The translations under genes and the position numbers were made by a program. From positions 68,910 through 119,154 of the forward strand of contig CAZTQY010000002.1 of the NCBI GenBank assembly GCA_964616425.1: a stretch of DNA of 50,245 nt, in the 5' to 3' direction. The DNA comes from an uncultured Candidatus Saccharibacteria bacterium (GTDB lineage: Bacteria > Patescibacteriota > Minisyncoccia > Phycocordibacterales > DATDWN01). The notes under the pieces were generated by a model. The model saw nothing but the letters and a program-made list of their open reading frames with translations. It searched no databases and was not told the origin of the DNA. Below, in pieces: positions 1 to 50,245 of this stretch. How positions within the stretch are numbered: position 1 is the stretch's first letter; each line of letters starts with the position of its first letter.

Positions 1-1
1 C

Positions 2-481
2 GTATTCTCAACAAGCGTTGTTGATGGAATGGATGGTTTGGCTGGGGGAATAATGTCACTAATATATTTAGCATTTGCAGTGATTGCATATGTACATCAA
101 CAAATAGATATATCTGCTTTGTGTGCAGTTGTATCTGGAGGAACCTTGGCTTTTCTTTGGTACAACATTCCTCCCGCTCGTTTCTATATGGGAGAAACTG
201 GTATGGTTGGTCTAACAGTAACGCTAGCCGTAATCGCTTTTTTGACGGACTCGGTACTTATTTTACCAATCATAGCTGCACCTTTAGTCGCGACTTCACT
301 TTCAGTTATTATCCAGATAATAGGGTATAAGTATTTTGGTAAAAGACGAGTATTTAAGGTTGCTCCACTTCATCACCATTTTGAAGCTATTGGTTGGTCT
401 AGGTCTAAAGTTGTAATGAGATATTGGGTTATTACAGCTGTTTTTGCTATGACAGGAGTGATTATTGCACTCGTTAGTTAA
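2..481 (+). CDS. mraY: Phospho-N-acetylmuramoyl-pentapeptide transferase MraY, C-terminal part (5' end lies outside the window)
   Basis: The reading frame is open from the window edge. It contains VVDGMDGLAGG (the MraY DGxDGLA motif), a polytopic hydrophobic sequence and PLHHHFE. The dcw gene order mraY-ftsW-murG follows. Confidence 0.85.
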   Translation, partial: VFSTSVVDGMDGLAGGIMSLIYLAFAVIAYVHQQIDISALCAVVSGGTLAFLWYNIPPARFYMGETGMVGLTVTLAVIAFLTDSVLILPIIAAPLVATSLSVIIQIIGYKYFGKRRVFKVAPLHHHFEAIGWSRSKVVMRYWVITAVFAMTGVIIALVS

Positions 482-489
482 TACGACAA

Positions 490-515
490 AGCGGCCACGT
501 TTTTAACGGGCCGCT
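490..515. terminator. GC-rich hairpin between convergent mraY and a small minus-strand ORF
   Basis: AGCGGCC (490-496) pairs with GGCCGCT (509-515) around a T/A-rich loop. It sits 9 nt after the mraY stop and abuts the stop of the 515-736 ORF. Confidence 0.5.
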
Positions 516-736
516 CAGTTGGAGAACATCAAGTAGATGTAGATGAACGTGCATATGGCGTTCGCAATTGTCCCAATAACGACATCCAACACCAGTTTCT
601 CATCCCTTTTGTGTCCTGCTAGAGTATGAACAGTCCCAATAACTGCAGAGTTAATGCAGATATATAGGAATAGCAGGAAAGGCAAAAAGAAAGCGGAGAT
701 GAATACGATCACTATCGTATTCAACATGCTCATCAT
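515..736 (-). CDS. Small hydrophobic protein, 73 aa with two predicted TM helices (hypothetical)
   Basis: This is the internal ATG of the 515..856 ORF, preceded by GAGGTG 7 nt upstream. The longer version would overlap the ftsW start. The region is richer in G+C than its flanks, and a hairpin follows the stop. Confidence 0.45.
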   Translation of the reverse strand: MMSMLNTIVIVFISAFFLPFLLFLYICINSAVIGTVHTLAGHKRDEKLVLDVVIGTIANAICTFIYIYLMFSN

Positions 737-833
737 AATAATCACCTCTGTTTGTAACTCTATCAGAGAAAAAAGTAAGGTCAAATTATTTTTATAAGAA
801 AAAATAAGTGGTATACTGTTTGTTGTATTTACT

Positions 834-1934
834 ATGCACAAATTAAAAGTTGACATACCATTTTTAATATCTATCTTGATACTGGTTATTGCTGGCTATT
901 TAATTTTTGCATCTGCATCTCTTGGGTTGTTGTCTAAACAAGCAGCAAAATATTCTAATGTTGCGTTCAATCAAACCTTTTTCGGTTTGTTTTTAGGCTC
1001 AGTTGCATGCTTTTTTGCATCAAAGTTTGATTATAAAAATTATCGTAAATACGCATTTTATATTTTTATTGCTTCTGCTATTGCCACACTTCTTGTATTT
1101 GTGCCACATCTTGGTGTTGGGCACGGTGGAGCACAAAGGTGGATATATATTGGTCAAATGTCATTTCAGCCTTCTGAGTTGCTCAAAATAGGCTTTATAA
1201 TGTATTTTGCCGCATGGCTTTCTTCGGTAAAAGATAAAGCTCAAACATTGAAATACGGGCTACTTCCTTTTGGAGTGATTATTGGAATTGTTGGTCTAAT
1301 ATTGTTGGCACAACCTGATACCGATACATTTTTAATAATTGTTTTTTCAGGTTTGTCTATGTATTTATCTGCTGGTGGACGTTGGAGGTATATTTTTATC
1401 ATTGGAATTATTGGTGTTATCGGACTTGGTGCTCTCGCTATGACTAGACCATATGTCATGAGTCGTATAAATACGTTTGTTCATCCAGAAAAAAATGCCC
1501 AGGGAAGTGGTTACCAGATCCAACAGTCTCTTATTGCGATAGGTAGTGGAGGTATGTTTGGACGAGGCTTTGGACAAAGTATCCAAAAGTTCAATGTACT
1601 ACCAGAACCTATTGGAGACTCTATATTTGCGGTAGCAAGTGAAGAATTCGGCTTTGTTGGCGCCTTAGGAATAGTCATTTTGTTCCTTTTCTTCTCATTT
1701 AGAGGGCTTAAAATAGCCGGGCAAGTACCAGATTCATTTGGTAGACTTATGGTTGTTGGAATTGTTATACTGATTGTATCCCAGGCTTTTGTAAATATAG
1801 GCGCTATGGTAGGTGTTTTACCACTTTCGGGTATTACATTGCCATTTGTTAGCCATGGTGGAACTGCTTTATTTATGACATTGGCTGAAGTTGGGATTGT
1901 TCTAAACATATCCAAAAACAAGAAAAACAAATAA
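834..1934 (+). CDS. ftsW: SEDS-family peptidoglycan polymerase FtsW (FtsW/RodA family)
   Basis: 366 aa, about 10 TM segments, and SEDS-like motifs (GSGGMFGRGFGQS; LPFVSHGGTA). It lies between mraY and murG. Confidence 0.85.
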   Translation: MHKLKVDIPFLISILILVIAGYLIFASASLGLLSKQAAKYSNVAFNQTFFGLFLGSVACFFASKFDYKNYRKYAFYIFIASAIATLLVFVPHLGVGHGGAQRWIYIGQMSFQPSELLKIGFIMYFAAWLSSVKDKAQTLKYGLLPFGVIIGIVGLILLAQPDTDTFLIIVFSGLSMYLSAGGRWRYIFIIGIIGVIGLGALAMTRPYVMSRINTFVHPEKNAQGSGYQIQQSLIAIGSGGMFGRGFGQSIQKFNVLPEPIGDSIFAVASEEFGFVGALGIVILFLFFSFRGLKIAGQVPDSFGRLMVVGIVILIVSQAFVNIGAMVGVLPLSGITLPFVSHGGTALFMTLAEVGIVLNISKNKKNK

Positions 1935-2062
1935 AATTACATCATCTGTGTTGTTGCAATTCAATTTTGCTCATTTACCGTACTAGTTGTACGGCTCAAT
2001 CACAAAATCTCTTGCGCCTAGCATCTGATATAATTTAATTTGTTTTAAAAAAATATAAAATT

Positions 2063-3202
2063 ATGAAAATATTACTGACTGGTGGGGGAACTGGTGGACA
2101 TTTCTACCCTATAATTGCTATCGCAGAAGAGTTAAATGAGACAGCAAAGGAAAATAGGCTTTTGAAACCAGAACTATATTTTATGTCTACTGATCCATAC
2201 AACGAAACTTTGTTGTATGAGAACAATATAACTTTTGTTGGCGTTTCTGCAGGGAAAGTGAGACGTAAAATGTCTTTAGTAAATATTTTTCTTAATTTTC
2301 TTGATTTGTTCAGTACATTCTTTGGTGTTATTGGAGCAACATGGAATATGTTTAAAATATATCCTGACGTTGTCTTTGGAAAAGGTGGGTATGCAAGTTT
2401 TCCAGCTTTGTTTGCAGCGAGAATATTATTTATTCCTGTTGTGATTCACGAGTCAGACAATAAACCAGGAAAAGTTAACAAATGGGCTGGAAAGTTTGCT
2501 AGAAAGATTGCTGTTTCATACCCTGAAGCAGCTGCATATTTCAAAGCAGATAAAACTGCTTATACCGGAAACCCGATACGCAAATCAACTCTTGATCCAC
2601 TTTCAACTGACTCACATGAATTTTTTGGTTTTGATCCAAACATTCAGACTATACTTATACTCGGTGGGTCAACAGGTTCAAGGTTTATAAATGAGGCTAT
2701 TATGGATGCTTTACCAGAATTGGTAAAAAAATATCAAATAATTCATCAGGTTGGAAACAATAATGCTGGTGTAATGAAAGAGACAAGTGAAGTCGTATTA
2801 CAAGGAAGCCAGTTCAAAAATCGATACAAAATGTTTCCGTATTTAAATGTTATAACTCTACGGCGAGCATCTGGTGTTGCTAATATGGTTATATCTAGAG
2901 CTGGTTCGACTATATTTGAAATCGCTTCGTGGGAGAAGCCATCTATTATTGTCCCAATACCAGAACCAACAAGCCATGACCAGAGAACAAACGCTTATGC
3001 TTATGCGAGAACTGGTTCAGCTATAGTGATTGAGGAGAAAAATATGGCACCTGGAGTTTTGGTTTCTGAGATAGATAGAATACTTTCAAATCCAACTGAA
3101 ATCCAAAAAATGTCTGAATCAGCAAAAGCCTTTGCCAGAAGAGATTCTGCAGAACTGATAGCAAAAGAGATACTAACAATTGGCCTTGAGCATGAAAAAT
3201 AA
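2063..3202 (+). CDS. murG: UDP-GlcNAc:undecaprenyl-PP-MurNAc-pentapeptide GlcNAc transferase MurG
   Basis: N-terminal GGGTGGHFYP glycine loop, C-terminal ISRAGSTIFE, and dcw context. Confidence 0.9.
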   Translation: MKILLTGGGTGGHFYPIIAIAEELNETAKENRLLKPELYFMSTDPYNETLLYENNITFVGVSAGKVRRKMSLVNIFLNFLDLFSTFFGVIGATWNMFKIYPDVVFGKGGYASFPALFAARILFIPVVIHESDNKPGKVNKWAGKFARKIAVSYPEAAAYFKADKTAYTGNPIRKSTLDPLSTDSHEFFGFDPNIQTILILGGSTGSRFINEAIMDALPELVKKYQIIHQVGNNNAGVMKETSEVVLQGSQFKNRYKMFPYLNVITLRRASGVANMVISRAGSTIFEIASWEKPSIIVPIPEPTSHDQRTNAYAYARTGSAIVIEEKNMAPGVLVSEIDRILSNPTEIQKMSESAKAFARRDSAELIAKEILTIGLEHEK

Positions 3203-4679
3203 TATGAATAATGCAACAGAAAAAATAGTCACACGGTTTGCTCCATCACCAACTGGTTTTATGCATATTGGCGGTGTTCGTACTGCGCTCTTTGCTTATT
3301 TGTATGCAAGGAAAAATAGTGGAACTTTCATTTTGCGTATAGAAGACACAGATAAAGAAAGAGAGGTTCCGGGTTCCATAAAACATATTCAAGAGTCTTT
3401 GGCTTGGCTAGGAATTGATTGGGACTTTGGTCCTGATAAACCAGGAAGTTTTGGTTCGTGTATTCAGTCAGAGAGACTTCCTACCTATACAGAGCATGCA
3501 TATAGACTAATAGAAAAAGGTTTAGCCTATCCTGATCCATATACTCAAGAAGAGCTAGCTGATTTCCGTAAAAAAGCAGATGAAGAAAAAAAGCCATTTC
3601 TTTTTAGAGACTATAGACCAGAGACTTTTGAAAAATGGGATGGTAAAAAACCTCTACGCTTTAAAGTTCCAGAAATAAAAAGATACAAATGGAATGATAT
3701 TGTTCGTGGCGAACTAGAAGCTGGTGAGGAAGCTTTGGACGACTTTATTTTAATAAAAAGTGATGGTTATCCAACCTATAATTTTGCTCATATAATAGAT
3801 GATCTCAATATGGGAGTTACACATATAATGAGGGGTGATGAATTTATTTCCAGTACTCCAAGATTTTTGAGTTTATATGATGCTTTGGAAATTAAACCTC
3901 CAGTATTCGTTTCACTTCCTCCAATTTTACGAGATGACAGAACAAAGAAACTGGGTAAACGAGATGGGGCTAAAGATATTTTAGAGTATAGGGAGGAAGG
4001 ATATTTGCCAGAAGCAATGATAAATTTCCTTGCTCTTATTGGTTGGAATCCAGGAACAGAACAAGAGCTTTTCACAAAACAGGAACTTATAGATACATTT
4101 GATATTTATAAAATCCAAAAGGCTGGAGGGGCCTTTAACGAAGAAAAGCTTGATTGGATGAACAAGGAGCATTTGAAACTTTTACCAGTTGAAACAGTAA
4201 GAATAGAGATACAAAAACGTCTTAAAAATAGCCCAACAATTTCTGAAATAGATAAGTTAAATGATACTAATTTTTTAGCCAAAGTTTCAGATATCATAAT
4301 GGAACATATTTCAAAATGGTCAGATGTAGATACTATGATTGGGGCAGGGGAGATAGAGTATTTCTTTGTAGCACCTGAGTACGATCATACCCTACTCTAC
4401 TGGAAGGGAAATGAAGACAAGGAAAAAACAATGAAGCATCTCAAATGGGTAATTGATGTCTTAAATAGTTCTTCGTCAGAAGACTTTGAATCAGTGGATA
4501 AAATAAAATCATTGATTTTTGACTATGCAACAGAAAATGGCCGAGGTGATGTTCTTTGGCCATTACGAGTTTCTCTTTCTGGAAAAGATAAAAGTCCAGA
4601 TCCATTTACTTTGTTGTATACTTTGGGCAAAGATGAAAGCATAAAAAGAATAACAAACGCTGTTGGAAAACTATCATAA
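3192..4679 (+). CDS. gltX: Glutamyl-tRNA synthetase
   Basis: RFAPSPTGFMHIGGVRTALF (HIGH motif) and KLGKRDG (KMSKS-type motif). I chose the ATG at 3192; the ORF track begins at a TTG at 3180 that overlaps the end of murG. Confidence 0.9.
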   Translation: MKNNMNNATEKIVTRFAPSPTGFMHIGGVRTALFAYLYARKNSGTFILRIEDTDKEREVPGSIKHIQESLAWLGIDWDFGPDKPGSFGSCIQSERLPTYTEHAYRLIEKGLAYPDPYTQEELADFRKKADEEKKPFLFRDYRPETFEKWDGKKPLRFKVPEIKRYKWNDIVRGELEAGEEALDDFILIKSDGYPTYNFAHIIDDLNMGVTHIMRGDEFISSTPRFLSLYDALEIKPPVFVSLPPILRDDRTKKLGKRDGAKDILEYREEGYLPEAMINFLALIGWNPGTEQELFTKQELIDTFDIYKIQKAGGAFNEEKLDWMNKEHLKLLPVETVRIEIQKRLKNSPTISEIDKLNDTNFLAKVSDIIMEHISKWSDVDTMIGAGEIEYFFVAPEYDHTLLYWKGNEDKEKTMKHLKWVIDVLNSSSSEDFESVDKIKSLIFDYATENGRGDVLWPLRVSLSGKDKSPDPFTLLYTLGKDESIKRITNAVGKLS

Positions 4680-5956
4680 TGATTAAATGGAAAATTCAAT
4701 ACATTCTACTAATATCCCTTTTGTTTATATCAGTTAACACATTCGCACAAGCGATAACTGATGTTGACTCTCTAAAAAATAAAATAGAAGAAAGAAATAA
4801 CCAAATCAAACAGCTTGAATCAGAAATCAATCTTTATAATACTGAAATAATCAATACTCAAGGCCAAGCAAAGACTCTACAATCAACTATAAATACTTTA
4901 GATTTAACTAAAAAAAAGATAACAACAGATATTAGTTTAACTGAGACCAAGATTACAAAAGCTAATCTAACAATCCAAGATCTAGACACTCAGATTATAG
5001 ATACCAAAGAGACTATTGATAATAACAAGTTAGCAATAAGTTCTGCAATAAAAAATGCATATTATTTGGAAGAAGGTGGTTTTATTTTTCAACTGTTATC
5101 TAAATCAAATATTGGTGATTTTTGGACTGACATAGACAATGTAAGACAGATACGTGAAAGTATTCGTGATAAATCAAAAGAGTTAGCACTTCTTCAGAAA
5201 GATATGCAGGTAAAGCAAGAATCTCTAAAAGGTCAAAAAACACAGCTTGTTGGTTTAAAGCAGGACTTATCTGGTAAAAAGCAGGCTGTTGAACTGACAG
5301 CAAAGGAAAAAGCGGATTTGCTTAAACAAACTAAAAATAAAGAGCAAACTTTTAAAGAAATTGTTAAAACAAAAGAACAATTAAAGGCTCAGTTTGAAAA
5401 AGATGTTTATGATTTTGAGTCGCAGTTACACTACCTGATTGATCCTACTAGTTATCCGAAACCAAAAACTGGTATATTCTCTTGGCCGTTGGATAATGTA
5501 TATATAACACAGTTGTTTGGTAAAACTGTTGGAGCGGAAAAACTTTATACATCTGGTTCACATAATGGAATAGATCTTAGAGCTAGTGTTGGGACAAGGG
5601 TTAAAAATGTTTTAGATGGTACTGTTATGGGAACTGGTAATACAGATATATATCCTGGCTGCTACTCTTTTGGTAAATGGGTATTTGTGCAACATGACAA
5701 TGGTTTGTCTACTATATATGGTCACCTTTCTGTCATATCTGTTCAGAAGGGACAAAAACTATCTACAGGTGAGACTATCGGTTTTTCTGGGAATACTGGA
5801 TATTCGACTGGCCCGCACTTGCATATAAGTGTTTATGCATCTCAAGGTGTGCGTATTGAGAAATTTGTTAACAGTAGAGGTTGTAAAGAAGCTACTTTGC
5901 CTTTAGCTGATATTAGAGCTTACCTTGATCCAATGAGTTATTTCCCAAAGTATTAA
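4679..5956 (+). CDS. M23 family metallopeptidase with N-terminal signal/anchor and long coiled coil (EnvC-like architecture)
   Basis: HNGIDLRA, GHLS and GNTGYSTGPHLHISVY (M23 zinc motifs). The N-terminal two thirds is a K/Q/E/L-rich coiled coil. TAATG overlap with gltX. Confidence 0.85.
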   Translation: MIKWKIQYILLISLLFISVNTFAQAITDVDSLKNKIEERNNQIKQLESEINLYNTEIINTQGQAKTLQSTINTLDLTKKKITTDISLTETKITKANLTIQDLDTQIIDTKETIDNNKLAISSAIKNAYYLEEGGFIFQLLSKSNIGDFWTDIDNVRQIRESIRDKSKELALLQKDMQVKQESLKGQKTQLVGLKQDLSGKKQAVELTAKEKADLLKQTKNKEQTFKEIVKTKEQLKAQFEKDVYDFESQLHYLIDPTSYPKPKTGIFSWPLDNVYITQLFGKTVGAEKLYTSGSHNGIDLRASVGTRVKNVLDGTVMGTGNTDIYPGCYSFGKWVFVQHDNGLSTIYGHLSVISVQKGQKLSTGETIGFSGNTGYSTGPHLHISVYASQGVRIEKFVNSRGCKEATLPLADIRAYLDPMSYFPKY

Positions 5957-5987
5957 TATATAAATATATTTATAGTATAATTTGATA

Positions 5988-6194
5988 ATGAGAAAAAACA
6001 GAATGGATAGGGGATTTGTTTCAAAAATTATACTGATTATCATTGCGCTAGTGGCAATAAAATACTATTATCACTTTGATATTATCGAGTGGATTAAATC
6101 AGATCAAGGTCAGAAAATTATTGATCCACTTGTTACTTTCTCCAAAAATGCGTATGCATTTATAGATAACCTTGTTAAGGGCTGGACTACCTAA
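5988..6194 (+). CDS. Small membrane protein (hypothetical)
   Basis: One hydrophobic helix (IILIIIALVAI). The ATG at 5988 lies 7 nt after a TATAAT at 5976-5981, so the transcript may be leaderless. A hairpin follows at 6221. Confidence 0.4.
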   Translation: MRKNRMDRGFVSKIILIIIALVAIKYYYHFDIIEWIKSDQGQKIIDPLVTFSKNAYAFIDNLVKGWTT

Positions 6195-6220
6195 TCAACA
6201 CAATCATATTTAAAACTATA

Positions 6221-6256
6221 AAACCCGCTCCCAACGACTTGCGCTGGGGCGGGTTT
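6221..6256. terminator. Bidirectional hairpin terminator
   Basis: AAACCCGC (6221-6228) pairs with GCGGGTTT (6249-6256), and an inner CCCAxCG/CGxTGGG stem extends it. It has T runs on the plus strand and A runs upstream. It sits between convergent ORFs. Confidence 0.65.
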
Positions 6257-6627
6257 TAGAATCTGTCACGAAGGAGCATGGCAAGTACAAAGAGGCGTAG
6301 TGGTTTTTTTGACCACTCCTCGTCCGCATCTGCTGAGTCAGCCTCAAGTATCTTATCCACGAGTGCTGAATTTGATAGTTGGTTTGCAGTCTCGGTGCAG
6401 ACTTCAATGATGGTTCGAAATTCTGAGTCTCCTTTCTTGGTTGCGACTTCTTGTACCAACGGTAGAGTGACATCAACGATACGATCAGCAAGTCGTGAAG
6501 CGTGCTCTAGTTTGCGAACGTCGATTGGTGCTTCTCGACTCAGATCTTCCTTCTGGTACTGAGTCAGTTCCTGTTTTTGTTTACCGAACCAGTCTTCATA
6601 GCCGCGTAGTACGACTTTGTCTGACAA
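6256..6627 (-). CDS. Hypothetical acidic protein, 123 aa (G+C-rich cassette gene)
   Basis: TTG start preceded by AAGGAGG. G+C content is visibly higher than in neighbouring genes, and a terminator hairpin abuts the stop. I recognised no family. Confidence 0.5.
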   Translation of the reverse strand: MSDKVVLRGYEDWFGKQKQELTQYQKEDLSREAPIDVRKLEHASRLADRIVDVTLPLVQEVATKKGDSEFRTIIEVCTETANQLSNSALVDKILEADSADADEEWSKKPLRLFVLAMLLRDRF

Positions 6628-7124
6628 GCCTTCCTCCTTTCTTCTGGCAGAATTAAAGCATAAATTTAAAGTTACAGCAATTAGAAATTAAATCATATAT
6701 TAAAAAGGGCAGGGTGAGGTTGGGGAGGGACCCAACTGCAAGACTTTCTTGAGATTTTTTGAGAGCAAAGCTAATTAAAAAATCCAAAAGGTGTACAGTC
6801 CAAGTAGGGGACTTCCCTACTAAAGAACAGCAAAAATAAAGCATTAGAAAATAGGCTTAGTTGGTATATTTTGGGGTAGGTACATAGCACTAAAGAAATG
6901 TTTTGAGATGAAAATAATTGATGCGGAATAAATAATAGATAAAAATATTTATATGAATTACTAAAAATCTTAAAAGTTCTAAAATCAAAGTTCTCCCTTA
7001 GAGTACCTACTCAAAAGATATATTGTGCGACACGAATATAATCGCTCCCCCTCAGTAAATATACCTGAACAAGTACAAACTAAATTAAATAAATTATGTT
7101 AATCTTGTATTTGGAGGTGTGACT

Positions 7125-7364
7125 TTGCTCAGCATTTTGCATTCGATTTATTTGGTAGTTTCCGTGTTCGTGATTTCCGCACTTGTTTATGCGGTTGTCT
7201 GTCCACTGTTCAGTCTACGGTTCCTTGGCGACCTGCGCAGAGTCACACTGACTTCGTATCTTGTGCTTGTGCTTGGAAGGCTCATTGGCTTCCCACTTTT
7301 CTTGGTGTTGATGGTAGTTTGCAGTATTCCACCAGGTTTGTTTAGTCGACGAGGCCGTCTGTAA
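7125..7364 (+). CDS. Small polytopic membrane protein, about 79 aa (hypothetical, G+C-rich cassette gene)
   Basis: GGAGG at 7113-7117 lies 7 nt before an in-frame TTG at 7125. The GTG at 7119 used by the ORF track overlaps the SD. The sequence is hydrophobic, and a hairpin at 7388 follows. Confidence 0.45.
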   Translation: MLSILHSIYLVVSVFVISALVYAVVCPLFSLRFLGDLRRVTLTSYLVLVLGRLIGFPLFLVLMVVCSIPPGLFSRRGRL

Positions 7365-7387
7365 GCATTCTCAAGTCACACCCATCA

Positions 7388-7410
7388 AAGATCCGCCTAG
7401 CGCGGATCTT
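7388..7410 (+). terminator. Hairpin terminator
   Basis: AAGATCCGC pairs with GCGGATCTT around a 5-nt loop, 24 nt after the stop of the 7125..7364 ORF. Confidence 0.6.
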
Positions 7411-7435
7411 GTCTTTAATATTTATTTGAACATAT

Positions 7436-7461
7436 AAAAACCACCCTCACGGATGGTTTTT
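7436..7461. terminator. Hairpin with flanking A and T runs, downstream of the minus-strand lysozyme-like gene
   Basis: AAAAACCACCC ... GGATGGTTTTT with one mismatch. Confidence 0.5.
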
Positions 7462-7488
7462 ATATTTAGTAGTTCTGATTTTTCAGTT

Positions 7489-7941
7489 TTACTTGTTGAT
7501 AGCTAAGTTTGAGTTTACATACTTACCCCAACAAGGCTTTGATGAAGACCAAGGCTGTGTACCTTCTCGCTCATATAGATCTCGAGCGTAGGCTACGTTA
7601 CCTTCTAGAGTATAGATGTTATAGTTCTTTTTCTGAGCTTGATCTAAGTGATAATACTCATTAATTTGCATAACACCAACGTCAGCATTGTTTACAACTC
7701 CTCGGTGGATTTCTCCATCTGAGTCAAGTTGTCTAAAATGTGACTCACATCTAGCAACCTCAATCATAATAGGTGCATCTGAGAAGTATTGTCTGACGTA
7801 CTTTTCAGTAGACATCATGTTATCAACATCTTCATTTGATACCTTTCTTATGAGTGATGATTCAGTAACTGAATTTTCAAGCTTTGGAGTATCTTTGATA
7901 GCTATTGGGCTGTTTACTCCTCCTATGGCTGAAATAACCAT
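7489..7941 (-). CDS. Lysozyme-like / SLT-family lytic transglycosylase domain protein
   Basis: ARCESHF (catalytic Glu-Ser), GVMQINEYYH (GxMQI) and NVAYARDLY motifs. The start is uncertain: ATG at 7941 or TTG at 7947. Confidence 0.65.
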   Translation of the reverse strand: MVISAIGGVNSPIAIKDTPKLENSVTESSLIRKVSNEDVDNMMSTEKYVRQYFSDAPIMIEVARCESHFRQLDSDGEIHRGVVNNADVGVMQINEYYHLDQAQKKNYNIYTLEGNVAYARDLYEREGTQPWSSSKPCWGKYVNSNLAINK

Positions 7942-8052
7942 GAACAAACTAATCGCTGTGAAATTTAAAATAAGCTATTGTTAAGGGGTAATTCTATCGT
8001 AATGAAGGAAGTTAAGGACCGTGATTGGTTAGTTGGCTTCCTTCAAAGGAAA

Positions 8053-8071
8053 AACTCAGACTTTCTGAGTT
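8053..8071 (-). terminator. Hairpin terminator (minus strand)
   Basis: AACTCAGA ctt TCTGAGTT. On the minus strand it is followed by a U run (complement of AAAAA at 8050-8054). Confidence 0.5.
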
Positions 8072-8248
8072 CCTATATATACTAACATACTTACCCCCAC
8101 CCTGTCAAGATAAAACAACAAAAATAGGGTCTTGTATATAGCATTAATACTTATATTTTAAGCCATATTTTATTGATTTCTAACTGCACAAGATATGGCA
8201 AAAAATACAAGTTTTTACTTATAGTTTCACAAAATATATAAAATCTGA

Positions 8249-8773
8249 TTACAAAAATGCAAGTAGAGCAAAAATACCAATGTTCCAATAGAAAATTCGG
8301 CTAAGAGGGGTAAAAAGTGCATCAGTAGACGTAGTAAAGTTGTGTAATGAATCATAATTTACAACAGAATATGAAAAAACAACAACTAAAATGAGCATAA
8401 TCAAAGCAAGACCAGAAGTTCTAAATAAGTGTTGGACCCCTGAATGCATAGACTCTGAAAATATGTAACTGTTTATAATAATACTTAGTGGAACTAGGAA
8501 GATCAGAAATACAGCTATTTTGTTTAGAACTAGCATCTTGTCCTGTAGAACAAGTAACTTATTTATAAACGGTAGTGTGCTGAAAAGTATACTTGCGGGG
8601 TAGTATGCAAGTATAAAAGATATCACTCTTCCCTTTCCTGCATATAGGGCAATAATTAGAAACATAATAAAACCAACTACAAAAAAGAGCATATCTCCTT
8701 TGAGAAAATGCCCTATTTGTGAAAAAGTGCTAGATGCTATGTTCATATTTACATTATATGTAAATATGAACAT
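8249..8773 (-). CDS. Polytopic membrane protein (hypothetical)
   Basis: 174 aa with about 5 hydrophobic segments. I recognised no family. Confidence 0.5.
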   Translation of the reverse strand: MFIFTYNVNMNIASSTFSQIGHFLKGDMLFFVVGFIMFLIIALYAGKGRVISFILAYYPASILFSTLPFINKLLVLQDKMLVLNKIAVFLIFLVPLSIIINSYIFSESMHSGVQHLFRTSGLALIMLILVVVFSYSVVNYDSLHNFTTSTDALFTPLSRIFYWNIGIFALLAFL

Positions 8774-8815
8774 AGTAACAACAACTTTCTCCCCAAAGTT
8801 TGGTATTATGTAGTT

Positions 8816-9592
8816 ATGTATAAAGATATAGACCTGAGTATATTCCCTCCCGAACGAAAAGAAGAATTGGAAAAGATATTCCGCTACGCTTACTTTGAAG
8901 TATTTTTTTATAGGTCAGATATATGGAGACATTCCCACAGAGTGCTCTGGTTACTGGAGGAGATAGTTCCTACTGCTAAAAAATACATCACTTTTGATGT
9001 AGAGAAGGCTCGTACGCTTGCGCTTGTACATGATGATGCAGAGATGGTTACTGGAGATGTTCAAGCTATAGTAAAACTCAGAATGACGCCTGAAGAGTTA
9101 GAAGCATTGGGTAACCAAGAAGAAGAAGCTATCAAGAAGTTAGCCCAAAGTTATCCAAAACAAATTAACGGTTACTCTTATGAAGAATTGCTTATGCATG
9201 CAGCTCGAAAAGACTGTATTGAGGCACAGCTTGTATCATATGTAGACAAACTAGATGCATACTGTGAAAGTTTGCATGAGGTATATGCTGGAAACATTGC
9301 ACTTCTGAGGTCAGTAACTTTCAACGCCAATGCTTTACCACTTTTCCCATATAAGTTTCCGGCTTTGAAAGAGTTACTTTCGAACAAGGATTCAGTATTG
9401 ACCCACATTACTGATCAAGTTTCACCTTTTGACATACCAGCTTCAAGATTTAGTCATCTAAATCGTCCATTTGATGAAGAATCAGTAAAGATAGATGCGG
9501 ATTTTCCGTTTTATAATACTTGGAAAAAGATAGTCATCGAAAAAGGCCATATTGATTGGCTTATAAACCAAAAAGAATTCTTACCCAAGTAG
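8816..9592 (+). CDS. HD-domain phosphohydrolase, YfbR-like
   Basis: RHSHRV ... LVHDDAEMVTGDV resembles the H...HD...D pattern of YfbR-type 5'-deoxynucleotidases. TATTAT lies 6 nt before the ATG, so the transcript may be leaderless. Confidence 0.7.
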   Translation: MYKDIDLSIFPPERKEELEKIFRYAYFEVFFYRSDIWRHSHRVLWLLEEIVPTAKKYITFDVEKARTLALVHDDAEMVTGDVQAIVKLRMTPEELEALGNQEEEAIKKLAQSYPKQINGYSYEELLMHAARKDCIEAQLVSYVDKLDAYCESLHEVYAGNIALLRSVTFNANALPLFPYKFPALKELLSNKDSVLTHITDQVSPFDIPASRFSHLNRPFDEESVKIDADFPFYNTWKKIVIEKGHIDWLINQKEFLPK

Positions 9593-9595
9593 ACC

Positions 9596-10672
9596 CTATA
9601 TTCCCTCTTTCTTTAAGCCTTCAATCGTTTTTCTCGCCTCCTTTGAAAGTTTTTTAGGTAATTCAATATGGATTTTTATGAGTATATCCCCTCTACTTCC
9701 CCTTTCAACAGGTACACCCTTACCTTTTATCCGCAATATTTCCCCATGAGATACTCCTTCTGGGATTTTTACTTTGATTGCACCATCGAGTGTGTTGACT
9801 GTATGTTCCCCACCCAAAAGTGCGTCTGTAAGCTTTATATTTAGATCCATAACTAGGTTAGAACCTTCTTTTCTGAAGATTGGGTGCCTTTTAACATGAA
9901 CTTTTATATACAGGTCACCACTTTGTCCTCCTGTTATAGCTTCACCTCCACCAGAGAGTCGAATCATTTCTCCATTTTCAATTCCAGATGGAATTTTTAC
10001 TTTGATTTCAGACTCTTTTTTGTAGACTCCATGTCCATGGCATGTATGACATTTAACTTTTGGAACTTTACCAGTGCCATGACAATTTTCACAAACTGCA
10101 TTTGTTTCAAACTGTCCAAAGAAAGTTCTTTTAACTTCTCTGATGTTTCCTTTGCCGTTACATTTATCGCAAGTAACTTGATCAGATCCCTTTTCAGCTC
10201 CGGAACCTCCACATGTATCACATTTTGAAACCTTGTTTAATAGAATAGTTCTTTCAACTCCAAAAATTGACTCATCAAAGTTTAACTCAATATCTACAGA
10301 GATATCTCTTCCACGTTTTGCTTGTCGTCTACCACCACCAAATACGTCTCCAAAGATATCACCAAAATCGAACTCAAAACCACCATTTGCTCCCTGAGTA
10401 AATTGAGAGAAATCAAAACCTTCGAAACCACCACCTTGTCCACCAAAACCTCCCATGTTTGGGCCAGCAGATCCGAATTGGTTATACTGTGCACGTTTCT
10501 GATCGTCAGATAGAACTGAATACGCCTCGTTAATCTCTTTAAATTTCGTGTCATCGCCAGTTTTCTTATCTGGATGGTACTTGTGTGCCAAAGTACGGAA
10601 AGCGCGCTTTATTTCGTCCTTTCCGGCCTTTTTATCGATACCAAGTATTTCGTAGTAGTCTCTATTTGCCAT
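9596..10672 (-). CDS. dnaJ: Chaperone DnaJ
   Basis: J domain (YYEILGI...HPDK), G/F-rich linker, and four CxxCxGxG zinc-finger repeats. Confidence 0.95.
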   Translation of the reverse strand: MANRDYYEILGIDKKAGKDEIKRAFRTLAHKYHPDKKTGDDTKFKEINEAYSVLSDDQKRAQYNQFGSAGPNMGGFGGQGGGFEGFDFSQFTQGANGGFEFDFGDIFGDVFGGGRRQAKRGRDISVDIELNFDESIFGVERTILLNKVSKCDTCGGSGAEKGSDQVTCDKCNGKGNIREVKRTFFGQFETNAVCENCHGTGKVPKVKCHTCHGHGVYKKESEIKVKIPSGIENGEMIRLSGGGEAITGGQSGDLYIKVHVKRHPIFRKEGSNLVMDLNIKLTDALLGGEHTVNTLDGAIKVKIPEGVSHGEILRIKGKGVPVERGSRGDILIKIHIELPKKLSKEARKTIEGLKKEGI

Positions 10673-10780
10673 GGTTTTATTATATGGTTTTATGATTTTA
10701 AGTACACTTGACGGCTTGCAATATAAATCGTAATGTTTGCTTTGGAGGTCTAAATGAAGGTTCTCGTTGGCAATAACTGA

Positions 10781-10954
10781 ATGCGGGAGGTCAGCTATGC
10801 TGACGACCGGTACGTGGATGTAGTTTCAATGGATGGGACTATTTCCATCCGTGTGATCATGGAGAAAAACAATGTCGTTGTCACGGCAAGGTCTGGCACG
10901 ATGGTTGTCGATCATCAGTGCGCCCACCCCGCAGTTCGGATCGAGAAAGCTTGA
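10781..10954 (+). CDS. Possible small protein, 57 aa, preceded by an SD-led 8-codon mini-ORF (10754-10780) in the same frame
   Basis: GGAGG lies 5 nt before the ATG at 10754 (MKVLVGNN, then TGA). An ATG immediately follows that TGA and opens a 57-codon frame ending 6 nt before a strong hairpin. The region is markedly G+C-rich. It could be an RNA rather than a protein. Confidence 0.3.
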   Translation: MREVSYADDRYVDVVSMDGTISIRVIMEKNNVVVTARSGTMVVDHQCAHPAVRIEKA

Positions 10955-10959
10955 GCATC

Positions 10960-10985
10960 ACGGCCGACCAAATTTGGTCGGCCGT
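10960..10985. terminator. Perfect 10-bp GC-rich hairpin between the dnaK stop and the small plus-strand ORF
   Basis: ACGGCCGACC aaattt GGTCGGCCGT. A T-rich tail follows on the plus strand. It lies 7 nt from the dnaK stop on the minus strand. Confidence 0.65.
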
Positions 10986-10991
10986 TAATTG

Positions 10992-12899
10992 TTATTTATT
11001 TTCTTCTGCCTGCTTCTCCTCAAAGTCCGCATCTCTCACCTTCTCATCCTTTGGGGCTTCGCCTCCTGTCTGACCTGCAGCGGCTTGTTCTTGAGATGCT
11101 TTGTTTATTATCTCCCCTATTTTCTGTAACTCAGTTGAAAGTTCAGTTGTTGCTTTTTTTATGGCATCCATATCCTCACCTTCTCGAGCCTTCTTTGCAT
11201 CAGCTATTTTTGACTCGATAGTAGTTTTAAGATCAGCAGGAACTTTGTCTCCAGCGTCTGTTAGTGATTTCTCTGCTGTGTAGATCAGTTGCTCTGCAAT
11301 GTTTTTTGCTTCAACCAAATCTTTTTTCTTTGCATCTTCTGTCGCATGAGCCTCAGCATCTTTTTGCATCTTTTCGATGTCTTCTTTTGAAAGACCTGAC
11401 CGAGCTTCGATACGGATAGATTGCTCTTTGTTTGTCGCCTTGTCCTTTGCTTTTACAGAAAGAATTCCGTTTGCATCAACATCGAACATAACCTCTACCT
11501 GAGGCATACCTCGTGGTGCTGGTGGAATACCATCTAGGATAAACCGTCCGAGTGATTTGTTGTCGCTCGCCATTGCACGCTCACCTTGAACAATATGTAT
11601 CTCTACAGATGTCTGATTGTCAGCAGCGGTTGAGAAAACTTGTGAACGTGATGCAGGAATAGTCGTATTTCGCTCTACAAGCTTTGTAGCAACGCCTCCC
11701 ATAGTTTCGATACCTAGAGATAGCGGTATAACATCTAGAAGCAATACATCCTTTACATCTCCAGACATAATACCTCCCTGGATTGCAGCACCGAGTGCTA
11801 CTACTTCGTCTGGGTTGATAGATTTGTTAGGTTCCTTTCCAAAGTATTCTTTTACCTTGTCGGCAATCTTTGGCATTCGAGTCTGTCCTCCAACTAGGAT
11901 GACTTCGTTTATCTGTGAGTTAGAGAAACCAGAAGCCTCCATAGCTCGTTTTGTTATGGCCATTGCTCGGTCGATAAACTCTGATGTTAGCTCCTCAAGT
12001 TTTGCTCGAGTGATTTTGATAAGTAGGTGTCGTGGACCTGAAGAGTCTGAAGTAATGAACGGAATATTTACTTCTGACTCCATCGCTGTAGAAAGTTCAA
12101 TCTTTGCTTTTTCAGCAGCTTCGTCTAGTCGCTGTAGCGCTAAGGTGTCACCTCTTAAGTCGATTCCTGACTCTTTTTTGAACTCATCTGCAAGGAAGTT
12201 TATGATTTTCTGATCTATATCTTTTCCTCCAAGGTGTGAGTCTCCGTCAGTAGACTTTACTTCGATAACAGAGTCACCAACTTCTAGAACTGAAACATCG
12301 AATGTTCCACCTCCAAAGTCGAATACTACGATTTTCTCTTCCTTCTTTCCTTTGTCGAAACCGTAGGCTAACGCCGCAGCTGTTGGTTCATTGATAATTC
12401 GGAGAACCTCTAGACCCGCGATAGCACCAGCGTCTTTTGTCGCTTGTCTCTGTGCATCGTTAAAGTATGCAGGCACTGTGATGATAGCCTGAGTTACTTT
12501 CTCACCAGTTTTCGCTTCTGCATCAGCTTTCATTTTTGAAAGGATCATTGCAGATACTTCTTCTGGAGAATAGTCCTTATCACTTATCTTTACTCGCACT
12601 CCGCCTGTTCCAGACTTTGAAATCTCGAACGGTACGATGCCTTTGTCTTTCTGAACTGCTTCATCGTCAAAAGTGTGACCAATGAATCTTTTTATTCCAA
12701 AAACTGTGTTCTTTGGATTTGTAACTGCTTGTCGTTTTGCAAGAAGACCAACAAGTCTCTCTCCTGTTTTTGAAACAGCGACAATAGAAGGAGTAGTTCT
12801 AGCTCCCTCCGCATTTTCTAATATTTTAGGATTCCCTGCTTCCATGATGGCAACAGCGGAATTTGTTGTTCCCAAGTCGATACCTATGATTTTTGACAT
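10992..12899 (-). CDS. dnaK: Chaperone DnaK (Hsp70)
   Basis: [20 protein letters not shown] and [11 protein letters not shown] signatures; 635 aa. Confidence 0.97.
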
Positions 12900-13065
12900 A
12901 TGATTGTTGGTTAATGTTACAGAGCTTTCAAATGTGGCGAACTCCTTGTTTCGACTTTGAAAATCTTCGTCACCTTATACTCGATAAGGCTTCTCTTATT
13001 TTCAAACTCTCGACTTCGGATTTCATCCAAATTATGAAAGCGTGTGGTTAAGTTAAATTGATAAA

Positions 13066-13093
13066 TTGACAAATGATTCTAAATCTGTAGTGT
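13066..13093 (+). promoter_or_regulatory. Sigma70-like promoter candidate
   Basis: TTGACA (13066-13071), 16-nt spacer, TAGTGT (13088-13093). It lies upstream of the 13115 ORF and shares the ATTGACA box with the sites at 14265 and 50076. Confidence 0.4.
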
Positions 13094-13114
13094 TTATTTT
13101 AGAGGTCAGTATAT

Positions 13115-13297
13115 ATGGATGTGAAGGTAGATCGTAGAGGTCGTGTAATTCTTCGTGCAACGACAGATGAGGATTCAAAAACCCTACTGAGACTCTCCAA
13201 GATAAGAGGTCGTGTTCTCAGCATCTTTTGCTATTCACGCAATGGTGCTGGAAAGTTCGAACATGTTGCCATTGAGTCAAAGAAACAAAAGAAGTAA
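13115..13297 (+). CDS. Small basic protein, 60 aa (hypothetical, G+C-rich cassette gene)
   Basis: GAGGT lies 9 nt upstream of the ATG, and a terminator hairpin follows directly. It is transcribed opposite to the flanking grpE and dnaK. Confidence 0.45.
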   Translation: MDVKVDRRGRVILRATTDEDSKTLLRLSKIRGRVLSIFCYSRNGAGKFEHVAIESKKQKK

Positions 13298-13301
13298 ACT
13301 C

Positions 13302-13329
13302 GCCGAGGAAGCCAATCAAAGCCCTCGGC
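13302..13329. terminator. Hairpin terminator shared by convergent ORFs
   Basis: GCCGAGG (13302-13308) pairs with CCTCGGC (13323-13329), followed by TTTCTC. Confidence 0.55.
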
Positions 13330-13338
13330 TTTCTCATA

Positions 13339-13635
13339 TTAAATAGTTGGTGCTCTGGGCTTAGAACCTGAGAAGTATAATATTTCAGAATATACAAAAG
13401 GACTTACTACTGATTTATAAAAAGAGTTAAGTTTAGTTGAAACTTTATTTGAAAAACCAACAAGAGACAGAACTTTTCCAGCCAGTTCTTTTATATCTAG
13501 ATATACAAAATCAACAAGTCGAGCTTTTATACGTCCAGCATTTTCATATATAGCAAACCGTGCACGGACAAGTCGACCTTCTTTGTCTCGAAGGACTTTT
13601 TCGACTATATTATTTTGTGATTTAACTATCTGCAT
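13339..13635 (-). CDS. Hypothetical protein, 98 aa, translationally coupled to grpE
   Basis: The start lies 2 nt after the grpE stop. I recognised no family. Confidence 0.45.
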   Translation of the reverse strand: MQIVKSQNNIVEKVLRDKEGRLVRARFAIYENAGRIKARLVDFVYLDIKELAGKVLSLVGFSNKVSTKLNSFYKSVVSPFVYSEILYFSGSKPRAPTI

Positions 13636-13637
13636 TT

Positions 13638-14222
13638 TTATTCAAAATGTGCGACGCGGACTTTTGGCGCGCGGATTTCTTTTCCATTCAGTTCGTAACC
13701 TACCTGTACTACGTCGAGTATTTTACCATCGTCTTTTTTGTCGTCAACTTTTATAGTCTCTACCGCTTCATCCCGACTAGCATTATACATTTCACCAATA
13801 GGGTTTATTACCTTAAGAGCGTGGTTTCCAAGGACAGTCATGAGTTGTGAGTTGATGTACTCAACCCCAACTCTCCAGTTCTTATCTACTTTTTCCCAAG
13901 CTTCTTTGTTTTTAAACGCAGACTCAAAAGAGTCGAGTACAGGAAGTAGCTCCGCAATAACATCTGCTTTGGCAAATTTTATAAACTCTCTTTTATCCTC
14001 CTCGTCTTTTTTTCGTAGATTTACAAAGTCAGCCTTGTCTCTCTGCCATTTGTCCATTAGGTCAGCATTTTTTGCCTCAAGCTCTTTTATACGAGCCTTG
14101 AGTTTGTCGGTCTTGTCTTTCATCTCAGGAGCAAGATTTTCTGACATGTCCTCAAAAGTGACATCATCTCCTGGATCTGTATCTATCTCTATTTCATTAT
14201 CTTTATTGAGTTCATCTGTCAT
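13638..14222 (-). CDS. grpE: Nucleotide exchange factor GrpE
   Basis: Acidic N-terminus, a long coiled coil, and a C-terminal beta domain (GYELNGKEIRAPKVRV). It neighbours dnaK. Confidence 0.9.
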   Translation of the reverse strand: MTDELNKDNEIEIDTDPGDDVTFEDMSENLAPEMKDKTDKLKARIKELEAKNADLMDKWQRDKADFVNLRKKDEEDKREFIKFAKADVIAELLPVLDSFESAFKNKEAWEKVDKNWRVGVEYINSQLMTVLGNHALKVINPIGEMYNASRDEAVETIKVDDKKDDGKILDVVQVGYELNGKEIRAPKVRVAHFE

Positions 14223-14265
14223 AGTTTCGCTATTTTAGCATATTTTTGAGGAGGTTCAAAATTAT

Positions 14266-14294
14266 TGACAAATAGTGTTATTAGTTCTATAATT
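14266..14294 (+). promoter_or_regulatory. Consensus sigma70-type promoter
   Basis: TTGACA (14266-14271), 17-nt spacer, TATAAT (14289-14294). Both hexamers match the consensus perfectly. Confidence 0.55.
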
Positions 14295-14357
14295 TAACAG
14301 TTGGCTCCTACTGCATGAAGCAGTGTGGAATTCGTTCATTGAAAGCTGAGGTGTCGA

Positions 14358-14696
14358 ATGCATCGAACACTTACGCCAGAGGGCCGTCCCTACCGCCCGA
14401 CAAGTTTTTTCATCCAGATCCGTAAGGAAGAAATCCGTCCTATGGATTTTCTGGATCATTTGTCCACCGGCAAGGAGTTCGCGATTCCTGTGAGAAAAAT
14501 CAACCTTCTTTCTCTTCTGAAGGGGGTAGTGACGAAAGTCACTTGCTTCCGTGACGGGATGCTAGTCACATTCAGACCATGCCCAGGTGGTCTTCTCCAT
14601 CCAAGAAGCCTGGAAAACCCATACGGGTGGACTGAGGCTCACATCTGGGTAAACGTTAGAAGTGGAGAGATCATCTCAGCAGGACTGCTGAACTAG
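14358..14696 (+). CDS. Hypothetical protein, 112 aa (alternative start at 14442 gives 84 aa); G+C-rich cassette gene
   Basis: GAGGTG lies 4 nt before the ATG at 14358. The unit is bounded by the promoter at 14266 and the terminator at 14724. I recognised no family, and a non-coding RNA is not excluded. Confidence 0.4.
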   Translation: MHRTLTPEGRPYRPTSFFIQIRKEEIRPMDFLDHLSTGKEFAIPVRKINLLSLLKGVVTKVTCFRDGMLVTFRPCPGGLLHPRSLENPYGWTEAHIWVNVRSGEIISAGLLN

Positions 14697-14723
14697 ACTG
14701 TACCGTCGTTGTGACGGCGGATT

Positions 14724-14748
14724 AACCGCCAGCACGAGGCGGTTTTTT
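14724..14748 (+). terminator. Rho-independent terminator
   Basis: AACCGCC agcacga GGCGGTT followed by TTTTTT. A second hairpin, CCGTC/GACGG, lies at 14703-14717. Confidence 0.75.
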
Positions 14749-14814
14749 CGTATAAAAATTTAACAATTTCCCCAATGTGGCGCGTGAGTTCTTGCAGACT
14801 CACTTCTTGGAAAT

Positions 14815-14865
14815 ACCACAGGAGTACTTCAAATTTCTAATCGCTTCGCACCACAGGAGTACTTC
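14815..14865. repeat. Two exact 16-nt direct repeats ACCACAGGAGTACTTC, 35 bp apart
   Basis: Copies at 14815-14830 and 14850-14865, in a G+C-rich stretch with no convincing ORF. Confidence 0.8.
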
Positions 14866-15013
14866 TTGTTTTATGAATAAAACAAAGTCGCTCAAGAAAT
14901 TTTGGTCGCCCACGATTTTCCAACGCTCGCTTCGCTCACTGCCTTCCGACACGGGAGAGACCTTTCTCTCCCGACCCCACTCTCACCACGGTGGTCAAAA
15001 CTGCACAGAAAAT

Positions 15014-15037
15014 AAAATACTCCCGGAGGAGTATTTT
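15014..15037 (-). terminator. Hairpin terminator after rpsI
   Basis: AAAATACTCC cgga GGAGTATTTT. It is nested inside a second inverted repeat, GTGGTCAAAA (14991-15000) and TTTTGACCAC (15051-15060), which reaches into the 3' end of rpsI. Confidence 0.65.
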
Positions 15038-15044
15038 ATTTCTT

Positions 15045-15458
15045 TTATCGTTTTGACCACTGTGGAGCTTTTCTCGCTTTCTTCAGACCGAACTTTCTTC
15101 GTTCCTTGGCTCGTGGATCTCGTTTTAGATATCCAGCTTTCTTTAGAGTCTTTCGTAATTCACCTGAGTGTTCTACAAGAGCTCGAGCGATACCGTGTCG
15201 TAGAGCTTCTGCCTGTGAGTGCATTCCTCCACCAACGATTTTAGCTGTAACTTTATATTTATCCTTTACTTCCCCATCCATTAGAGGTTGTTTGATAAGG
15301 TTTTGCATTTCTGCGATTGGGAAATATCCAGCTAGATCTTTTTCGTTTATTTCAAAAGTGTTCTTTGATGCAGGAGTAAGTCGAACACGTGCGATAGCTG
15401 TCTTTCGTCGTCCAACTGTTTCTATGTATTGCTCGCCTTTTTGTATTTTTGTTTCCAT
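15045..15458 (-). CDS. rpsI: 30S ribosomal protein S9
   Basis: GGGMHSQAEALRHGIARAL and the C-terminal ...KKARKAPQWSKR. Confidence 0.95.
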   Translation of the reverse strand: METKIQKGEQYIETVGRRKTAIARVRLTPASKNTFEINEKDLAGYFPIAEMQNLIKQPLMDGEVKDKYKVTAKIVGGGMHSQAEALRHGIARALVEHSGELRKTLKKAGYLKRDPRAKERRKFGLKKARKAPQWSKR

Positions 15459-15478
15459 ATTGTTTTAATTGTTTCGTT

Positions 15479-15512
15479 TTCCGCCTCTTCGGCGGAAGTG
15501 CCGATGAGGCAC
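15479..15512 (-). promoter_or_regulatory. Two adjacent GC-rich hairpins in the rplM-rpsI intercistronic spacer
   Basis: TTCCGCC tcttc GGCGGAA (15479-15497) and GTGCC gatga GGCAC (15498-15512). The second abuts the rplM stop codon. Confidence 0.45.
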
Positions 15513-15856
15513 TATTCTGAAATTGTTAGGTTGTTCATCATCTTCTGTCGAAGTTTATTCTTTGGAAGCATACCCCAAACAGCTTCTTTGAACAACTCAC
15601 TGTTTCCGTGCTTTGCAGCTACTTGTCTTGCTGTAGGCTTTCGTAGTCCTCCTGGGTATCCAGAGTAGTAACTGATAGTTTCTAGATCATATTTCTTGTC
15701 AGAAATAGAAGCCTTACCAGCATTTTTGATTTCAACTTTAACCTCTGGAATAGTATTTCTCGCAAAAGATGCTAAGTTTTTACCCATAAGGTAAACAGCA
15801 GCCTGTGTAGCTATTCGTCCGACTTTCTTGTTTTCTGCATCTAATACGTATTTCAT
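15512..15856 (-). CDS. rplM: 50S ribosomal protein L13
   Basis: The N-terminus ...DAENKKVGRIATQAAVYLMGKN is typical of L13, and it is paired with rpsI. Confidence 0.9.
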   Translation of the reverse strand: MKYVLDAENKKVGRIATQAAVYLMGKNLASFARNTIPEVKVEIKNAGKASISDKKYDLETISYYSGYPGGLRKPTARQVAAKHGNSELFKEAVWGMLPKNKLRQKMMNNLTISE

Positions 15857-15877
15857 AAAGGTTATATTACTTATTTA

Positions 15878-16225
15878 TTACACAAATTCAACTATTGCCA
15901 TTAAACTTCCATCTGAAAGTCGTGCAGGAAGCTTTGTGATTCGTGTATAGCCACCAGCTCGAGTCGCATATTTTGGAGAGATTTCTTTTACTATTTTTGT
16001 TGCTGCAATTGATCCAACTTTTGAAACAAGAGCTCTTCTTGAAGCAACTGTTCCAGATCTTCCTTGTGTAACTAGTTTTTCAACAAAAGGTCTAAGTTCT
16101 CTAGCTTTTGCATCTGTAGTTTTAATCTTTCCATTTACCACAAGCGCCAAAGCAAGTGACTTCATAAGTCCGCTTCTCACTTTTCTTACTCGTCCGAATT
16201 TTCTTGTAACGTTGTGGTGTCTCAT
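15878..16225 (-). CDS. rplQ: 50S ribosomal protein L17
   Basis: MRHHNVTRKFGR... start, and position after rpoA. Confidence 0.9.
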   Translation of the reverse strand: MRHHNVTRKFGRVRKVRSGLMKSLALALVVNGKIKTTDAKARELRPFVEKLVTQGRSGTVASRRALVSKVGSIAATKIVKEISPKYATRAGGYTRITKLPARLSDGSLMAIVEFV

Positions 16226-16243
16226 TGTGGTAAATTTAAACTA

Positions 16244-17197
16244 TTATTTAAGTGTTATTCCAAAAGATTCTAGAACTTCTTTTATCTCAGTTAGACCTTT
16301 TGATCCAAGTCCTTCAATTTCTAGAATATCTTTTTCTTTCTTTCTTGCCAAACCTCCAACTGTTCTGATGTTTGCATTTGAAAGCGCATTCAAAGTTCTA
16401 GCAGAAAGGTTAAGTGTTTCTATTCGTGTTTTAAGAGAGTCATCATCTATTATTTCAGCTCCAACAGATTCTTTTGATGAAGTAGAAGGTAGTATAACTT
16501 CCTCTTCCTTGAAACCTACGATAGCTTTTAGCTGGTGAATCATAGTCTCGATAGACTTCTCAAGAGCTTCTTTTGGAGTAATAGTTCCATCTGTTTCAAT
16601 TATCATTCTTAGTCTATTGAAATCAGTTCTATCTCCAACTCGCATGTTTTCTACTTCATAACTTGCTCGTCTTATTGGTGTAAAAATAGCATCAAGAGTT
16701 ATGTAACCAATATCTACTCTGTTTTTCTGTAGTTCTTCTTTTGTAACAAAGCCTAGGCCCTTTTCTACTGTAATTTCCATATCAAGTTCAGCTTTTGGAT
16801 CTGTAATATTTGCAATCACTAGCTCTGGGTTCATTATTTCAACTCCTCCAGAAACTTTTATATCACCAGCTGTGACAGCTTTTGCACCTTTTACCTTTAG
16901 AGTTAGAGTTTGTGCTTCATCAGCAACAACACTCAATCGAATTTTCTTCAAATTCAAAAGTATAGTTATAGCATCTTCCTTTATTCCAGGAATAACTGAA
17001 AATTCATGTGAGATACCAGCGATTTTTACTGATGTAACAGCAGAACCAGGTAGTGAAGAAAGTATAATTCTTCTTAGACTGTTACCTAGAGTGTGGCCGT
17101 AACCTGGGTACAAACCATCTATCTCATAAGTACCTGAGAATTTTTCCTCAGAGACAATTTTTGGTTTTGAAGGCAATACAATGTTGAAATCAGACAT
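16244..17197 (-). CDS. rpoA: DNA-directed RNA polymerase subunit alpha
   Basis: 317 aa with GHTLGNSLRRILLSS-like N-terminal domain motif, a C-terminal domain with a helix-hairpin-helix (LSARTLNALSNANIRTVG), and the expected operon position. Confidence 0.95.
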   Translation of the reverse strand: MSDFNIVLPSKPKIVSEEKFSGTYEIDGLYPGYGHTLGNSLRRIILSSLPGSAVTSVKIAGISHEFSVIPGIKEDAITILLNLKKIRLSVVADEAQTLTLKVKGAKAVTAGDIKVSGGVEIMNPELVIANITDPKAELDMEITVEKGLGFVTKEELQKNRVDIGYITLDAIFTPIRRASYEVENMRVGDRTDFNRLRMIIETDGTITPKEALEKSIETMIHQLKAIVGFKEEEVILPSTSSKESVGAEIIDDDSLKTRIETLNLSARTLNALSNANIRTVGGLARKKEKDILEIEGLGSKGLTEIKEVLESFGITLK

Positions 17198-17265
17198 ATA
17201 GGGTGTTTTATTTTAGTTAAATTATAATTCTCGCAATATACACTATTTCCAATAAAAAATCAATA

Positions 17266-17877
17266 CTATCTACTGTAAAACTCTACCACAGTGTTTAGGT
17301 CAAACATGTTCTCTGTTTTGACGTATTGTGGCATTCCCTGAATCTCAGCAATCTTCTTTGTTGAATCAAATTTGATCCAAGATGGGATTGTTGGAGAATT
17401 CTTTATTTTCTCATCAAGGTCAGCAAACAAAGGCTTCTTTAGAGATCTTTCAGCTATTGTTATTTTGTCTCCAATTCTCAATCTTCGAGAAGGAGTATCA
17501 ACTCGTCGTCCGTTTACTGCAATATGGCCATGAGATACCATCTGTCGAGCGCCACTTCTTGTAGGTGAAAATCCTAGTCTGTAAATAACACTGTCTAGTC
17601 TTAGTTCAAGAAATTCAAAAATAGTCTGAGGTGCATTTGTAGCTTTTGATTCAATAGCTTCTTTAACCACCATTGCAAATTGTCTCTCAGGCATACCATA
17701 AATAAATCTAGCTTTTTGCTTTTCAATAAGTTGTAGTCCGTACTCAGATTTTGGTTTAGTAAAACCTCTACTTTTACCTCGTCTTTCTAGGTGAAGCGCA
17801 TATTTTTGAGTTTGAGTTTTCTCAAATATTGGTGCTCCTAGGCGTCTTGCTATTTTGTATTTTGGTCCTGTGATCAT
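17266..17877 (-). CDS. rpsD: 30S ribosomal protein S4
   Basis: The ERQF, RLDSVIYRLGF and ARQMVSHGHIAVNG motifs (S4 domain). Confidence 0.95.
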   Translation of the reverse strand: MITGPKYKIARRLGAPIFEKTQTQKYALHLERRGKSRGFTKPKSEYGLQLIEKQKARFIYGMPERQFAMVVKEAIESKATNAPQTIFEFLELRLDSVIYRLGFSPTRSGARQMVSHGHIAVNGRRVDTPSRRLRIGDKITIAERSLKKPLFADLDEKIKNSPTIPSWIKFDSTKKIAEIQGMPQYVKTENMFDLNTVVEFYSR

Positions 17878-17899
17878 ATGTTTGTTTTAATAAATGGGG

Positions 17900-18325
17900 T
17901 TATACTCGTCTAGGCTTCTTTGGCTTCGGTCCGTTGTGAGGCACAGGAGTTACATCCTTTATGGCTGTTATGTTTATTCCTTTTGAAATGAAACCTCTGA
18001 TTCCTGACTCTCGTCCAGAACCAACACCTTTAACAACAACTGCAACCTCTTTCATGCCCATAGCACCAGCTTTTGCTCCTAGAATTTCTCCAACCTTTGC
18101 GGCAGCAAAAGGAGTTCCCTTTTTTGCACCTCTAAAACCAATAGCTCCAGATGAAGAGGTAGCCAAAACGTTACCTTTTGTGTCAGTAAGGATAATCTGT
18201 GTGTTGTTGTATGTAGATTGAACATATAGAGTACCAGTCTCTACTTTTTTCTTAGATACTGTAGGAGTAGCTACTTTTGTAGCCTCTTCTCCTTCCCCTG
18301 TTTTAACTATACGTTTCTTTCCCAT
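17900..18325 (-). CDS. rpsK: 30S ribosomal protein S11
   Basis: SSGAIGFRGAKKGTPFAA and ITAIKDVTPVPHNG... Confidence 0.95.
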   Translation of the reverse strand: MGKKRIVKTGEGEEATKVATPTVSKKKVETGTLYVQSTYNNTQIILTDTKGNVLATSSSGAIGFRGAKKGTPFAAAKVGEILGAKAGAMGMKEVAVVVKGVGSGRESGIRGFISKGINITAIKDVTPVPHNGPKPKKPRRV

Positions 18326-18347
18326 TTTATTATTTATTCGTTATTTA

Positions 18348-18725
18348 TTATTTTTTATCTGCAGTCTTTCTTCCAGTACCCATTGTTTTCTTTGCACCTC
18401 TCTTTGTTCTTGCATTTGTCTTTGTTCTCTGACCTCGAGTTGGAAGATTTCTTGCATGTCTACTACCTCTGTATGTCTTAATATCCTTAAGTCTCTTTAT
18501 GTTACCAGCCACTTCTCGCTTAAGATCTCCTTCTATCTTGTAGCTTTCTACAACTTTTCTTATAGCGTTCTCCTGGTCAACTGTAAGATCTTTTGGTTTC
18601 AAACCATATTCAACCTTTGCAATGTCTAAAATAGTATGAGCCAAAGGTCTACCAACACCAAACAAAACGGTCAGTCCGATTTCGATTCTTTTCTCTTCTG
18701 GTAATGTTATTCCTAATATTCTCAT
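18348..18725 (-). CDS. rpsM: 30S ribosomal protein S13
   Basis: MRILGITLPEEKRIEIGLT... and YRGSRHARNLPTRGQRTKTNART. Confidence 0.95.
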   Translation of the reverse strand: MRILGITLPEEKRIEIGLTVLFGVGRPLAHTILDIAKVEYGLKPKDLTVDQENAIRKVVESYKIEGDLKREVAGNIKRLKDIKTYRGSRHARNLPTRGQRTKTNARTKRGAKKTMGTGRKTADKK

Positions 18726-18746
18726 TTTTTTATTTAAAATTTAGTT

Positions 18747-18864
18747 GTTATCCTTGTCTTTGCTTATGTCTTGCGTTTAGTTTACATACAACATAAACAT
18801 AGCCCTTTCTTCGGACAACCTGGCAACCTGAACATATTTTTTTAACTGAAGATTTTACTTTCAT
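18747..18864 (-). CDS. rpmJ: 50S ribosomal protein L36 with an apparent 1-nt insertion. The in-frame ORF is only 18763-18864; the conserved C-terminus continues in the +1 frame to 18747.
   Basis: Frame 0 reads [28 protein letters not shown] then TKRKT-stop. After skipping one A of the AAAA run (plus-strand TTTT at 18780-18783), the sequence reads [10 protein letters not shown]-stop. That matches the near-universal L36 ending ...HKQRQG, which contains the zinc-ligand His. Confidence 0.75.
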
Positions 18865-18877
18865 CTGTTTTATATTT

Positions 18878-19099
18878 CTAACCTCTTTTTACTATTCTGC
18901 CCTTACCACCGTATGGTTCAAGCTCAACAGTGACTCTGTCACCAACCATTACTCTAATACGGTGAAGTCGCATTTTTCCTGACAAATATGTCAGCATTTC
19001 TTCTCCATTGTCGTCCCTTTTGACTTTAAAAAAAGTGTTTGGTAATGCCTCAATAACTTGAGCATTTACTATCGCTTCTTTTTTGTTAGGTTCTTGCAT
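18878..19099 (-). CDS. infA: Translation initiation factor IF-1
   Basis: S1-like fold sequence ...[12 protein letters not shown]...[25 protein letters not shown]... Confidence 0.95.
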
Positions 19100-19203
19100 T
19101 ATTTTGATCCCAATTCAATTCAAGACGTCTTTTAAGTAACAGGTTGTATGGTAACAGAATTAGCCCTGTTTCGTCAACCCCAGTGCCGTGGTATAGAAAA
19201 CTG

Positions 19204-20628
19204 CTACTGTAGAGTGTTGATTAATGTCACTTTATTTGGGTCAGTTGGAATAGTCTGATTCCAAAATGGCTGAGTCTCTATCCAGGCTTCTTTGATTGTA
19301 GGATATTTTACTATTATATTTTTAGCTTGATTCTTGGACAGGCCCAAAAGTTCAGATTTGATCTTATTTTCATCAAATACCCATACAAAATTAGGGCTAC
19401 CTTTTAGTGAAAAAGTTATAGAATTAGCCGTATTAAGTGATGATGTTGTTCCTGAAGCAAAAGCAAAATCCAAGTCATCCAAGTTTATAACTTTTACAAC
19501 ATCATTAACAGCAGATGGCACTAACTCAGCCAATAGAGTTCTAGATAGTATTCCTTTGTCGAAAATTACAGCAGTCGCTGTTCCGTGTTTTTTTAATACA
19601 GCTCCACCATTTGAACCATTTATATTTGTTACTGGGTCAAACTTATACACAAGAGATGTTGGATACAATACAAAATCTGATGGTATTTGGGTTGTAATAT
19701 CTTTTGCCAAGCTGGCCTTGAGTGAATCTTCAAGTTCATTTTCTGACTGACTTAATACCTCTTTAGAAACAGTTTTTTGCATACCTGAAAATCCACCAGT
19801 CATCTCGGTTTTAGATCTAGCATAGATTTTTGTATATTTTGGATCACCCTTCAGTCCAGGAATCGTAAAATCTTTTAAACCAACATTATATTCAGCTCCA
19901 GTTTTATCAGCTTCAACGAGGACCTCAACACTACCTGCAACTGTTTTACCTGATTTTATGGATGTTCCAGGGACTGTTACTGGGTCAATAAGTCTAAAAA
20001 TAAGGCCTTCTTCAGTCTCAAAACGGGTTGTAGCAATCAATTTCTGTGATTGTGAGCTATATGAGTTGTATATAACTATAGTGCCACGCGCCTTTGTTTG
20101 GACCATTGATTCACCTGTTGATTCAACATTTTTCTCAATATCTTTTGATACTGTAACTATTTGAAAGCCTAATCCACCAGACGAAAGGTCTTTTTTTGCT
20201 GAAAATGTTGAGTTTAGGTCGACCGTTTGATTTTTTGGAGTAATAGTCACCTTCGCACTTTTAAAGAATGCTGATATACCAAATGCAACCAATATAAGCA
20301 GGACTCCAATACTTGTGTATAAAACTTTTTTTGATTTTTTCTTTGGTTCATCAAATTCGTATTTATATGAGTTGTTGATTATTACAGGGGGTCTATTCTT
20401 GCTAATATTATCAACTCTCGTTGGAGTCTCTGTTTTTATTGAAACAGGTCTTGAAAAGTCTTCAACTTCTATAGTCTCTGGCTCAACCACAGGTTCTTTT
20501 TCTCTAGTTATCTTTGGTGTTGTTCTTTTTGCATTAGAAGCTAAGGTTGAACCTCTTTCAGATAGTTTTACATTTCTTATTGATTTTTTTGGTGGAATTA
20601 CATCCTGTACAAGATTTTTGTTGGGCAT
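19204..20628 (-). CDS. Membrane-anchored protein with a large extracytoplasmic domain (hypothetical)
   Basis: 474 aa with a basic, proline-rich N-terminal tail, a single TM helix (VLYTSIGVLLILVAFGISAFF), and a beta-rich remainder. Confidence 0.55.
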   Translation of the reverse strand: MPNKNLVQDVIPPKKSIRNVKLSERGSTLASNAKRTTPKITREKEPVVEPETIEVEDFSRPVSIKTETPTRVDNISKNRPPVIINNSYKYEFDEPKKKSKKVLYTSIGVLLILVAFGISAFFKSAKVTITPKNQTVDLNSTFSAKKDLSSGGLGFQIVTVSKDIEKNVESTGESMVQTKARGTIVIYNSYSSQSQKLIATTRFETEEGLIFRLIDPVTVPGTSIKSGKTVAGSVEVLVEADKTGAEYNVGLKDFTIPGLKGDPKYTKIYARSKTEMTGGFSGMQKTVSKEVLSQSENELEDSLKASLAKDITTQIPSDFVLYPTSLVYKFDPVTNINGSNGGAVLKKHGTATAVIFDKGILSRTLLAELVPSAVNDVVKVINLDDLDFAFASGTTSSLNTANSITFSLKGSPNFVWVFDENKIKSELLGLSKNQAKNIIVKYPTIKEAWIETQPFWNQTIPTDPNKVTLINTLQ

Positions 20629-20684
20629 TTTAGTAATTGTACATCAAACAAAATTCTTTGCCAATAAAAAATATCTGTGGATTG

Positions 20685-21887
20685 TTACAAATTCAATATT
20701 TTTTTATAGAAAAGAGCTACAAATGAAATAAACTCATCTGCCCTATATGGTGATTCATTTTTACAGAAATCTTTTACAGAGTTTTCATCAATATTTGTTA
20801 AATTCATAGTTTTTCTAAATGAAGCTGTCGCATCTACTTTGGATAATTGGAGAAAACTATTGTAAATCGGTGTTACATCACTACTAGCCATCAAATATAA
20901 GTTTTCTGGTAAAGAAAGTGTTGGGGAGATTTCTAAAAGTGAATTTTCAAAATAAATTGCCCATTCTTTTTCTACTTGTGTTATGACTTCCTGCATTTTT
21001 ACCTTTTGAGAGTCGTCTATTATTTCAGAATTATATAGATGGAGCAGTGATTCAGCTATTTCAATGGGGACATCAAAAGCTTTGCTGATTTGTCTCAATA
21101 TAAAATTCCTTCCTGACGGCATAGTAGTAGTTTGCATAATAACTGAGTCTTGAACTAAAGTCATGTCTGTCATATCACCAGTAATATCCATAATCAAAAA
21201 GTCATTAACCCCACTAAAGAAGTCTCGAATAACAGAAAAAGCCACCAATGGAAAAGTATGAATAGCAATTTTTTCTTTGTGGATATGCCCATATCTGAGT
21301 ATAGAATCATAAACTTTCTCTACAATTCCCCTATCCATCGCTGATAAACAGACAAAAGCATCTATATTTTTAGTCTTTTTTCCTATTGGGTTTGTTAAAC
21401 TGTATCCGTTAATTTTTGTATGAATAATATTTTTTTCAACAATCTCAAATGTATCGTTAGTATTGGCTGTTAATTCGTTTACAAAAGAGACTTCCTCCTT
21501 ATCGATCACATTATCAAGAAATTTTTCAGAAATAATAAAGTCATTTTCGTTTGCAATATTTATATGTTTTGTTTTAGAAATGAACCACGGAGATGAGAAA
21601 GAAATGATAGCTGATTCTATATTTTTTGAATTATTTGACCAGTATTTATGAGTAAATCCTCTCTTTGTTATATTTATTAGTTGTGAGTCTAGTTTTGAAA
21701 TCATTGAGTCTATCAAACGTGATGCTTGTGGTACGTCGTTTAAAACTATATTTTCAGTAGAAATATACAAAAAAACTGGCAATTCTTTTCCATTAAATAA
21801 TACTAGTGCACACGTGATTGTGCTATTCCCGACATCAACAACTAAAGACACTTGTTTCTCTTTTTTACCAAAAGACAAAAATGACAT
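20685..21887 (-). CDS. Actin-fold ATPase-like protein (FtsA/PilM-like, tentative)
   Basis: The N-terminal VVDVGNSTITCALV resembles the phosphate-1 motif of the ASKHA fold, and the size is about 400 aa. The assignment rests on pattern only. Confidence 0.4.
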   Translation of the reverse strand: MSFLSFGKKEKQVSLVVDVGNSTITCALVLFNGKELPVFLYISTENIVLNDVPQASRLIDSMISKLDSQLINITKRGFTHKYWSNNSKNIESAIISFSSPWFISKTKHINIANENDFIISEKFLDNVIDKEEVSFVNELTANTNDTFEIVEKNIIHTKINGYSLTNPIGKKTKNIDAFVCLSAMDRGIVEKVYDSILRYGHIHKEKIAIHTFPLVAFSVIRDFFSGVNDFLIMDITGDMTDMTLVQDSVIMQTTTMPSGRNFILRQISKAFDVPIEIAESLLHLYNSEIIDDSQKVKMQEVITQVEKEWAIYFENSLLEISPTLSLPENLYLMASSDVTPIYNSFLQLSKVDATASFRKTMNLTNIDENSVKDFCKNESPYRADEFISFVALFYKKILNL

Positions 21888-21906
21888 GAAGTTATTTTAT
21901 CATAAT

Positions 21907-23661
21907 TTATTCCAAAACGGCTTTGATTCGTCGAACTCCGGCCGAAACAGCCTCCTCTTTTACTATCTTGAACTTTCCAAGAGTTCCAGTGTTTTCCACA
22001 TGAGGCCCTCCACAAAACTCTTTTGAATACGCAGAGTCTATAGAGTTGCCGATGTAGTAGACATTTACTTCATCAGGATATTTTTCACCAAAAAAGTGTA
22101 AAGCTCCAGTTTTTTCTGCTTCATCTTTCTTCATTACCTCTTTTTTTACTGGTAAGTTAGCTTGAATTTTATCATTAACAATATCTTCAACTTTTTTCTT
22201 CTCTTCATCGGTCATTTTTCGTTCAAAAGCAAAGTCGAAACGTAGTCTCTCTGCTGTTATGTTGCTACCCTTTTGTTGAACTGAGTCCCCCAAGACATCT
22301 CTCAGTGCTTGATGCAGTAGGTGTGTAGTTGTGTGGTATTTTATTTCCATTTCCCCAGTGCTTCCAAGTCCTCCTTTGAATTTTTGTTCACTTCCAGCAC
22401 GTGAAAGCTCTTGGTGTTTTTTGAATTCTTGATAGAATTTTTCTTCATCCACCTCAATATCCTTTTCTTTAGCTAGTTCTTTAGTGATTTCTATTGGAAA
22501 ACCATATGTAGTAAAGAGAATAAATGGATCAACCCCTTTTTCAAATTGTTTTATTCCATCTTCAAGTGTCTTTGTAAATTTAATAATTTCCTCTTCTATT
22601 TTTTGCTTGATTAAAATTTCATTGTTCTTAATCTCTGGATGAGAACTGACATAAATATCAGAAATTGTGTCAATTAAGCTAGATATTTCGGCCGAGTTTA
22701 ACTTTCTTTGATCTGTTTTTATAACAGCTCTTCTTAATAAACGTCTCAAAATATAGCCTCTGTCTGTATTTGAGGGGTTAACTCCATCTACAATCATAAA
22801 TACGGATGTCCTGATGTGATCAGCAATTATCCTTTGATTTTTAGTATTTTCAGTTAACTTATTTGTGATATCAAGTAAGTGTGAAAACACATCAGTGTCA
22901 AAAACACTAGATTTCCCTTGAATAACAGCTACCATTCTTTCAAAACCAGCTCCAGTATCAACATTTCTATTTTCTAGCTTACTAACCACTTTTCCATCTT
23001 TTGATAAAAACTCCATAAATACGTTATTCCAAATTTCTACAACTCTTTGCTCATCATCTGCTTTTAGATACTCATCCAAAGTCATCCCAGAATTCAAAGT
23101 TCCAGTTAAATCGTAAAACATTTCGGTATCGGGTCCACAAGGTCCGTTAGGACCAGCACTCCACCAGTTTTTGTTTGCGGGTCTAAAATATATTCGATCT
23201 CCTGTTACACCATTTTTCTCAAATATTTCTTTCCAAATAGCAGCTGATTCTTCATCACGAGGTGCATTTTCATCACCCTCGAAACATGTAACGTAAAGTC
23301 TCTGAGGGTCTAAACCAAAACCTTCTTCTTTTGATGTTAGAAGTTCATAACTCCAGTTTATGGATTCATTCTTCCAATAATCTCCCAAAGACCAGTTACC
23401 AAGCATCTCAAAAAAGGTTAAGTGAGTATTATCACCAACTTCATCAATATCATTTGTCCTGACGCATTTTTGAGCATCTGCGAGTCTAGTACCTTGTGGA
23501 TGCTTTTCACCAAGGAGATATGGAACTAGTGGTTGCATTCCAGCTGTATTGAACAAAACTGAAGGATCATTTTCTGGTACTAAAGAAGCAGAAGGGATTA
23601 TGGCATGGCCTCTTTTCTCAAAAAAAGCGAGGAAACGTTGTCGTATTTCGTTGGATGTCAT
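21907..23661 (-). CDS. alaS: Alanyl-tRNA synthetase, short form (about 584 aa) ending right after the editing-domain zinc motif
   Basis: MTSNEIRQRFLAFFEKRGH...NDPSVLFNTAGM (class II AlaRS N-terminus). Editing motifs HTTTHLLHQAL and CGGPHV are present. No C-Ala domain follows. Confidence 0.9.
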   Translation of the reverse strand: MTSNEIRQRFLAFFEKRGHAIIPSASLVPENDPSVLFNTAGMQPLVPYLLGEKHPQGTRLADAQKCVRTNDIDEVGDNTHLTFFEMLGNWSLGDYWKNESINWSYELLTSKEEGFGLDPQRLYVTCFEGDENAPRDEESAAIWKEIFEKNGVTGDRIYFRPANKNWWSAGPNGPCGPDTEMFYDLTGTLNSGMTLDEYLKADDEQRVVEIWNNVFMEFLSKDGKVVSKLENRNVDTGAGFERMVAVIQGKSSVFDTDVFSHLLDITNKLTENTKNQRIIADHIRTSVFMIVDGVNPSNTDRGYILRRLLRRAVIKTDQRKLNSAEISSLIDTISDIYVSSHPEIKNNEILIKQKIEEEIIKFTKTLEDGIKQFEKGVDPFILFTTYGFPIEITKELAKEKDIEVDEEKFYQEFKKHQELSRAGSEQKFKGGLGSTGEMEIKYHTTTHLLHQALRDVLGDSVQQKGSNITAERLRFDFAFERKMTDEEKKKVEDIVNDKIQANLPVKKEVMKKDEAEKTGALHFFGEKYPDEVNVYYIGNSIDSAYSKEFCGGPHVENTGTLGKFKIVKEEAVSAGVRRIKAVLE

Positions 23662-23704
23662 ATGAACTCTATGATTACACAAAAACAGTAAAAATTAAAG
23701 ATTT

Positions 23705-24313
23705 CTAAATATATTTCTTCAAAACTTGGAAGTCTTTTAAAATTGTTTCTTTATTATCGCCCTGATACAAAGCAACAGCTGGGTGATACAAAGGTATGAT
23801 AGTCACATTCCCGTATTCTGTTTTTGCAACAAATTCTTTACCATGCAACTCACCAATTGGTGCAAGTTTATCATTGAGACCCAACTTGCCCATTATGTAT
23901 GACATCGAGAAGCGACCAAGTGTCGCTATAACTTTTGGTTGAATTATATTTATTTGTTCATCGAGAAAAGGTGAATATAGGTTTATTTCTATAATACTCG
24001 GATCTCTGTTTTCCTGAGGTCTATCTTTTACGATGTTTGTAATATAAACATCACTTCGATTTAGACTGATTGATTCAAGCATTTCATCTAACACTTTTCC
24101 AGATCTACCACAAAAAGGTCTGGCTGTTTCTGCTTCGTTTTTTCCTGGAGCCTCACCAATAAACATAATATTGGCAACTAGACTTCCCTCACCCACAACT
24201 GGAAAATATTTGTTTTCTACACGATACTGGTACAACGGAGATTCTTTTAAATCCAAGATCCTTTCACGAATATTTTTCATTTTATCAAAACGCTCTTCAA
24301 GATTTAAAGACAT
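23705..24313 (-). CDS. Uracil-DNA glycosylase, family 4
   Basis: GEAPGKNEAETARPFCGRSGKVL and a C-terminal HPA motif. Confidence 0.85.
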   Translation of the reverse strand: MSLNLEERFDKMKNIRERILDLKESPLYQYRVENKYFPVVGEGSLVANIMFIGEAPGKNEAETARPFCGRSGKVLDEMLESISLNRSDVYITNIVKDRPQENRDPSIIEINLYSPFLDEQINIIQPKVIATLGRFSMSYIMGKLGLNDKLAPIGELHGKEFVAKTEYGNVTIIPLYHPAVALYQGDNKETILKDFQVLKKYI

Positions 24314-24317
24314 ATAT

Positions 24318-24929
24318 TTATAGATATTTTTTCTTTCTTATAACAGAATCCTCTGGTGACCACCAGTCAGATGATTCTGTAGTCATGACTGTTCCAGCTA
24401 TTACTTTTGCTATTGGAGTTTTTAAAAGGCTGATAGCATATTCTATTCTATCAAAGGCTCTAGTATTTCCAATATCAATTTCCTCCTTCAGAGATATAAT
24501 CCACTCCAAGATATCAGCATCTTTAACAATTATTGATTCTTTTGACTCTCTTTTTTCGTATTCACCAAGAGTTTCAAGAATATCTTTACCAAACGGAACT
24601 GAATCCGCTATGTCCTGTATAGCGCTATGTTCTTTTCGTTCTACGTATTTTTGATGTATGTGGTTCAAATCAGATATTCTAGTTTCAGAAATGTCATGAA
24701 AAAGACACATTTTAAGAACCTTTAGCGTATCAACTTTTCCATCAATTTGAGCTAGTGTATAACCAATAAATGCTGTTCGACTGACATGTTCAGCTACAGA
24801 TTGTCTTCCTGTTCCTAGAAAGTGAAAACCGCTTCTGGGTGTTCTAGCCAACATACCAACTTCAAAAAGAAAGTTAGCAATATTTTTATTTTCTTGATTG
24901 ACTATTGATTTATTCTTATTTTTTTTCAT
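24318..24929 (-). CDS. HD-domain phosphohydrolase, YfbR-like 5'-deoxynucleotidase family
   Basis: SVAEHVSRTA ... LFHDISETRISDL (the H...HD...D pattern). Confidence 0.75.
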   Translation of the reverse strand: MKKNKNKSIVNQENKNIANFLFEVGMLARTPRSGFHFLGTGRQSVAEHVSRTAFIGYTLAQIDGKVDTLKVLKMCLFHDISETRISDLNHIHQKYVERKEHSAIQDIADSVPFGKDILETLGEYEKRESKESIIVKDADILEWIISLKEEIDIGNTRAFDRIEYAISLLKTPIAKVIAGTVMTTESSDWWSPEDSVIRKKKYL

Positions 24930-24935
24930 TCTATC

Positions 24936-25769
24936 CTATAGACCATCAATCTCTTCAATTACTTTTTTAATGCTTTCACCTGTGAGCCCGATTTTTGACA
25001 ATAAATCAGGATTTTCAATAACTGTTTTACAAAGAACTATTCCTTGAGTTAGCAATTCCTTCTTTTCTCTACCATTTATACTAGCTAAACATGTAATAGG
25101 ATGTAGTTTTGATTCTAAAATCATGTCGTGGAGGTTACCGGTAGGAGGATAATTCCAGCCAATCATCCTAATTCCACCCTGACAACTTCCGTACTCAATT
25201 GCAGTTGAAGTGAACTTTGTATTTGTGACTAACCAGAACTCATCCAAGTTTCTTTCTTTACCATAATTAAATTTCATATCCTTCAGATCATCAAATCTTG
25301 CTTTTACATAGAGTATTACTTTTAAATCAGATTTTGTACCACCTTCATTATGGAACTTTGCTTCTACCATAACCAGCTCTTTGTTATTCCAGGCGACAAC
25401 ATCAACTTCGTGCGCTACACATGAGCCATTTACCATTTGACCAGTCTTAGCCTCAAAACCTTTTTCTTTAAAAATTTCAGCAACATAGTCTTCAAAAGCA
25501 AAACCAGATGGCCCAAGCTCCATAATCGCTCTTTTAAGTGAGTACTTAATTGCTATAGGGCTTTCTTCCTTATGTAAAAGTTCAAAAACGTGTCTATATA
25601 TGTTGTGAGTTGTGATATCTTGTTTTAGATGACCATAAACATGGTTTATGATATCTCTAGTTGCTTTTGTAGATGCACCTGCACGTTTCAGAGAAGACTC
25701 AAGTTTCTTTTCATCAAATGGTTCTTTTGTTCCGTCCGCTTTTAAAACATAAATTGGTTCTGTAGTCAT
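24936..25769 (-). CDS. ATP-cone domain fused to a PD-(D/E)xK (restriction-endonuclease-like) domain
   Basis: The N-terminal 90 aa, V.K.DG..E.F...KL..SL..AG, resemble an ATP-cone. Later, HEVDVVAW...LVMVEAKFH fits the D...ExK nuclease motif. Confidence 0.65.
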   Translation of the reverse strand: MTTEPIYVLKADGTKEPFDEKKLESSLKRAGASTKATRDIINHVYGHLKQDITTHNIYRHVFELLHKEESPIAIKYSLKRAIMELGPSGFAFEDYVAEIFKEKGFEAKTGQMVNGSCVAHEVDVVAWNNKELVMVEAKFHNEGGTKSDLKVILYVKARFDDLKDMKFNYGKERNLDEFWLVTNTKFTSTAIEYGSCQGGIRMIGWNYPPTGNLHDMILESKLHPITCLASINGREKKELLTQGIVLCKTVIENPDLLSKIGLTGESIKKVIEEIDGL

Positions 25770-25804
25770 AAAACCATTATCTCACATATGAAAAAGTGAG
25801 CAAA

Positions 25805-26890
25805 CTAGAGGATATTTTCGATAATACCACCACCCAGGCAAACTTCGTCATCATAAAATACTGCAGATTGACCTACAGCTATTCCACTTTGAGGTTCATC
25901 AAATACTACGTGATAGCCTTCATTTTCTTTCTTTATCTGACAGGTCTGCTTTTGTTGTCGGTATCTTATCCGTACAGATATTTTATTCTCAATATATTTT
26001 TCATTTCCAGATATCAAATGTAGATTATCTAAAACAATTTCTCTAATTGAGTTAATTTTCTCCAATTCATCTTCCTTACTTGCAACAGTAACAGTATTTT
26101 TCTCTAGGTCTTTTGAAATCACAAAGTATCTAGGATCATCCCCTGTTTTTTTGGTTACAGTAAAACCGTGTCTCTGGCCAATAGTTAAGAAAATAGCTCC
26201 ATCGTGAGTTCCGATAACTTCACCTTTAGTATTTAAAACATCCCCATCTTTTGTTTCTATATAGTGAGTTAAAAAATCCTTCATATCTATCTTTCCAATA
26301 AAGCACAAACCCTGGCTGTCTTTTTTGGTTGCCGTTGGTAGACCGAACTTATGTGCTAGGTTCCTCACTTCTGGTTTTGTCATGTGACCTATAGGGAAAA
26401 GTGTGTGTGATAGTTCGTGTTGACCGAGTGTATATACAAAATAGGACTGATCCTTTTCTTTATCTGCAGACTCATGTAGTTCAAATATTTCTCGTACCTT
26501 TTTCACCTGTGCATAATGACCAGTTGCAACATAGTCAGCACCCATTTCTAGTGCCTTTCTCAAAAATACTCCAAACTTCACATATTTATTACAAAAAACA
26601 TCAGGATTCGGAACTCTACCTTCGCAATACTCTCGTATCATATAGTCCACCACCTCTTTTTTATATTCAGCTTCACAATCTAGAGTAATGAAAGGAACAT
26701 TAAGTGTTGCGCAGACTCTCATTGCACTTCTTCTTTCCTCTCTCCAGTCACAAGGTAAAAAATCTGGGGCCCAAACCTTTAAAAACACGCCTGTAACGTC
26801 GTATCCTTCATTTTTGAGTAATGCTAAAGCCACAGAGCTATCTACGCCCCCAGAAACACCAACAAACACCTTTGGCTTTATATTCATCAA
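25805..26890 (-). CDS. mnmA: tRNA-specific 2-thiouridylase MnmA
   Basis: PP-loop SGGVDSSVA, the DSQGLCFIG motif, 361 aa. Confidence 0.9.
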   Translation of the reverse strand: MMNIKPKVFVGVSGGVDSSVALALLKNEGYDVTGVFLKVWAPDFLPCDWREERRSAMRVCATLNVPFITLDCEAEYKKEVVDYMIREYCEGRVPNPDVFCNKYVKFGVFLRKALEMGADYVATGHYAQVKKVREIFELHESADKEKDQSYFVYTLGQHELSHTLFPIGHMTKPEVRNLAHKFGLPTATKKDSQGLCFIGKIDMKDFLTHYIETKDGDVLNTKGEVIGTHDGAIFLTIGQRHGFTVTKKTGDDPRYFVISKDLEKNTVTVASKEDELEKINSIREIVLDNLHLISGNEKYIENKISVRIRYRQQKQTCQIKKENEGYHVVFDEPQSGIAVGQSAVFYDDEVCLGGGIIENIL

Positions 26891-26919
26891 TATCTTTATA
26901 TCATAAACAAGTAAATGTA

Positions 26920-27116
26920 AGAACTAGTAATTTCAGACACTGCGGAAGCAATTAGAAAACAACGACAAAGATAAAGTAAGCCTGAAACATTTACCCCGAA
27001 GGGGCGACCAACGGGAGTCTGTGTAAGGCTACGTATCAAGGAGATTGTTTTCTTGATTGCTGAGCGAGAGGAAAATTCTATCAAGAATTTATCTGTTCTC
27101 TTAAATTACTAGTTCT
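26920..27116 (-). ncRNA. Candidate structured RNA of unknown class, about 197 nt, closed by a 14-bp perfect stem
   Basis: 26920-26933 (AGAACTAGTAATTT) is the exact reverse complement of 27103-27116. On the minus strand there is an apical C(UUCG)G hairpin at 26994-27004. Further long-range and alternative pairings are present (UUCUUGAU/AUCAAGAA versus AUCAAG/CUUGAU). The element is richer in G+C than its flanks and fills the mltG-mnmA spacer. Confidence 0.35.
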
Positions 27117-27120
27117 GAAA

Positions 27121-28119
27121 TCATTTATTGAGATACAACTCTTTATTGCGCTTATGCTGTTCAAATGTAGTCGCGTAGTACATGTTGCCACTTTTACTAG
27201 ATAAGAAATATAGATATTTTGACTCAATTGGATTTATGGCTGAGCTTATAGCATCAAGTCCAGGGTTGCTTATCGGCCCAGCAGGCAAACCTTTAAACTT
27301 ATAGGTATTATATGGTGAGTTAATTTTAAGATCTTCTGCAGTCAATTCATAAGTAGTTTTTCCATTTATATACAGAAAAGTAGAATCAACTTGGAGTGGC
27401 ATACCCATTTCCAACCTCTTCCACAATATTCCAGCAACCATTCTTCTGCTTTCAGTTGTTCTAGCTTCTTCTTCCAATATTGATGCCATTATAATTATTT
27501 CATCAACAGTGTGCTCTGATTTCTCTAAATCTAAAACTTTTTTAATTTGATTTTTGAAATTGTTTGTCATTGTCTCAACAACAACCTCAGGTTTAACTGT
27601 TGGCGATAAAAAATATGTGTCTGGAAAAAGATATCCTTCCTTATCCTTTGCTAGTTCAATGAATTTTTGACTATCAAAGTTTTTTAAATTTCGTTTTAAA
27701 TACTCAGCTATCTGTAAAGAATTCCAACCTTCTGGAATAGTAGCTTTAAAGTTAAGCGTATGGAATTTACCTTGTGTTATTCTATAGGCCAAATCAAGCG
27801 GACCTTCTTTTTTATCTAACAAATAATCTCCTGCAATTAGTTTTTTTTCACCTCCCAAAAAACTGACAGCCAGACGAAACATGAACGGTGATCTTATTAC
27901 ATTTGATTCTTTCAGGTTCAATGCAACCCCTTGAAGCGTGTCTCCTGAGTATATAGTGACAATCTGACCTAATGGAAAATCATTAGATGGTAAATAAGCA
28001 AACAAACCTAATAAGCTAGCGGATAATGCAAAAACAACAATATATATTGTTAGTTTCAGTTTTGAAGATAAATCTATTATCCCTCGAAATAATTCTGAAA
28101 TTTTTTGAAAATAGTTCAT
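27121..28119 (-). CDS. mltG: Endolytic murein transglycosylase MltG (YceG family)
   Basis: N-terminal TM anchor, then EEEA...GILWKRL, NTYKFKGLPAGPISNPG and YLYFLS... Confidence 0.85.
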   Translation of the reverse strand: MNYFQKISELFRGIIDLSSKLKLTIYIVVFALSASLLGLFAYLPSNDFPLGQIVTIYSGDTLQGVALNLKESNVIRSPFMFRLAVSFLGGEKKLIAGDYLLDKKEGPLDLAYRITQGKFHTLNFKATIPEGWNSLQIAEYLKRNLKNFDSQKFIELAKDKEGYLFPDTYFLSPTVKPEVVVETMTNNFKNQIKKVLDLEKSEHTVDEIIIMASILEEEARTTESRRMVAGILWKRLEMGMPLQVDSTFLYINGKTTYELTAEDLKINSPYNTYKFKGLPAGPISNPGLDAISSAINPIESKYLYFLSSKSGNMYYATTFEQHKRNKELYLNK

Positions 28120-29441
28120 TATACTGGAAGATTGGTAGGGGCCTCAGATTTCTTTGATTCTACTCTTGCAAATGTAGGCGTAGACGAAACACTGCCAGGC
28201 ATATGAAATAGAGTTGCTAATTCCTCAGTATTTAATACAAAATTAATTACTCTTTTATAAGGTTTATAGAAATAAGCTCTTCGTTTATATGCATCAAGCA
28301 TTTCTTCTTTTTCTGCATTAATTTTCTTTTTACTTCTATCTTTCCACTGTAATAATAAATGTTTATATTTAGGCGAAAGTGTAGATCCTGAAGGCGCAAA
28401 ACCATTTAATCCTGAATCAGAATTAAAATGCATAATACCACCAACCAAACCTCCGATATTAGTCGGACTATAAATATCTTTTGGTGCGGTATATATCATA
28501 CGAATACCTGTATCAAAACCTTTTTTTGTAACACTTCTAGTTAGAGCATTTACGGTCTCTTTTTCTATTTCAGTTAATTGTCTTCCTGTACCTGGAATAA
28601 TTTTTCCCTCTTTATCCTTTTCTCCTTTAGCCTTGTTTATGATTTCATCAACAGCTTTTTTTGAAGCTTCTTTCCACCTAAAATCTTTTTTCTCCATAAA
28701 GTCCCATTTATCTGCAAGACTCCAAGTCTTCCAAATCTTCCAATTCGAAAAAGTTTTTTCTGGATCTTTTGACTCTGCCACATGTGCTCTAATTATAATC
28801 TGGAGCCAAGCATTACTACCTCTTGGTAATGAACCCATAAATTCAATAAGTGGAGTTAGTGGATCAATTTTAAATTCTTCTTTTGGATCTTTATCCATTC
28901 CGTAATCAATATAGGTTTTGATTGGGTATGCATCCTCTTTTGTTAATTTAAACTCCATAATAAACATATCTTGTTTAGTTGAGTCGTATCCCATAGGTAG
29001 TGTGTAATCTGGAACTTCATAAATTTCTATTCCAGGGTACTGTGAATATAAATTTGCTTCTATTTGATTTTTATTTCCTTTTCGTGTCCAGATAAAAAAA
29101 TGCACAGTACCGTCAATTGAAACAATTTCTAATGAATAAGACACTCTGACTTGCCCTTTCCAATATTTTTCATACCAATTTCCTTCACCCAAAGTACTGT
29201 GCATTCCTGCTATACAGAATTCCATAGCTTTAGGTGATTTATATACCTCCTTAGGTAATTTTATTTCTAGTAGAATGTGTTCGGTTTTAGCAAAAAATAT
29301 TGCTCTTACATAGACCACCCACACTTCCCAAGCAATTGAAACCAAAGCAGCTGGAACTAAAATATAGGCACTGTAGTATAGCCACTTAAATACTTGTAAT
29401 ATATTTGGATCTGTAAAAAACTTTATTAGAAATGAAAACAT
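28119..29441 (-). CDS. Membrane-anchored protein (hypothetical)
   Basis: 440 aa with two N-terminal TM helices. Its stop overlaps the mltG start by 1 nt. I recognised no family. Confidence 0.55.
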   Translation of the reverse strand: MFSFLIKFFTDPNILQVFKWLYYSAYILVPAALVSIAWEVWVVYVRAIFFAKTEHILLEIKLPKEVYKSPKAMEFCIAGMHSTLGEGNWYEKYWKGQVRVSYSLEIVSIDGTVHFFIWTRKGNKNQIEANLYSQYPGIEIYEVPDYTLPMGYDSTKQDMFIMEFKLTKEDAYPIKTYIDYGMDKDPKEEFKIDPLTPLIEFMGSLPRGSNAWLQIIIRAHVAESKDPEKTFSNWKIWKTWSLADKWDFMEKKDFRWKEASKKAVDEIINKAKGEKDKEGKIIPGTGRQLTEIEKETVNALTRSVTKKGFDTGIRMIYTAPKDIYSPTNIGGLVGGIMHFNSDSGLNGFAPSGSTLSPKYKHLLLQWKDRSKKKINAEKEEMLDAYKRRAYFYKPYKRVINFVLNTEELATLFHMPGSVSSTPTFARVESKKSEAPTNLPV

Positions 29442-29466
29442 GATTTAATTATATATTACGTATTAG

Positions 29467-29494
29467 AAAAAACCACCCTATATGGTGGTTTTTT
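29467..29494. terminator. Bidirectional rho-independent terminator
   Basis: AAAAAACCACC ctatat GGTGGTTTTTT. Confidence 0.75.
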
Positions 29495-29497
29495 CTT

Positions 29498-30535
29498 TTA
29501 TGCTATATCGTATTTTCCGTCTTTCCCTTTTGTAAAGAATTTTGGATTTTGCAGATTAACCATAATAGTGTTCTCTTTTACGTATCGTTCCTTAAGAACT
29601 TTCTTTACGATATCATCTTTTGTCATTGGGCCATTTTTAGCAATAACCCCTTTGATTACATCTTTAACAACACCACTCATGTAACCCCATTCAGATAGAG
29701 CGTATAGTCCTCGTCCAACTAGAACAAATCTTGGATCTTTTATAAGTTCATTGTGTGTAGTAGCTACATGAGCCTTTTTCTTAAATAGCTCAGTTATTAG
29801 TTTTGCAACTTCTCTAAAATGAATAGGAGATCCGTGTCGTCTAATAACCAAATATGCATAATCTCTCATTCCTTTTGCATTGATATTTGATGATTTAGTC
29901 TTTCCCCATTCACCTAGCGGGTTCTTGTCGATTAGTTTTGAAAGTTCTAACCATCTTTTTGCAATTTCCTCATTTCTATATTTATCAGAAACATCTTTAA
30001 GATTTTCAAGAAACTTTTCAATCATTTCTGACTCAAGCAAAATCTCGTCGTCTGATAGTGTTGAATAAAGTTGTCTAAGTGATGAGTGTATCTTTTTTGA
30101 TAAATCTTTATCAATTGACCATCTGTGTTTAAACTCTAAATCCTCTTTTTCTTTTGAGAACTCATCTCCAACTGTGAGTAGAAAATGTATCTGGTTTTGA
30201 GTAGCTTTGTCTTTAGATATGTGTTTCAAAAGACTATCCTCATGCACTGTAGATCCTAGTTCAAATACAACCTTCTTTAGTTCATCAAAAACAGCCTTCT
30301 CTTTTGCGTATTCTTTAGATTTTCTAATATTTATGATTGAATAGTTTTCAATCTGTCTAACTCTCTCCCTTGTAATTTTATACTTCTTTCCAATAGCCTC
30401 CAATGTCATTCTTTTTGTATCATTTCCGAGTCCAAATCTTGATGTAAGAACGTCTTGAGCTCTATCTCCTAATACTGAAAGTAGTCGTTTGACTACCTGC
30501 TTTGGTTTGAATGTAATTGGTGTTTTTTCACTCAT
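29498..30535 (-). CDS. Sigma-70 region-4-like HTH plus HARE-HTH-like domain protein (putative transcription factor)
   Basis: MTLEAIGKKYKITRERVRQIENYSI is a region-4 signature. The later segment, RRHGSPIHFREVAKLITE..., resembles the HARE-HTH / RNAP delta N-terminal domain. Confidence 0.55.
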   Translation of the reverse strand: MSEKTPITFKPKQVVKRLLSVLGDRAQDVLTSRFGLGNDTKRMTLEAIGKKYKITRERVRQIENYSIINIRKSKEYAKEKAVFDELKKVVFELGSTVHEDSLLKHISKDKATQNQIHFLLTVGDEFSKEKEDLEFKHRWSIDKDLSKKIHSSLRQLYSTLSDDEILLESEMIEKFLENLKDVSDKYRNEEIAKRWLELSKLIDKNPLGEWGKTKSSNINAKGMRDYAYLVIRRHGSPIHFREVAKLITELFKKKAHVATTHNELIKDPRFVLVGRGLYALSEWGYMSGVVKDVIKGVIAKNGPMTKDDIVKKVLKERYVKENTIMVNLQNPKFFTKGKDGKYDIA

Positions 30536-30637
30536 AATTTTAATAAAAGATGTATAAATTAGCTAAGGGTCTTCTGCTAATGTCAATTAGTTTTATCATT
30601 CTCTGCCATTAAAGTCAATAGCTTGACTAAAAGGGCC

Positions 30638-33214
30638 TTAAATAACGACAATATTTACCAAACGATCCTTTACGTAGATTATTTTTTGTACTGGTTTGTC
30701 CATGATCCATTTTTCAACGTCTGGCAAAAGTCTAACTTTGGCTACTGTTTCTGACTCAGTTAGACCTTTTGGTAGCATACATTCTGCTCGAACTTTACCA
30801 TTTATCTGAACCACTATCTTTACTGTAGATTCCAGCATCTTTTTCTTATCTACTTTAGGCCATGGCTCTAAAACTAGGAAACTTTTATGTCCTAATACAC
30901 CCCAGATCTCCTCTGTAATATGTGGAGCAAATGGGTTCAATATCTTCAAAAAAGACTCAAAATCTTTTTGATTTACATATTCTATTTTTTCCATCTCATT
31001 TAACAAAATCATCATTGAGGAAACTGCAGTGTTAAATGCGAAATTATTTATATCATCACCTACTTTCTGTATAGTTTTATTTAACAATACAGAAAACTCA
31101 GCACTTGATTTTGTTTTTTTATTCACTCTCTCTGTTAGTCTCCAAATTCTATCTAAAAATCTTCTCGAACCTATTATATTGTCTGTACTCCACGGTAATG
31201 ATGCATCAAAGGGGCCCATAAACATCTCATACAGTCGCAGAGTATCCGCTCCATAGTTTTTAACCACATCATCAGGATTTATAACATTCCCCCATCTTTT
31301 ACTCATTTTTCGATTATCTGGGCCTAAAATCATTCCTTGATTCATCAGTTTTTTAAATGGTTCATCGGATTCAACTAAACCATAATCCTTTAAAACTTTA
31401 TTCCAAAACCTTGAATACAATAAGTGTCCGGTTGCATGTTCAGCCCCTCCTACATATGTATCAACTTCCTTCCAGTACTTTATCGCTTTTTTATCTGCAA
31501 ATACCTTTTTGTTTTTTGGGTCCATATATCTTAGGAAATACCAAGAAGAACCTGCCCAGCCAGGCATTGTATTTGTTTCAAAACCCTTTTTTACCCATGA
31601 GGATACACCAGCAAGTGGAGACTCTCCTGTTCCAGTAGGCATATAGGATTTAACTTCTGGAAGTTTCAAAGGTAAGCTTTTTTCAGAAACAGGTTTTATA
31701 ATGCCATTTTTATCATAAACAAGAGGAATTGGTTCACCCCAATATCTTTGTCTAGCAAAAACAGCATCTCTCATTTTATATTTAGAAACAAATTTACCAC
31801 CAACTTCTTTTGTTATTTCTTTTTTGGAAATTTCAGAATCTAAACCATTGAACCTACCTGAGTTGATTAAGAATCCATCGCCAGTTATAGGTAGTTCCAA
31901 GTTACCTCTATCTTTTGGAATAATAACTTCTCGAATTGGCAATTTATACTTTTTTGCAAATTCATAATCCCTCTGATCAGATGCTGGCACGGCCATAATA
32001 GCTCCTGTTCCATAGTCAGCCAAAACATAGTCAGCTATCCAAACAGGAATTTCTTCATTGTTTGCAGGATTTATAGCTTTTATACCCTTTAATTCGACTC
32101 CAGTTTTATCTTTTCCTTCAAGCCTCTCATCCCTAGTCTTTTTTTTCAAACCTTCTATGTATTTTTTTACTTCTTCTCTATTATCTAAAACTCCAATATG
32201 ATCATCATCTACAGCAAGAGTTACCCAAAGATGTTCAGGAGAGAGAACCATATATGTTGCTCCAAACAAAGTATCTGGCCTGGTTGTAAAAACTGGGATA
32301 ATTCCAGGTTTACCTTCTTTAAAAACTATTTTAAAAGGAATCTCTGCGCCATCACTTTTACCTATCCAATTCCTTTGGATTTCCTTAATATGTGGAGACC
32401 AATCTAGACCATCTAGACCAGTCAAAAGTCTATCTGCATAAGCCGTTATCCTTAGAAACCATTGGCGCATCTTCTTTTTATCCACTGGAAAGCCTCCGCG
32501 TTCAGAAACTGGGCCGTTAGCTCCATCAACTATTTCATCATTTGCCAAAACTGTACCAAGTTTTGGACACCAATTAACATCGCTGTACCCTTCATAAGCT
32601 AAACGATATTTCATAAGCATGTCCTGCTTATCTTTATCATCCATTTGGCCCCATTCAGCAGAAGAAAACATAGTTCTGTTATCTGTTGCTGCATTTATAC
32701 TCTTGTTACCATCTTTTTCAAATTTTTTAATCAATTCATCTATAGGCTCTGCTTTATTTGTGCTTTTGTTGTACCAAGAATTATAAATTTTTAGAAAAAT
32801 CCATTGAGTCCAATGATAAAAACCAGGATCAGTTGTATTAACTTTCCTATCCCAATCAAAAGACAAGCCAATATTAGACAATTGCTTCTCAAAAGTTTTA
32901 ATGTTTATTTCTACTGCTTTTTTAGGATTTATATTGTGTTCAAGCGCGTATTGTTCTGCAGGCAAACCAAATGCGTCATAACCCATAGGATGTAGGACGT
33001 TCATACCCTGCATTCTTTTGAATCTAGCAAAAACATCAGACCCAATATAACCCTTTGGGTGACCTACATGGAGCCCTGCACCAGACGGGTAAGGGAACAT
33101 ATCAAGCACATAGTACTTTTTTTTCTTTGAATTATTCTGAGTTTTGTAAACCTTTTTACTACTCCATTTTTTCTGCCACTTTTTCTCTATATCTAGATGG
33201 TTATATTCTTTCAT
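30638..33214 (-). CDS. leuS: Leucyl-tRNA synthetase
   Basis: PYPSGAGLHVGHPKGY (HIGH) and KMSKRWGN (KMSKS); 858 aa. Confidence 0.95.
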   Translation of the reverse strand: MKEYNHLDIEKKWQKKWSSKKVYKTQNNSKKKKYYVLDMFPYPSGAGLHVGHPKGYIGSDVFARFKRMQGMNVLHPMGYDAFGLPAEQYALEHNINPKKAVEINIKTFEKQLSNIGLSFDWDRKVNTTDPGFYHWTQWIFLKIYNSWYNKSTNKAEPIDELIKKFEKDGNKSINAATDNRTMFSSAEWGQMDDKDKQDMLMKYRLAYEGYSDVNWCPKLGTVLANDEIVDGANGPVSERGGFPVDKKKMRQWFLRITAYADRLLTGLDGLDWSPHIKEIQRNWIGKSDGAEIPFKIVFKEGKPGIIPVFTTRPDTLFGATYMVLSPEHLWVTLAVDDDHIGVLDNREEVKKYIEGLKKKTRDERLEGKDKTGVELKGIKAINPANNEEIPVWIADYVLADYGTGAIMAVPASDQRDYEFAKKYKLPIREVIIPKDRGNLELPITGDGFLINSGRFNGLDSEISKKEITKEVGGKFVSKYKMRDAVFARQRYWGEPIPLVYDKNGIIKPVSEKSLPLKLPEVKSYMPTGTGESPLAGVSSWVKKGFETNTMPGWAGSSWYFLRYMDPKNKKVFADKKAIKYWKEVDTYVGGAEHATGHLLYSRFWNKVLKDYGLVESDEPFKKLMNQGMILGPDNRKMSKRWGNVINPDDVVKNYGADTLRLYEMFMGPFDASLPWSTDNIIGSRRFLDRIWRLTERVNKKTKSSAEFSVLLNKTIQKVGDDINNFAFNTAVSSMMILLNEMEKIEYVNQKDFESFLKILNPFAPHITEEIWGVLGHKSFLVLEPWPKVDKKKMLESTVKIVVQINGKVRAECMLPKGLTESETVAKVRLLPDVEKWIMDKPVQKIIYVKDRLVNIVVI

Positions 33215-33249
33215 GTATTCATATCCTACCTAAAATTTAATGCTTATGC

Positions 33250-33282
33250 AAAAAGACTCCGGGTTATCCCCGGAGTCTTTTT
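33250..33282. terminator. Bidirectional rho-independent terminator
   Basis: AAAAAGACTCCGGG ttatc CCCGGAGTCTTTTT. Confidence 0.8.
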
Positions 33283-33292
33283 GAACAATAAA

Positions 33293-34213
33293 TTACATTG
33301 GCAACTTTACGTATTGATTTGCAGGAATAGCTAACTTAAAACAATAATGACCCATAGGATGTGACCAAGATATATCTGCGTACATATATGGCACTCTAGA
33401 TTTGGTTTCGTTTGTATCTGTGTCAAATTCTGCACACAACTCGTATGCTTTTGCACTTTGACCTATCAGGTTGTATTGATAAGGAATTCCAGTTTCTGGG
33501 TCTAATGGAATATTTGAGTACTGAAGAGAAGTTAGATCAGACATTTTATCAGGAATACTCTGATTCAACTGATAGTAATTTTGAACTAATGAGTTAATTG
33601 TTTGTAAATCATTAATTCTTTGTTCATCATATTTCACAAGTCTTTGTGTTCTAGGAGAACCTAAAACAGAAAATCCCCAAACTATTGATGCAATTATGAC
33701 TAAGGCAGAAACTACTCGCCATGTCATTCTTGATTTTGAAGTTAATTTGTTCATTAAATCAGAAATGTAATAACCAAATATTCCACCAACTACGACAAGA
33801 AGCACGAGAACTTTCAGTAGAAAGCCAGTTGTAAGTTCTTGACCATCAATAAAGTAATACAAAACTGTTATCAAATCACCTGCAATAGCTAAACCAGAGA
33901 TAAATAGAGTTATATATGTCAGCCATTTATGAATTCCTTTATTTTGCAAATCAGGCTCAATTTTATACTCTTTTTCTAGCGTCCACATAAGTAGTATAAG
34001 TATTGGGAAAAATATTATTAAAGTAGATACTGGCCATGCGATAGATGAACTACTATAGTATGTATATCCGTTAACTATTTGAGGATACGCAGAATTAATT
34101 GCGGTAAATAAAAGATTTATCAAACTTATTACAACTGTATAAAGCGATATAATTGCACCCAAATTCAGAAAGAAATCTTTTACATTTACTTTTGATTTTT
34201 GTGTTGGTTCCAT
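33293..34213 (-). CDS. Polytopic membrane protein with a C-terminal soluble domain (hypothetical)
   Basis: 306 aa with about 6 TM segments followed by a roughly 120-aa extracytoplasmic tail. Confidence 0.55.
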   Translation of the reverse strand: MEPTQKSKVNVKDFFLNLGAIISLYTVVISLINLLFTAINSAYPQIVNGYTYYSSSSIAWPVSTLIIFFPILILLMWTLEKEYKIEPDLQNKGIHKWLTYITLFISGLAIAGDLITVLYYFIDGQELTTGFLLKVLVLLVVVGGIFGYYISDLMNKLTSKSRMTWRVVSALVIIASIVWGFSVLGSPRTQRLVKYDEQRINDLQTINSLVQNYYQLNQSIPDKMSDLTSLQYSNIPLDPETGIPYQYNLIGQSAKAYELCAEFDTDTNETKSRVPYMYADISWSHPMGHYCFKLAIPANQYVKLPM

Positions 34214-34245
34214 AAATTTTTTAATAACTGATAATTTACTTGTTC

Positions 34246-34644
34246 TTATTCTGTTGTTTTACCATCAAACTCTGGACTATCTGCTTCTGCTTCAGCCTTT
34301 GTGGCTCTCAACACACCATCCAGATGGTGAGCTGGACTGTATATTGTATATAGTTTCAGACGGTCCACCCCTGTATTTATTACATTATGCTTTGCACCTC
34401 GAGGCACTACAACAGCATCACCATCTGATACTTCGTACTCTGTACCATCAATTACCACCTTACCTGTTCCAGATTCAAATCTAAAAAACTGGTCGTTGTC
34501 CTCGTGAATTTCTTCACCAATATCCTCTCCAGGAAGAAGAGACATGAGCACAAGCTGAGTTTTATCACCCGTATAGAGAACTTTTCTAAAGTTTTCGTTT
34601 TCTTGTGTGAGATTCTCTATATTGTCTTTATATCCTTTTTTCAT
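34246..34644 (-). CDS. Cupin-domain protein
   Basis: GEDIGEEIHEDNDQFF...GDAVVVPRGAKHNVIN fits the two-motif cupin pattern. Confidence 0.7.
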   Translation of the reverse strand: MKKGYKDNIENLTQENENFRKVLYTGDKTQLVLMSLLPGEDIGEEIHEDNDQFFRFESGTGKVVIDGTEYEVSDGDAVVVPRGAKHNVINTGVDRLKLYTIYSPAHHLDGVLRATKAEAEADSPEFDGKTTE

Positions 34645-34705
34645 TGTTATAAGTTAGATTTATAATATGCGTATTATATCAAATAATTTAGTATTTATAC
34701 AAAAA

Positions 34706-34735
34706 TTGAGGTGGCTAAACTTTCAGCCACCTCAA
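34706..34735 (-). terminator. Rho-independent terminator of the XRE gene
   Basis: An 11-bp stem, TTGAGGTGGCT / AGCCACCTCAA, followed by UUUUU on the minus strand. Confidence 0.75.
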
Positions 34736-34749
34736 CACCTTAGACGGTC

Positions 34750-35139
34750 TCAACTCCGCCCAAACCGGCTCCCGAAAACTGAACCGTTAGTTTGTCGGAG
34801 GATAGATGCCCGACAAATTCCACCAGATAAACCCGAAAGATCATTGGATCTTCTGGTTTGCTTGTGACTCCGCGCCCTGCGCAGGCTGAGATGTGCTTCG
34901 ATCGAGATCTTGTAGGCCGCCTCCAGTTCATCGAAAGGAACTTCGTAGGCCACAGCTACTGAAGCCAGCCTTTCCTGCTTTGGAAAAGTCAGTCGTGAAG
35001 ATCCCCTCCCTTCCCAAGCACTAACAGCTGACAAGCTAACTCCAAGACGTTGTGACATCTCTGACTGAGAGATGCCCACAAGAGCTCGACGTTGTTGTAG
35101 TAGATTGGAGAGAGTTTCGAGATTGTCCAGGTATACCAC
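34750..35139 (-). CDS. XRE-family helix-turn-helix transcriptional regulator (G+C-rich cassette gene)
   Basis: LLQQRRALVGISQSEMSQRLGVSLSAVSAWEGR is a typical HTH_3 motif. GTG start preceded by GAGGAGG. The C-terminal half is basic and of low complexity. Confidence 0.7.
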   Translation of the reverse strand: MVYLDNLETLSNLLQQRRALVGISQSEMSQRLGVSLSAVSAWEGRGSSRLTFPKQERLASVAVAYEVPFDELEAAYKISIEAHLSLRRARSHKQTRRSNDLSGLSGGICRASILRQTNGSVFGSRFGRS

Positions 35140-35153
35140 AAATACCTCCTCAT

Positions 35154-35181
35154 ATTAAGTTATCACAAGTGATAACTTAAT
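35154..35181. promoter_or_regulatory. Perfect 13-bp inverted repeat (candidate operator) just upstream of the XRE gene
   Basis: ATTAAGTTATCAC aa GTGATAACTTAAT. It lies 15-42 nt upstream of the XRE start codon and immediately after the ychF stop. Confidence 0.5.
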
Positions 35182-35182
35182 T

Positions 35183-36280
35183 CTATATCTTGAACTCTAT
35201 TACGTCGCCGTCTTTGACGATATATTCTTTACCTTCAGTTCTTACTTTACCTTTTTCACGTGCAGGTCCATAACCACCTGAACTAAGCAAATCATCACAG
35301 TGAACCACCTCAGCTCTAATAAATTTATCTTTAAAATCTGTATGTATTGCCTGGCCAGCCACAGGTGCAGTCGAGTCACGTAGAATAGTCCAAGCACGCG
35401 TTTCCTGTTCTCCTGTAGTAAAATATGTAATCAAATTTAGAAGCTTGTATCCAGCTTTAATAAGGCTGTCTATGCCATCATCTTTTCCACCCAACTCAGT
35501 TCGGAACACTTCCTTTTCTTCTCCTTCTAAATCCTTTAGCTCGTTTTCGATATTTGCATCTATGATAATATACTGGGCATTATTATCTTTGAAAAACTGT
35601 AAAAGTTTTGTAAATCTTTCGTCATTCATTTCATCTAAATTCTTTCCACCAGCTTTTTTATTGAGCCCGTACATTATTGGCTTGGCTGTCAAAAGGTTAA
35701 GTTGTTTAACAACTGGAGTTTCCTTTTCATCAAATGACAAAGTATTGACTAACTTACCTTGTTTCAAGACTGCATCTACTTTATTCAACACATCGTTTTC
35801 AAACACAGCTTCTTTACGGTTAGCTTTTACATCCTTTTGTAATGTTCCTAGACGTTTTGTAACTGTTTCAGTGTCCGCAAGTATTAGTTCAAAATTTATT
35901 ACTTCAATATCTGAAACAGGGTTGATGCCTCCATGAACATGAATAACCTTATCATCTTCAAATATTCTAACGATCTCCAAAATAGCATCAGTCTCTCTGA
36001 TGTTTGAGAGAAATTTATTTCCTAGACCCTCACCTTCACTTGCTCCTTTTACAAGACCAGCAATATCTACAAATTCAACTACTGCAGGAATAGTTTTTTT
36101 AGTATTTGATAGTTTAGAAAGCTTCCAGAGTCTATCATCTGGAACTGGAACAATTCCAACAGACGGATCTATAGTACAAAAAGGATAGTTCTCTGCAGGA
36201 ACAGCTTTCTTTGTTAAAGCATTAAAAAGTGTGGACTTTCCCACATTTGGTAGACCGACGATTCCGATTGATAGTGACAT
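35183..36280 (-). CDS. ychF: Ribosome-binding ATPase YchF
   Basis: GIVGLPNVGKSTLFNALT P-loop, a TGS-like C-terminus, 365 aa. Confidence 0.95.
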   Translation of the reverse strand: MSLSIGIVGLPNVGKSTLFNALTKKAVPAENYPFCTIDPSVGIVPVPDDRLWKLSKLSNTKKTIPAVVEFVDIAGLVKGASEGEGLGNKFLSNIRETDAILEIVRIFEDDKVIHVHGGINPVSDIEVINFELILADTETVTKRLGTLQKDVKANRKEAVFENDVLNKVDAVLKQGKLVNTLSFDEKETPVVKQLNLLTAKPIMYGLNKKAGGKNLDEMNDERFTKLLQFFKDNNAQYIIIDANIENELKDLEGEEKEVFRTELGGKDDGIDSLIKAGYKLLNLITYFTTGEQETRAWTILRDSTAPVAGQAIHTDFKDKFIRAEVVHCDDLLSSGGYGPAREKGKVRTEGKEYIVKDGDVIEFKI

Positions 36281-36372
36281 AATAGTTTACTATACAGCAA
36301 AACACAGTTTTTTTGAAATTTCTCTTACAAGACCAGAAGTCAGTGATAAAATATAAACAGAAGGAGGAAGAA

Positions 36373-37005
36373 ATGAGATTCAGACGTCTTGTCGTTTTTA
36401 CAACCTTCCTCCTAACTGCACAAGTTGTAGAAGGAGGTCCGCCGAGTCTCGTTGGAAGTCACGAGTCTCAATACAAACAGAATGACCGAGCTGAAGAATA
36501 CGGTCTGCCTGTAATCAAGGATGATGCTGAGCTCAGAGCCCTGAAATCATCTGGCACTCTGGTCCCCATACCTAGTATGGTGAAGATCGACCAAAGACTA
36601 TCCAATGAATGGCGTTGGTGTCTTGTTGAATCAACGTACTTTATTGGAGATATTGGGCTTGAATTCCAAGAAATTTTTGGACGCAAGTTTCAAGTCAATT
36701 CAGCTGTTAGAACGGTCCCTAGGCAACTAGAGATTACCTATGGGGACAAGAAATTCCCACCAAATGGTAACGCTGCACCAGTGAGTGGTAGACGCAAATC
36801 ATCCCACTTAACTGGAGCAACAATCGACATTGCCAAGATAGGCCTCACCAAGGACGAACTGAACTGGCTTCGCGAGAAACTCCTCCTGCTCGAGGCTCTA
36901 GGAAAAATCGAGGCAACGGAGGAACAACAGCAAGCTGTGTTCCATGTAATGGTCTTCAGGAACTACTCTGAACCACTTTCAGTACAAGAACTGCAGGCGC
37001 AATAG
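36373..37005 (+). CDS. Secreted LAS/M15-like zinc peptidase (VanY / D,D-carboxypeptidase-like fold), tentative
   Basis: AAGGAGG lies 5 nt before the ATG at 36373. It has a signal-like N-terminus (MRFRRLVVFTTFLLTAQVV), SSHLTGATIDI (the SxHxxGxAxD motif) and a distal FHV. The gene is richer in G+C than its neighbours. Confidence 0.55.
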   Translation: MRFRRLVVFTTFLLTAQVVEGGPPSLVGSHESQYKQNDRAEEYGLPVIKDDAELRALKSSGTLVPIPSMVKIDQRLSNEWRWCLVESTYFIGDIGLEFQEIFGRKFQVNSAVRTVPRQLEITYGDKKFPPNGNAAPVSGRRKSSHLTGATIDIAKIGLTKDELNWLREKLLLLEALGKIEATEEQQQAVFHVMVFRNYSEPLSVQELQAQ

Positions 37006-37026
37006 TACGGCGCGCCTGCAGTTTTT
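36991..37026 (+). terminator. Rho-independent terminator
   Basis: CTGCAGGCGC (36991-37000) pairs with GCGCCTGCAG (37012-37021), followed by TTTTT. The stop codon lies in the loop. Confidence 0.8.
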
Positions 37027-37030
37027 ACAA

Positions 37031-38755
37031 CTATTTTAAATCATCATCTTGTATTTTTTTCATCTGAGTTTCTATATATAGATCAATCTGACTAATAGAA
37101 TTTTTAAGCTCTTCGATGGCATCTTGTTCTTCAGCAGAAAGCTTTGCTTTTTTTCGTGATTTTTCCAACAAATTTAATTGTTTTTCTGTCTCAGTAGAAA
37201 GTAATTTGAAAGCTTTGTGGACGCGAACAGACATCAAATCAAAATCATTTTTGTAGTTGTATCGTAATTTATGGATCTTATACCAGCTATACATCAAAAG
37301 CAGTATGAACAACAGTAGCAGTATTACAGCAGGAATTAAAACTTTAAGTAGCTCAACTGTATATGAACCAACACTTAGTAAAACTGGTTTTGTTGCAGTA
37401 ATACTAACTTTTTGAGAAGAGGCAACTGTTTCTCCGTCATTTTTCAAGATCTCAGCCCAAAGTAAATACTTTCCTGACTCACTAATAGGTTTACTTTTAA
37501 AATTAAATTTAGAATAGCTATCTGCAGTGATTCTATAGTTTTCTATAGTTGATCCTTCCTTACTTAATGACACAGAAACTATTGCTCCAGCGTATGGAGC
37601 AGTTCCGCTTGCCTCAACACTTTCACCGACTTTAACTTTGATTGGATAAGAATCAATACTTATTTGAGTAATAACATCTGTAACTACAGAAATTTTCTTT
37701 TCAGTAAAATTACCGGCTTTATCATACACACGAATTGTAATATTATGCTTTCCTATTGAAGCTATTGGAATATTTGAAAAACCAACACCAGAAGAATCAG
37801 CTTTGAAAATAAAAGGTGTATCAGAATCAATTTGTGCACTATAGTAGTCTATGCCAGATAGATTGTCAGAAGCAGTTACACTCAAACTCAACCTTCCACC
37901 TGAATCCTTTTCCGTATTTACAGATACATCAGTTGGACTCTCACTATCGATCTGGATTCTATAATGTGTAATGTTAGACCAACCATTTGCGGTTAAATAA
38001 TTGATATGGAAATACCATATTCCGTCACTTAAATTTTCAATACTTTTACTTTTAATTGGAGACGAGTAGAGAACAGTTGGACTAGATACGGCACGAGTAC
38101 CTAGTAAAGTTTTTACAGCCTGAGCATTTTTTGGCAATACCCATGATAGTTCAACATCACCTTCCTTGTACCAAGTTGTTTGATCTGGGTGTGTAGAAGA
38201 TGTTACAGACAGAGCAGAATCAACTGTATCAATCTGAACTTTTTGTTCTGCAGGTGTTTCTACTGAACTACTAATGTTTATGGTTGATCCAGTTTTGGTT
38301 GATAAAATGTCTGTACCTAGACCATCATTTTCCCTGACAGCAGAGTTTGCAAAAAATATCGAAGCAACACCAGACTTTTTAGCTCTAAACACCACAGATA
38401 TAACCTTGCCGGCTGAACCAGTATAGCCAGGGTTAGGTATCCCTCCATTTAAAGTAATTTCTCCAGATATATTTGAAAAAGATGGATCGTCTACCCAAAG
38501 TGAAAAAATAGAGGATGATCTGTCTATTGAGACAACTTCAATATAGTCCTTTGGAAAATTAATTATTGTTTCCGCATTATTAATAATTTTTCCTTCAGTG
38601 TTAACTAGGATATTTACAGTGAATATGTTTCCAGCTGATACAGCTGTCACTGTTGGTTGAATATATAGACTAGCTGCAAATGCGCTCTTTACTGGAAGCG
38701 CAAAGAAACAAATTAGCAAAAATATGAAAATATATTTTAATCTAAATAAATTCAT
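37031..38755 (-). CDS. Cohesin-like domain protein with Ig-like repeats, C-terminal TM anchor and coiled-coil cytoplasmic tail
   Basis: Sec-type signal (MNLFRLKYIFIFLLICFFALPVKSAFA). The N-terminal module, SLYIQP...FTVNILVNTEGK...SIFSLWV...GGIPNPGYTGSAGKVISVVF, resembles a cohesin. TM helix LIPAVILLLLFILLLMY lies near the C-terminus. I chose the ATG at 38755 rather than 38797. Confidence 0.65.
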   Translation of the reverse strand: MNLFRLKYIFIFLLICFFALPVKSAFAASLYIQPTVTAVSAGNIFTVNILVNTEGKIINNAETIINFPKDYIEVVSIDRSSSIFSLWVDDPSFSNISGEITLNGGIPNPGYTGSAGKVISVVFRAKKSGVASIFFANSAVRENDGLGTDILSTKTGSTINISSSVETPAEQKVQIDTVDSALSVTSSTHPDQTTWYKEGDVELSWVLPKNAQAVKTLLGTRAVSSPTVLYSSPIKSKSIENLSDGIWYFHINYLTANGWSNITHYRIQIDSESPTDVSVNTEKDSGGRLSLSVTASDNLSGIDYYSAQIDSDTPFIFKADSSGVGFSNIPIASIGKHNITIRVYDKAGNFTEKKISVVTDVITQISIDSYPIKVKVGESVEASGTAPYAGAIVSVSLSKEGSTIENYRITADSYSKFNFKSKPISESGKYLLWAEILKNDGETVASSQKVSITATKPVLLSVGSYTVELLKVLIPAVILLLLFILLLMYSWYKIHKLRYNYKNDFDLMSVRVHKAFKLLSTETEKQLNLLEKSRKKAKLSAEEQDAIEELKNSISQIDLYIETQMKKIQDDDLK

Positions 38756-39623
38756 TTTTTCGTTTTTTATACCAAACAAACACCAAAACCAAAACAACTA
38801 GAGCAAAAACAACTAGCATAGTATATGTATATGATTTCTTTCCTATTTCGTATACCGAAACAGTTTTATTTCCAGCTCTGTCGAATGCAGTAACAATAAT
38901 CTTTTCGTCAGTATCCTGGTTTTGTAACACATAAGGCGAGCTTGATCTTACAGGCCCTATTTCCCCTTCTGCAACTTCAAAATAATCAATACCAGATTCT
39001 TTATCTGTTGTATTAAAAGTTATAAAAGTTTTATTTGAGAACAGAGAATCATCTTTACCTTCTATAATTTCAAATGATGCTGGAGAAGTTTTATCACTCA
39101 AGACAATATCGTCCCACTCATTAATATTTTTTGTAGATAAATTAGCAGAAGATACTATAGTTATATTTTTATTTTGAGTTTCTAACTTTGTTCCCTTACC
39201 ATCATTCAAGAAAACAAATGTGTTCTGTGGCGTAATACTTATTTCACCTTTTTTTTCTACTTCTAGCACAACACTAAACACGTTAACTCTTGATGATTTT
39301 ATTCCTCTTGGGATACCGCCTGTATAAGAAATAATTTTTCCGCTTTCCGAAATAGATGGAGATCTAGGCCAAAGCGTAAAATCTGAACCCGCCACACTTA
39401 TTGCCTTTATTACAAAACCAACATTTGTATTTATTGAGATTTCACCATCTATACTGTTTATATCCTGACCCTCAGTGTCTAAAACTACTCTAGCAACCAC
39501 GACATCACCAACAGACAAATCACTAGAAGATCTTTTTATATTTAAAGTAGCTCCATTAGCTATAAAAGGCATGACAGCAAATAGTATTATTATCAGTTTT
39601 ATGTATTTGTAGAGTTTTTTCAT
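38742..39623 (-). CDS. Cohesin-like domain protein with C-terminal TM anchor
   Basis: Signal peptide, a module paralogous to the previous gene (TLNIKRS...VVARVVLDTEGQDINS...FTLWP...GGIPRGIKSSRVNVFSVVLEV), and a C-terminal TM helix (MLVVFALVVLVLVFVWY). It overlaps the next gene by 14 nt. Confidence 0.65.
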   Translation of the reverse strand: MKKLYKYIKLIIILFAVMPFIANGATLNIKRSSSDLSVGDVVVARVVLDTEGQDINSIDGEISINTNVGFVIKAISVAGSDFTLWPRSPSISESGKIISYTGGIPRGIKSSRVNVFSVVLEVEKKGEISITPQNTFVFLNDGKGTKLETQNKNITIVSSANLSTKNINEWDDIVLSDKTSPASFEIIEGKDDSLFSNKTFITFNTTDKESGIDYFEVAEGEIGPVRSSSPYVLQNQDTDEKIIVTAFDRAGNKTVSVYEIGKKSYTYTMLVVFALVVLVLVFVWYKKRKNEFI

Positions 39624-39626
39624 AAA

Positions 39627-42575
39627 TTATTTTTTATCCCACTGATAAAGCAGAATTGAAAAATCAACTGAATCAACTTTTCCATCTTTGTTTATATCAA
39701 CTCTAGTATTTTTAAATGGAGGAGATGTTTTCCAGAATGCGAGCAAAATTGAGAAATCTACAGAGTTTACTTTTCCATCTTGATTAAAATCTGAAGTTTT
39801 TATTGCGCCAGTTACAACTGTAGCTAAAGAGTTGTTTGTGGAAGCTATTGGTGCACCTCCACCACCTCCACCGCCTCCTCCACCACCACCTGAAGTTCCA
39901 CCTCCAGTACTACTACCCGCAACTGCTGTAAAACTTCTAGAAGCTCCTGAACTTTCAGTACCGAAATACACTACTGACTTAAAGTAGTAACTACCTGGGG
40001 TAGGAACTGTCGCAGTTAGAGTTGTATTAAAATCTTCACCAGGATTTATAAATTTAGCTGCTGAACCGTAATAAACATCATTTCCTCCACCACAGGCGTT
40101 ATTTTGAGAACTCACAACACACCATTCATAGTGGTATTCATAACCAGTGAGACCTTCATTAGTGATAGTTAAATTTGCTGCAATATCAGGAACCACTAAC
40201 GGACTGACACTGTTGATTATTACTTGAGCAGGAGAACCTGTTACATCCCAATAATCATTTGTTTGGATTGTCTGACCACTTTGAACTTCAACATTTACGA
40301 CTGATTCCCACGCTCCTTGTGCTGCATTTGAAGCTACAGAGTATGTGTATTCATATACTCCAGTAGATATATTTGTCATACTGACATTCGATACAACAAC
40401 ATTTCTACTTGAATCATAAATTGTTATTGCTGGAGCTGCAAAAGGATTAGTATCTTGTCCTGAATTACTTACATATATCTTTGCTCTATAGGTATTGCCT
40501 TCAAGAATTGTTTCGGTATTTGAAAGTCTTACTGACCATGGTCCAGAGATTACTGAAATGGCTGAAGTTAATGAAGAATTCAATGAAGTAGTAGCTGTTG
40601 TTACAACGGCATTTGTATTTGAATTAATTTGTGATGTCACAGAACTTGAAGCATTTTGAACATCAGAGAGTGTCGCCAATGATCCAGTATCTAATGTTCC
40701 ACTAGTTAAAGTTCTATTATTAAAGTTCCAAATATCTGACACTGTTAACGAACCTCCGCCGATAGTTGAAGACTGAGAGTCTAGATTTATTGCGATTTGA
40801 TTACCAATTGAACCCAGAGTAGTCAAAGTAGTTGTTGAAACACCCCAAATATCAGCCACAAGTGTTCCAAATGTTGTCAGAGATCGTGAACCATATGCCC
40901 ACACATTAGCTGGGACAGACAATATTGAACTAGCTAGTTGAGATACGATAGATGATGAGGCTGTGGCAACTATGCTGTTTGTGTTGGCATTAATATTTGC
41001 AGCAAGTGATGTTGATGCGTTTAGGATGGCGCTATCTGTATTTGAGTTAACTGCTGATGTGATTCCGGATGTTGCAGAGTTTGTGTTCGCGTTAACTACA
41101 GCAGCAAGTGAAGATGTTGCTGTTTGAACATCAGATAATGTAGCTAGAGAACCTGTATCTAAGCTTGAACCAGTTAGAGTACGAGTAACTGAACTCCAGA
41201 CGTCAGTTGCTAGAGTACCGAAGGATGTGAGTGTTCGGCTACCTGATGACCAAACATTAGCTGGAATCGATGTGATTGATGATAATATCTGAGAAACAAT
41301 AGATGAAGAAGCGTTAGCTATTGATGAATCAGTATTTGCACCAACAACTGCGACAATAGACGTTGAAGCTGTATTTAATGCTGTATCAGTGTGACTATTT
41401 ACAGAAGAAGTAATTCCGCTTGTCGCTGAGTTTGTATTTGAATTAATTTGTGATGTCACAGAACTTGATGCATTTTGAACGTCAGAGAGTGTGGCTAGAG
41501 AGCCTGTATCTAGACCAGAGCCGGTAAGTGTTCTTGTAACAGAACTCCAAACATCTGTAGCCAGTGTTCCAAATGTTGTCAGAGATCGTGAACCATATGC
41601 CCACACATTAGCTGGGACAGACAATATTGAACTAGCTAGTTGAGATACGATAGATGATGAGGCTGTGGCAACTATGCTGTTTGTGTTGGCATTAATATTT
41701 GCAGCAAGTGATGTTGATGCGTTTAGGATGGCGCTATCTGTATTTGAGTTAACTGCTGATGTGATTCCGGATGTTGCAGAGTTTGTGTTCGCGTTAACTA
41801 CAGCAGCAAGTGAAGATGTTGCTGTTTGAACATCAGATAATGTAGCTAGAGAACCTGTATCTAAGCTTGAACCAGTTAGAGTACGAGTAACTGAACTCCA
41901 GACGTCAGTTGCTAATGTGCCGAAGGATGTGAGTGAACGAGTTCCAGCTGTCCAAATATCAGAAACCAAAGTTCCAAATGATGTTAATGTCCTACCAGAA
42001 TAACCCCAAAGGAGTGACGGTAACAACGTAACTATAGAGGATGATGCATTTTCAATCGAAGTATTCAAGCTAGATATACTAGTGTTTGCAGAAGAAATAG
42101 GAGCATCTAGATTTGAATTTATCTGTTGACCAACAGTTCCACTGTTATTTATTGTAGAAGTTGCAACATTCCAAACTGCAGCAGCAACTGTGGTGGTTGA
42201 TACAGACGAAGTAACAATAAAAGTTTTGTCTTGTTTTATCAAATCAACTCCTGCAGTACCACAAGACATATATGCCGGCCAAGTACCTTCTATAGGTGAA
42301 GGCGTAAAGGAATAATAGTGCCAACCGTCAGCATCAGCACTCATTGTCACTGCGTTGACTACTGTGGAGCCACTAGGATCTTTAACTGTTACCTCGCAAT
42401 CATCAGTTGAAGCAGTAAAATCATCATTATACAAATATTCCCCAAGTGTAACTGTAAAATTTGGGGCATACTGCTGATATTCAGCAAATAAATGTAATGG
42501 TATCAACAAAAGACCAAATATTAAAAATTTTACAGTCAACCCAAAAATTTTTTTACGGTCTTTTTCGATCTCCAT
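39627..42575 (-). CDS. Large secreted S/T/A/N-rich repeat protein with two beta-sandwich-like domains, a poly-Gly linker and a C-terminal type-I-like dockerin
   Basis: Sec-type signal. About five RxLT(S/T)FGTLxxDxW ... LDTGSLATLSDVQ modules. GGGTSGGGGGGGGGGG linker. Duplicated calcium-loop segments DFNQDGKVNSVDFSILL and DINKDGKVDSVDFSILL. Confidence 0.75.
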   Translation of the reverse strand: MEIEKDRKKIFGLTVKFLIFGLLLIPLHLFAEYQQYAPNFTVTLGEYLYNDDFTASTDDCEVTVKDPSGSTVVNAVTMSADADGWHYYSFTPSPIEGTWPAYMSCGTAGVDLIKQDKTFIVTSSVSTTTVAAAVWNVATSTINNSGTVGQQINSNLDAPISSANTSISSLNTSIENASSSIVTLLPSLLWGYSGRTLTSFGTLVSDIWTAGTRSLTSFGTLATDVWSSVTRTLTGSSLDTGSLATLSDVQTATSSLAAVVNANTNSATSGITSAVNSNTDSAILNASTSLAANINANTNSIVATASSSIVSQLASSILSVPANVWAYGSRSLTTFGTLATDVWSSVTRTLTGSGLDTGSLATLSDVQNASSSVTSQINSNTNSATSGITSSVNSHTDTALNTASTSIVAVVGANTDSSIANASSSIVSQILSSITSIPANVWSSGSRTLTSFGTLATDVWSSVTRTLTGSSLDTGSLATLSDVQTATSSLAAVVNANTNSATSGITSAVNSNTDSAILNASTSLAANINANTNSIVATASSSIVSQLASSILSVPANVWAYGSRSLTTFGTLVADIWGVSTTTLTTLGSIGNQIAINLDSQSSTIGGGSLTVSDIWNFNNRTLTSGTLDTGSLATLSDVQNASSSVTSQINSNTNAVVTTATTSLNSSLTSAISVISGPWSVRLSNTETILEGNTYRAKIYVSNSGQDTNPFAAPAITIYDSSRNVVVSNVSMTNISTGVYEYTYSVASNAAQGAWESVVNVEVQSGQTIQTNDYWDVTGSPAQVIINSVSPLVVPDIAANLTITNEGLTGYEYHYEWCVVSSQNNACGGGNDVYYGSAAKFINPGEDFNTTLTATVPTPGSYYFKSVVYFGTESSGASRSFTAVAGSSTGGGTSGGGGGGGGGGGGAPIASTNNSLATVVTGAIKTSDFNQDGKVNSVDFSILLAFWKTSPPFKNTRVDINKDGKVDSVDFSILLYQWDKK
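40861..41914. repeat. Two identical 352-bp direct repeats (40861-41212 and 41563-41914) offset by 702 bp (234 codons) inside the dockerin-protein gene
   Basis: I compared the two copies base by base in the listing. They first differ at 41213 versus 41915 and at 40860 versus 41562. More diverged copies of the same module flank them, for example 40618 versus 41437. Confidence 0.9.
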
Positions 42576-42609
42576 ATATACTCAATGTTCAAAAAACAAA
42601 AAAATAAAA

Positions 42610-42759
42610 CTATTTCTTTATATCATCCTTAAATGCACCCCTAAGCTGTCGTATTGCATCAGCAACACCTTTTGTTAACTCTGGAATTTTCTTTGCGCCA
42701 AACAAAAAAACAATCAACACTGCGATTATTATTATTTCTTTTGTTCCTAAATCAAACAT
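42610..42759 (-). CDS. tatA: Sec-independent translocase subunit TatA/E, 49 aa (not in the ORF track)
   Basis: My own translation: MFDLGTKEIIIIAVLIVFLFGAKKIPELTKGVADAIRQLRGAFKDDIKK. It has an N-terminal TM helix, the FG hinge and an amphipathic helix typical of TatA. Confidence 0.8.
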   Translation of the reverse strand: MFDLGTKEIIIIAVLIVFLFGAKKIPELTKGVADAIRQLRGAFKDDIKK

Positions 42760-42782
42760 ATTTTTGTTTTATTTATTATTAA

Positions 42783-42962
42783 TTACTTCTTCTTAGTGTT
42801 CACACCACTATTTTCGTCTTGAGAATCATCACTAAATGCTTTTCGTAGATTTCTTATCCCCTCGGCAATACCCTTTGTTAACTCAGGAATTTTCTTTGAA
42901 CCAAACAGGAGCACAATCACCGCTGCAATTATTATTATTTCTTTTGTTCCAAGTCCAAACAT
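42783..42962 (-). CDS. tatA: Sec-independent translocase subunit TatA/E paralog, 59 aa (not in the ORF track)
   Basis: My own translation: MFGLGTKEIIIIAAVIVLLFGSKKIPELTKGIAEGIRNLRKAFSDDSQDENSGVNTKKK. Confidence 0.8.
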   Translation of the reverse strand: MFGLGTKEIIIIAAVIVLLFGSKKIPELTKGIAEGIRNLRKAFSDDSQDENSGVNTKKK

Positions 42963-42986
42963 ATATTTGTTTTATTTATTAATTAA

Positions 42987-43721
42987 TTATACTGCTTTAA
43001 CGGATAAGCGCTCTTTGCTATATGAGTTTACTAAAATTGTTAACTCATATATTGCAACTAATGGTAGCGACATTACCACTAATGATAAACCATCAGTTGG
43101 TGGAAGTAAAGAAACGAATACAAATATAGCAACAACTGCTTGACGACGTTTTGATTTTAAGAAATCTACATTCAAAATGTTCATTTTAATCATAAAAGTT
43201 ATAACTATTGGGAACTGAAATATCACTCCGAGCAAAGCAGATGTTAAAACCATTTGTGATATAAACCTGCTAATATCCCAAAGATTTACAACGCCAAGGG
43301 ACACATTTACTTTAGCTATTATTTTTAGAGCAAAATACAAAGTTGCAAAGCCATATGAGAACCCTGTAATAAAAAGTAAGAGTCCAACAGGTAACAATTT
43401 AATAAAAAATTTCTTTTCATTAGACAAAAGGCCAGAACTTAAAAAAGAGTAAACTTGAAATACCAAAACTGGTAATGTAACAATTATTGCTGAAAACACA
43501 CCAATACTCATAGCCAAATCTACAATTTGAAATGGAGAGGTTGTTGTTATCACTACATCTTCAATTTTTAAAAATCTAATAAAAAACTTCAAAAATGGTG
43601 TAGTGAAGAAAAAACCAACACAAAAAACAATAATAAATAATATTACTAGCCTATATAATCTCATTCTTACATCTTCTAGATACTCTCCGTATTCAGTAAC
43701 GTATCTTTTTAATTCATCCAT
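42987..43721 (-). CDS. tatC: Sec-independent translocase subunit TatC
   Basis: 244 aa, six TM segments, an N-terminal ...YLEDVRMRLYRLV motif, and adjacency to two tatA genes. Confidence 0.8.
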   Translation of the reverse strand: MDELKRYVTEYGEYLEDVRMRLYRLVILFIIVFCVGFFFTTPFLKFFIRFLKIEDVVITTTSPFQIVDLAMSIGVFSAIIVTLPVLVFQVYSFLSSGLLSNEKKFFIKLLPVGLLLFITGFSYGFATLYFALKIIAKVNVSLGVVNLWDISRFISQMVLTSALLGVIFQFPIVITFMIKMNILNVDFLKSKRRQAVVAIFVFVSLLPPTDGLSLVVMSLPLVAIYELTILVNSYSKERLSVKAV

Positions 43722-43726
43722 AAAGG

Positions 43727-43912
43727 TTACTCAGACATTATGAAAATATTTGATCCACCACCGGTGACTTGCGGGATTTCTAATATAAGATTCTGACAAC
43801 CACTTGATTCAACTAAAATATCATCAAAACCACCCGTATATACAACACTTGGTAGTTCTACTAGGAAATCCTGACCTTCACCTGATTGGAAACAAATATC
43901 TTTAAATGCCAT
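43727..43912 (-). CDS. Hypothetical small protein, 61 aa
   Basis: Tightly packed in the operon, with 5-nt gaps on both sides. I recognised no family. Confidence 0.4.
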   Translation of the reverse strand: MAFKDICFQSGEGQDFLVELPSVVYTGGFDDILVESSGCQNLILEIPQVTGGGSNIFIMSE

Positions 43913-43916
43913 AAAT

Positions 43917-44588
43917 TTATACTATTTTTCTAGAAGGTTTGTTAGTTAGCATACTTATTGGCTTATCCAGTAGCACTTCTTCTGCGGGGACAACCTCTGG
44001 TACCGCAATATTTTCAGGTATAACCTCAGGAGCAACTGGTTCAATTGGGGTTTCACCTACTGGTGTTTCTTCTACCGGCAACTCTTCTACAGGAGGCTCT
44101 TCTACTGGAACTTCTTCAGGTGTTTCCTCCACCGGAACTTCTTCTTCCACCATAGGAACCTCTTCCTCAACCGAAGTTTCTTCAACAGGAGTCTCTTCTT
44201 CGGCAGGAACCTCTTCTACAGGAGATTCCATCTGACCTTCAGTCTTAGCCTGCTCATCGCTTATTACTTGGTCGAGAGATGTAGGTTCGAGAGAACCTTC
44301 ATCCATCTGAGAAAGTAATTCATTTGTCATACGAACATATGAGGCAGCCGTATGAGTTGACTCTGCGTCTATTTTTAATATTTCTTCCCCTAATTCTTTC
44401 GCGCTATTAAAACGATACACCATACCCCCATATTTTATGTATTGCGCTGCAAATGAACCTGCAACAATATCAGGATTATCTATATTACAGAACTCGATCA
44501 ACACATTGTCAGCATAATCCCCAGTGGCAGTAACCACTTTTAAATTTTCATTATCTGCAACACCTTGACCTTGTTCAATGTGAATCAT
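43917..44588 (-). CDS. Hypothetical protein with a globular N-terminal domain and an acidic Pro/Glu/Val repeat tail
   Basis: The C-terminal 90 aa consist of (E/P)VPVEE(T/P)-type repeats encoded at about 43990-44225. No signal peptide. Confidence 0.5.
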   Translation of the reverse strand: MIHIEQGQGVADNENLKVVTATGDYADNVLIEFCNIDNPDIVAGSFAAQYIKYGGMVYRFNSAKELGEEILKIDAESTHTAASYVRMTNELLSQMDEGSLEPTSLDQVISDEQAKTEGQMESPVEEVPAEEETPVEETSVEEEVPMVEEEVPVEETPEEVPVEEPPVEELPVEETPVGETPIEPVAPEVIPENIAVPEVVPAEEVLLDKPISMLTNKPSRKIV

Positions 44589-44591
44589 AAA

Positions 44592-47252
44592 TTAATATTG
44601 TATAAGCAACGCTCTAACTTTAATATCATCACCTATGTCTGTAGTTGTATATCTTATGTAAGTTGTTTCGTTAGTTTTGTCTAGAAAATCATATGTGTCC
44701 CAAGTAGATCCATCATCAGTAGACTTTTCGAATGTTCCATATGAATGGTTTGTAGTGTCGTCAGTCAAAAGTTCTCCATCTGTTTCTGCATTATAGAAAA
44801 TAACTTTCAATCTAGGCACAGTCGAACCAAAAGCAGTAGAGAATCTCCAAGCAAATATCTTGCTTGTTATCGAAGAATGCGCGACAGATGGCTGATAGTG
44901 ACTATCTGTTGTATTGTCTTCATAAGTACAACATATATTATATACACGATCAGGTAGACACAAAGCACCTATAACTCTAAATTCAATAGCAAACTGAACT
45001 TCATCTCCAGCTAACGCACTTGAGATATTCCCAGTCTGATCTACGAGTGTCCATGTTCCAGAGTTATCACTAATACCAGATGTTCGATAATATATTCTTA
45101 TTGGCTCTGTTGGTAAAGTTAAACCCCCATCTCCCAAATACCCTGCTGTATTTACAAAAACTCTGGACAACTTCACAGCATTTGTTGTGGAAAGTGCAGG
45201 TGTTATCAAACGTTGATTTACTGAACCACCTGCATATTGCCAATCCGCACCAAGAGGTACCGCATACATGATGTTTGTAGTGGAGGCAGTACCGGTACGC
45301 ACCATATAAACTAACCCAGCTTGAGACCAGACAGACAATAGAGCCCCTTGGGGACTTGGGTGTGGCACTGAATTTGAATCCGCTGTTGATTGATCCTGTT
45401 GTGCTGTGTCAGCTAGAAACATATGATCAAATTGATAAGATCCCGAAGCATCGTATTTTGTAATATATGCTCGGTGATGTGCTGTAGTTCCTCCAGCGCC
45501 AGTAGATGTAATGATTAGTCTATCTATCTGATCTGCTATTTCCACTCCGGTCATAAGTGAAGAAGCTGTATATGTTCCAGAACCACCAGTTGGAACTTCT
45601 GTCATTGAATCTGAAACCCAAGAACTACTTCCTTGGGTAATCTGAGATGTAGGTGCTCTGTGTATACGAGTAGTTGCAGCAAAGTATAAACATTCCTCCC
45701 CTGCACCAGGTCCATGAGAAAGTGTTCCAACACGACCATTATTAGTTTGAGTTACTGTTCCAGTTACTGTCTGAGTAGCAGTAGTTAATACCCAAGCAGA
45801 TGCAGCCTTACCAGCCTCTACTCCACCCAATGTACTTAAATCTGCTCTAAAATTATATTTATAAACTTGAGGGGTGGTTGCCGCTTGAAGCTCAATTATA
45901 TAAGCATACTGTGATGTCCAGCTTGTACGATCACCTAAAGCCAAACCACAAGAAATACCATTACCTCCAACAATCACATAAGCAGATCCTCCTGGCACAG
46001 TAGTTGCAGATGAAATAGTTATACCTGTAGTAGATCCGACAGCGGTAATTGTAAACCATTCAGTAATAGCCAGTGGGTTGGTAGAGCCGAAACCAATCAT
46101 ACAACCTAGGTGCGTAGCTGCAGCCCAAGAAGTACCAGCACCAGTTACAGCAGTAGTTCCAGGCACAGTTACCGTACCTGTAGAATATACTAAATCCAAA
46201 TCAACCAAACTATAAACAGCCTTAGCCTTATCAACAGTTGTTGCTGCTGCAATAGTGGTTCCACCAACAACAAAGTCATCATAAGAAACTCCATTTACCA
46301 TTGATAAGCCTCCTGCGGCAATTACGACGGATGTTGTAGACGTTAATATTTTTAAATCTTCAATAACATACGCCGTACTTGAAGCGACTGTAATATTTGC
46401 AGCAGTACCTCCAGTACCACTAGCAGTAATATTTGCTTGAATTGTTATTGAAGTATCAGAAGATACAGCGTTTACATAATACCAAGTTGATATTTGTGTA
46501 GGATCAGAACTGCCAAAACCGATACGAGAACCAATTGCTATACGATCTGAGGACCATGTAGTACCAGAACCAGTAACTGTGGCACCAGAAACTCCAACTG
46601 TACCAGTTGTATATTTATCGTACACAGCTCGCATGCCTCTTATAGTTTGGTTACCACCTCCAGTTGGATAAGTGATAGTAATAAATCCTCTCCAAGTAAA
46701 CAAAGATGTCATTCTGTCGTACAAAAAACAAGATATACGTCGAGTTGCAGCTGCTGTTGCAAGATCTGCTAAAAATACCCAATCCTTTTTAACTTCTTTG
46801 TCAATAATAAATGATGTACCACCAGCAATTGTCCCAGCAGAAACTGAAATTGACAAAGAAGTATCAGAAGAAATAGAGCTTATAGAGTACCAGGTAGTAA
46901 TATCTGCTTTACTTGTTGAACCAAAACCAATGCGTGCTCCGATTGGCACACCATCAGCAAGCCATCCTGTACCGCTACCAGTAACAGATGTAGAGGAAAC
47001 GCTGACAGTACCTGTAGTATAAAAACCTTCTTTGTTTACCCAAGAAATAACGTGAGGGTAAGTAGAGGGAATTGCCGTACCAGTTTCGTTCGGACGACCA
47101 ACTCCTATTTTTGCCGGTCCAGCAAAATTATCAGTGACGCCTGCCCCACTATATTGTTCAATCAAATCCCCCATTGTTGTTAAAGAAGGATCATACGCAT
47201 CATAATGTGTAGTAACTCCTGAAAAAATATGTTCTATTGCCCTTTTTGCCAT
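44592..47252 (-). CDS. Large T/S/G/A-rich protein with a threefold roughly 58-aa repeat and no signal peptide (hypothetical)
   Basis: 886 aa. The repeats are Y(T/S)TGTVxVxxxxVTGxGTxW...IGxxIGFGSxxxxxIxxW(Y/F)xIxxVxSxTxIxI at aa 78-136, 214-271 and 356-414 (nt 46011-47021). Confidence 0.6.
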   Translation of the reverse strand: MAKRAIEHIFSGVTTHYDAYDPSLTTMGDLIEQYSGAGVTDNFAGPAKIGVGRPNETGTAIPSTYPHVISWVNKEGFYTTGTVSVSSTSVTGSGTGWLADGVPIGARIGFGSTSKADITTWYSISSISSDTSLSISVSAGTIAGGTSFIIDKEVKKDWVFLADLATAAATRRISCFLYDRMTSLFTWRGFITITYPTGGGNQTIRGMRAVYDKYTTGTVGVSGATVTGSGTTWSSDRIAIGSRIGFGSSDPTQISTWYYVNAVSSDTSITIQANITASGTGGTAANITVASSTAYVIEDLKILTSTTSVVIAAGGLSMVNGVSYDDFVVGGTTIAAATTVDKAKAVYSLVDLDLVYSTGTVTVPGTTAVTGAGTSWAAATHLGCMIGFGSTNPLAITEWFTITAVGSTTGITISSATTVPGGSAYVIVGGNGISCGLALGDRTSWTSQYAYIIELQAATTPQVYKYNFRADLSTLGGVEAGKAASAWVLTTATQTVTGTVTQTNNGRVGTLSHGPGAGEECLYFAATTRIHRAPTSQITQGSSSWVSDSMTEVPTGGSGTYTASSLMTGVEIADQIDRLIITSTGAGGTTAHHRAYITKYDASGSYQFDHMFLADTAQQDQSTADSNSVPHPSPQGALLSVWSQAGLVYMVRTGTASTTNIMYAVPLGADWQYAGGSVNQRLITPALSTTNAVKLSRVFVNTAGYLGDGGLTLPTEPIRIYYRTSGISDNSGTWTLVDQTGNISSALAGDEVQFAIEFRVIGALCLPDRVYNICCTYEDNTTDSHYQPSVAHSSITSKIFAWRFSTAFGSTVPRLKVIFYNAETDGELLTDDTTNHSYGTFEKSTDDGSTWDTYDFLDKTNETTYIRYTTTDIGDDIKVRALLIQY

Positions 47253-47261
47253 TTGTTAAAA

Positions 47262-47888
47262 TTAAATTTCTAAATAATCAATATTAATTTGTACTGTAGT
47301 TGTTCCTGATATCACACAGTATAGCACCTCATCGACTCCACCTTCAATATAATTTGGATGATTGTTAGCACCATACAATCCTCCAGTCTTTGGTGAGACA
47401 TATTTTTCATGATCTGTGCCTCCAGATGTAAATCGAAATGAAACTGAAGTTGCATCTGCAGTTAAAGAAAACCTATTTGCATACACCCGAATTTTTTTTC
47501 CAGAAGATGGAGTAAGAACGTTGCCAGAAGATGCCAGACTTGTAGAAAGTTTTGTGACACCTTGACCAGATATGAGAGAAGCCAGAGTTTCCTCTGTAGC
47601 AGGACTAACTCTTGTATTAGAAGCATTTTTAAGACCTACAACATTAGATGTTGGAGCGTTACCTAGGACGTAAGCTTCTGTTTTCTTTGGTAAAACTTGA
47701 GAAGCAACAATACCCAAACCAGTAATTCCGGCAATTTTTAAAAATAACCTCTTATGGTTATCTACAGATTCTTTCTTGACTCTAACTTTTTTATTTGCAA
47801 TATTTGCCTTTTTATTTTCAAAAGCAAAATCGCCTAATTTTTTATTAGATACAAACCTAAAAGAATATTTAGTTGGTAAAATTTTCAT
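47262..47888 (-). CDS. Hypothetical exported or anchored protein with a Tat-like KRLFLK signal and a beta-rich C-terminal domain
   Basis: A Lys-rich 45-aa N-region is followed by KRLFLK-IAGITGLGIVASQVL-PKKTEA (nt 47673-47753). It is the first gene of the operon that also contains tatC and tatA. Confidence 0.5.
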   Translation of the reverse strand: MKILPTKYSFRFVSNKKLGDFAFENKKANIANKKVRVKKESVDNHKRLFLKIAGITGLGIVASQVLPKKTEAYVLGNAPTSNVVGLKNASNTRVSPATEETLASLISGQGVTKLSTSLASSGNVLTPSSGKKIRVYANRFSLTADATSVSFRFTSGGTDHEKYVSPKTGGLYGANNHPNYIEGGVDEVLYCVISGTTTVQINIDYLEI

Positions 47889-47990
47889 CTGCAGTAGATT
47901 TTCTTTATTATAATATTTTTTAGAAAATATAAATATGAAAAGTTATCCACATTTTTCTATAAATATCCAAAAATTATAGACTAAAGTCGT

Positions 47991-48566
47991 TTAGTACACC
48001 CTCCTTCCCCATTTTTCAAATTTTGCAACCCACTTTTCTCGATGTTCTGTTGAAATTTTTTTCATTGGCCCACATTTTTGCATTCTAGTGTTTATTCCAG
48101 CAAACCAAAGTATACCGTCTTGTATTTCGTTTGTATTATCTCCAAAAAGAAACCTCGCGAGTATCGGTCTAGAGTCAGAAGTAACAAAGACTCTTCCTGT
48201 TCGTCCTTTCAAAAGCTTATTCCAACCAAGACCGTTTGGTTTAAATTTGTACGCAAAGCCTGGAAGCCATACTCTATCAAACAGTCCCTTTAGTAATGCG
48301 GGCATTGTAGACCACCAAGAAGGATAGATAATCACTAAATGATCACACCATCTAACATCTTCTTGAAACTTCAGTAGATCAGGCTCAAGAGCCTGTATAA
48401 CCTTGTATCCCTTGTGAAGTATTGGATCAAACTGCATATCACCGAGATTTGCTCTCCTGACTTCATGACCAGCCTCCCTAGCACCTTTTGCATAACTATC
48501 TGCCAACTCACAACACATTGATTCTGTATCCGGGTGACCCAATAAAACAAAGATTTTTTTAGACAT
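47991..48566 (-). CDS. Flavodoxin-like-fold NAD(P)H oxidoreductase (quinone reductase / KefF-like family)
   Basis: KIFVLLGHPDTESMCCELADSY...HLVIIYPSWWSTMPALLKG is typical of the Flavodoxin_2 family. Confidence 0.7.
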   Translation of the reverse strand: MSKKIFVLLGHPDTESMCCELADSYAKGAREAGHEVRRANLGDMQFDPILHKGYKVIQALEPDLLKFQEDVRWCDHLVIIYPSWWSTMPALLKGLFDRVWLPGFAYKFKPNGLGWNKLLKGRTGRVFVTSDSRPILARFLFGDNTNEIQDGILWFAGINTRMQKCGPMKKISTEHREKWVAKFEKWGRRVY

Positions 48567-48575
48567 GTGTATATA

Positions 48576-48803
48576 TTACATCAATCCCTTCAAATCTGCT
48601 TCATACTTTTTAACCACCTTCATAGTAGCTGACATCTGGTCACTTCCTGTTCTTTTCATCTCTTCTTGAACCTCCATTCCTATTTTTTCAAATAAACCTG
48701 GATTTTTTTCTAGCATTGCAAAAACTTTGTCTTGATCCGCTTGTGGCACACCCTTCATCTGACTTGATAGCATTTTTTTCAATAAGAAATTTTTTATAGA
48801 CAT
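48576..48803 (-). CDS. Hypothetical small helical protein, 75 aa
   Basis: It sits 9 nt upstream of the oxidoreductase gene. I recognised no family. Confidence 0.4.
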   Translation of the reverse strand: MSIKNFLLKKMLSSQMKGVPQADQDKVFAMLEKNPGLFEKIGMEVQEEMKRTGSDQMSATMKVVKKYEADLKGLM

Positions 48804-48860
48804 ATTTTGTTTAATTTTATTTACCTCTTTAATATACTATATGCTATAATTTACTCAAAT

Positions 48861-49682
48861 ATGGCAGTAAAGGGTAAAAATAACAGGATGAAACTAAAGT
48901 ACACCGCAGGATTGTTGGCTTTATCAGCAACAAGCCTCGTAGTGATGATGTTCTACTATCATCTAGACTTTTCCCTACTAACATCACTCTCTTTTTATGA
49001 AAACTTGGCTAACCCCTCCGTTAGAATAGTTAGAATCCAAGAAGGTCTAAGAAAAGAACAAATAGCAGATATCTTTGGAGAAAAGTTGGGTTGGAGTGAT
49101 TGGAAAAAAGAAGAATTCATAAATGGGCATTTAGCTTTAAATAGTGAAGACCTAGAGGGTAGATACTTCCCAAAAACATACTTGGTCCAAAAAAATGAAG
49201 ACCCTATAGGCGTCACATCTACTATGCTCCATGAATTTACTAAAGAAACAGCAACAATCAAGAAACCGAAAGCTAGTTTAGTTCTAAATCAAGACACAGC
49301 AATAAAAATAGCTTCTATTATTCAAAGAGAGTCTGGTGGAAAAAGTGATATGAAATTGATTTCTGGCATTATATGGAATAGGCTTTTTGCTGGAATGAGA
49401 CTCCAAATAGATGCTACTTTGCAATACGCAAAAGGATCAGAGGAAGATGGATGGTGGACACGTGTGGATTCTGAAGATAAACGCATAGATTCTACATACA
49501 ACACATACAAATACTCAGGACTTCCACCAACAGCAATTTCAAATCCTGGCTTAGCCGCCCTAGATGCTGCGTATAACCCTCAAAAAACTTCTTGTCTTTT
49601 CTACCTTCACGATAAACACGGAAAAATACACTGTTCTGCAACTTACGAAGGACACAAAGCAAACATTAAAAAATATTTATAA
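48861..49682 (+). CDS. mltG: MltG/YceG-family endolytic transglycosylase, second paralog
   Basis: ASIIQRESG, GIIWNRL, NTYKYSGLPPTAISNPG and LFYLHD motifs. I chose the ATG at 48861 because a TATAAT (48845-48850) lies inside the TTG-started extension used by the ORF track. Confidence 0.8.
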   Translation: MAVKGKNNRMKLKYTAGLLALSATSLVVMMFYYHLDFSLLTSLSFYENLANPSVRIVRIQEGLRKEQIADIFGEKLGWSDWKKEEFINGHLALNSEDLEGRYFPKTYLVQKNEDPIGVTSTMLHEFTKETATIKKPKASLVLNQDTAIKIASIIQRESGGKSDMKLISGIIWNRLFAGMRLQIDATLQYAKGSEEDGWWTRVDSEDKRIDSTYNTYKYSGLPPTAISNPGLAALDAAYNPQKTSCLFYLHDKHGKIHCSATYEGHKANIKKYL

Positions 49683-49684
49683 TC

Positions 49685-49718
49685 AAAAAAACCGGGCGCC
49701 TAAGCGACCGGTTTGTTT
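49685..49718. terminator. Bidirectional hairpin terminator
   Basis: AAACCGG (49689-49695) pairs with CCGGTTT (49708-49714), with flanking A and T runs. It lies between convergent mltG and a small minus-strand ORF. Confidence 0.7.
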
Positions 49719-49720
49719 TT

Positions 49721-49894
49721 TTACTGCGGAAGAAATCCAGCAGTCATCGGGAACTTGGGACTAGCCACAAGCACATTCTGAATAGACTCAAAGAACACTA
49801 GGAGGGTGTTCTCGAATCCCGAGAATATTTTCGGGGTGAGGAACTTGAGTGTTAATATTAGCAAGCCAAACCCCAAAACTCGTAAAATTTTCAT
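49721..49894 (-). CDS. Possible small hydrophobic protein, 57 aa (not in the ORF track)
   Basis: My own translation: MKILRVLGFGLLILTLKFLTPKIFSGFENTLLVFFESIQNVLVASPKFPMTAGFLPQ. It has no SD. The terminator abuts the stop. Confidence 0.3.
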   Translation of the reverse strand: MKILRVLGFGLLILTLKFLTPKIFSGFENTLLVFFESIQNVLVASPKFPMTAGFLPQ

Positions 49895-50076
49895 ACGATT
49901 ATTTTTTGAGGAAGACTGAATGTTGCACCGACATGCAACACGGTGGCTAATACCACACTGCCCCCCTCTTCGCTTTTGACTAGTTTAATCAAAAAAGAAG
50001 AAAAGAGGTTCCAGTTATAAATACAATTTCAAAGTTCTTTACTCATATATTGTATCATTTTAAAATTTTATTACCA

Positions 50077-50104
50077 TTGACATTGTTTTAAATTCTCGTA
50101 GTAT
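50077..50104 (+). promoter_or_regulatory. Sigma70-like promoter candidate
   Basis: TTGACA (50077-50082), 16-nt spacer, TAGTAT (50099-50104). It lies upstream of the KGG-protein gene. Confidence 0.45.
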
Positions 50105-50130
50105 TCAAAACTGGTTTCAGGCCCAAGGAG

Positions 50131-50245
50131 GGGCCTATGAATGGAAGATCGCACAAACATGCGCGGATTCGCTTCGATGTCGCCGGAGAAGCAGCGTGAG
50201 ATCGCCAGCAAGGGTGGGCGTGCCGCTCACGAGCAGGGCAAGGCC
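50131..50245 (+). CDS. KGG-repeat general-stress-type protein (YciG-like), 5' part; continues beyond the window
   Basis: AAGGAGGGG lies 7 nt before the ATG. The translation is MEDRTNMRGFASMSPEKQREIASKGGRAAHEQGKA, which fits the xxGFAxMxxEKxREIASKGG pattern of KGG-motif stress proteins. It is the most G+C-rich stretch in the window. Confidence 0.6.

Follow-up and report, generated by a model that had tools for sequence, protein, structure and literature searches.

Small units between core genes

The 50,245-nt stretch analysed here (the window; GC 36.5%) is part of the core chromosome of a member of the Parcubacteria (Zambryskibacteria-like Minisyncoccia). A sequence-only reading had proposed that short units interrupt its strings of core genes, and all ten of these, c1 to c10, were found either exactly in place or a few tens of bases away (Table 1), with the boundaries of the c1 ORF corrected to 515-736. 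We expect nine or ten of them to be autonomous monocistronic modules occupying intergenic slots.

Table 1. Coordinates of the ten units and of representative core gene starts
Feature	Position	Strand	Description
c1 unit	485-790	-	between mraY and ftsW
c1 promoter-like	784-757	-	TTGACC-16-TAGAGT
c1 SD	742-749	-	GAGGTGAT
c1 ORF	515-736	-	putative 73-aa hydrophobic peptide
c1 terminator hairpin	487-514		z = -4.75
c2 unit	6216-6645	-
c2 SD	6633-6639	-	AAGGAGG
c2 ORF	6256-6627	-	TTG start; 123 aa
c2 terminator hairpin	6214-6253		bidirectional; z = -6.0
c3 unit	7050-7436	+
c3 SD	7113-7119	+	GGAGGTG
c3 ORF	7125 (or 7119)-7364	+	~80-aa membrane peptide
c3 terminator	7388-7410	+	z = -4.3
c4 unit	10708-10990	+	between dnaJ and dnaK, which run on the opposite strand
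c4 promoter	from 10708	+	TTGACG-17-TAATGT
c4 SD	10744	+	GGAGGT
c4 ORF	10754-10954	+	ATG start; interrupted by an in-frame TGA (see text)
c4 terminator	10960-10985	+
c5 unit	13066-13335	+
c5 -35 box	13066-13071	+	TTGACA; weak -10
c5 SD		+	GAGGT
c5 ORF	13115-13297	+	60-aa basic protein
c5 terminator hairpin	13302-13329		z = -3.7
c6 unit	14265-14758	+
c6 promoter	14265-14293	+	perfect TTGACA-17-TATAAT
c6 leader		+	conserved, ~55 nt, with hairpin
c6 SD	14348-14353	+	GAGGTG
c6 ORF	14358-14696	+	112 aa, beta-rich, no known fold
c6 terminator	14702-14750	+	double hairpin
c7 unit	34700-35187	-
c7 palindrome	35154-35181		perfect 13+13, ATTAAGTTATCAC-TT-GTGATAACTTAAT; likely operator
c7 SD	35145-35152	-	GAGGAGGT
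c7 ORF	34750-35139	-	GTG start; 129 aa, XRE-type HTH (Pfam HTH_3)
c7 terminator	34705-34736	-
c8 unit	36324-37030	+
c8 promoter-like	36324-36352	+	CTTACA-17-TAAAAT (with TG)
c8 SD	36361-36367	+	AAGGAGG
c8 ORF	36373-37005	+	210 aa, DUF5715
c8 terminator	36989-37026	+
c9 unit	49685-49900	-
c9 ORF	49721-49894	-	57 aa, hydrophobic, no SD
c9 hairpin	49690-49716		bidirectional; z = -2.7
c10 unit	50077-50245	+
c10 promoter	50077-50104	+	TTGACA-16-TAGTAT
c10 ORF	from 50137, runs off window end	+	KGG stress-protein repeat
dnaJ start (core example)	10660-10700	-	TATAAT ends 6 nt before ATG at 10672
-10 box 6 nt before start	5988, 8816, 21887, 25769, 29441
-10 box 7-9 nt before start	20628, 36280 (ychF), 44588, 14222 (grpE)

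The products would be membrane peptides, small soluble orphans, a regulator, a putative secreted peptidase and a stress-type protein, and the specific assignments made from the letters alone were borne out in c7 (XRE-type HTH), c8 (VanY/LdcB-like, M15/LAS) and c10 (KGG). The structure model of c8 has a fold like that of VanY/LdcB (M15/LAS) peptidases and retains the H-x6-D...H residues, and its N-terminus carries a hydrophobic helix that, judged by eye, is likely a signal peptide; c8 is probably a secreted LAS/M15-like peptidase. No family match was found for c1, a set of 1.84 billion proteins yields just 7 representative clusters of the c2 family, and the c6 structure model (pLDDT 80) has no PDB match. 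Next to c6, the stretch at 14760-15043 is GC-rich and has no convincing ORF. The weakest unit is c9, which may not be a gene and whose hairpin may be that of the convergent YceG-like gene.

Composition and expression signals

Gene calls were made with a simple longest-ORF heuristic, and an SD was scored as a piece of at least 5 nt of AAGGAGGTGA containing GGAG or GAGG at -4 to -20. SDs precede 9 of the 10 cassette ORFs, all but c9, and none of the 48 core ORFs of the window that served as the reference set (Fisher p = 9e-10). GC content is 0.41-0.54 in the cassette units, 0.31-0.44 in their 500-bp flanks and 0.365 in the window as a whole. GC3 ranges from 0.36 to 0.60 in cassette ORFs (median 0.47) and from 0.14 to 0.36 in core ORFs (median 0.25; MWU p = 5e-7), and this excess persists against the 15 small core ORFs of the reference set alone (p = 2e-5). 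Synonymous codon usage also separates the two classes, with a summed chi2 of 474 versus 48±18 for random core subsets. The impression gained by eye, of SD-led units richer in G+C than their flanks amid SD-less core starts, is therefore upheld by computation, and the split between cassettes and core holds up, with strong statistical support, for SD, GC3 and codon usage alike. The same division is found in the roughly 23 closest relatives, where a few SD-led ORFs of about 90 aa have a GC3 of 0.45-0.64 versus 0.25-0.33 for the rest.

The sole 12/12 TTGACA-17-TATAAT site of the window is the c6 promoter, and the c10 promoter scores 10/12. These are two of the three units that had been credited with an ATTGACA -35 box and a good -10; in the third, c5, the -35 is perfect but the -10 matches at only 3/6. 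A GGCCC/GGGCC hairpin holds the SD of c10 (AAGGAGG) in its loop. Terminator hairpins, said to end nearly all units, do fold significantly in 8 of 9 cassettes folded (z = -2.7 to -6.0); that of c8, whose stem was truncated by the fold window, has a perfect stem of 10 bp with TTTTT behind it. A typical module would combine a promoter of sigma-70 type with a true 5' leader, a canonical GGAGG SD placed 5-10 nt ahead of the start, a short ORF and an intrinsic terminator, which agrees with the original idea of self-contained accessory modules whose expression grammar is unlike that of the core. The GGAGG core of the SD is kept in five orthologue pairs despite dS of at least 0.6, which suggests that the ribosome uses these sites.

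The housekeeping genes are expressed without an SD. A -10 hexamer matching at 5/6 or better and ending exactly 6 nt before the ATG is found at 6 of 47 genes in the window, 36 of 278 in close relatives (background ~4) and 85 of 668 in more distant relatives (background ~8), a sharp peak that the window shares with 80 related loci. SD-led ORFs show no peak at 6 nt. This arrangement predicts a leaderless mRNA for dnaJ, and other operon-first genes look leaderless in the same way, while internal core genes start after A/T-rich, G-poor spacers. What is new here is that the SD-less core grammar appears to be largely leaderless, as inferred from motif position.

Presence, replacement and movement

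The taxonomic placement of the window comes from GrpE-centred loci of GTDB species representatives. Indels and replacements were scored against L001 and L091, the closest-genome references; the genomes compared share ~77% DNA identity in their core genes. Synteny revealed three clean insertions, namely c3 (386 bp in the window, 40 bp in L001), c5 (439 bp, 44 bp in L001) and c7 (500 bp, 68 bp in L091), and one slot with a replaced ORF. Assemblies from Logan, JGI and ENA contain the c5 protein at ≥98% aa identity in the same slot, in the order dnaK, c5, 98-aa ORF, grpE. Sister strains L087 and L088 carry c7, and L093 has it in the same slot at 84% aa identity, with a dS of 0.61 (pS 0.42) that lies below the saturated flanks (pS ~0.8). 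The 352-bp slot of c1 is also present in sister-strain assemblies L101-L103. The c2 slot of L001 holds an N-terminal homologue (34% identical, SD present, GC3 0.64) together with a Fic-motif gene; by sequence comparison, c2 is highly diverged from the closest genome. The c9 slot in L091 contains another gene, GC-rich and 87 aa long, with GAGGAGG.

Conserved in place are c4, c8 and c10. The c4 ORF is split in the window, with an in-frame TGA (10778-10780) after codon 8 directly followed by an ATG at 10781; its L001 orthologue is uninterrupted (67 aa, 68-70% aa identity) and keeps the promoter (TTGACG-17-TAATGT), SD and terminator, with a dN/dS of 0.17, a dS of 1.0 and a GC3 of 0.56 versus 0.60 in the window. 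Orthologues of c8 occupy the same slot beside ychF in L087-L090 (96%) and L091/L092 (60%), with a dN/dS of 0.17 and a GC3 of 0.43 in both lineages. The c10 orthologue (65 aa) is in the same place in L091/L092, and both the promoter and the SD within a hairpin are kept.

Nine homologues of c6 were found at 69-79% identity (dN/dS 0.07-0.16). Related Minisyncoccia carry c6 as an intact promoter-to-terminator unit in four or more genomic contexts, one of which adjoins an rve transposase gene, and DNA homology stops at the -35 box and at the terminator T-run. In L001 the c6 slot holds an unrelated ORF with the same -35 box and the same terminator. In a relative with 46-50% GC the composition of c6 is ordinary, and it is still the SD-bearing gene amid SD-less core genes.

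Across the loci, 46 of 102 small SD-led ORFs are found no more than 1.5 kb from grpE, in a zone that makes up 18% of the sequence (p = 3e-10), and clustering by sequence sorts these 46 into 41 groups. Beside the cassettes there was no recombinase, TIR, TSD or att-like site, nor an integrase gene near them; no phage or defence signal was detected, and PHROGs and IMG/VR contained no relatives of the cassettes.

Origin of the units

It is hardly credible that the G+C islands, in part or as a whole, are structured non-coding RNAs, an option left open by the sequence-only reading, or assembly chimeras, about which it had been wary. G+C islands of AT-rich genomes are often RNAs, c9 has neither SD nor homologue, and the stretch beside c6 lacks a convincing ORF. 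However, no cassette has an Rfam family match at the gathering threshold or at E<=1, none contains a tRNA or tmRNA, and c6 and c8 yield confident protein models. The Rfam result and the conservation of full-length ORFs at a dN/dS of 0.07-0.17 (c4, c6, c7, c8) rule out structured RNAs for the tested units. Chimeras are ruled out for c1, c2, c4-c8 and c10 because independent assemblies (NCBI, Logan, JGI and ENA) contain the same junctions or the exact products. For c4-c8 this reading is already refuted. Recent, unameliorated import from an SD-using host or partner of higher G+C outside the Patescibacteria, the source first suggested, is also very improbable. The composition and codon usage of the cassettes are clearly atypical, KGG proteins like c10 are widespread in other phyla, and the DUF5715 family of c8, alone in homologue searches, reaches other phyla (at <=48% identity), with many members at ~41-48% on multi-megabase contigs, one named Acidisarcina. 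Against this, the nearest homologues of c2, c5, c6, c7 and c8 are all on Patescibacteria-type contigs, the close ones of the first four being in related Patescibacteria or on short contigs of the same synteny. GC3 of orthologous c4 (0.56-0.60) and c8 (0.43) is stable in two lineages at dS 1-1.9, a persistence beyond the reach of neutral amelioration; neutral decay would require an impossible ancestral GC3 above 1. A cassette GC of ~0.5 is unlike a high-GC donor, and c6 retains its SD in the relative whose core GC equals its own.

A vertical native regulon is a more serious competitor, although we consider it unlikely. In such a scheme the small genes would be ancestral and never mobile, their patchiness would reflect differential loss and fast evolution, and SD and high GC3 would be selected for SD-dependent, perhaps stress-specific, translation of leadered mRNAs in a leaderless cell. 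Consistent with this, c4, c8 and c10 share slots between the window and the C7867-006 lineage, their GC3 has not shifted, their dS resembles that of the flanks, and plain vertical inheritance could account for them; SD cores are kept in orthologues, the cassettes group near the heat-shock genes dnaK, grpE and dnaJ, one product is a KGG stress protein, and the almost invariant c6 leader could sequester the SD. The same scheme is at odds with the unrelated contexts of c6, one beside a transposase gene, with the unrelated ORF between the same -35 box and terminator in L001, with the synonymous divergence of c7 below that of its flanks, and with the 41 unrelated families among 46 slot ORFs.

We therefore think it probable that the cassettes are scattered accessory modules from a lineage-restricted flexible gene pool, SD-led amid an SD-less core. 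The earlier proposal of horizontal or mobile modules thus survives in its insertions, its ORF replacement and the several contexts of c6, while its higher-G+C donor is unsupported. In the fixed slots, with a hot spot at the grpE/dnaK flanks, a module is present, absent, strongly diverged or swapped for an unrelated ORF from one genome to another, and c6 at least would move as a complete unit between unrelated chromosomal contexts. Gain and loss may proceed by homologous recombination in the conserved flanking core genes, with occasional illegitimate insertion. The high G+C would be a trait kept up in the gene pool, through selection or ongoing exchange among relatives of higher GC, and not the fading trace of a recent foreign import.

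Several known systems share parts of this pattern. Bacteroidia and Flavobacteria have SD-poor translation with a minority of SD-led genes (Baez 2019, Jha 2021, McNutt 2023). As here, nearly all genes are SD-less with A-rich, G-poor starts and a few have strong conserved SDs; in Bacteroidia, however, the anti-SD is sequestered and rpsU is one of the SD-led genes, whereas by sequence comparison it is the accessory cassettes that have SDs here, the start signals of many core genes suggest leaderless rather than leadered mRNAs, and the promoters follow the TTGACA/TATAAT pattern. In bacteria rich in leaderless mRNAs, such as Actinobacteria and Deinococcus (Cortes 2013 for M. tuberculosis, as cited in PMC12641261), a -10 box likewise lies at a fixed short distance from many starts, and leaderless and SD-led genes coexist. 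The present case differs in being predicted from sequence for an AT-rich Patescibacteria lineage, and in that the SD-led class corresponds to a compositionally distinct, mobile gene set. Integron cassettes are also small single-gene units of varied function, swapped between genomes and ending in an imperfect hairpin, but they are promoterless, arrayed at intI/attI and end in attC, while the units here are scattered, with their own promoters and T-run terminators. The same broad group includes Parcubacteria with reduced ribosomes or without the CCUCCU anti-SD; Tsurumaki et al. 2022 (PMC9297842) report that this motif has been lost in about half of Parcubacteria, a loss that fits an SD-independent core translatome; SD-bearing accessory cassettes are not described there. 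If this lineage is among those without an anti-SD, the cassette SDs cannot work as proposed.

A close parallel in organisation is the phage moron (Hendrix/Juhala concept, reviewed by Cumby, Davidson & Maxwell 2012, PMC3594210), also transcribed independently, with a promoter and a terminator of its own, inserted between genes that are adjacent in related genomes, atypical in composition, spread horizontally and encoding small accessory functions. Unlike morons, the cassettes lie among ribosomal, cell-wall and chaperone genes of a bacterial core chromosome rather than in a phage or prophage, and they differ from their host in translation-initiation mode, which is outside the moron definition. 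The cassettes are chromosomal, moron-like accessory modules: add-on genes whose own expression signals would allow them to work wherever they are inserted.

Composition and expression signals of the modules

The core of the window consists of housekeeping genes, recognized by Pfam as mraY, ftsW, murG, gltX, an M23 peptidase gene, dnaJ, dnaK, grpE, rpsI, alaS, UDG, mnmA, YceG, leuS and ychF, together with genes for large surface proteins and TatA/TatC, at an overall G+C content of 36.5%. The best relatives of GrpE are in MAGs labelled Parcubacteria, Zambryskibacteria, Paceibacterota and Minisyncoccia, the closest match (94% identity) being to "Parcubacteria bacterium C7867-006" (locus L001). 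The tRNA/tmRNA scans found no tRNA in the window and no tmRNA match in any module, no Rfam family reached the gathering threshold in the window, and rRNA genes were found neither in the window nor in the comparison loci retrieved.

All ten small units (c1 to c10) that the sequence-only reading had placed among these genes are present there, and its impressions by eye of their composition and start signals held up on calculation. Their G+C content is 0.41-0.54, against 0.31-0.44 in the flanks. In a curated list of 10 module ORFs and 48 core ORFs, GC3 (G+C at third codon positions) is 0.36-0.60 (median 0.47) in the modules and 0.14-0.36 (median 0.25) in the core (MWU p = 5e-7), and the excess also stands against 15 small core ORFs. 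Codon usage differs as well, with a summed chi2 of 474 (41 df) versus 48±18 for equally sized random subsets of the core. A Shine-Dalgarno (SD) core of at least 5 nt at -4 to -20 precedes nine of the ten module ORFs, the exception being c9, and none of the 48 core genes (Fisher p = 9e-10), only one of which has even a 4-mer; core start regions are 45% A, 35% T and 10% G.

The ATTGACA -35 box with a good -10 box that had been ascribed to three units was borne out for c6 (12/12) and c10 (10/12), and not for c5, whose -10 box is poor. The c6 promoter is the sole 12/12 sigma-70 match in 50 kb, that of c10 ranks first within its third of the window, and the c4 promoter is conserved in L001, while the promoters of c2, c3, c5 and c7 are weak or not identified. 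The strong hairpins reported at nearly all module ends were recovered at 8/9 of the folded 3' ends (z -2.7 to -6.0), with the strongest terminator-like sites at c3, c4, c6 (a double hairpin) and c7.

Some start regions carry further structure. The SD of c10 lies in the loop of a short hairpin, GGCCC-AAGGAG-GGGCC, and its counterpart in L091, a locus of the C7867-006 lineage, reads GGCC-TTAGGAG-GGCC; the hairpin is retained in both lineages. Immediately upstream of the c7 SD, and 1-2 nt after the ychF stop, is a perfect 13+13 palindrome (ATTAAGTTATCAC-TT-GTGATAACTTAAT), only partly conserved in locus L093, which is probably an autoregulatory operator. A 15-nt inverted repeat, 87% complementary, lies on both sides of c1, the end of mraY (ACAGGAGTGATTATT) being complementary to the c1 SD region (AATAATCACCTCTGT); this may be chance.

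Positions of the modules and associated features, in the window unless a comparison locus is named
Feature	Position	Remarks
c1	485-790	hydrophobic peptide
c2	6216-6645	orphan
c3	7050-7436	hydrophobic peptide
c4	10708-10990	orphan
c5	13066-13335	orphan
c6	14265-14758	orphan
c7	34700-35187	XRE-type regulator
c8	36324-37030	DUF5715
c9	49685-49900	hydrophobic peptide; weakest unit
c10	50077-50245	KGG stress protein; runs off the window
c1-flanking inverted repeat	452-466 and 737-751	
First HD-domain gene	8816-9592	
Second HD-domain gene	24318-24929	
In-frame TGA region of c4	10754-10783	
Region upstream of dnaK	12900-13072	
grpE	13638-14222	minus strand
c6, start of DNA homology	14257-14265	
c6, start of blastn homology in L081	14306	
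c6 leader	14300-14357	
c6, end of homology	14754-14766	
Stretch from c6 terminator to rpsI	14760-15043	
44-nt element	14849-14892	
44-nt element, copy in L091	8761-8804	minus strand
44-nt element, copy in L092	185-207	minus strand
c7 palindrome	35154-35181	
Surface-protein block	37031-47900	
Repeats in 982-aa protein gene	41017/41719	example
Tandem TatA genes	42610-42759 and 42783-42962	
c10 SD hairpin	50118-50136	
c10 SD hairpin, L091	~13780-13800	
Fic-motif protein gene, L001	15922-17118	minus strand; 398 aa
Second gene of c2 slot, L001	17283-17678	minus strand; 131 aa

Module slots in related genomes

The slots were compared with L001 and L091, both of the C7867-006 lineage, whose core is ~75-88% identical to the window at the nucleotide level. 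Three modules are clean insertions relative to these loci: c3 (386 vs 40 bp), c5 (439 vs 44 bp) and c7 (500 vs 68 bp). Another three, c4, c8 and c10, occupy the same slot there and keep their promoter, SD and terminator. At the c9 slot L091 has a different GC-rich SD gene, and the c6 slot of L001 shares its -35 region and terminator with the window but encloses an unrelated ORF of 64 aa that has a GGGAGG of its own. The c2 slot spans 2.2 kb in L001, carries genes for a 398-aa protein with a Fic-type HPFDNGNGR motif and for a 131-aa protein, and includes a 34%-identical N-terminal homologue with an SD and a GC3 of 0.64; this slot is a variable region whose cargo differs between the window and L001.

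An HD-domain (YfbR-like) gene is likewise absent from L001, where its flanks abut within 3 bp, yet its GC3 is core-like (0.32), it lacks an SD and its ATG follows a TGgTATTAT box at a distance of 6 nt. It is an accessory gene in the core grammar, and accessory status alone is thus not the source of the module signature. The window holds a second HD-domain (YfbR-like) gene.

Small SD-led genes are not confined to the window. Across the ~23 closest loci, SD ORFs are few and ~90 aa long, with a GC3 of 0.45-0.64 compared to 0.25-0.33 in SD-less ORFs. Of the 102 small SD ORFs in 73 loci, 46 are found no more than 1.5 kb from grpE, a region making up 18% of the sequence (p = 3e-10), and those near grpE fall into 41 sequence clusters. 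This enrichment and diversity indicate that the grpE/dnaK intergenic slots are hot spots for very diverse small SD-led genes. A link between c5 and a small-protein family in the same slot of loci L014, L016 and L019 was rejected, the profile score being only 3 bits. The window shares the ~170 bp upstream of dnaK with L002 and L011, and in L001 other sequence takes their place; they may form a long leader of dnaK or a region that regulates it, and no CIRCE-like inverted repeat was noticed in them.

The c6 module has nine homologues (69-79% identity), the sole named one from a Minisyncoccia MAG, and occurs between grpE and rpsI (L083-L086), beside a string beginning ligA-gatCA (L081, L082), beside a GIY-YIG gene (L094-L096) and beside an rve transposase gene (L097). 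DNA homology to the window begins at or just before the -35 hexamer in 4/5 contexts read; in L081 the blastn homology begins only at the leader, yet TTGACA-17-TATAAT is present in register. In the loci with other contexts it stops just past the T-run of the terminator. Conservation in the unit covers the -35 and -10 boxes and leaves the spacer free. The leader (~55 nt) is almost invariant in L081-L083, L094 and L097 at an ORF dS of ~1; a compensatory UA->CG change occurs once in its first hairpin, and alternative folds pair the SD and start-codon region. The leader may be a cis-regulatory RNA, though the energy of its fold, examined as that of a structured element or thermosensor, is not significant (z = -0.8 against shuffles) and there is a single compensatory pair. 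Hosts with a G+C content of 0.36-0.48 carry c6 at 0.49-0.53; in L081, with a core GC3 of 0.5-0.58, c6 is ordinary in composition and still an SD gene among SD-less core genes. JGI metagenome contigs contained no match for the invariant c6 leader or for the c5 protein.

Several other stretches of the window vary or stand out. Between the c6 terminator and rpsI lie ~280 GC-rich bp, common to L001 and without a convincing ORF, which contain a direct repeat (CCACAGGAGTACTTC, twice) and a 44-nt element (…TTGTTTTATGAATAAAACAAAGTCGC…) that recurs inverted, at 91% identity, in the empty c7 slot of the C7867-006 lineage; the stretch could represent a short intergenic repeat, a binding site or what remains of a cassette. 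The block beyond c8 codes for large surface-type proteins of 588 aa (sub-threshold Big_13 match), 293 aa and 982 aa, the last with a dockerin domain, a sub-threshold MG2 match and internal ~700-bp repeats, and includes tandem TatA genes followed by TatC. It is absent at the corresponding position in L091 and rearranged or shortened in the 97%-identical strain L087. In c4, an in-frame TGA after codon 8 is directly followed by ATG (…AAC TGA ATG CGG…), and the orthologue in L001 is uninterrupted (…AAC CAC ATG AGG…); the interruption makes c4 of the window a recent pseudogene or a gene split in two with coupled re-initiation, unless it is a sequencing error.

Module products and the source of the G+C excess

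Three products had been named from the sequence, and each assignment stands: c7 is an XRE-type regulator, c8 has the LAS/M15-like fold expected of an M15-like peptidase, and c10 is a KGG stress protein. Pfam assigns c8 to DUF5715 only and a sequence search of the PDB gave no match; the fold comes from an AF2 model (pLDDT 90), for which Foldseek returned LdcB (4jid, 4mph; probability 1.0, E = 3e-4, TM 0.42-0.51) at the top, then MepA and VanYB. The Zn-binding H-x6-D...H residues H145, D152 and H191 are invariant in 28 sequences, and an N-terminal hydrophobic helix is, as judged by eye, likely a signal peptide. The c6 product is beta-rich (model pLDDT 80) and has no significant match in the PDB.

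Two alternatives to genes were structured RNAs, which can also form G+C islands in AT-rich genomes, and assembly chimeras. For the units tested the RNA alternative fails: no Rfam family matched inside any module even at E<=1, dN/dS is 0.07-0.17 for c4, c6, c7 and c8, and the AlphaFold models of c6 and c8 are confident. The concern over chimeric assembly is answered for eight units (c1, c2, c4-c8, c10) by independent assemblies that repeat their junctions or products. Thus c7 and c8 recur in L087-L090 (same species, 97% nucleotide identity), c7 also in L093, c6 in L083-L086 and c5 in L098-L100, the c1 slot recurs in L101-L103, and the exact c2 protein was found on three contigs. Coding constraint, protein models and these shared junctions or products together indicate that the eight units are neither RNAs nor chimeras; c3 and c9 are each represented by the window assembly only, with no independent one.

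The sequence-only reading took the units to be horizontally acquired or mobile modules with a different expression grammar, possibly taken from a host or partner organism of higher G+C content. That they are mobile or accessory modules with a grammar of their own stands; the origin in a high-GC partner does not. The nearest homologues of c2, c5, c6 and c7 are on Patescibacteria-type contigs only, and the families are tiny (7 clusters for c2, 2 for c7). The best matches of c8 form a short-protein group, mostly on small contigs, one of them from Parcubacteria bacterium C7867-006; relatives of c8 at ~41-48% identity lie on multi-megabase contigs from other bacteria as well, and it is possible that c8 is an old import. 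For c10 the same origin is no more than plausible, given the wide distribution of KGG proteins outside Patescibacteria. The composition itself also argues against import from a high-GC partner. Orthologues of c4 have a GC3 of 0.60 and 0.56 at a dS of 1.0, and those of c8 0.43 and 0.43 at a dS of 1.9, beside core genes with a GC3 of 0.25-0.28 and a dS of 0.8-2.3. In a two-rate model, decay factors of 0.26 and 0.08 per lineage would require an ancestral GC3 above 1. Since GC3 is stable across these orthologues and neutral decay would need this impossible starting value, the G+C excess is not a fading mark. Synonymous divergence is moreover below that of the flanks for c7 (pS 0.42 vs ~0.8) and, in a close pair, for c8 (dS 0.08 vs 0.30 for ychF). 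Either the synonymous sites of the modules are constrained or the modules are exchanged between related lineages via conserved flanks, and neither reading is compatible with a single recent import from a high-GC host.

Predicted initiation modes and comparison with known systems

Hexamers matching TATAAT in at least 5/6 positions, counted by distance to the ATG, show a sharp peak ending exactly 6 nt before it. The peak comprises 6/47 genes in the window (background ~1; 10/47 at 6-9 nt), 36/278 in close relatives (background ~4 per position) and 85/668 in more distant relatives (background ~8 per position), and is absent from SD ORFs. We infer that it is a leaderless-mRNA signature, with a predicted transcription start at the A of the ATG. 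Internal operon genes (rpsM, rpsK, rpsD, rpoA) start after A-rich spacers. Together, the peak and these A-rich starts point to two predicted grammars, a leaderless or A-rich, SD-independent core versus leadered, SD-dependent modules. Tsurumaki et al. 2022 (PMC9297842) report that roughly half of Parcubacteria have lost the CCUCC anti-SD motif. That the orthologue pairs of c4, c6, c7, c8 and c10 keep the GGAGG core argues that the module SDs would pair with the ribosome.

The closest known counterpart is the phage moron as defined in PMC3594210, of whose four defining features the modules match three. One or a few genes are enclosed by their own promoter (c4, c6, c10) and terminator, they lie between genes adjacent in relatives (c3, c5, c7), and their GC3 and codon usage are unlike those of the surrounding genome. 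Residence in a phage or prophage is the feature that does not apply, the neighbours being mraY, ftsW, dnaK, grpE, rpsI, ychF and leuS. PHROGs and PADLOC gave only a generic HTH match for c7, and IMG/VR scans with c2, c6 and c8 found no relatives, and a phage or defence origin was rejected. Integron cassettes carry attC sites, lack promoters and are arrayed by intI, whereas the units here have promoters, are scattered over 50 kb, and end in mutually unrelated hairpins followed by T-runs; no integrase domain was found among the proteins scanned (part of the ORFs), and integron identity was rejected. No TIR, TSD or att sites were found around the modules and no duplicated bases in the empty-site comparisons; as no TIR/TSD brackets any module and the rve transposase gene of L097 lies outside the conserved c6 unit, an IS or MITE does not fit. 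Type II toxin-antitoxin identity was discarded in view of the single ORF per module, c7 (XRE) having no partner gene. The SD-poor core resembles that of Bacteroidia, and the mix of leaderless and SD-led genes resembles Actinobacteria. Among the papers searched, none was found to describe leaderless dominance or SD-led cassettes in Patescibacteria. The modules are best described as SD-led, moron-like accessory genes of a Parcubacteria chromosome whose core is predicted to be leaderless or SD-independent.

Much of bacterial diversity belongs to the Patescibacteria (the candidate phyla radiation), whose ribosomes are stripped-down and of which almost none have been cultured, so that little is known of their translation initiation and gene acquisition. 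The modules identify a class of self-sufficient accessory genes (promoter, leader, SD, ORF, terminator) that serve as markers of the flexible genome and of where insertions concentrate in it, and a c6-type unit could be used as it stands as an expression cassette in future genetic work on these organisms. Gene callers and annotation pipelines that assume a single RBS model will misplace the starts of one gene class or the other. The window predicts widespread leaderless initiation in the clade and a ribosome that still reads SDs, which bears directly on the reported anti-SD loss in many Parcubacteria. A stable GC3 over dS>1 and a dS below the flanks for c7 and c8 would also fit a more far-reaching reading, which we consider unlikely: that Parcubacteria of this clade combine a leaderless/SD-independent core translatome with a circulating "plug-and-play" pool of SD-led, G+C-richer genes whose synonymous composition is actively maintained. 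If true, SD-dependent initiation, mRNA composition and mobility would have to be tied together by a dedicated link, whether selective or mechanistic. Either the pool could be, for example, a condition-specific (stress) translational regulon, or, in a lineage without the anti-SD, there could be some novel way of reading GGAGG.

Follow-up and report, generated by a model that had tools for sequence, protein, structure and literature searches.

Why would a bacterium keep a Tat translocase, a protein resembling phage tail fibers, and a dockerin–cohesin set side by side in one run of genes? The question is raised by ten co-directional, tightly spaced genes on the minus strand (37031–47888; Table 1) of a 50,245-nucleotide stretch of DNA, referred to here as the window, whose sequence contains no N and in which every ORF of the cassette is intact. 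All ten minus-strand ORFs listed in a first-pass annotation were recovered at their coordinates, with successive intergenic distances of 9, 3, 4, 5, 24, 23, 34, and 3 nt followed by an overlap. The spacing described there (3–26 nt or overlaps) holds at its lower limit and in the overlap, but not at its upper limit, since TatA2 and the 982-aa gene lie 34 nt apart. The cassette is real and conserved across many uncultured Paceibacteria, bacteria whose cell-to-cell contacts remain mysterious, and is probably an undescribed cell-surface apparatus. Full-text literature searches returned no paper with this gene combination, in keeping with the earlier remark that no such system had been described. 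On balance, we slightly favor reading it as a two-module cell-envelope cassette of Paceibacterota (Parcubacteria-type CPR) that joins a Tat-exported part to a dockerin–cohesin fiber.

Table 1 Features of the ten-gene cassette and the evidence on which each is assigned.
Feature	Description	Position (nt)	Strand	Basis
p208	208 aa, long Tat-type signal	47262..47888	-	Motif in orthologues, alignment A3
p886	886-aa all-beta protein, no signal peptide	44592..47252	-	phrog_1591, fold model, homologues
p223	No signal peptide	43917..44588	-	Alignment A4
p61	61-aa acidic protein	43727..43912	-	Alignment A5, synteny
TatC	Six hydrophobic segments	42987..43721	-	PF00902 E 6e-39, hydropathy
TatA paralogue 1	59 aa	42783..42962	-	PF02416 E 1e-13
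TatA paralogue 2	49 aa	42610..42759	-	PF02416 E 1e-10
p982	Sec-type signal to C-terminal type-I dockerin	39627..42575	-	Dockerin_1 E 7e-10, MG2 E 9e-8
coh293	293 aa, predicted cohesin protein	38742..39623	-	Model, Foldseek, family Pfam matches, hydropathy
coh574/588	Paralogous predicted cohesin protein	37031..38797	-	hhalign, domain matches, hydropathy

A search of related genomes for the same neighborhood, proposed with the first-pass annotation, found it widely. Among 37 species-level Paceibacterota loci with enough flanking sequence, in which seven gene types were compared, all seven lie within ~10 kb in 34. Gene by gene, p61 is present in 37 loci, TatC, TatA, and p208 in 36 each, and p223, dockerin, and cohesin in 34 each, while TatC lies no more than ~10 kb from p886 in 36/37. 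Three gene arrangements occur (collinear, fiber/cohesin trio divergent upstream, and TatCA upstream), and the flanking housekeeping genes vary from locus to locus. This rearranged order, together with the differing flanks, indicates that selection, not an inherited order, keeps the genes linked. In-frame fusions, which are topologically consistent, join TatC to the fiber (L001, L002) and the two cohesin proteins to each other (L018, L019). Identity falls along a gradient from p886 (76% median), the best-conserved full-length component, through the dockerin (71%) to the cohesins (~35%).

The tatC, tatA, tatA assignment of the first-pass annotation was borne out by profile HMM matches. TatC also aligns over its full length with Aquifex TatC (4b4a, E 1e-16, residues 13–234). 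TatA paralogue 1 scores 56.8 bits with the NCBIfam tatAE model (TIGR01411, cutoff 53.9); paralogue 2, at 46.3, is under that cutoff and could be a TatA-like or TatB-like subunit. In Gram-positive bacteria a minimal TatAC system is sufficient. A close parallel is the minimal phoD–tatAd–tatCd operon of Bacillus subtilis, in which a TatA/TatC-only translocase is likewise encoded with its own client and there is, as here, no recognizable separate TatB family member. The client here, however, would be a small protein with mostly KR-x-FLK rather than an RR phosphodiesterase, and three signal-less partner genes and a fiber/anchor module lie alongside.

That candidate client is p208. Its motif K46-R-L-F-L-K51 (KRLFLK, nt 47736–47753) is followed by a weakly hydrophobic h-region (KD 1.76), an A-x-A-type cleavage site (T-E-A before Y) ending at A72 (nt 47673), and a highly conserved, beta-rich mature domain of ~135 aa. 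Across 63 distinct orthologues the motif reads [KR]-R-x-F-[LI]-K, with K (53) or R (10) at position 1, an invariant R, and nearly invariant F, L/I, and K; residues D43, R47, L50, K51, P67, and A72 are invariant in alignment A3. A twin-arginine motif with KR in place of RR can still work. Because most p208 orthologues carry KR and not RR, the motif is non-canonical, and this counts against our preferred model. The mature domain is 81–88% identical across >120 clusters, and p208 matched nothing in Pfam, NCBIfam, or PHROG. The first-pass annotation saw its only Tat-like signal in this gene, and KRLFLK is indeed the sole such motif in the window; p208 is also the only Tat-signal protein across the window and 77 related genome loci (each up to ~23 kb), in which no second genuine Tat-type signal was found. 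The only two further matches to the motif, one within TatC and the other on the opposite strand, look spurious. We infer that p208 is exported by Tat.

The next protein, p886, had been described as a large orphan, a view that falls with the existence of family members in viral contigs. It matches phrog_1591 'tail fiber protein' in three stretches (E 1e-15) and has >1068 homologues, the family forming 546 clusters at 50% identity, with close Paceibacterota relatives 71–84% identical. In the predicted model (pLDDT 80) the body appears to be of beta-propeller type, with three ~75-aa beta-barrel inserts like phage tail-fiber N-terminal repeats. Foldseek returned phage endosialidases, a chain of the T7 fiberless tail complex, and uncultured Caudovirales proteins (E 1e-14); TM-scores to the endosialidases of 0.19–0.24 indicate likeness only at the level of the propeller fold. 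The propeller-plus-inserted-barrel architecture and phrog_1591 repeat recall K1F/phi92 endosialidase tailspikes and the propeller tail proteins of T7/P22-type podoviruses. Unlike these, p886 is chromosomal with no virion genes nearby, has two extra barrel inserts, and is strongly conserved among cellular genomes.

Full-length homologues of p886 with 33–48% identity are carried by 64 viral contigs (GC 0.26–0.72), none of which bears Tat, p208, dockerin, or cohesin genes. A set of 50,697 deposited phage genome records yielded no homologue. On several viral contigs, relatives of p886 and p61 adjoin tail-fiber genes. Individual loci encode portal, major capsid, and tail genes (L124), terminase and portal (L086), protease-capsid and portal (L107), or tail-fiber genes (L117, L099), and in 25 a fiber-type gene with a conserved C-terminal domain lies directly upstream of the p886 homologue. 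One homologue (P0369) is extended by a PKD-like region and by consecutive SxDxGxTW (Asp-box) motifs, which, going by eye from the sequence, we read as sialidase-like and as part of a typical tailspike architecture. Viral and CPR sequences interleave in a neighbor-joining tree of the family. In one clade (L001–L004) the p886 slot holds a protein without detectable homology to p886, a point against our preferred model. The viral-contig family membership of p886, and likewise of the 61-aa ORF, had been overlooked in the first-pass annotation.

The p61 ORF is a real conserved gene, with a C-terminus (N-[IV]-F-I-M-S-E) that is invariant among the three sequences of alignment A5. It lies next to a p886 homologue in ~10 viral loci and in an Armatimonadota genome (L068), there in a TnpB/HNH/exonuclease region. 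p223 has a conserved N-terminal domain of ~95 aa, then an acidic spacer rich in Pro, Glu, and Val, and ends in a short basic stretch; its tail contains tandem repeats. In the L001/L003 clade the orthologues have an inserted glucosaminidase-like domain that scores 30.4 bits with PF01832 (cutoff 30.2).

We propose that p208, p886, p223, p61, TatC, and both TatA paralogues constitute a first module, a substrate-dedicated minimal TatAC translocase whose client would be p208 with its KR/RR-x-FLK signal. p886 would fold in the cytoplasm, as phage fiber and spike proteins do, possibly with the small, acidic p61 as its assembly chaperone, and would bind p208 and be carried across the membrane as its Tat 'hitchhiker'. 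p223, with its Pro/Glu-rich spacer and, in one clade, its glucosaminidase-like domain, may span or remodel the wall. Tat carries folded proteins along with signal-less partners, and in Escherichia coli hydrogenase-2 (HybO/HybC) and Streptomyces tyrosinase (MelC1/MelC2) a small Tat-signal subunit adjoins a larger signal-less partner, as it does here. In contrast to those pairs, no cofactor or enzyme is evident here, complex formation and co-export are our proposal, and the putative passenger is a ~93-kDa protein of phage type. A p886 trimer (~3 × 93 kDa) would be larger than any known Tat cargo, so that p886 would have to hitchhike as a monomer or heterodimer.

Alternatively, Tat might export p208 only, with p886, p223, and p61 staying in the cytoplasm (e.g., for intracellular assembly) or leaving by another route, so that their linkage to Tat would reflect co-regulation and not co-transport. 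Consistent with this, hydropathy finds no hydrophobic segment in these three proteins, which also lack signals; p886 and its viral-contig homologues share the same N-terminus, which thus shows no adaptation to export; no p208–p886 fusion occurs in any locus examined; and known Tat cargo sizes speak against export of an oligomer. We nonetheless consider this reading unlikely, though it is the most credible of the alternatives. In nearly all loci p208 directly precedes p886 (9 nt apart in the window), the two are unusually conserved, as in a tight complex, TatC stays near p886 in all but one of the compared loci, and the glucosaminidase-like domain of the signal-less p223 orthologues would need to act outside the membrane. 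At the same time, known host-range adhesins are not conserved to the very high degree seen in p208 and p886, which counts against our preferred model, and the excess of this conservation over that of the cohesins argues against a Tat cargo that is a fast-evolving, host-specific adhesin.

The second proposed module comprises p982, coh293, and coh574. After its signal, p982 continues through an Ig/MG2-like domain, Ser/Thr/Asn/Ala-rich 117-aa tandem repeats (nt ~40612–41863, with a DNA repeat unit of 351 nt), MG2-like and beta-sandwich domains, and a poly-Gly linker (nt ~39852–39908) to the dockerin (nt 39651–39794). A profile-HMM check suggested with the first-pass annotation recovered this dockerin at residues 928–975 (PF00404, 39.3 bits; cutoff 22.9). 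Its calcium-loop repeats, DFNQDGKVNSVD and DINKDGKVDSVD, are 31 aa apart, and it matches the Clostridium thermocellum dockerins 2mte, 1daq, and 4fl4_A. p982 is the only dockerin carrier in the window and has no catalytic domain; its orthologues are between 312 and 2308 aa long.

The two C-terminally anchored proteins are, on their predicted fold and family relationships, divergent cohesins, each with a single cohesin module. Hydropathy places an N-terminal signal on both, as well as the C-terminal TM helices that had been claimed for them. In coh293 a signal peptide and cohesin module (~aa 25–160, nt ~39144–39551) are followed by an Ig-like domain (~aa 185–260) and the TM helix (aa 266–284). 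The Foldseek top 50 for its AlphaFold model (pLDDT 91) are mostly solved cohesins, including 2w1n (E 1.5e-10), 2vo8 (TM 0.80), and 2xdh (TM 0.76). The earlier cohesin call thus stands on predicted fold and on PF00963 matches in 9/35 members of the 293-aa family (best E 3e-8), but neither window protein has a direct Pfam cohesin match. The paralogue, coh574/588, aligns with the coh293 family (hhalign probability 99.9%, E 2e-33) and has extra Ig-like domains, Big_13 and OmpL47-type domain matches, a TM helix at aa 483–501 in the 588-aa reading, and beyond it a charged tail of ~85 aa that is presumably cytoplasmic. This last gene most likely starts at ATG 38755 (574 aa, 14-nt overlap); a TTG start at 38797 (588 aa) is less likely. 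The signal peptide begins at M15.

We suggest that p982 is a Sec-exported fiber of variable length whose type-I dockerin would plug into one or both single-cohesin proteins, these being kept in the membrane by their TM helices. Dockerin and cohesin occur together in 34 loci, are both missing in 3, and are discordant in 0. Their unequal identities (71% and ~35%) are not obviously expected of a fixed interface and weigh against this model. Together, the two modules may form a structure on the cell surface with which the envelope of another cell is contacted or attacked. The cellulosomes of C. thermocellum and Ruminococcus flavefaciens likewise combine a canonical duplicated calcium-loop dockerin with cell-bound cohesin-fold proteins, and solved cellulosomal cohesins dominate the fold matches of the cassette cohesin. 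Here, however, there are no dockerin-bearing enzymes and no CBM, each protein has one cohesin, a C-terminal TM helix takes the place of SLH or sortase as the anchor, the dockerin-bearing protein is a non-catalytic repeat fiber, and neither window cohesin reaches the Pfam threshold. Cohesins are also found outside cellulose degradation. The best structural match of coh293 is the cohesin plus FN3 double module 2w1n, which, like 2vo8, represents the Clostridium perfringens GH84C/GH33 cohesin-FN3 modules, and 2xdh is the Archaeoglobus fulgidus cohesin. Whereas the C. perfringens modules serve to assemble secreted glycosidases or toxins, the partner here would be a fiber, and the set is linked to a Tat module.

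The cassette might instead hold two independent neighbors, a Tat-plus-phage-like system and a general CPR cohesin–dockerin anchoring system, with no functional coupling. Distant cohesin-protein relatives have a dockerin gene (L152) or additional cohesin genes (L153) as neighbors but no Tat gene, and two loci (L059, L062) have the Tat module with no cohesins and with fiber homologues that lack a dockerin. The modules are therefore separable, which counts against our coupled model, and a second dockerin–cohesin–cohesin trio in L008 and L044 points the same way. Independence is nevertheless rather improbable in our judgment, given modules adjacent in 34/37 species, in at least three arrangements and differing chromosomal contexts, and the in-frame fusion of TatC to the dockerin fiber.

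We regard as very improbable a surface glycan degrader, that is, a 'mini-cellulosome' or depolymerase in which the p886 propeller acts as an endosialidase-like glycosidase. Phage endosialidases are the best PDB fold matches of p886, one family member is apparently fused to an Asp-box region, and p223 orthologues of one clade have the glucosaminidase-like domain. Against this stand the low endosialidase TM-scores, the single, non-catalytic dockerin protein, and the one cohesin module per cohesin protein. Profile searches (Pfam, NCBIfam) of the ten window proteins matched no glycoside hydrolase, agreeing with the first-pass annotation, and no CBM or other enzyme.

A decaying prophage or mobile-element remnant, with fiber genes beside tat genes by chance, would account for the p886 and p61 homologues in viral contigs and in the TnpB/HNH/exonuclease region and for the viral/CPR interleaving, but is scarcely credible given intact ORFs, strong purifying selection on p886 across species, a cassette in almost every species sampled, flanks of housekeeping genes (e.g., LeuRS, YchF, PheT, GyrB, TyrRS, RpoC), and no capsid, portal, terminase, or integrase either among the profiled flanks (27121–37005, 47991–49682) or in precomputed annotation of related CPR loci.

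The coupled cassette that we favor would share with tailocins, T6SS, and extracellular contractile injection systems the concept of phage structural proteins kept for cell–cell interactions. It differs from them in having only fiber-module genes, with no sheath, tube, or baseplate, and, as proposed here, it would reach the surface through Tat, a route that none of those systems uses.

The cassette, ten minus-strand ORFs of 208, 886, 223, 61, 244, 59, 49, 982, 293 and 588 aa, is nearly universal among the sampled species. One genome per GTDB species was scanned, yielding 77 loci that were annotated locally with HMM and phmmer searches, and components were tallied on the 37 with enough flank. 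The neighbourhood picked out by the first-pass annotation recurred in these related genomes, where 34 of the 37 loci held the full component set. Dockerin and cohesin were both present in 34 loci, both absent in 3 and discordant in none. Members of the cohesin and p886 families (cassette proteins are named by length in aa) lay amid this gene set at chromosomal sites that are otherwise unrelated, and the cassette takes three arrangements: collinear, with the fibre/cohesin trio divergent upstream, and with tatCA upstream. Conservation within the close clade followed a gradient (median-type values): p886 76%, dockerin 71%, TatA 61–69%, p208 65% over its full length, p223 57%, p61 56%, TatC 49% and cohesins 34–36%. 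A genome scan with a single-sequence TatC query recovered only 4 loci and says little on whether TatC always lies in the cassette.

Intergenic distances within the window cassette are, in order, 9, 3, 4, 5, 24, 23, 34 and 3 nt, and the last junction is an overlap. The last gene most plausibly starts at the ATG at 38755, which stands ahead of its signal peptide and gives a 574-aa product and a 14-nt overlap. Four genes (p208, p886, p223 and p61) are without a Pfam or NCBIfam family. The window contains no N and no tRNA or Rfam matches, and its promoter and terminator scans gave counts not above shuffled expectation. The genes on either side are housekeeping genes or typical of CPR bacteria (LeuRS, YchF, cupin, DUF5671, DUF5715, two YceG, flavodoxin-like). 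A flavodoxin-like gene upstream and YchF downstream enclose the cassette both in the window and in the related locus L006, but the tat genes of L006 lie at a different place within the cassette. The cassette proteins have their closest relatives in ‘Candidatus Paceibacterota/Pacebacteria/Parcubacteria’ MAGs. Many of the cassette loci L008–L084 are titled ‘uncultured Candidatus Saccharibacteria’ or ‘Gammaproteobacteria’; we suspect that these titles are unreliable because the named relatives are Paceibacterota/Parcubacteria.

Positions of features in the window and in related loci (L numbers), and occurrence of components among the 37 adequately flanked loci
Feature	Position	Description or occurrence
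Cassette	window 37031-47888 (-)	ten ORFs
YceG/MltG-like genes	window 27121-28119 and 48807-49682	two, <22 kb apart
Flavodoxin-like and YchF genes	window 35183-36280, 47991-48566; L006 7302-7892, 22298-22412	enclose the cassette
Tandem units of p982	window 40612-41863	four 351-nt (117-aa) units, A-B-A-B pattern
Poly-Gly linker ahead of p982 dockerin	window 39852-39908	~13 glycines
Charged tail after TM helix of longer cohesin protein	window 37031-37290	~85 aa
Second dockerin-cohesin-cohesin trio	L008 5155-8090; L044 5129-8810	
TatC-fibre fusion	L001 7282-9993; L002 3458-6169	
Fused cohesin proteins	L018 4940-7321; L019 4792-7161	~790-aa ORF
Repeat protein in p886 slot, with the altered p223 of the same clade	L001 2762-6337; L003 1702-4551, 4564-5466	repeat protein 949-1191 aa
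phrog_10330/35197-bearing gene upstream of p886 homologue (examples)	L086 6214-9993; L099 7470-10001; L110 1470-4151	
p886 + p61 pair	L068 4850-14262	
TatC		36/37
TatA		36/37
p208		36/37
p61		37/37
p223		34/37
Dockerin		34/37
Cohesin		34/37; at least two cohesin ORFs in 33
All components together		34/37

The dockerin at the end of the 982-aa repeat protein (p982, the fibre), already recognised in the first-pass annotation, is firmly identified. Measured against the type-I dockerin pattern of two tandem ~22-residue segments, each with an EF-hand-like calcium loop, it matches PF00404 at 39.3 bits (cutoff 22.9), has two canonical calcium loops, DFNQDGKVNSVD and DINKDGKVDSVD, 31 aa apart, and is matched by phmmer to the C. 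thermocellum CelS and GH9 dockerins 2mte, 1daq and 4fl4_A. Hydropathy places a signal at the N-terminus of p982. Two repeat copies 702 nt apart are 98% identical, which points to recent duplication and to a risk of repeat collapse in the assembly, and fibre orthologues are 312–2308 aa long. The poly-Gly run gave spurious PDB matches to synthetic scFv linkers.

Support for the two anchored proteins as cohesins, coh293 and coh574/588 (its length depending on start choice), is less direct. Neither was matched by Pfam Cohesin (PF00963) at E <= 0.1, and NCBIfam searches and phmmer against the PDB gave nothing significant for cohesin. The earlier call of cohesin-like proteins thus lacks a direct profile match but stands on fold comparison and on Pfam matches in family members, and we read both proteins as cohesins on these two grounds. 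PF00963 matches 9 of 35 members of the 293-aa family (best E 3e-8), and the family profile gave marginal matches to R. flavefaciens cohesins in the PDB (E about 0.1). With a nine-stranded beta-sandwich (jelly-roll) as the fold criterion, the best Foldseek matches of the coh293 model (pLDDT 91) are nearly all solved cohesins, at target-normalised TM 0.64–0.80 (2w1n, E 1.5e-10; 2vo8, TM 0.80). The 588-aa protein is a clear paralogue of coh293 with extra Ig-like domains. Both have Sec-like N-terminal signals and C-terminal TM helices by hydropathy. Since coh574/588 combines an N-terminal signal with a single TM helix, its charged tail is presumably cytoplasmic, which hints at an intracellular partner or a signalling role. 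Ahead of the main cassette, on its upstream side, L008 and L044 each carry another, shorter dockerin-cohesin-cohesin trio whose dockerin protein is only 312–353 aa long.

Significant Pfam matches to all three tat genes confirm the order tatC, tatA, tatA read at first pass. TatC matches PF00902 at 134 bits (cutoff 25.1), scores 121.6 against the stricter NCBIfam equivalog cutoff of 132.7, aligns over its full length to Aquifex TatC 4b4a and has six hydrophobic segments by hydropathy; the two TatA paralogues match PF02416 at 50.4 and 40.9 bits (cutoff 21), and one passes TIGR01411. The p208 protein carries K46-R-L-F-L-K51 (H-K-R-L-F-L-K in the window), then a mildly hydrophobic stretch and then P-K-K-T-E-A↓Y, a KR variant when compared with the strict Tat consensus of (S/T)-R-R-x-F-L-K, a weakly hydrophobic h-region and an A-x-A site. 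Across 63 distinct orthologues (53 KR, 10 RR) the motif is D-x-x-[K/R]-R-x-F-[L/I]-K, with R, F and K essentially invariant and L nearly so; orthologues in L059 and L062 read [K/R]-R-x-F-F-K. Its h-region has a KD value of 1.76, against 2.0–2.35 for the Sec signals of neighbouring genes, and its mature domain is 81–88% identical over >120 sequence clusters. No second Tat-type signal was found among the window ORFs, in agreement with the earlier assignment of the only such signal to the first gene, and the 77 related loci held two further motif matches outside p208, both spurious-looking. These findings support a TatAC encoded together with p208 as its one recognisable, predicted client. A p208 profile found nothing significant among PDB sequences. 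Homology of p208 to a phage fibre C-terminal domain (phrog_10330/35197) was considered and rejected, at an hhalign probability of ~0.1% with both small and enlarged alignments.

Two gene fusions were observed, and both are topologically sensible. In L001 and L002, from two samples, TatC lacks a stop codon and reads on in frame into the dockerin fibre; the fibre's signal peptide would then serve as TM helix number seven. L018 and L019 have both cohesin proteins in one ORF, in which the TM helix of the first runs straight into the signal peptide of the second. An apparent p886-p223 fusion in L057 is an artefact of a masked N-run.

The p886, p223 and p61 proteins have no hydrophobic segment by hydropathy. 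A p886 profile found nothing significant among PDB sequences; p886 is nevertheless of phage type and matches the tail-fibre family phrog_1591 via three internal repeats. Its model (pLDDT 80) is all-beta, with phage endosialidase tailspikes, a T7 fiberless tail complex chain and other propellers as best PDB matches; TM-scores are low, and the likeness is therefore architectural. Against BFVD, the model matched uncultured Caudovirales proteins with E down to 1e-14. An IMG/VR scan identified p886 homologues in 64 viral contigs (33–48% identity, mostly near full length, GC 0.26–0.72), none of which carries TatC, TatA, p208, dockerin or cohesin genes; p61 lies beside the homologue in about ten of them and p223 in two. 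Among the viral loci whose neighbours were profiled, L124 encodes a portal-type connector (phrog_332, named ‘head-tail adaptor’), a major head protein and a tail protein, L086 a terminase and portal, and L107 a protease-capsid and portal; in L117 and L099, tail-fibre genes come immediately before the p886 homologue. The viral context of these homologues is genuine. A conserved C-terminal domain, phrog_10330/35197 (~150 aa, on proteins of 133–2181 aa, several with tail-fibre repeats), occurs in the ORF that stops where the p886 homologue begins; this holds for 25 of the viral loci L085–L148 and also for L059 and L062.

Cellular and viral sequences interleave in a neighbour-joining tree of p886. 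Clustering at 50% identity divides the family into 546 clusters, most of them about 710 aa long; the form of 886 aa is derived and has additional barrel inserts. When 50,697 deposited phage genome records were searched by tblastn with the window p886 and three of its homologues from viral contigs, none matched, so that phage occurrences of the family so far are in uncultivated viral contigs only. The longer family members inspected have no Tat signal of their own and no fusion to p208.

A prophage would account for the viral relatives of p886, but it is ruled out because the profiled window flanks have no capsid, portal, terminase or integrase genes and the surroundings in the window and in related CPR loci are housekeeping genes. 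A cellulosome, to which the dockerin and cohesins might point, is excluded because the cassette differs from one in having no enzymes, CBM or multi-cohesin scaffoldin: no GH or CBM profile matches any of the ten proteins, as the first reading had found for glycoside hydrolases, and the window has one dockerin protein, itself no glycoside hydrolase, and one cohesin module per protein. Module A (p208, p886, p223, p61, TatC and two TatA) resembles dedicated Tat operons of the phoD-tatAdCd type and Tat hitchhiker pairs, and module B (p982 and the two cohesin proteins) resembles non-cellulosomal cohesin-dockerin pairs. Taken singly, the parts are variants on known themes; what is new is their combination. 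A full-text literature search found no paper on this gene combination, in line with the earlier remark that no such system was described. A freshwater CPR study notes only the occurrence of TatA and TatC in Paceibacteria (PMC9166423), and an essential protein with a dockerin domain is noted in a Tn-seq study of Saccharibacteria (PMC10633639).

The system is real, widely conserved and largely unannotated, and the results support a two-module envelope cassette with a plausible mechanism. Module A would be a minimal TatAC with its p208 client and three signal-less proteins. Fibre and spike proteins of phages acquire their fold in the cytoplasm, often helped by small chaperones, and Tat is the pathway that takes proteins already folded, along with partners that lack a signal. 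The simplest model is therefore that p886 crosses the membrane through Tat under escort by p208, with p61 as a putative assembly factor for p886. The p208 and p886 genes are adjacent and jointly highly conserved. We hypothesize that p223 is a wall-spanning or wall-remodelling component because its orthologues in the L001/L003 clade have gained a glucosaminidase-like (PF01832) insert. Module B would provide a Sec-exported fibre of very variable length whose dockerin plugs into two membrane-anchored cohesins. Each module is also found alone; their linkage survives several rearrangements, which together with the TatC-fibre fusion argues that the modules would work together. Strong conservation of p208 and p886 suggests a conserved target or a structural core, in which case the fibre and cohesins would be the variable parts. 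Candidate tasks for the assembly are adhesion to a partner cell, digestion of the partner envelope, or something else.

Paceibacteria/Parcubacteria are among the most abundant uncultured bacteria, and CPR cell-contact mechanisms are known mostly from Saccharibacteria. It is possible, though we consider it unlikely, that Paceibacteria have domesticated a phage tail-fibre-module pair, p886 and p61, and that a private Tat, with p208 as signal-bearing escort, brings the already folded pair to their own surface to work with the cohesin-docked fibre as a previously unknown organelle that docks onto or breaches the partner-cell envelope. Such an organelle would in effect be a phage-like host-recognition tip mounted on a bacterium. 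If true, this would be the first Tat export of a phage-derived structural protein and the first cohesin-dockerin system building a cell-contact appendage. Should the two-module model with p208 as escort hold, a natural family of KR-type signals and a non-cofactor passenger of very large size would be added to Tat biology, cohesin-dockerin biology would gain a role outside polysaccharide degradation, and cells would be seen to reuse phage fibre proteins by a new route. The cassette also offers expressible parts, namely a Tat signal, a dockerin-cohesin pair and a phage-type propeller protein.

A 2094-aa family member (P0369), read by eye, appears to join a p886-like N-terminal half to a PKD-like region, which is followed by repeated SxDxGxTW (Asp-box, sialidase-like) motifs and an extended C-terminus, a layout typical of a tailspike. 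The large repeat protein in the p886 slot of L001–L004 was considered as a p886 relative and rejected for want of detectable homology; the same clade has the altered p223. Three tandem p886 paralogues of ~885, 815 and 950 aa replace one in L048, L055, L066, L070–L073 and L077–L079. A p886 and p61 pair lies without Tat, dockerin or cohesin on a 1.36-Mb contig labelled Armatimonadota (L068), where its neighbours are a TnpB-type transposase, an HNH endonuclease and an RNase T-like exonuclease.

Follow-up and report, generated by a model that had tools for sequence, protein, structure and literature searches.

A Phage-Related Gene Cassette Joined to tatC and tatA in Patescibacteria, with Possible Tat Hitch-Hiking of Its Large Signal-Less Protein

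Introduction

Some proteins that carry no signal peptide are exported by the Tat translocase as hitch-hikers: the signal-less E. coli proteins HybC and DmsB are Tat-exported when bound to a signal-bearing subunit. In these systems (HybO/HybC and DmsA/DmsB) a small partner with a twin-arginine-type signal is encoded next to a large partner without one, accessory proteins are co-encoded, and the two partners would logically be exported as a folded complex. The gene cassette described here, composed of the genes A, B, C and D, shares this arrangement, i.e., the large protein B lacks a signal peptide, whereas A, encoded next to it, carries one. It differs from the known hitch-hikers in that the putative cargo is not a redox enzyme, has no evident cofactor and is phage-derived, in that the translocase genes are found inside the operon, and in that the signal is mostly of the K-R rather than the R-R type.

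Phage fibres and tailspikes (phrog_1591 and phrog_1980; KP36-like Depo32, 7VYV; RAD2, 7LZJ; the F2-pyocin side fibre) have an N-terminal domain that aligns with a full ~75-aa module of B. Relatives of B are located in tail-fibre gene regions, and the fold of B may resemble the phage endosialidase propeller. However, the modules of B are internal and present in one to five copies, whereas the phage anchor domain is a single copy at the extreme N-terminus, where it docks the fibre to the virion; the B scaffold is missing from the PHROGs and from cultured phages; and the copies in bacteria are located on the chromosome, strongly conserved and linked to Tat. Tailocins (pyocins) and gene transfer agents offer a further parallel, in that bacteria captured phage virion genes, which became fixed in their chromosomes and are conserved there in a cellular role. 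In these systems whole tails or particles are kept and released by lysis, while the cassette comprises fibre-region genes only, coupled to protein export.

In the Tat-fimbriae (“tafi”) of Haloarcula hispanica, the subunits TafA, TafC and TafE are each provided with an RR signal, and the cluster includes a gene for a dedicated signal peptidase (PMC11821415). As in tafi, a small cluster of hypothetical proteins would contribute to Tat-dependent biogenesis of a surface structure, where for the cassette the export of B is a prediction. In contrast to tafi, which is archaeal and not phage-derived, the cassette has a signal on A only, and there is no sequence relationship between the two systems.

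Little is known of how the surface of Patescibacteria (CPR bacteria) is built and of how they recognize their hosts, and it is not clear why these reduced, mostly non-respiring cells keep Tat; the cassette offers one concrete, testable answer to each question. No description of the A-B-C-D cassette was found in the literature. We propose, with a probability of about 0.45, that it descends from a module of the tail-fibre or virion-structural region of uncultivated phages and that B is exported together with A via Tat. Of these points, the sequences demonstrate the phage ancestry and the linkage to Tat, while what is said of the export and function of B is inferred. If so, domesticated phage virion proteins would be exported by Tat, a case of which we know no earlier example, and hitch-hiking would extend beyond redox enzymes.

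Results and Discussion

The Operon and Its Linkage to Tat Genes

The window, i.e., the whole stretch of 50,245 nucleotides that was analyzed, harbors on its minus strand the genes A, B, C, D, tatC, tatA and tatA in this order, separated from A through the second tatA by gaps of 3–24 nt. Gene B (44592..47252) encodes an 886-aa, all-beta protein with three modules on a conserved scaffold; the reading frame is present as given in the initial annotation and opens 9 nt downstream of the preceding gene, at the first start codon past an in-frame stop. Its reported lack of a signal peptide agrees with a maximum Kyte-Doolittle score of 1.36 (19 residues) and with the finding of a hydrophobic N-terminus in 0 of 106 homologs. 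B is indeed located between a gene for a Tat-signal protein (A, 47262..47888, 208 aa) and tatC (42987..43721; PF00902, E 6e-39), and two small genes are also found in between. Gene C (43917..44588) encodes 223 aa, composed of a conserved ~100-aa N-domain, a ~100-aa linker rich in Glu, Val and Pro (net charge −42) and a short basic tail, while the product of gene D (43727..43912) is an acidic protein of 61 aa with the conserved C-terminus NIFIMSE. Neither B nor C has a Pfam domain or a signal peptide. The first tatA copy (42783..42962, 59 aa) matches TIGR01411 above the curated cutoff (E 1.2e-15); the second (42610..42759, 49 aa) matches the same family at E 2.2e-12 with 46.3 bits, i.e., below the 53.9-bit cutoff. 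A scan for promoters and terminators gave results at chance level.

The linkage to Tat genes, which the initial annotation had seen at this locus, is very strong in both directions. Counted from B, among 47 related loci in which it is flanked by at least 3 kb on either side, tatC is found in 46 and lies within 3 kb of B in 45; A is present in 46 of these 47 loci and D in all of them. Counted from tatC, among 23 loci with at least 5 kb of upstream sequence, 22 have an adjoining cassette that starts with an A-type Tat-signal gene, and at the remaining one B-C-D is found 8.6 kb away. In one group of Patescibacteria the cassette is a fixed chromosomal operon fused to tatC-tatA.

The Tat-Type Signal of A

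A is composed of a Tat-type signal peptide (aa 1–72, nt 47673–47888) and a mature part of ~136 aa. The signal begins with a long n-region, followed by D-N-H-K-R-L-F-L-K, a Gly/Ala-rich h-region (IAGITGLGIVASQVLP), PKKTEA and then the likely cleavage site. D43, R47, F49 and K51 are invariant among 44 homologs, which define the motif D-x-x-(K/R)-R-x-F-L-K, and PKK-TEA/AEA followed by Y or L is also conserved. The h-region has a Kyte-Doolittle score of 1.76, compared to 2.1–2.6 for the membrane segments of TatA and TatC. A has the sequence traits of a Tat substrate, i.e., the motif at the n/h boundary, a moderately hydrophobic h-region, a basic c-region and an A-x-A site, and it is the only protein encoded in the 50-kb window that combines a Tat-type motif with a hydrophobic segment.

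The motif contains KR in 52 of 64 proteins and RR in 11. K-R is a known natural variant of the Tat motif, tolerated in some natural substrates and often weaker; the predominance of K-R is a point against hitch-hiking.

The mature part comprises a “VVGxK..RxxPATEETL” segment and an eight-stranded beta-sandwich. With a conservation of 77%, compared to 64% for B and 49% for TatC, it is conserved more than any other component, which points to a partner that fits it tightly. The AlphaFold2 (AF2) model of A, with a helix at residues 43–65 and strands at 111–207, is poor (pLDDT 58.8) and its fold matches, which include nucleoplasmin-like, phage cement protein, Ena pilin, CBM6 and jelly-roll folds, are weak (E about 1e-2), so these were not used to classify A. 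A search of the PDB with the A profile returned only EscJ, at chance level.

The Modules of B and Their Phage Relatives

B contains exactly three copies of each of the motifs YxTGTV, VTGxGTxW and IGFGS (at aa 78/214/356, 90/226/369 and 108/244/386, respectively), in line with the repeats reported initially, and the full modules are ~77–88 aa long. Module 1 (aa 76–152, nt 46797..47027) is a phage tail-fibre “anchor”-type domain, matched by phrog_1591 at aa 77–151. Module 2 (aa 212–299, nt 46356..46619) is the copy that no family member lacks, whether bacterial or phage, and it contains the most conserved residues of B: in 167 bacterial and viral sequences, conservation is at least 95% at G217, T218, R243–G247, D250, P251, W257 and Y258. 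Module 3 (aa 354–429, nt 45966..46193) is an insertion specific to a subclade of 883–889 aa, and its columns are missing from homologs of ~800 aa. Pairs of modules in B are 56% (E 2e-21) and 45% (E 2e-14) identical in BLASTP. The threefold arrangement thus describes this B and one subclade but not the family, in which the number of modules varies from one to five, one being most common, and the length increases in steps of ~80 aa while the all-beta scaffold of ~630 aa is constant. These length steps, together with an all-beta AF2 model and beta-propeller fold matches, fit the earlier description of small domains inserted in a larger beta scaffold.

A resemblance of the modules to N-terminal repeats of phage fibres had been suggested initially, and it is supported by matches of B to phrog_1591 (“tail fiber protein”) in three stretches at E 1.1e-15. 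Of 15 modules, 13 match phrog_1591 and 12 match phrog_1980, while a Pfam search with the modules gave nothing meaningful. A search with the module profile also finds the N-terminal anchor domain of two Klebsiella phage depolymerases (7VYV and 7LZJ) as well as an F2-pyocin side fibre; the depolymerase N-termini in the PDB align with positions 3–75 of the 77 in the profile (E 0.007).

B had been regarded as an orphan, which is wrong: more than 1068 homologs are found at E ≤ 1e-3, the closest 71–84% identical, and more than 1000 are in Patescibacteria. They define a large protein family, which forms ~560 clusters at 50% identity. The family is absent from Pfam and, except for the module, from the PHROGs, and cultured phages lack it as well: with either B or a viral B as the query, tblastn gave no match in 50,697 records of cultured phages. 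Full-length relatives of B, 33–46% identical, are found on 133 IMG/VR viral contigs with a GC content from 0.26 to 0.71, where the neighbors of B belong mostly to tail fiber, tail, virion structural and collagen-like minor tail PHROGs. In one of these loci (L135), B has collagen-like fibre genes on one side and what reads as a lysis cassette on the other. Of 56 viral loci, 24 have small C-like proteins beside B and 10 have D-like proteins downstream of it, and in three loci (L103, L109 and L118) A-like proteins without a signal peptide are encoded directly upstream of B. Neither tatC nor tatA was found in any of 80 viral loci.

Because the phage relatives lack both Tat genes and a Tat signal, the coupling to Tat is a bacterial addition, and the best reading of the sequences is that a phage module was captured and that its small partner A gained a Tat signal. 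The initial annotation had set a match to a phage structural family against its idea of Tat export; the match was found, but for the same reason the idea survives it. In a neighbor-joining tree of 167 B proteins, which is star-like, the Tat-linked copies do not form a single clade; given this shape, we make no claim as to one capture or several.

Export of B with A

A highly conserved, predicted Tat substrate is in this operon genetically welded both to the translocase and to a large protein of phage origin, and B may reach the cell surface carried by this small Tat-signal partner. A and B, perhaps with the aid of C and D, would be folded and form a complex in the cytoplasm, which is what their ancestors in phages have to do, after which the translocase would recognize the signal peptide of A, and the signal-less B would cross the membrane as a hitch-hiker. 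A would be cleaved after the A-x-A site, and the complex would stay on or near the surface of these host-dependent bacteria as a carbohydrate- or cell-binding structure, possibly one that cleaves glycans.

It is possible, if rather unlikely, that only A is a Tat substrate while B, C and D remain in the cytoplasm, their place next to A and the tat genes being the ancestral phage gene order and the role of B being intracellular, e.g., that of a scaffold or binding protein. B, C and D carry no targeting signal, the A-B-(C/D) order is already found in a few phage loci without Tat genes, and the size of the Tat cargo would be problematic at loci with three B paralogs. On the other hand, phage virion proteins that carry fibre-anchor modules and Asp-box hairpins have extracellular functions, and the high conservation of mature A speaks for a closely fitting partner. 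In addition, there is a second type of cassette in which the signal and the N-terminal segment of A are kept but the partner is a different large signal-less protein of 949 aa. The use of the same A-type signal with another such protein is not easily explained if the gene order was simply inherited, and it is the pattern predicted by an adaptor-plus-cargo arrangement.

This second cassette also suggests an extended form of the hitch-hiking model, which we regard as speculative and unlikely in its entirety: Tat in this lineage would mainly export a domesticated phage virion module, A and its counterpart A′ would be adaptors composed of a signal and a shared docking segment, and B or the unrelated 949-aa protein would be interchangeable cargo, together forming a structure by which the episymbionts recognize or hold other cells.

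The 949-aa protein was also considered as a divergent B, but hhalign gave no match. The ~160-aa proteins encoded downstream of B-D at two loci (L068 and L083) are neither homologs of A nor of each other. The loci with three B paralogs would present a very large cargo if all three were to travel together, which is a further point against hitch-hiking.

The Fold of B and Its Possible Function

The AF2 model of B is all-beta (pLDDT 81.8, pTM 0.78), and its C-terminal scaffold (aa 430–886, nt 44592..45965) appears to be propeller-like with a beta-sandwich. In a Foldseek search of the PDB the model matches beta-propeller proteins; phage endosialidases lead the list (E 5e-6, probability 1.0), and sialidases of bacteria follow at lower ranks. 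The scaffold contains two Asp-box-like hairpins only, SDNSGTW (aa 728–734) and STDDGSTW (aa 844–851, nt 44700–44723), and the polar residues R469, N505, H513, R529, E552, D577, R723 and D858 are conserved family-wide. Conservation along B is uniform, i.e., there is no hypervariable patch, in which respect B is unlike a host-specific adhesin or receptor-binding protein; this is a point against the surface-binding model.

These properties would also suit an exported enzyme, i.e., a polysaccharide depolymerase or sialidase-like glycosidase derived from a phage tailspike, which would follow the same Tat route but would not be structural or adhesive. The fold matches, the hairpins, the polar residues and the module that B has in common with capsule depolymerases are all consistent with this alternative, and uniform conservation is expected of an enzyme rather than of a variable adhesin. 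However, the TM-scores of the matches to endosialidases, which have a six-bladed propeller fold, are only 0.20–0.26 (rmsd ~26 Å), the B profile gives a single, marginal match in the PDB, to a Sema propeller (E 0.8), and searches of Pfam, NCBIfam and the PDB with the sequence of B returned no match, to a glycosidase (sialidase/BNR) or otherwise. We consider this alternative to be unlikely, and less probable than the surface structure proposed above.

Still less probable is a role of the exported complex as a shield or decoy against phages, in which the captured receptor-binding module would mask or occupy the cell’s own phage receptor. The phage ancestry of the cassette and the fibre-anchor module in B would fit this role, as would the fixation of the cassette in a lineage that may be infected by phages with relatives of B (the viral sequences closest to B are 44–46% identical). 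The proposal is, however, purely inferential; no known defense-system genes were noted beside the cassette (with the PADLOC library left out of the search), and uniform, strong conservation is atypical of a component in an arms race.

A prophage remnant or phage-tail-like particle locus, placed beside tatC by coincidence, was rejected and is close to refuted because of linkage and context: B relatives are common in viral contigs and lie beside HNH endonucleases and tail genes at three non-Patescibacteria loci, but tatC is found near B at almost all related loci, the flanks consist of varied housekeeping genes, phage hallmark families are found in 0 of 8 window neighbors (PHROGs) and 0 of 30 window proteins (Pfam), A and B are more conserved than TatC, and the viral loci carry no Tat genes.

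Returning to a surface complex exported with A, two described types of structure were considered and dropped because their defining features are absent. A tafi-like pilus was not adopted since only A carries a signal and the cassette encodes no peptidase. As to an S-layer protein, a lattice-forming role may be possible, but B and C have neither an N-terminal secretion signal nor a cell-wall anchoring domain (SLH, CWB2 or similar).

Genomic context and linkage to the Tat translocase

The gene encoding the 886-aa protein (B; 44592-47252, minus strand) belongs to a tight co-directional run on that strand. The run starts with the gene of a Tat-signal protein (A; 47262-47888) and continues 3' of B with two small genes, C (43917-44588) and D (43727-43912), followed by tatC (42987-43721) and two tandem tatA copies of 59 and 49 aa (42783-42962 and 42610-42759, respectively). 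From A to the second tatA the intergenic gaps are 3-24 nt. The tatA copy number is two here and one to four in related loci. Within the 50-kb window, A is the sole protein in which a Tat-type motif is followed by a hydrophobic segment. The window is part of a bacterial chromosome (GC ~0.35) that harbors housekeeping genes (ftsW, murG, gltX, dnaK/J, rpoA, alaS, leuS and ychF) as well as a DUF5671 gene, and its closest database matches are MAGs labelled Pacebacteria, Parcubacteria or Patescibacteria.

The initial annotation raised the question of whether homologs of B always co-occur with tatC. Profiles of A, B, C, D, TatC and TatA were compared over 78 non-redundant loci (the window, 74 loci from GTDB species genomes and three of those retrieved around listed homologs); 47 of them extend 3 kb or more to either side of B. 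In these flanked loci tatC was found in 46 of 47 cases, in 45 of them at a distance of at most 3 kb, together with tatA (46/47), A (46/47), C (44/47) and D (47/47); the lone exception is an Armatimonadota locus. Depending on the locus, the tat genes are located downstream, upstream or divergently relative to B. The reverse test started from 80 metagenome loci fetched by TatC, 23 of which extend at least 5 kb upstream of tatC. An adjacent A-B-C-D cassette was found in 14 of these, a second type of cassette in seven, a third variant with two tandem A-type genes in one (L170), and B-C-D at 8.6 kb from tatC in one (L191). In these Patescibacteria, A-B-C-D is a strongly conserved chromosomal cassette that is almost never separated from tatC and tatA. 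The mean identity to the window protein is 77% for mature A, 64% for both B and TatA, 58% for D, 53% for the C N-domain and 49% for TatC, i.e., constraint is stronger on the cargo genes than on the core of the translocase.

In nine of the 47 flanked loci B is present as three tandem paralogs. In a subclade with three such paralogs (L046, L053, L065, L069, L071-L075, L080 and L081) these are of ~880, ~808 and ~944 aa with three, two and four repeat modules, respectively, and are found between one A and one C-D pair, which hints at a hetero-oligomer.

Architecture of protein B

B contains three copies each of the motifs YxTGTV, VTGxGTxW and IGFGS, at the positions assigned in the initial annotation, and these define three related modules; the repeating unit is ~77-88 aa, longer than the 58 aa originally quoted. 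A structure model combined with homolog alignment places the modules at aa 76-152, 212-299 and 354-429. Module 1 displays 56% identity to module 2 (E 2e-21) and 45% to module 3 (E 2e-14), where the E-values are composition-adjusted; B is rich in Thr, Gly, Ser and Ala. The description of B as an orphan did not hold: a word-index search returned more than 1068 homologs, of which, among the matches listed, 39 share 71-84% identity with B along its full length, and an exhaustive profile search yielded 560 clusters at 50% identity (253 at E ≤ 1e-30) with a commonest size of ~710 aa.

Members of this family harbor one to five modules, and their length tracks the module number: ~705-740 aa with one module, ~797-819 aa with two, ~876-903 aa with three, ~942-978 aa with four and 1072 aa with five. 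These steps indicate that B is composed of a constant scaffold of ~630 aa and optional modules. Module 2 of the window protein is the copy that is universal in the family and contains some of its best-conserved residues. Module 3 is an insertion restricted to the window's subclade. In some B proteins of ~900 aa an extra module is nested in the first beta-hairpin of module 2 (P0105, P0110 and P0118, about 892-903 aa, e.g., L006:5177-7888), i.e., a domain is inserted into a copy of itself. Four of the five modules in the B protein of L052 are in tandem. Conservation is even along the whole of B, which lacks a hypervariable patch. The C-terminal part contains two Asp-box-like hairpins, SDNSGTW (728-734) and STDDGSTW (844-851), with G848 and W851 conserved family-wide. 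At L055:3349-5898, one 849-aa ORF aligns with both B (query aa 1-697) and the N-domain of C, and could represent either a genuine B-C fusion or an artefact of assembly or frameshifting.

An AF2 model of B built with a 52-sequence alignment is all-beta (pLDDT 81.8, pTM 0.78). A Foldseek search against the PDB gave the phage K1F and phi92 endosialidases as best matches (E 5e-6, probability 1.0), followed by many beta-propellers (integrin alpha, WD40 proteins, DPP4 and NanA sialidase); the TM-scores are just 0.20-0.26, so the likeness is at the level of domains. Against BFVD the best matches are uncharacterised Caudovirales proteins (E 1e-12), with further matches to tail proteins, the K1E tailspike and a Leptospira phage tail fibre.

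A Pfam search with B and with the modules returned no Pfam family for the module. In PHROG, 13 of 15 modules matched phrog_1591 and 12 of 15 phrog_1980, with further matches to 24092, 24607 and 2712; the matched part is the first ~75 residues of these tail-fibre families. The N-terminal residues 4-75 of two Klebsiella phage depolymerases (7VYV/7VZ3 and 7LZJ) also align with the module profile over its entire length (E about 0.007); weaker alignments were obtained with the side fibre of an F2-pyocin and with a distal tail protein. The Depo32 paper describes the matched depolymerase region as an N-terminal anchor domain that is conserved among KP36-like depolymerases. The repeats of B are fibre-anchor-type domains on a beta scaffold, and the tail-fibre and depolymerase matches bear out the resemblance to phage-fibre N-terminal repeats proposed in the initial annotation.

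Relatives in phages and other bacteria

Full-length relatives of B, 33-46% identical over aa 1-885, were found on 133 viral contigs in IMG/VR with a GC content of 0.26 to 0.71. In the neighborhoods of the best 80 of these 133 loci, 56 of which are non-redundant, the genes flanking B are mainly those of tail fiber, tail, virion structural and collagen-like minor tail PHROGs. In L135, B is located between collagen-like fibre genes and a putative lysis block, which reads as holin, transglycosylase and spanin-like genes. The B scaffold itself is found in no PHROG and in no cultured-phage record searched. B is a member of a large family of phage virion modules.

Relatives of B were also found on non-Patescibacteria contigs, where they are single or present as two to four tandem paralogs and are accompanied by neither A nor tat genes. 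In L068 (9938-14262), an Armatimonadota chromosome, the neighbors of B encode an HNH endonuclease and a minor tail protein. In L082 (1-14753; GC 0.59) its neighbor is a 2822-aa protein with DUF2793 and tail-fibre repeats, and an HNH endonuclease is found nearby. In L083 (8001-21766; GC 0.40) a D-like gene and an HNH endonuclease come after four tandem copies of B, one of them fused to PKD and BNR_2 domains (1935 aa); a D-like gene is also found 3' of B in L068. Because the B tree is star-like, it settles neither the number nor the direction of capture events.

Partner proteins and a possible export route

The A family comprises 575 members. In its signal, a long n-region leads into the invariant motif D-x-x-(K/R)-R-x-F-L-K, whose first basic residue is Lys in 52 of 64 proteins and Arg in 11. 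The h-region that follows is rich in Gly and Ala (KD 1.76); then come a basic c-region and an A-x-A site. Well 5' of the Tat motif, the n-region (aa 1-42; 47763-47888) contains a conserved KYSF(K/R)L(V/I)S element. Mature A, about 136 aa, is extremely conserved; a poor AF2 model displays the signal helix and an eight-strand beta-sandwich with weak jelly-roll matches. In protein C, a conserved N-domain is joined to a basic tail by a linker rich in Glu, Val and Pro (in Thr in one of the five homologs compared). D is acidic, 57-62 aa long and ends in IFIMSE. As originally noted, B has no export signal: its N-terminus is not hydrophobic and the ORF is not extendable upstream.

HybC and DmsB are Tat hitch-hikers. 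By analogy, A and B may associate in the cytoplasm, and folded B would be exported together with A, as proposed in the initial annotation; at the cell surface the complex could bind or cleave glycans or mediate cell contact. The main rival explanation is that only A is exported and that the synteny reflects inheritance from phages. In the 56 non-redundant viral loci C-like small proteins flank B in 24 and D-like proteins are found downstream of B in 10, and A-like proteins are found directly 5' of B in L103, L109 and L118. These A-like proteins are devoid of a signal peptide, and neither tatC nor tatA was found in the 80 best viral loci; the Tat signal is conserved on A and absent from its phage relatives. 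The linkage statistics, together with the housekeeping genes around the cassette, effectively exclude that it is a prophage remnant.

The second cassette is likewise Tat-linked. Here, the order is A', a 949-aa repeat protein, a 300-aa protein, tatC and two or three tatA genes, as in L184 (5409-9961, tatC at 9998-10729) and in L175, L180, L187, L196, L202 and L207, with L170 as a further variant. A' (250-304 aa) combines the Tat signal of A with two copies of VVGxK..INPATEE(S/T)L, without the beta-sandwich. The signal-less 949-aa protein harbors TDTTKxWxVNQWxGxxVxI..GTGxGQ repeats, and comparison with B detected no relation. The 300-aa protein has a Pro/Thr/Val-rich tail and an N-terminal part that reads as peptidoglycan-hydrolase-like. 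A signal-bearing N-terminus common to two different large signal-less partners is what an adaptor-plus-cargo arrangement predicts.

Known systems that come closest are the export of redox-enzyme subunits by Tat hitch-hiking, phage tail fibres and tailspikes that carry an N-terminal anchor domain, domesticated phage tail systems, and the Tat-fimbriae of haloarchaea, whose subunits each have an RR signal of their own (PMC11821415). None of these four combines a phage-derived cassette with a Tat operon, and no description of the A-B-C-D/Tat cassette was found in the literature searched.

Other features of the window

Directly 3' of the tatA genes, a 982-aa protein (39627-42575, minus strand) is composed of an N-terminal membrane anchor or signal, tandem repeats of 351 nt (117 aa) with 98% identity between alternate copies, an MG2 domain, a Gly run and a dockerin at the C-terminus. 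Other loci do not keep this protein beside the cassette. The window also harbors two YceG/MltG-like genes (27121-28119, minus strand; 48807-49682, plus strand) and a single protein (24936-25769, minus strand) that joins an ATP-cone, an Mrr-type restriction endonuclease domain and an AF1548-like C-terminal domain.
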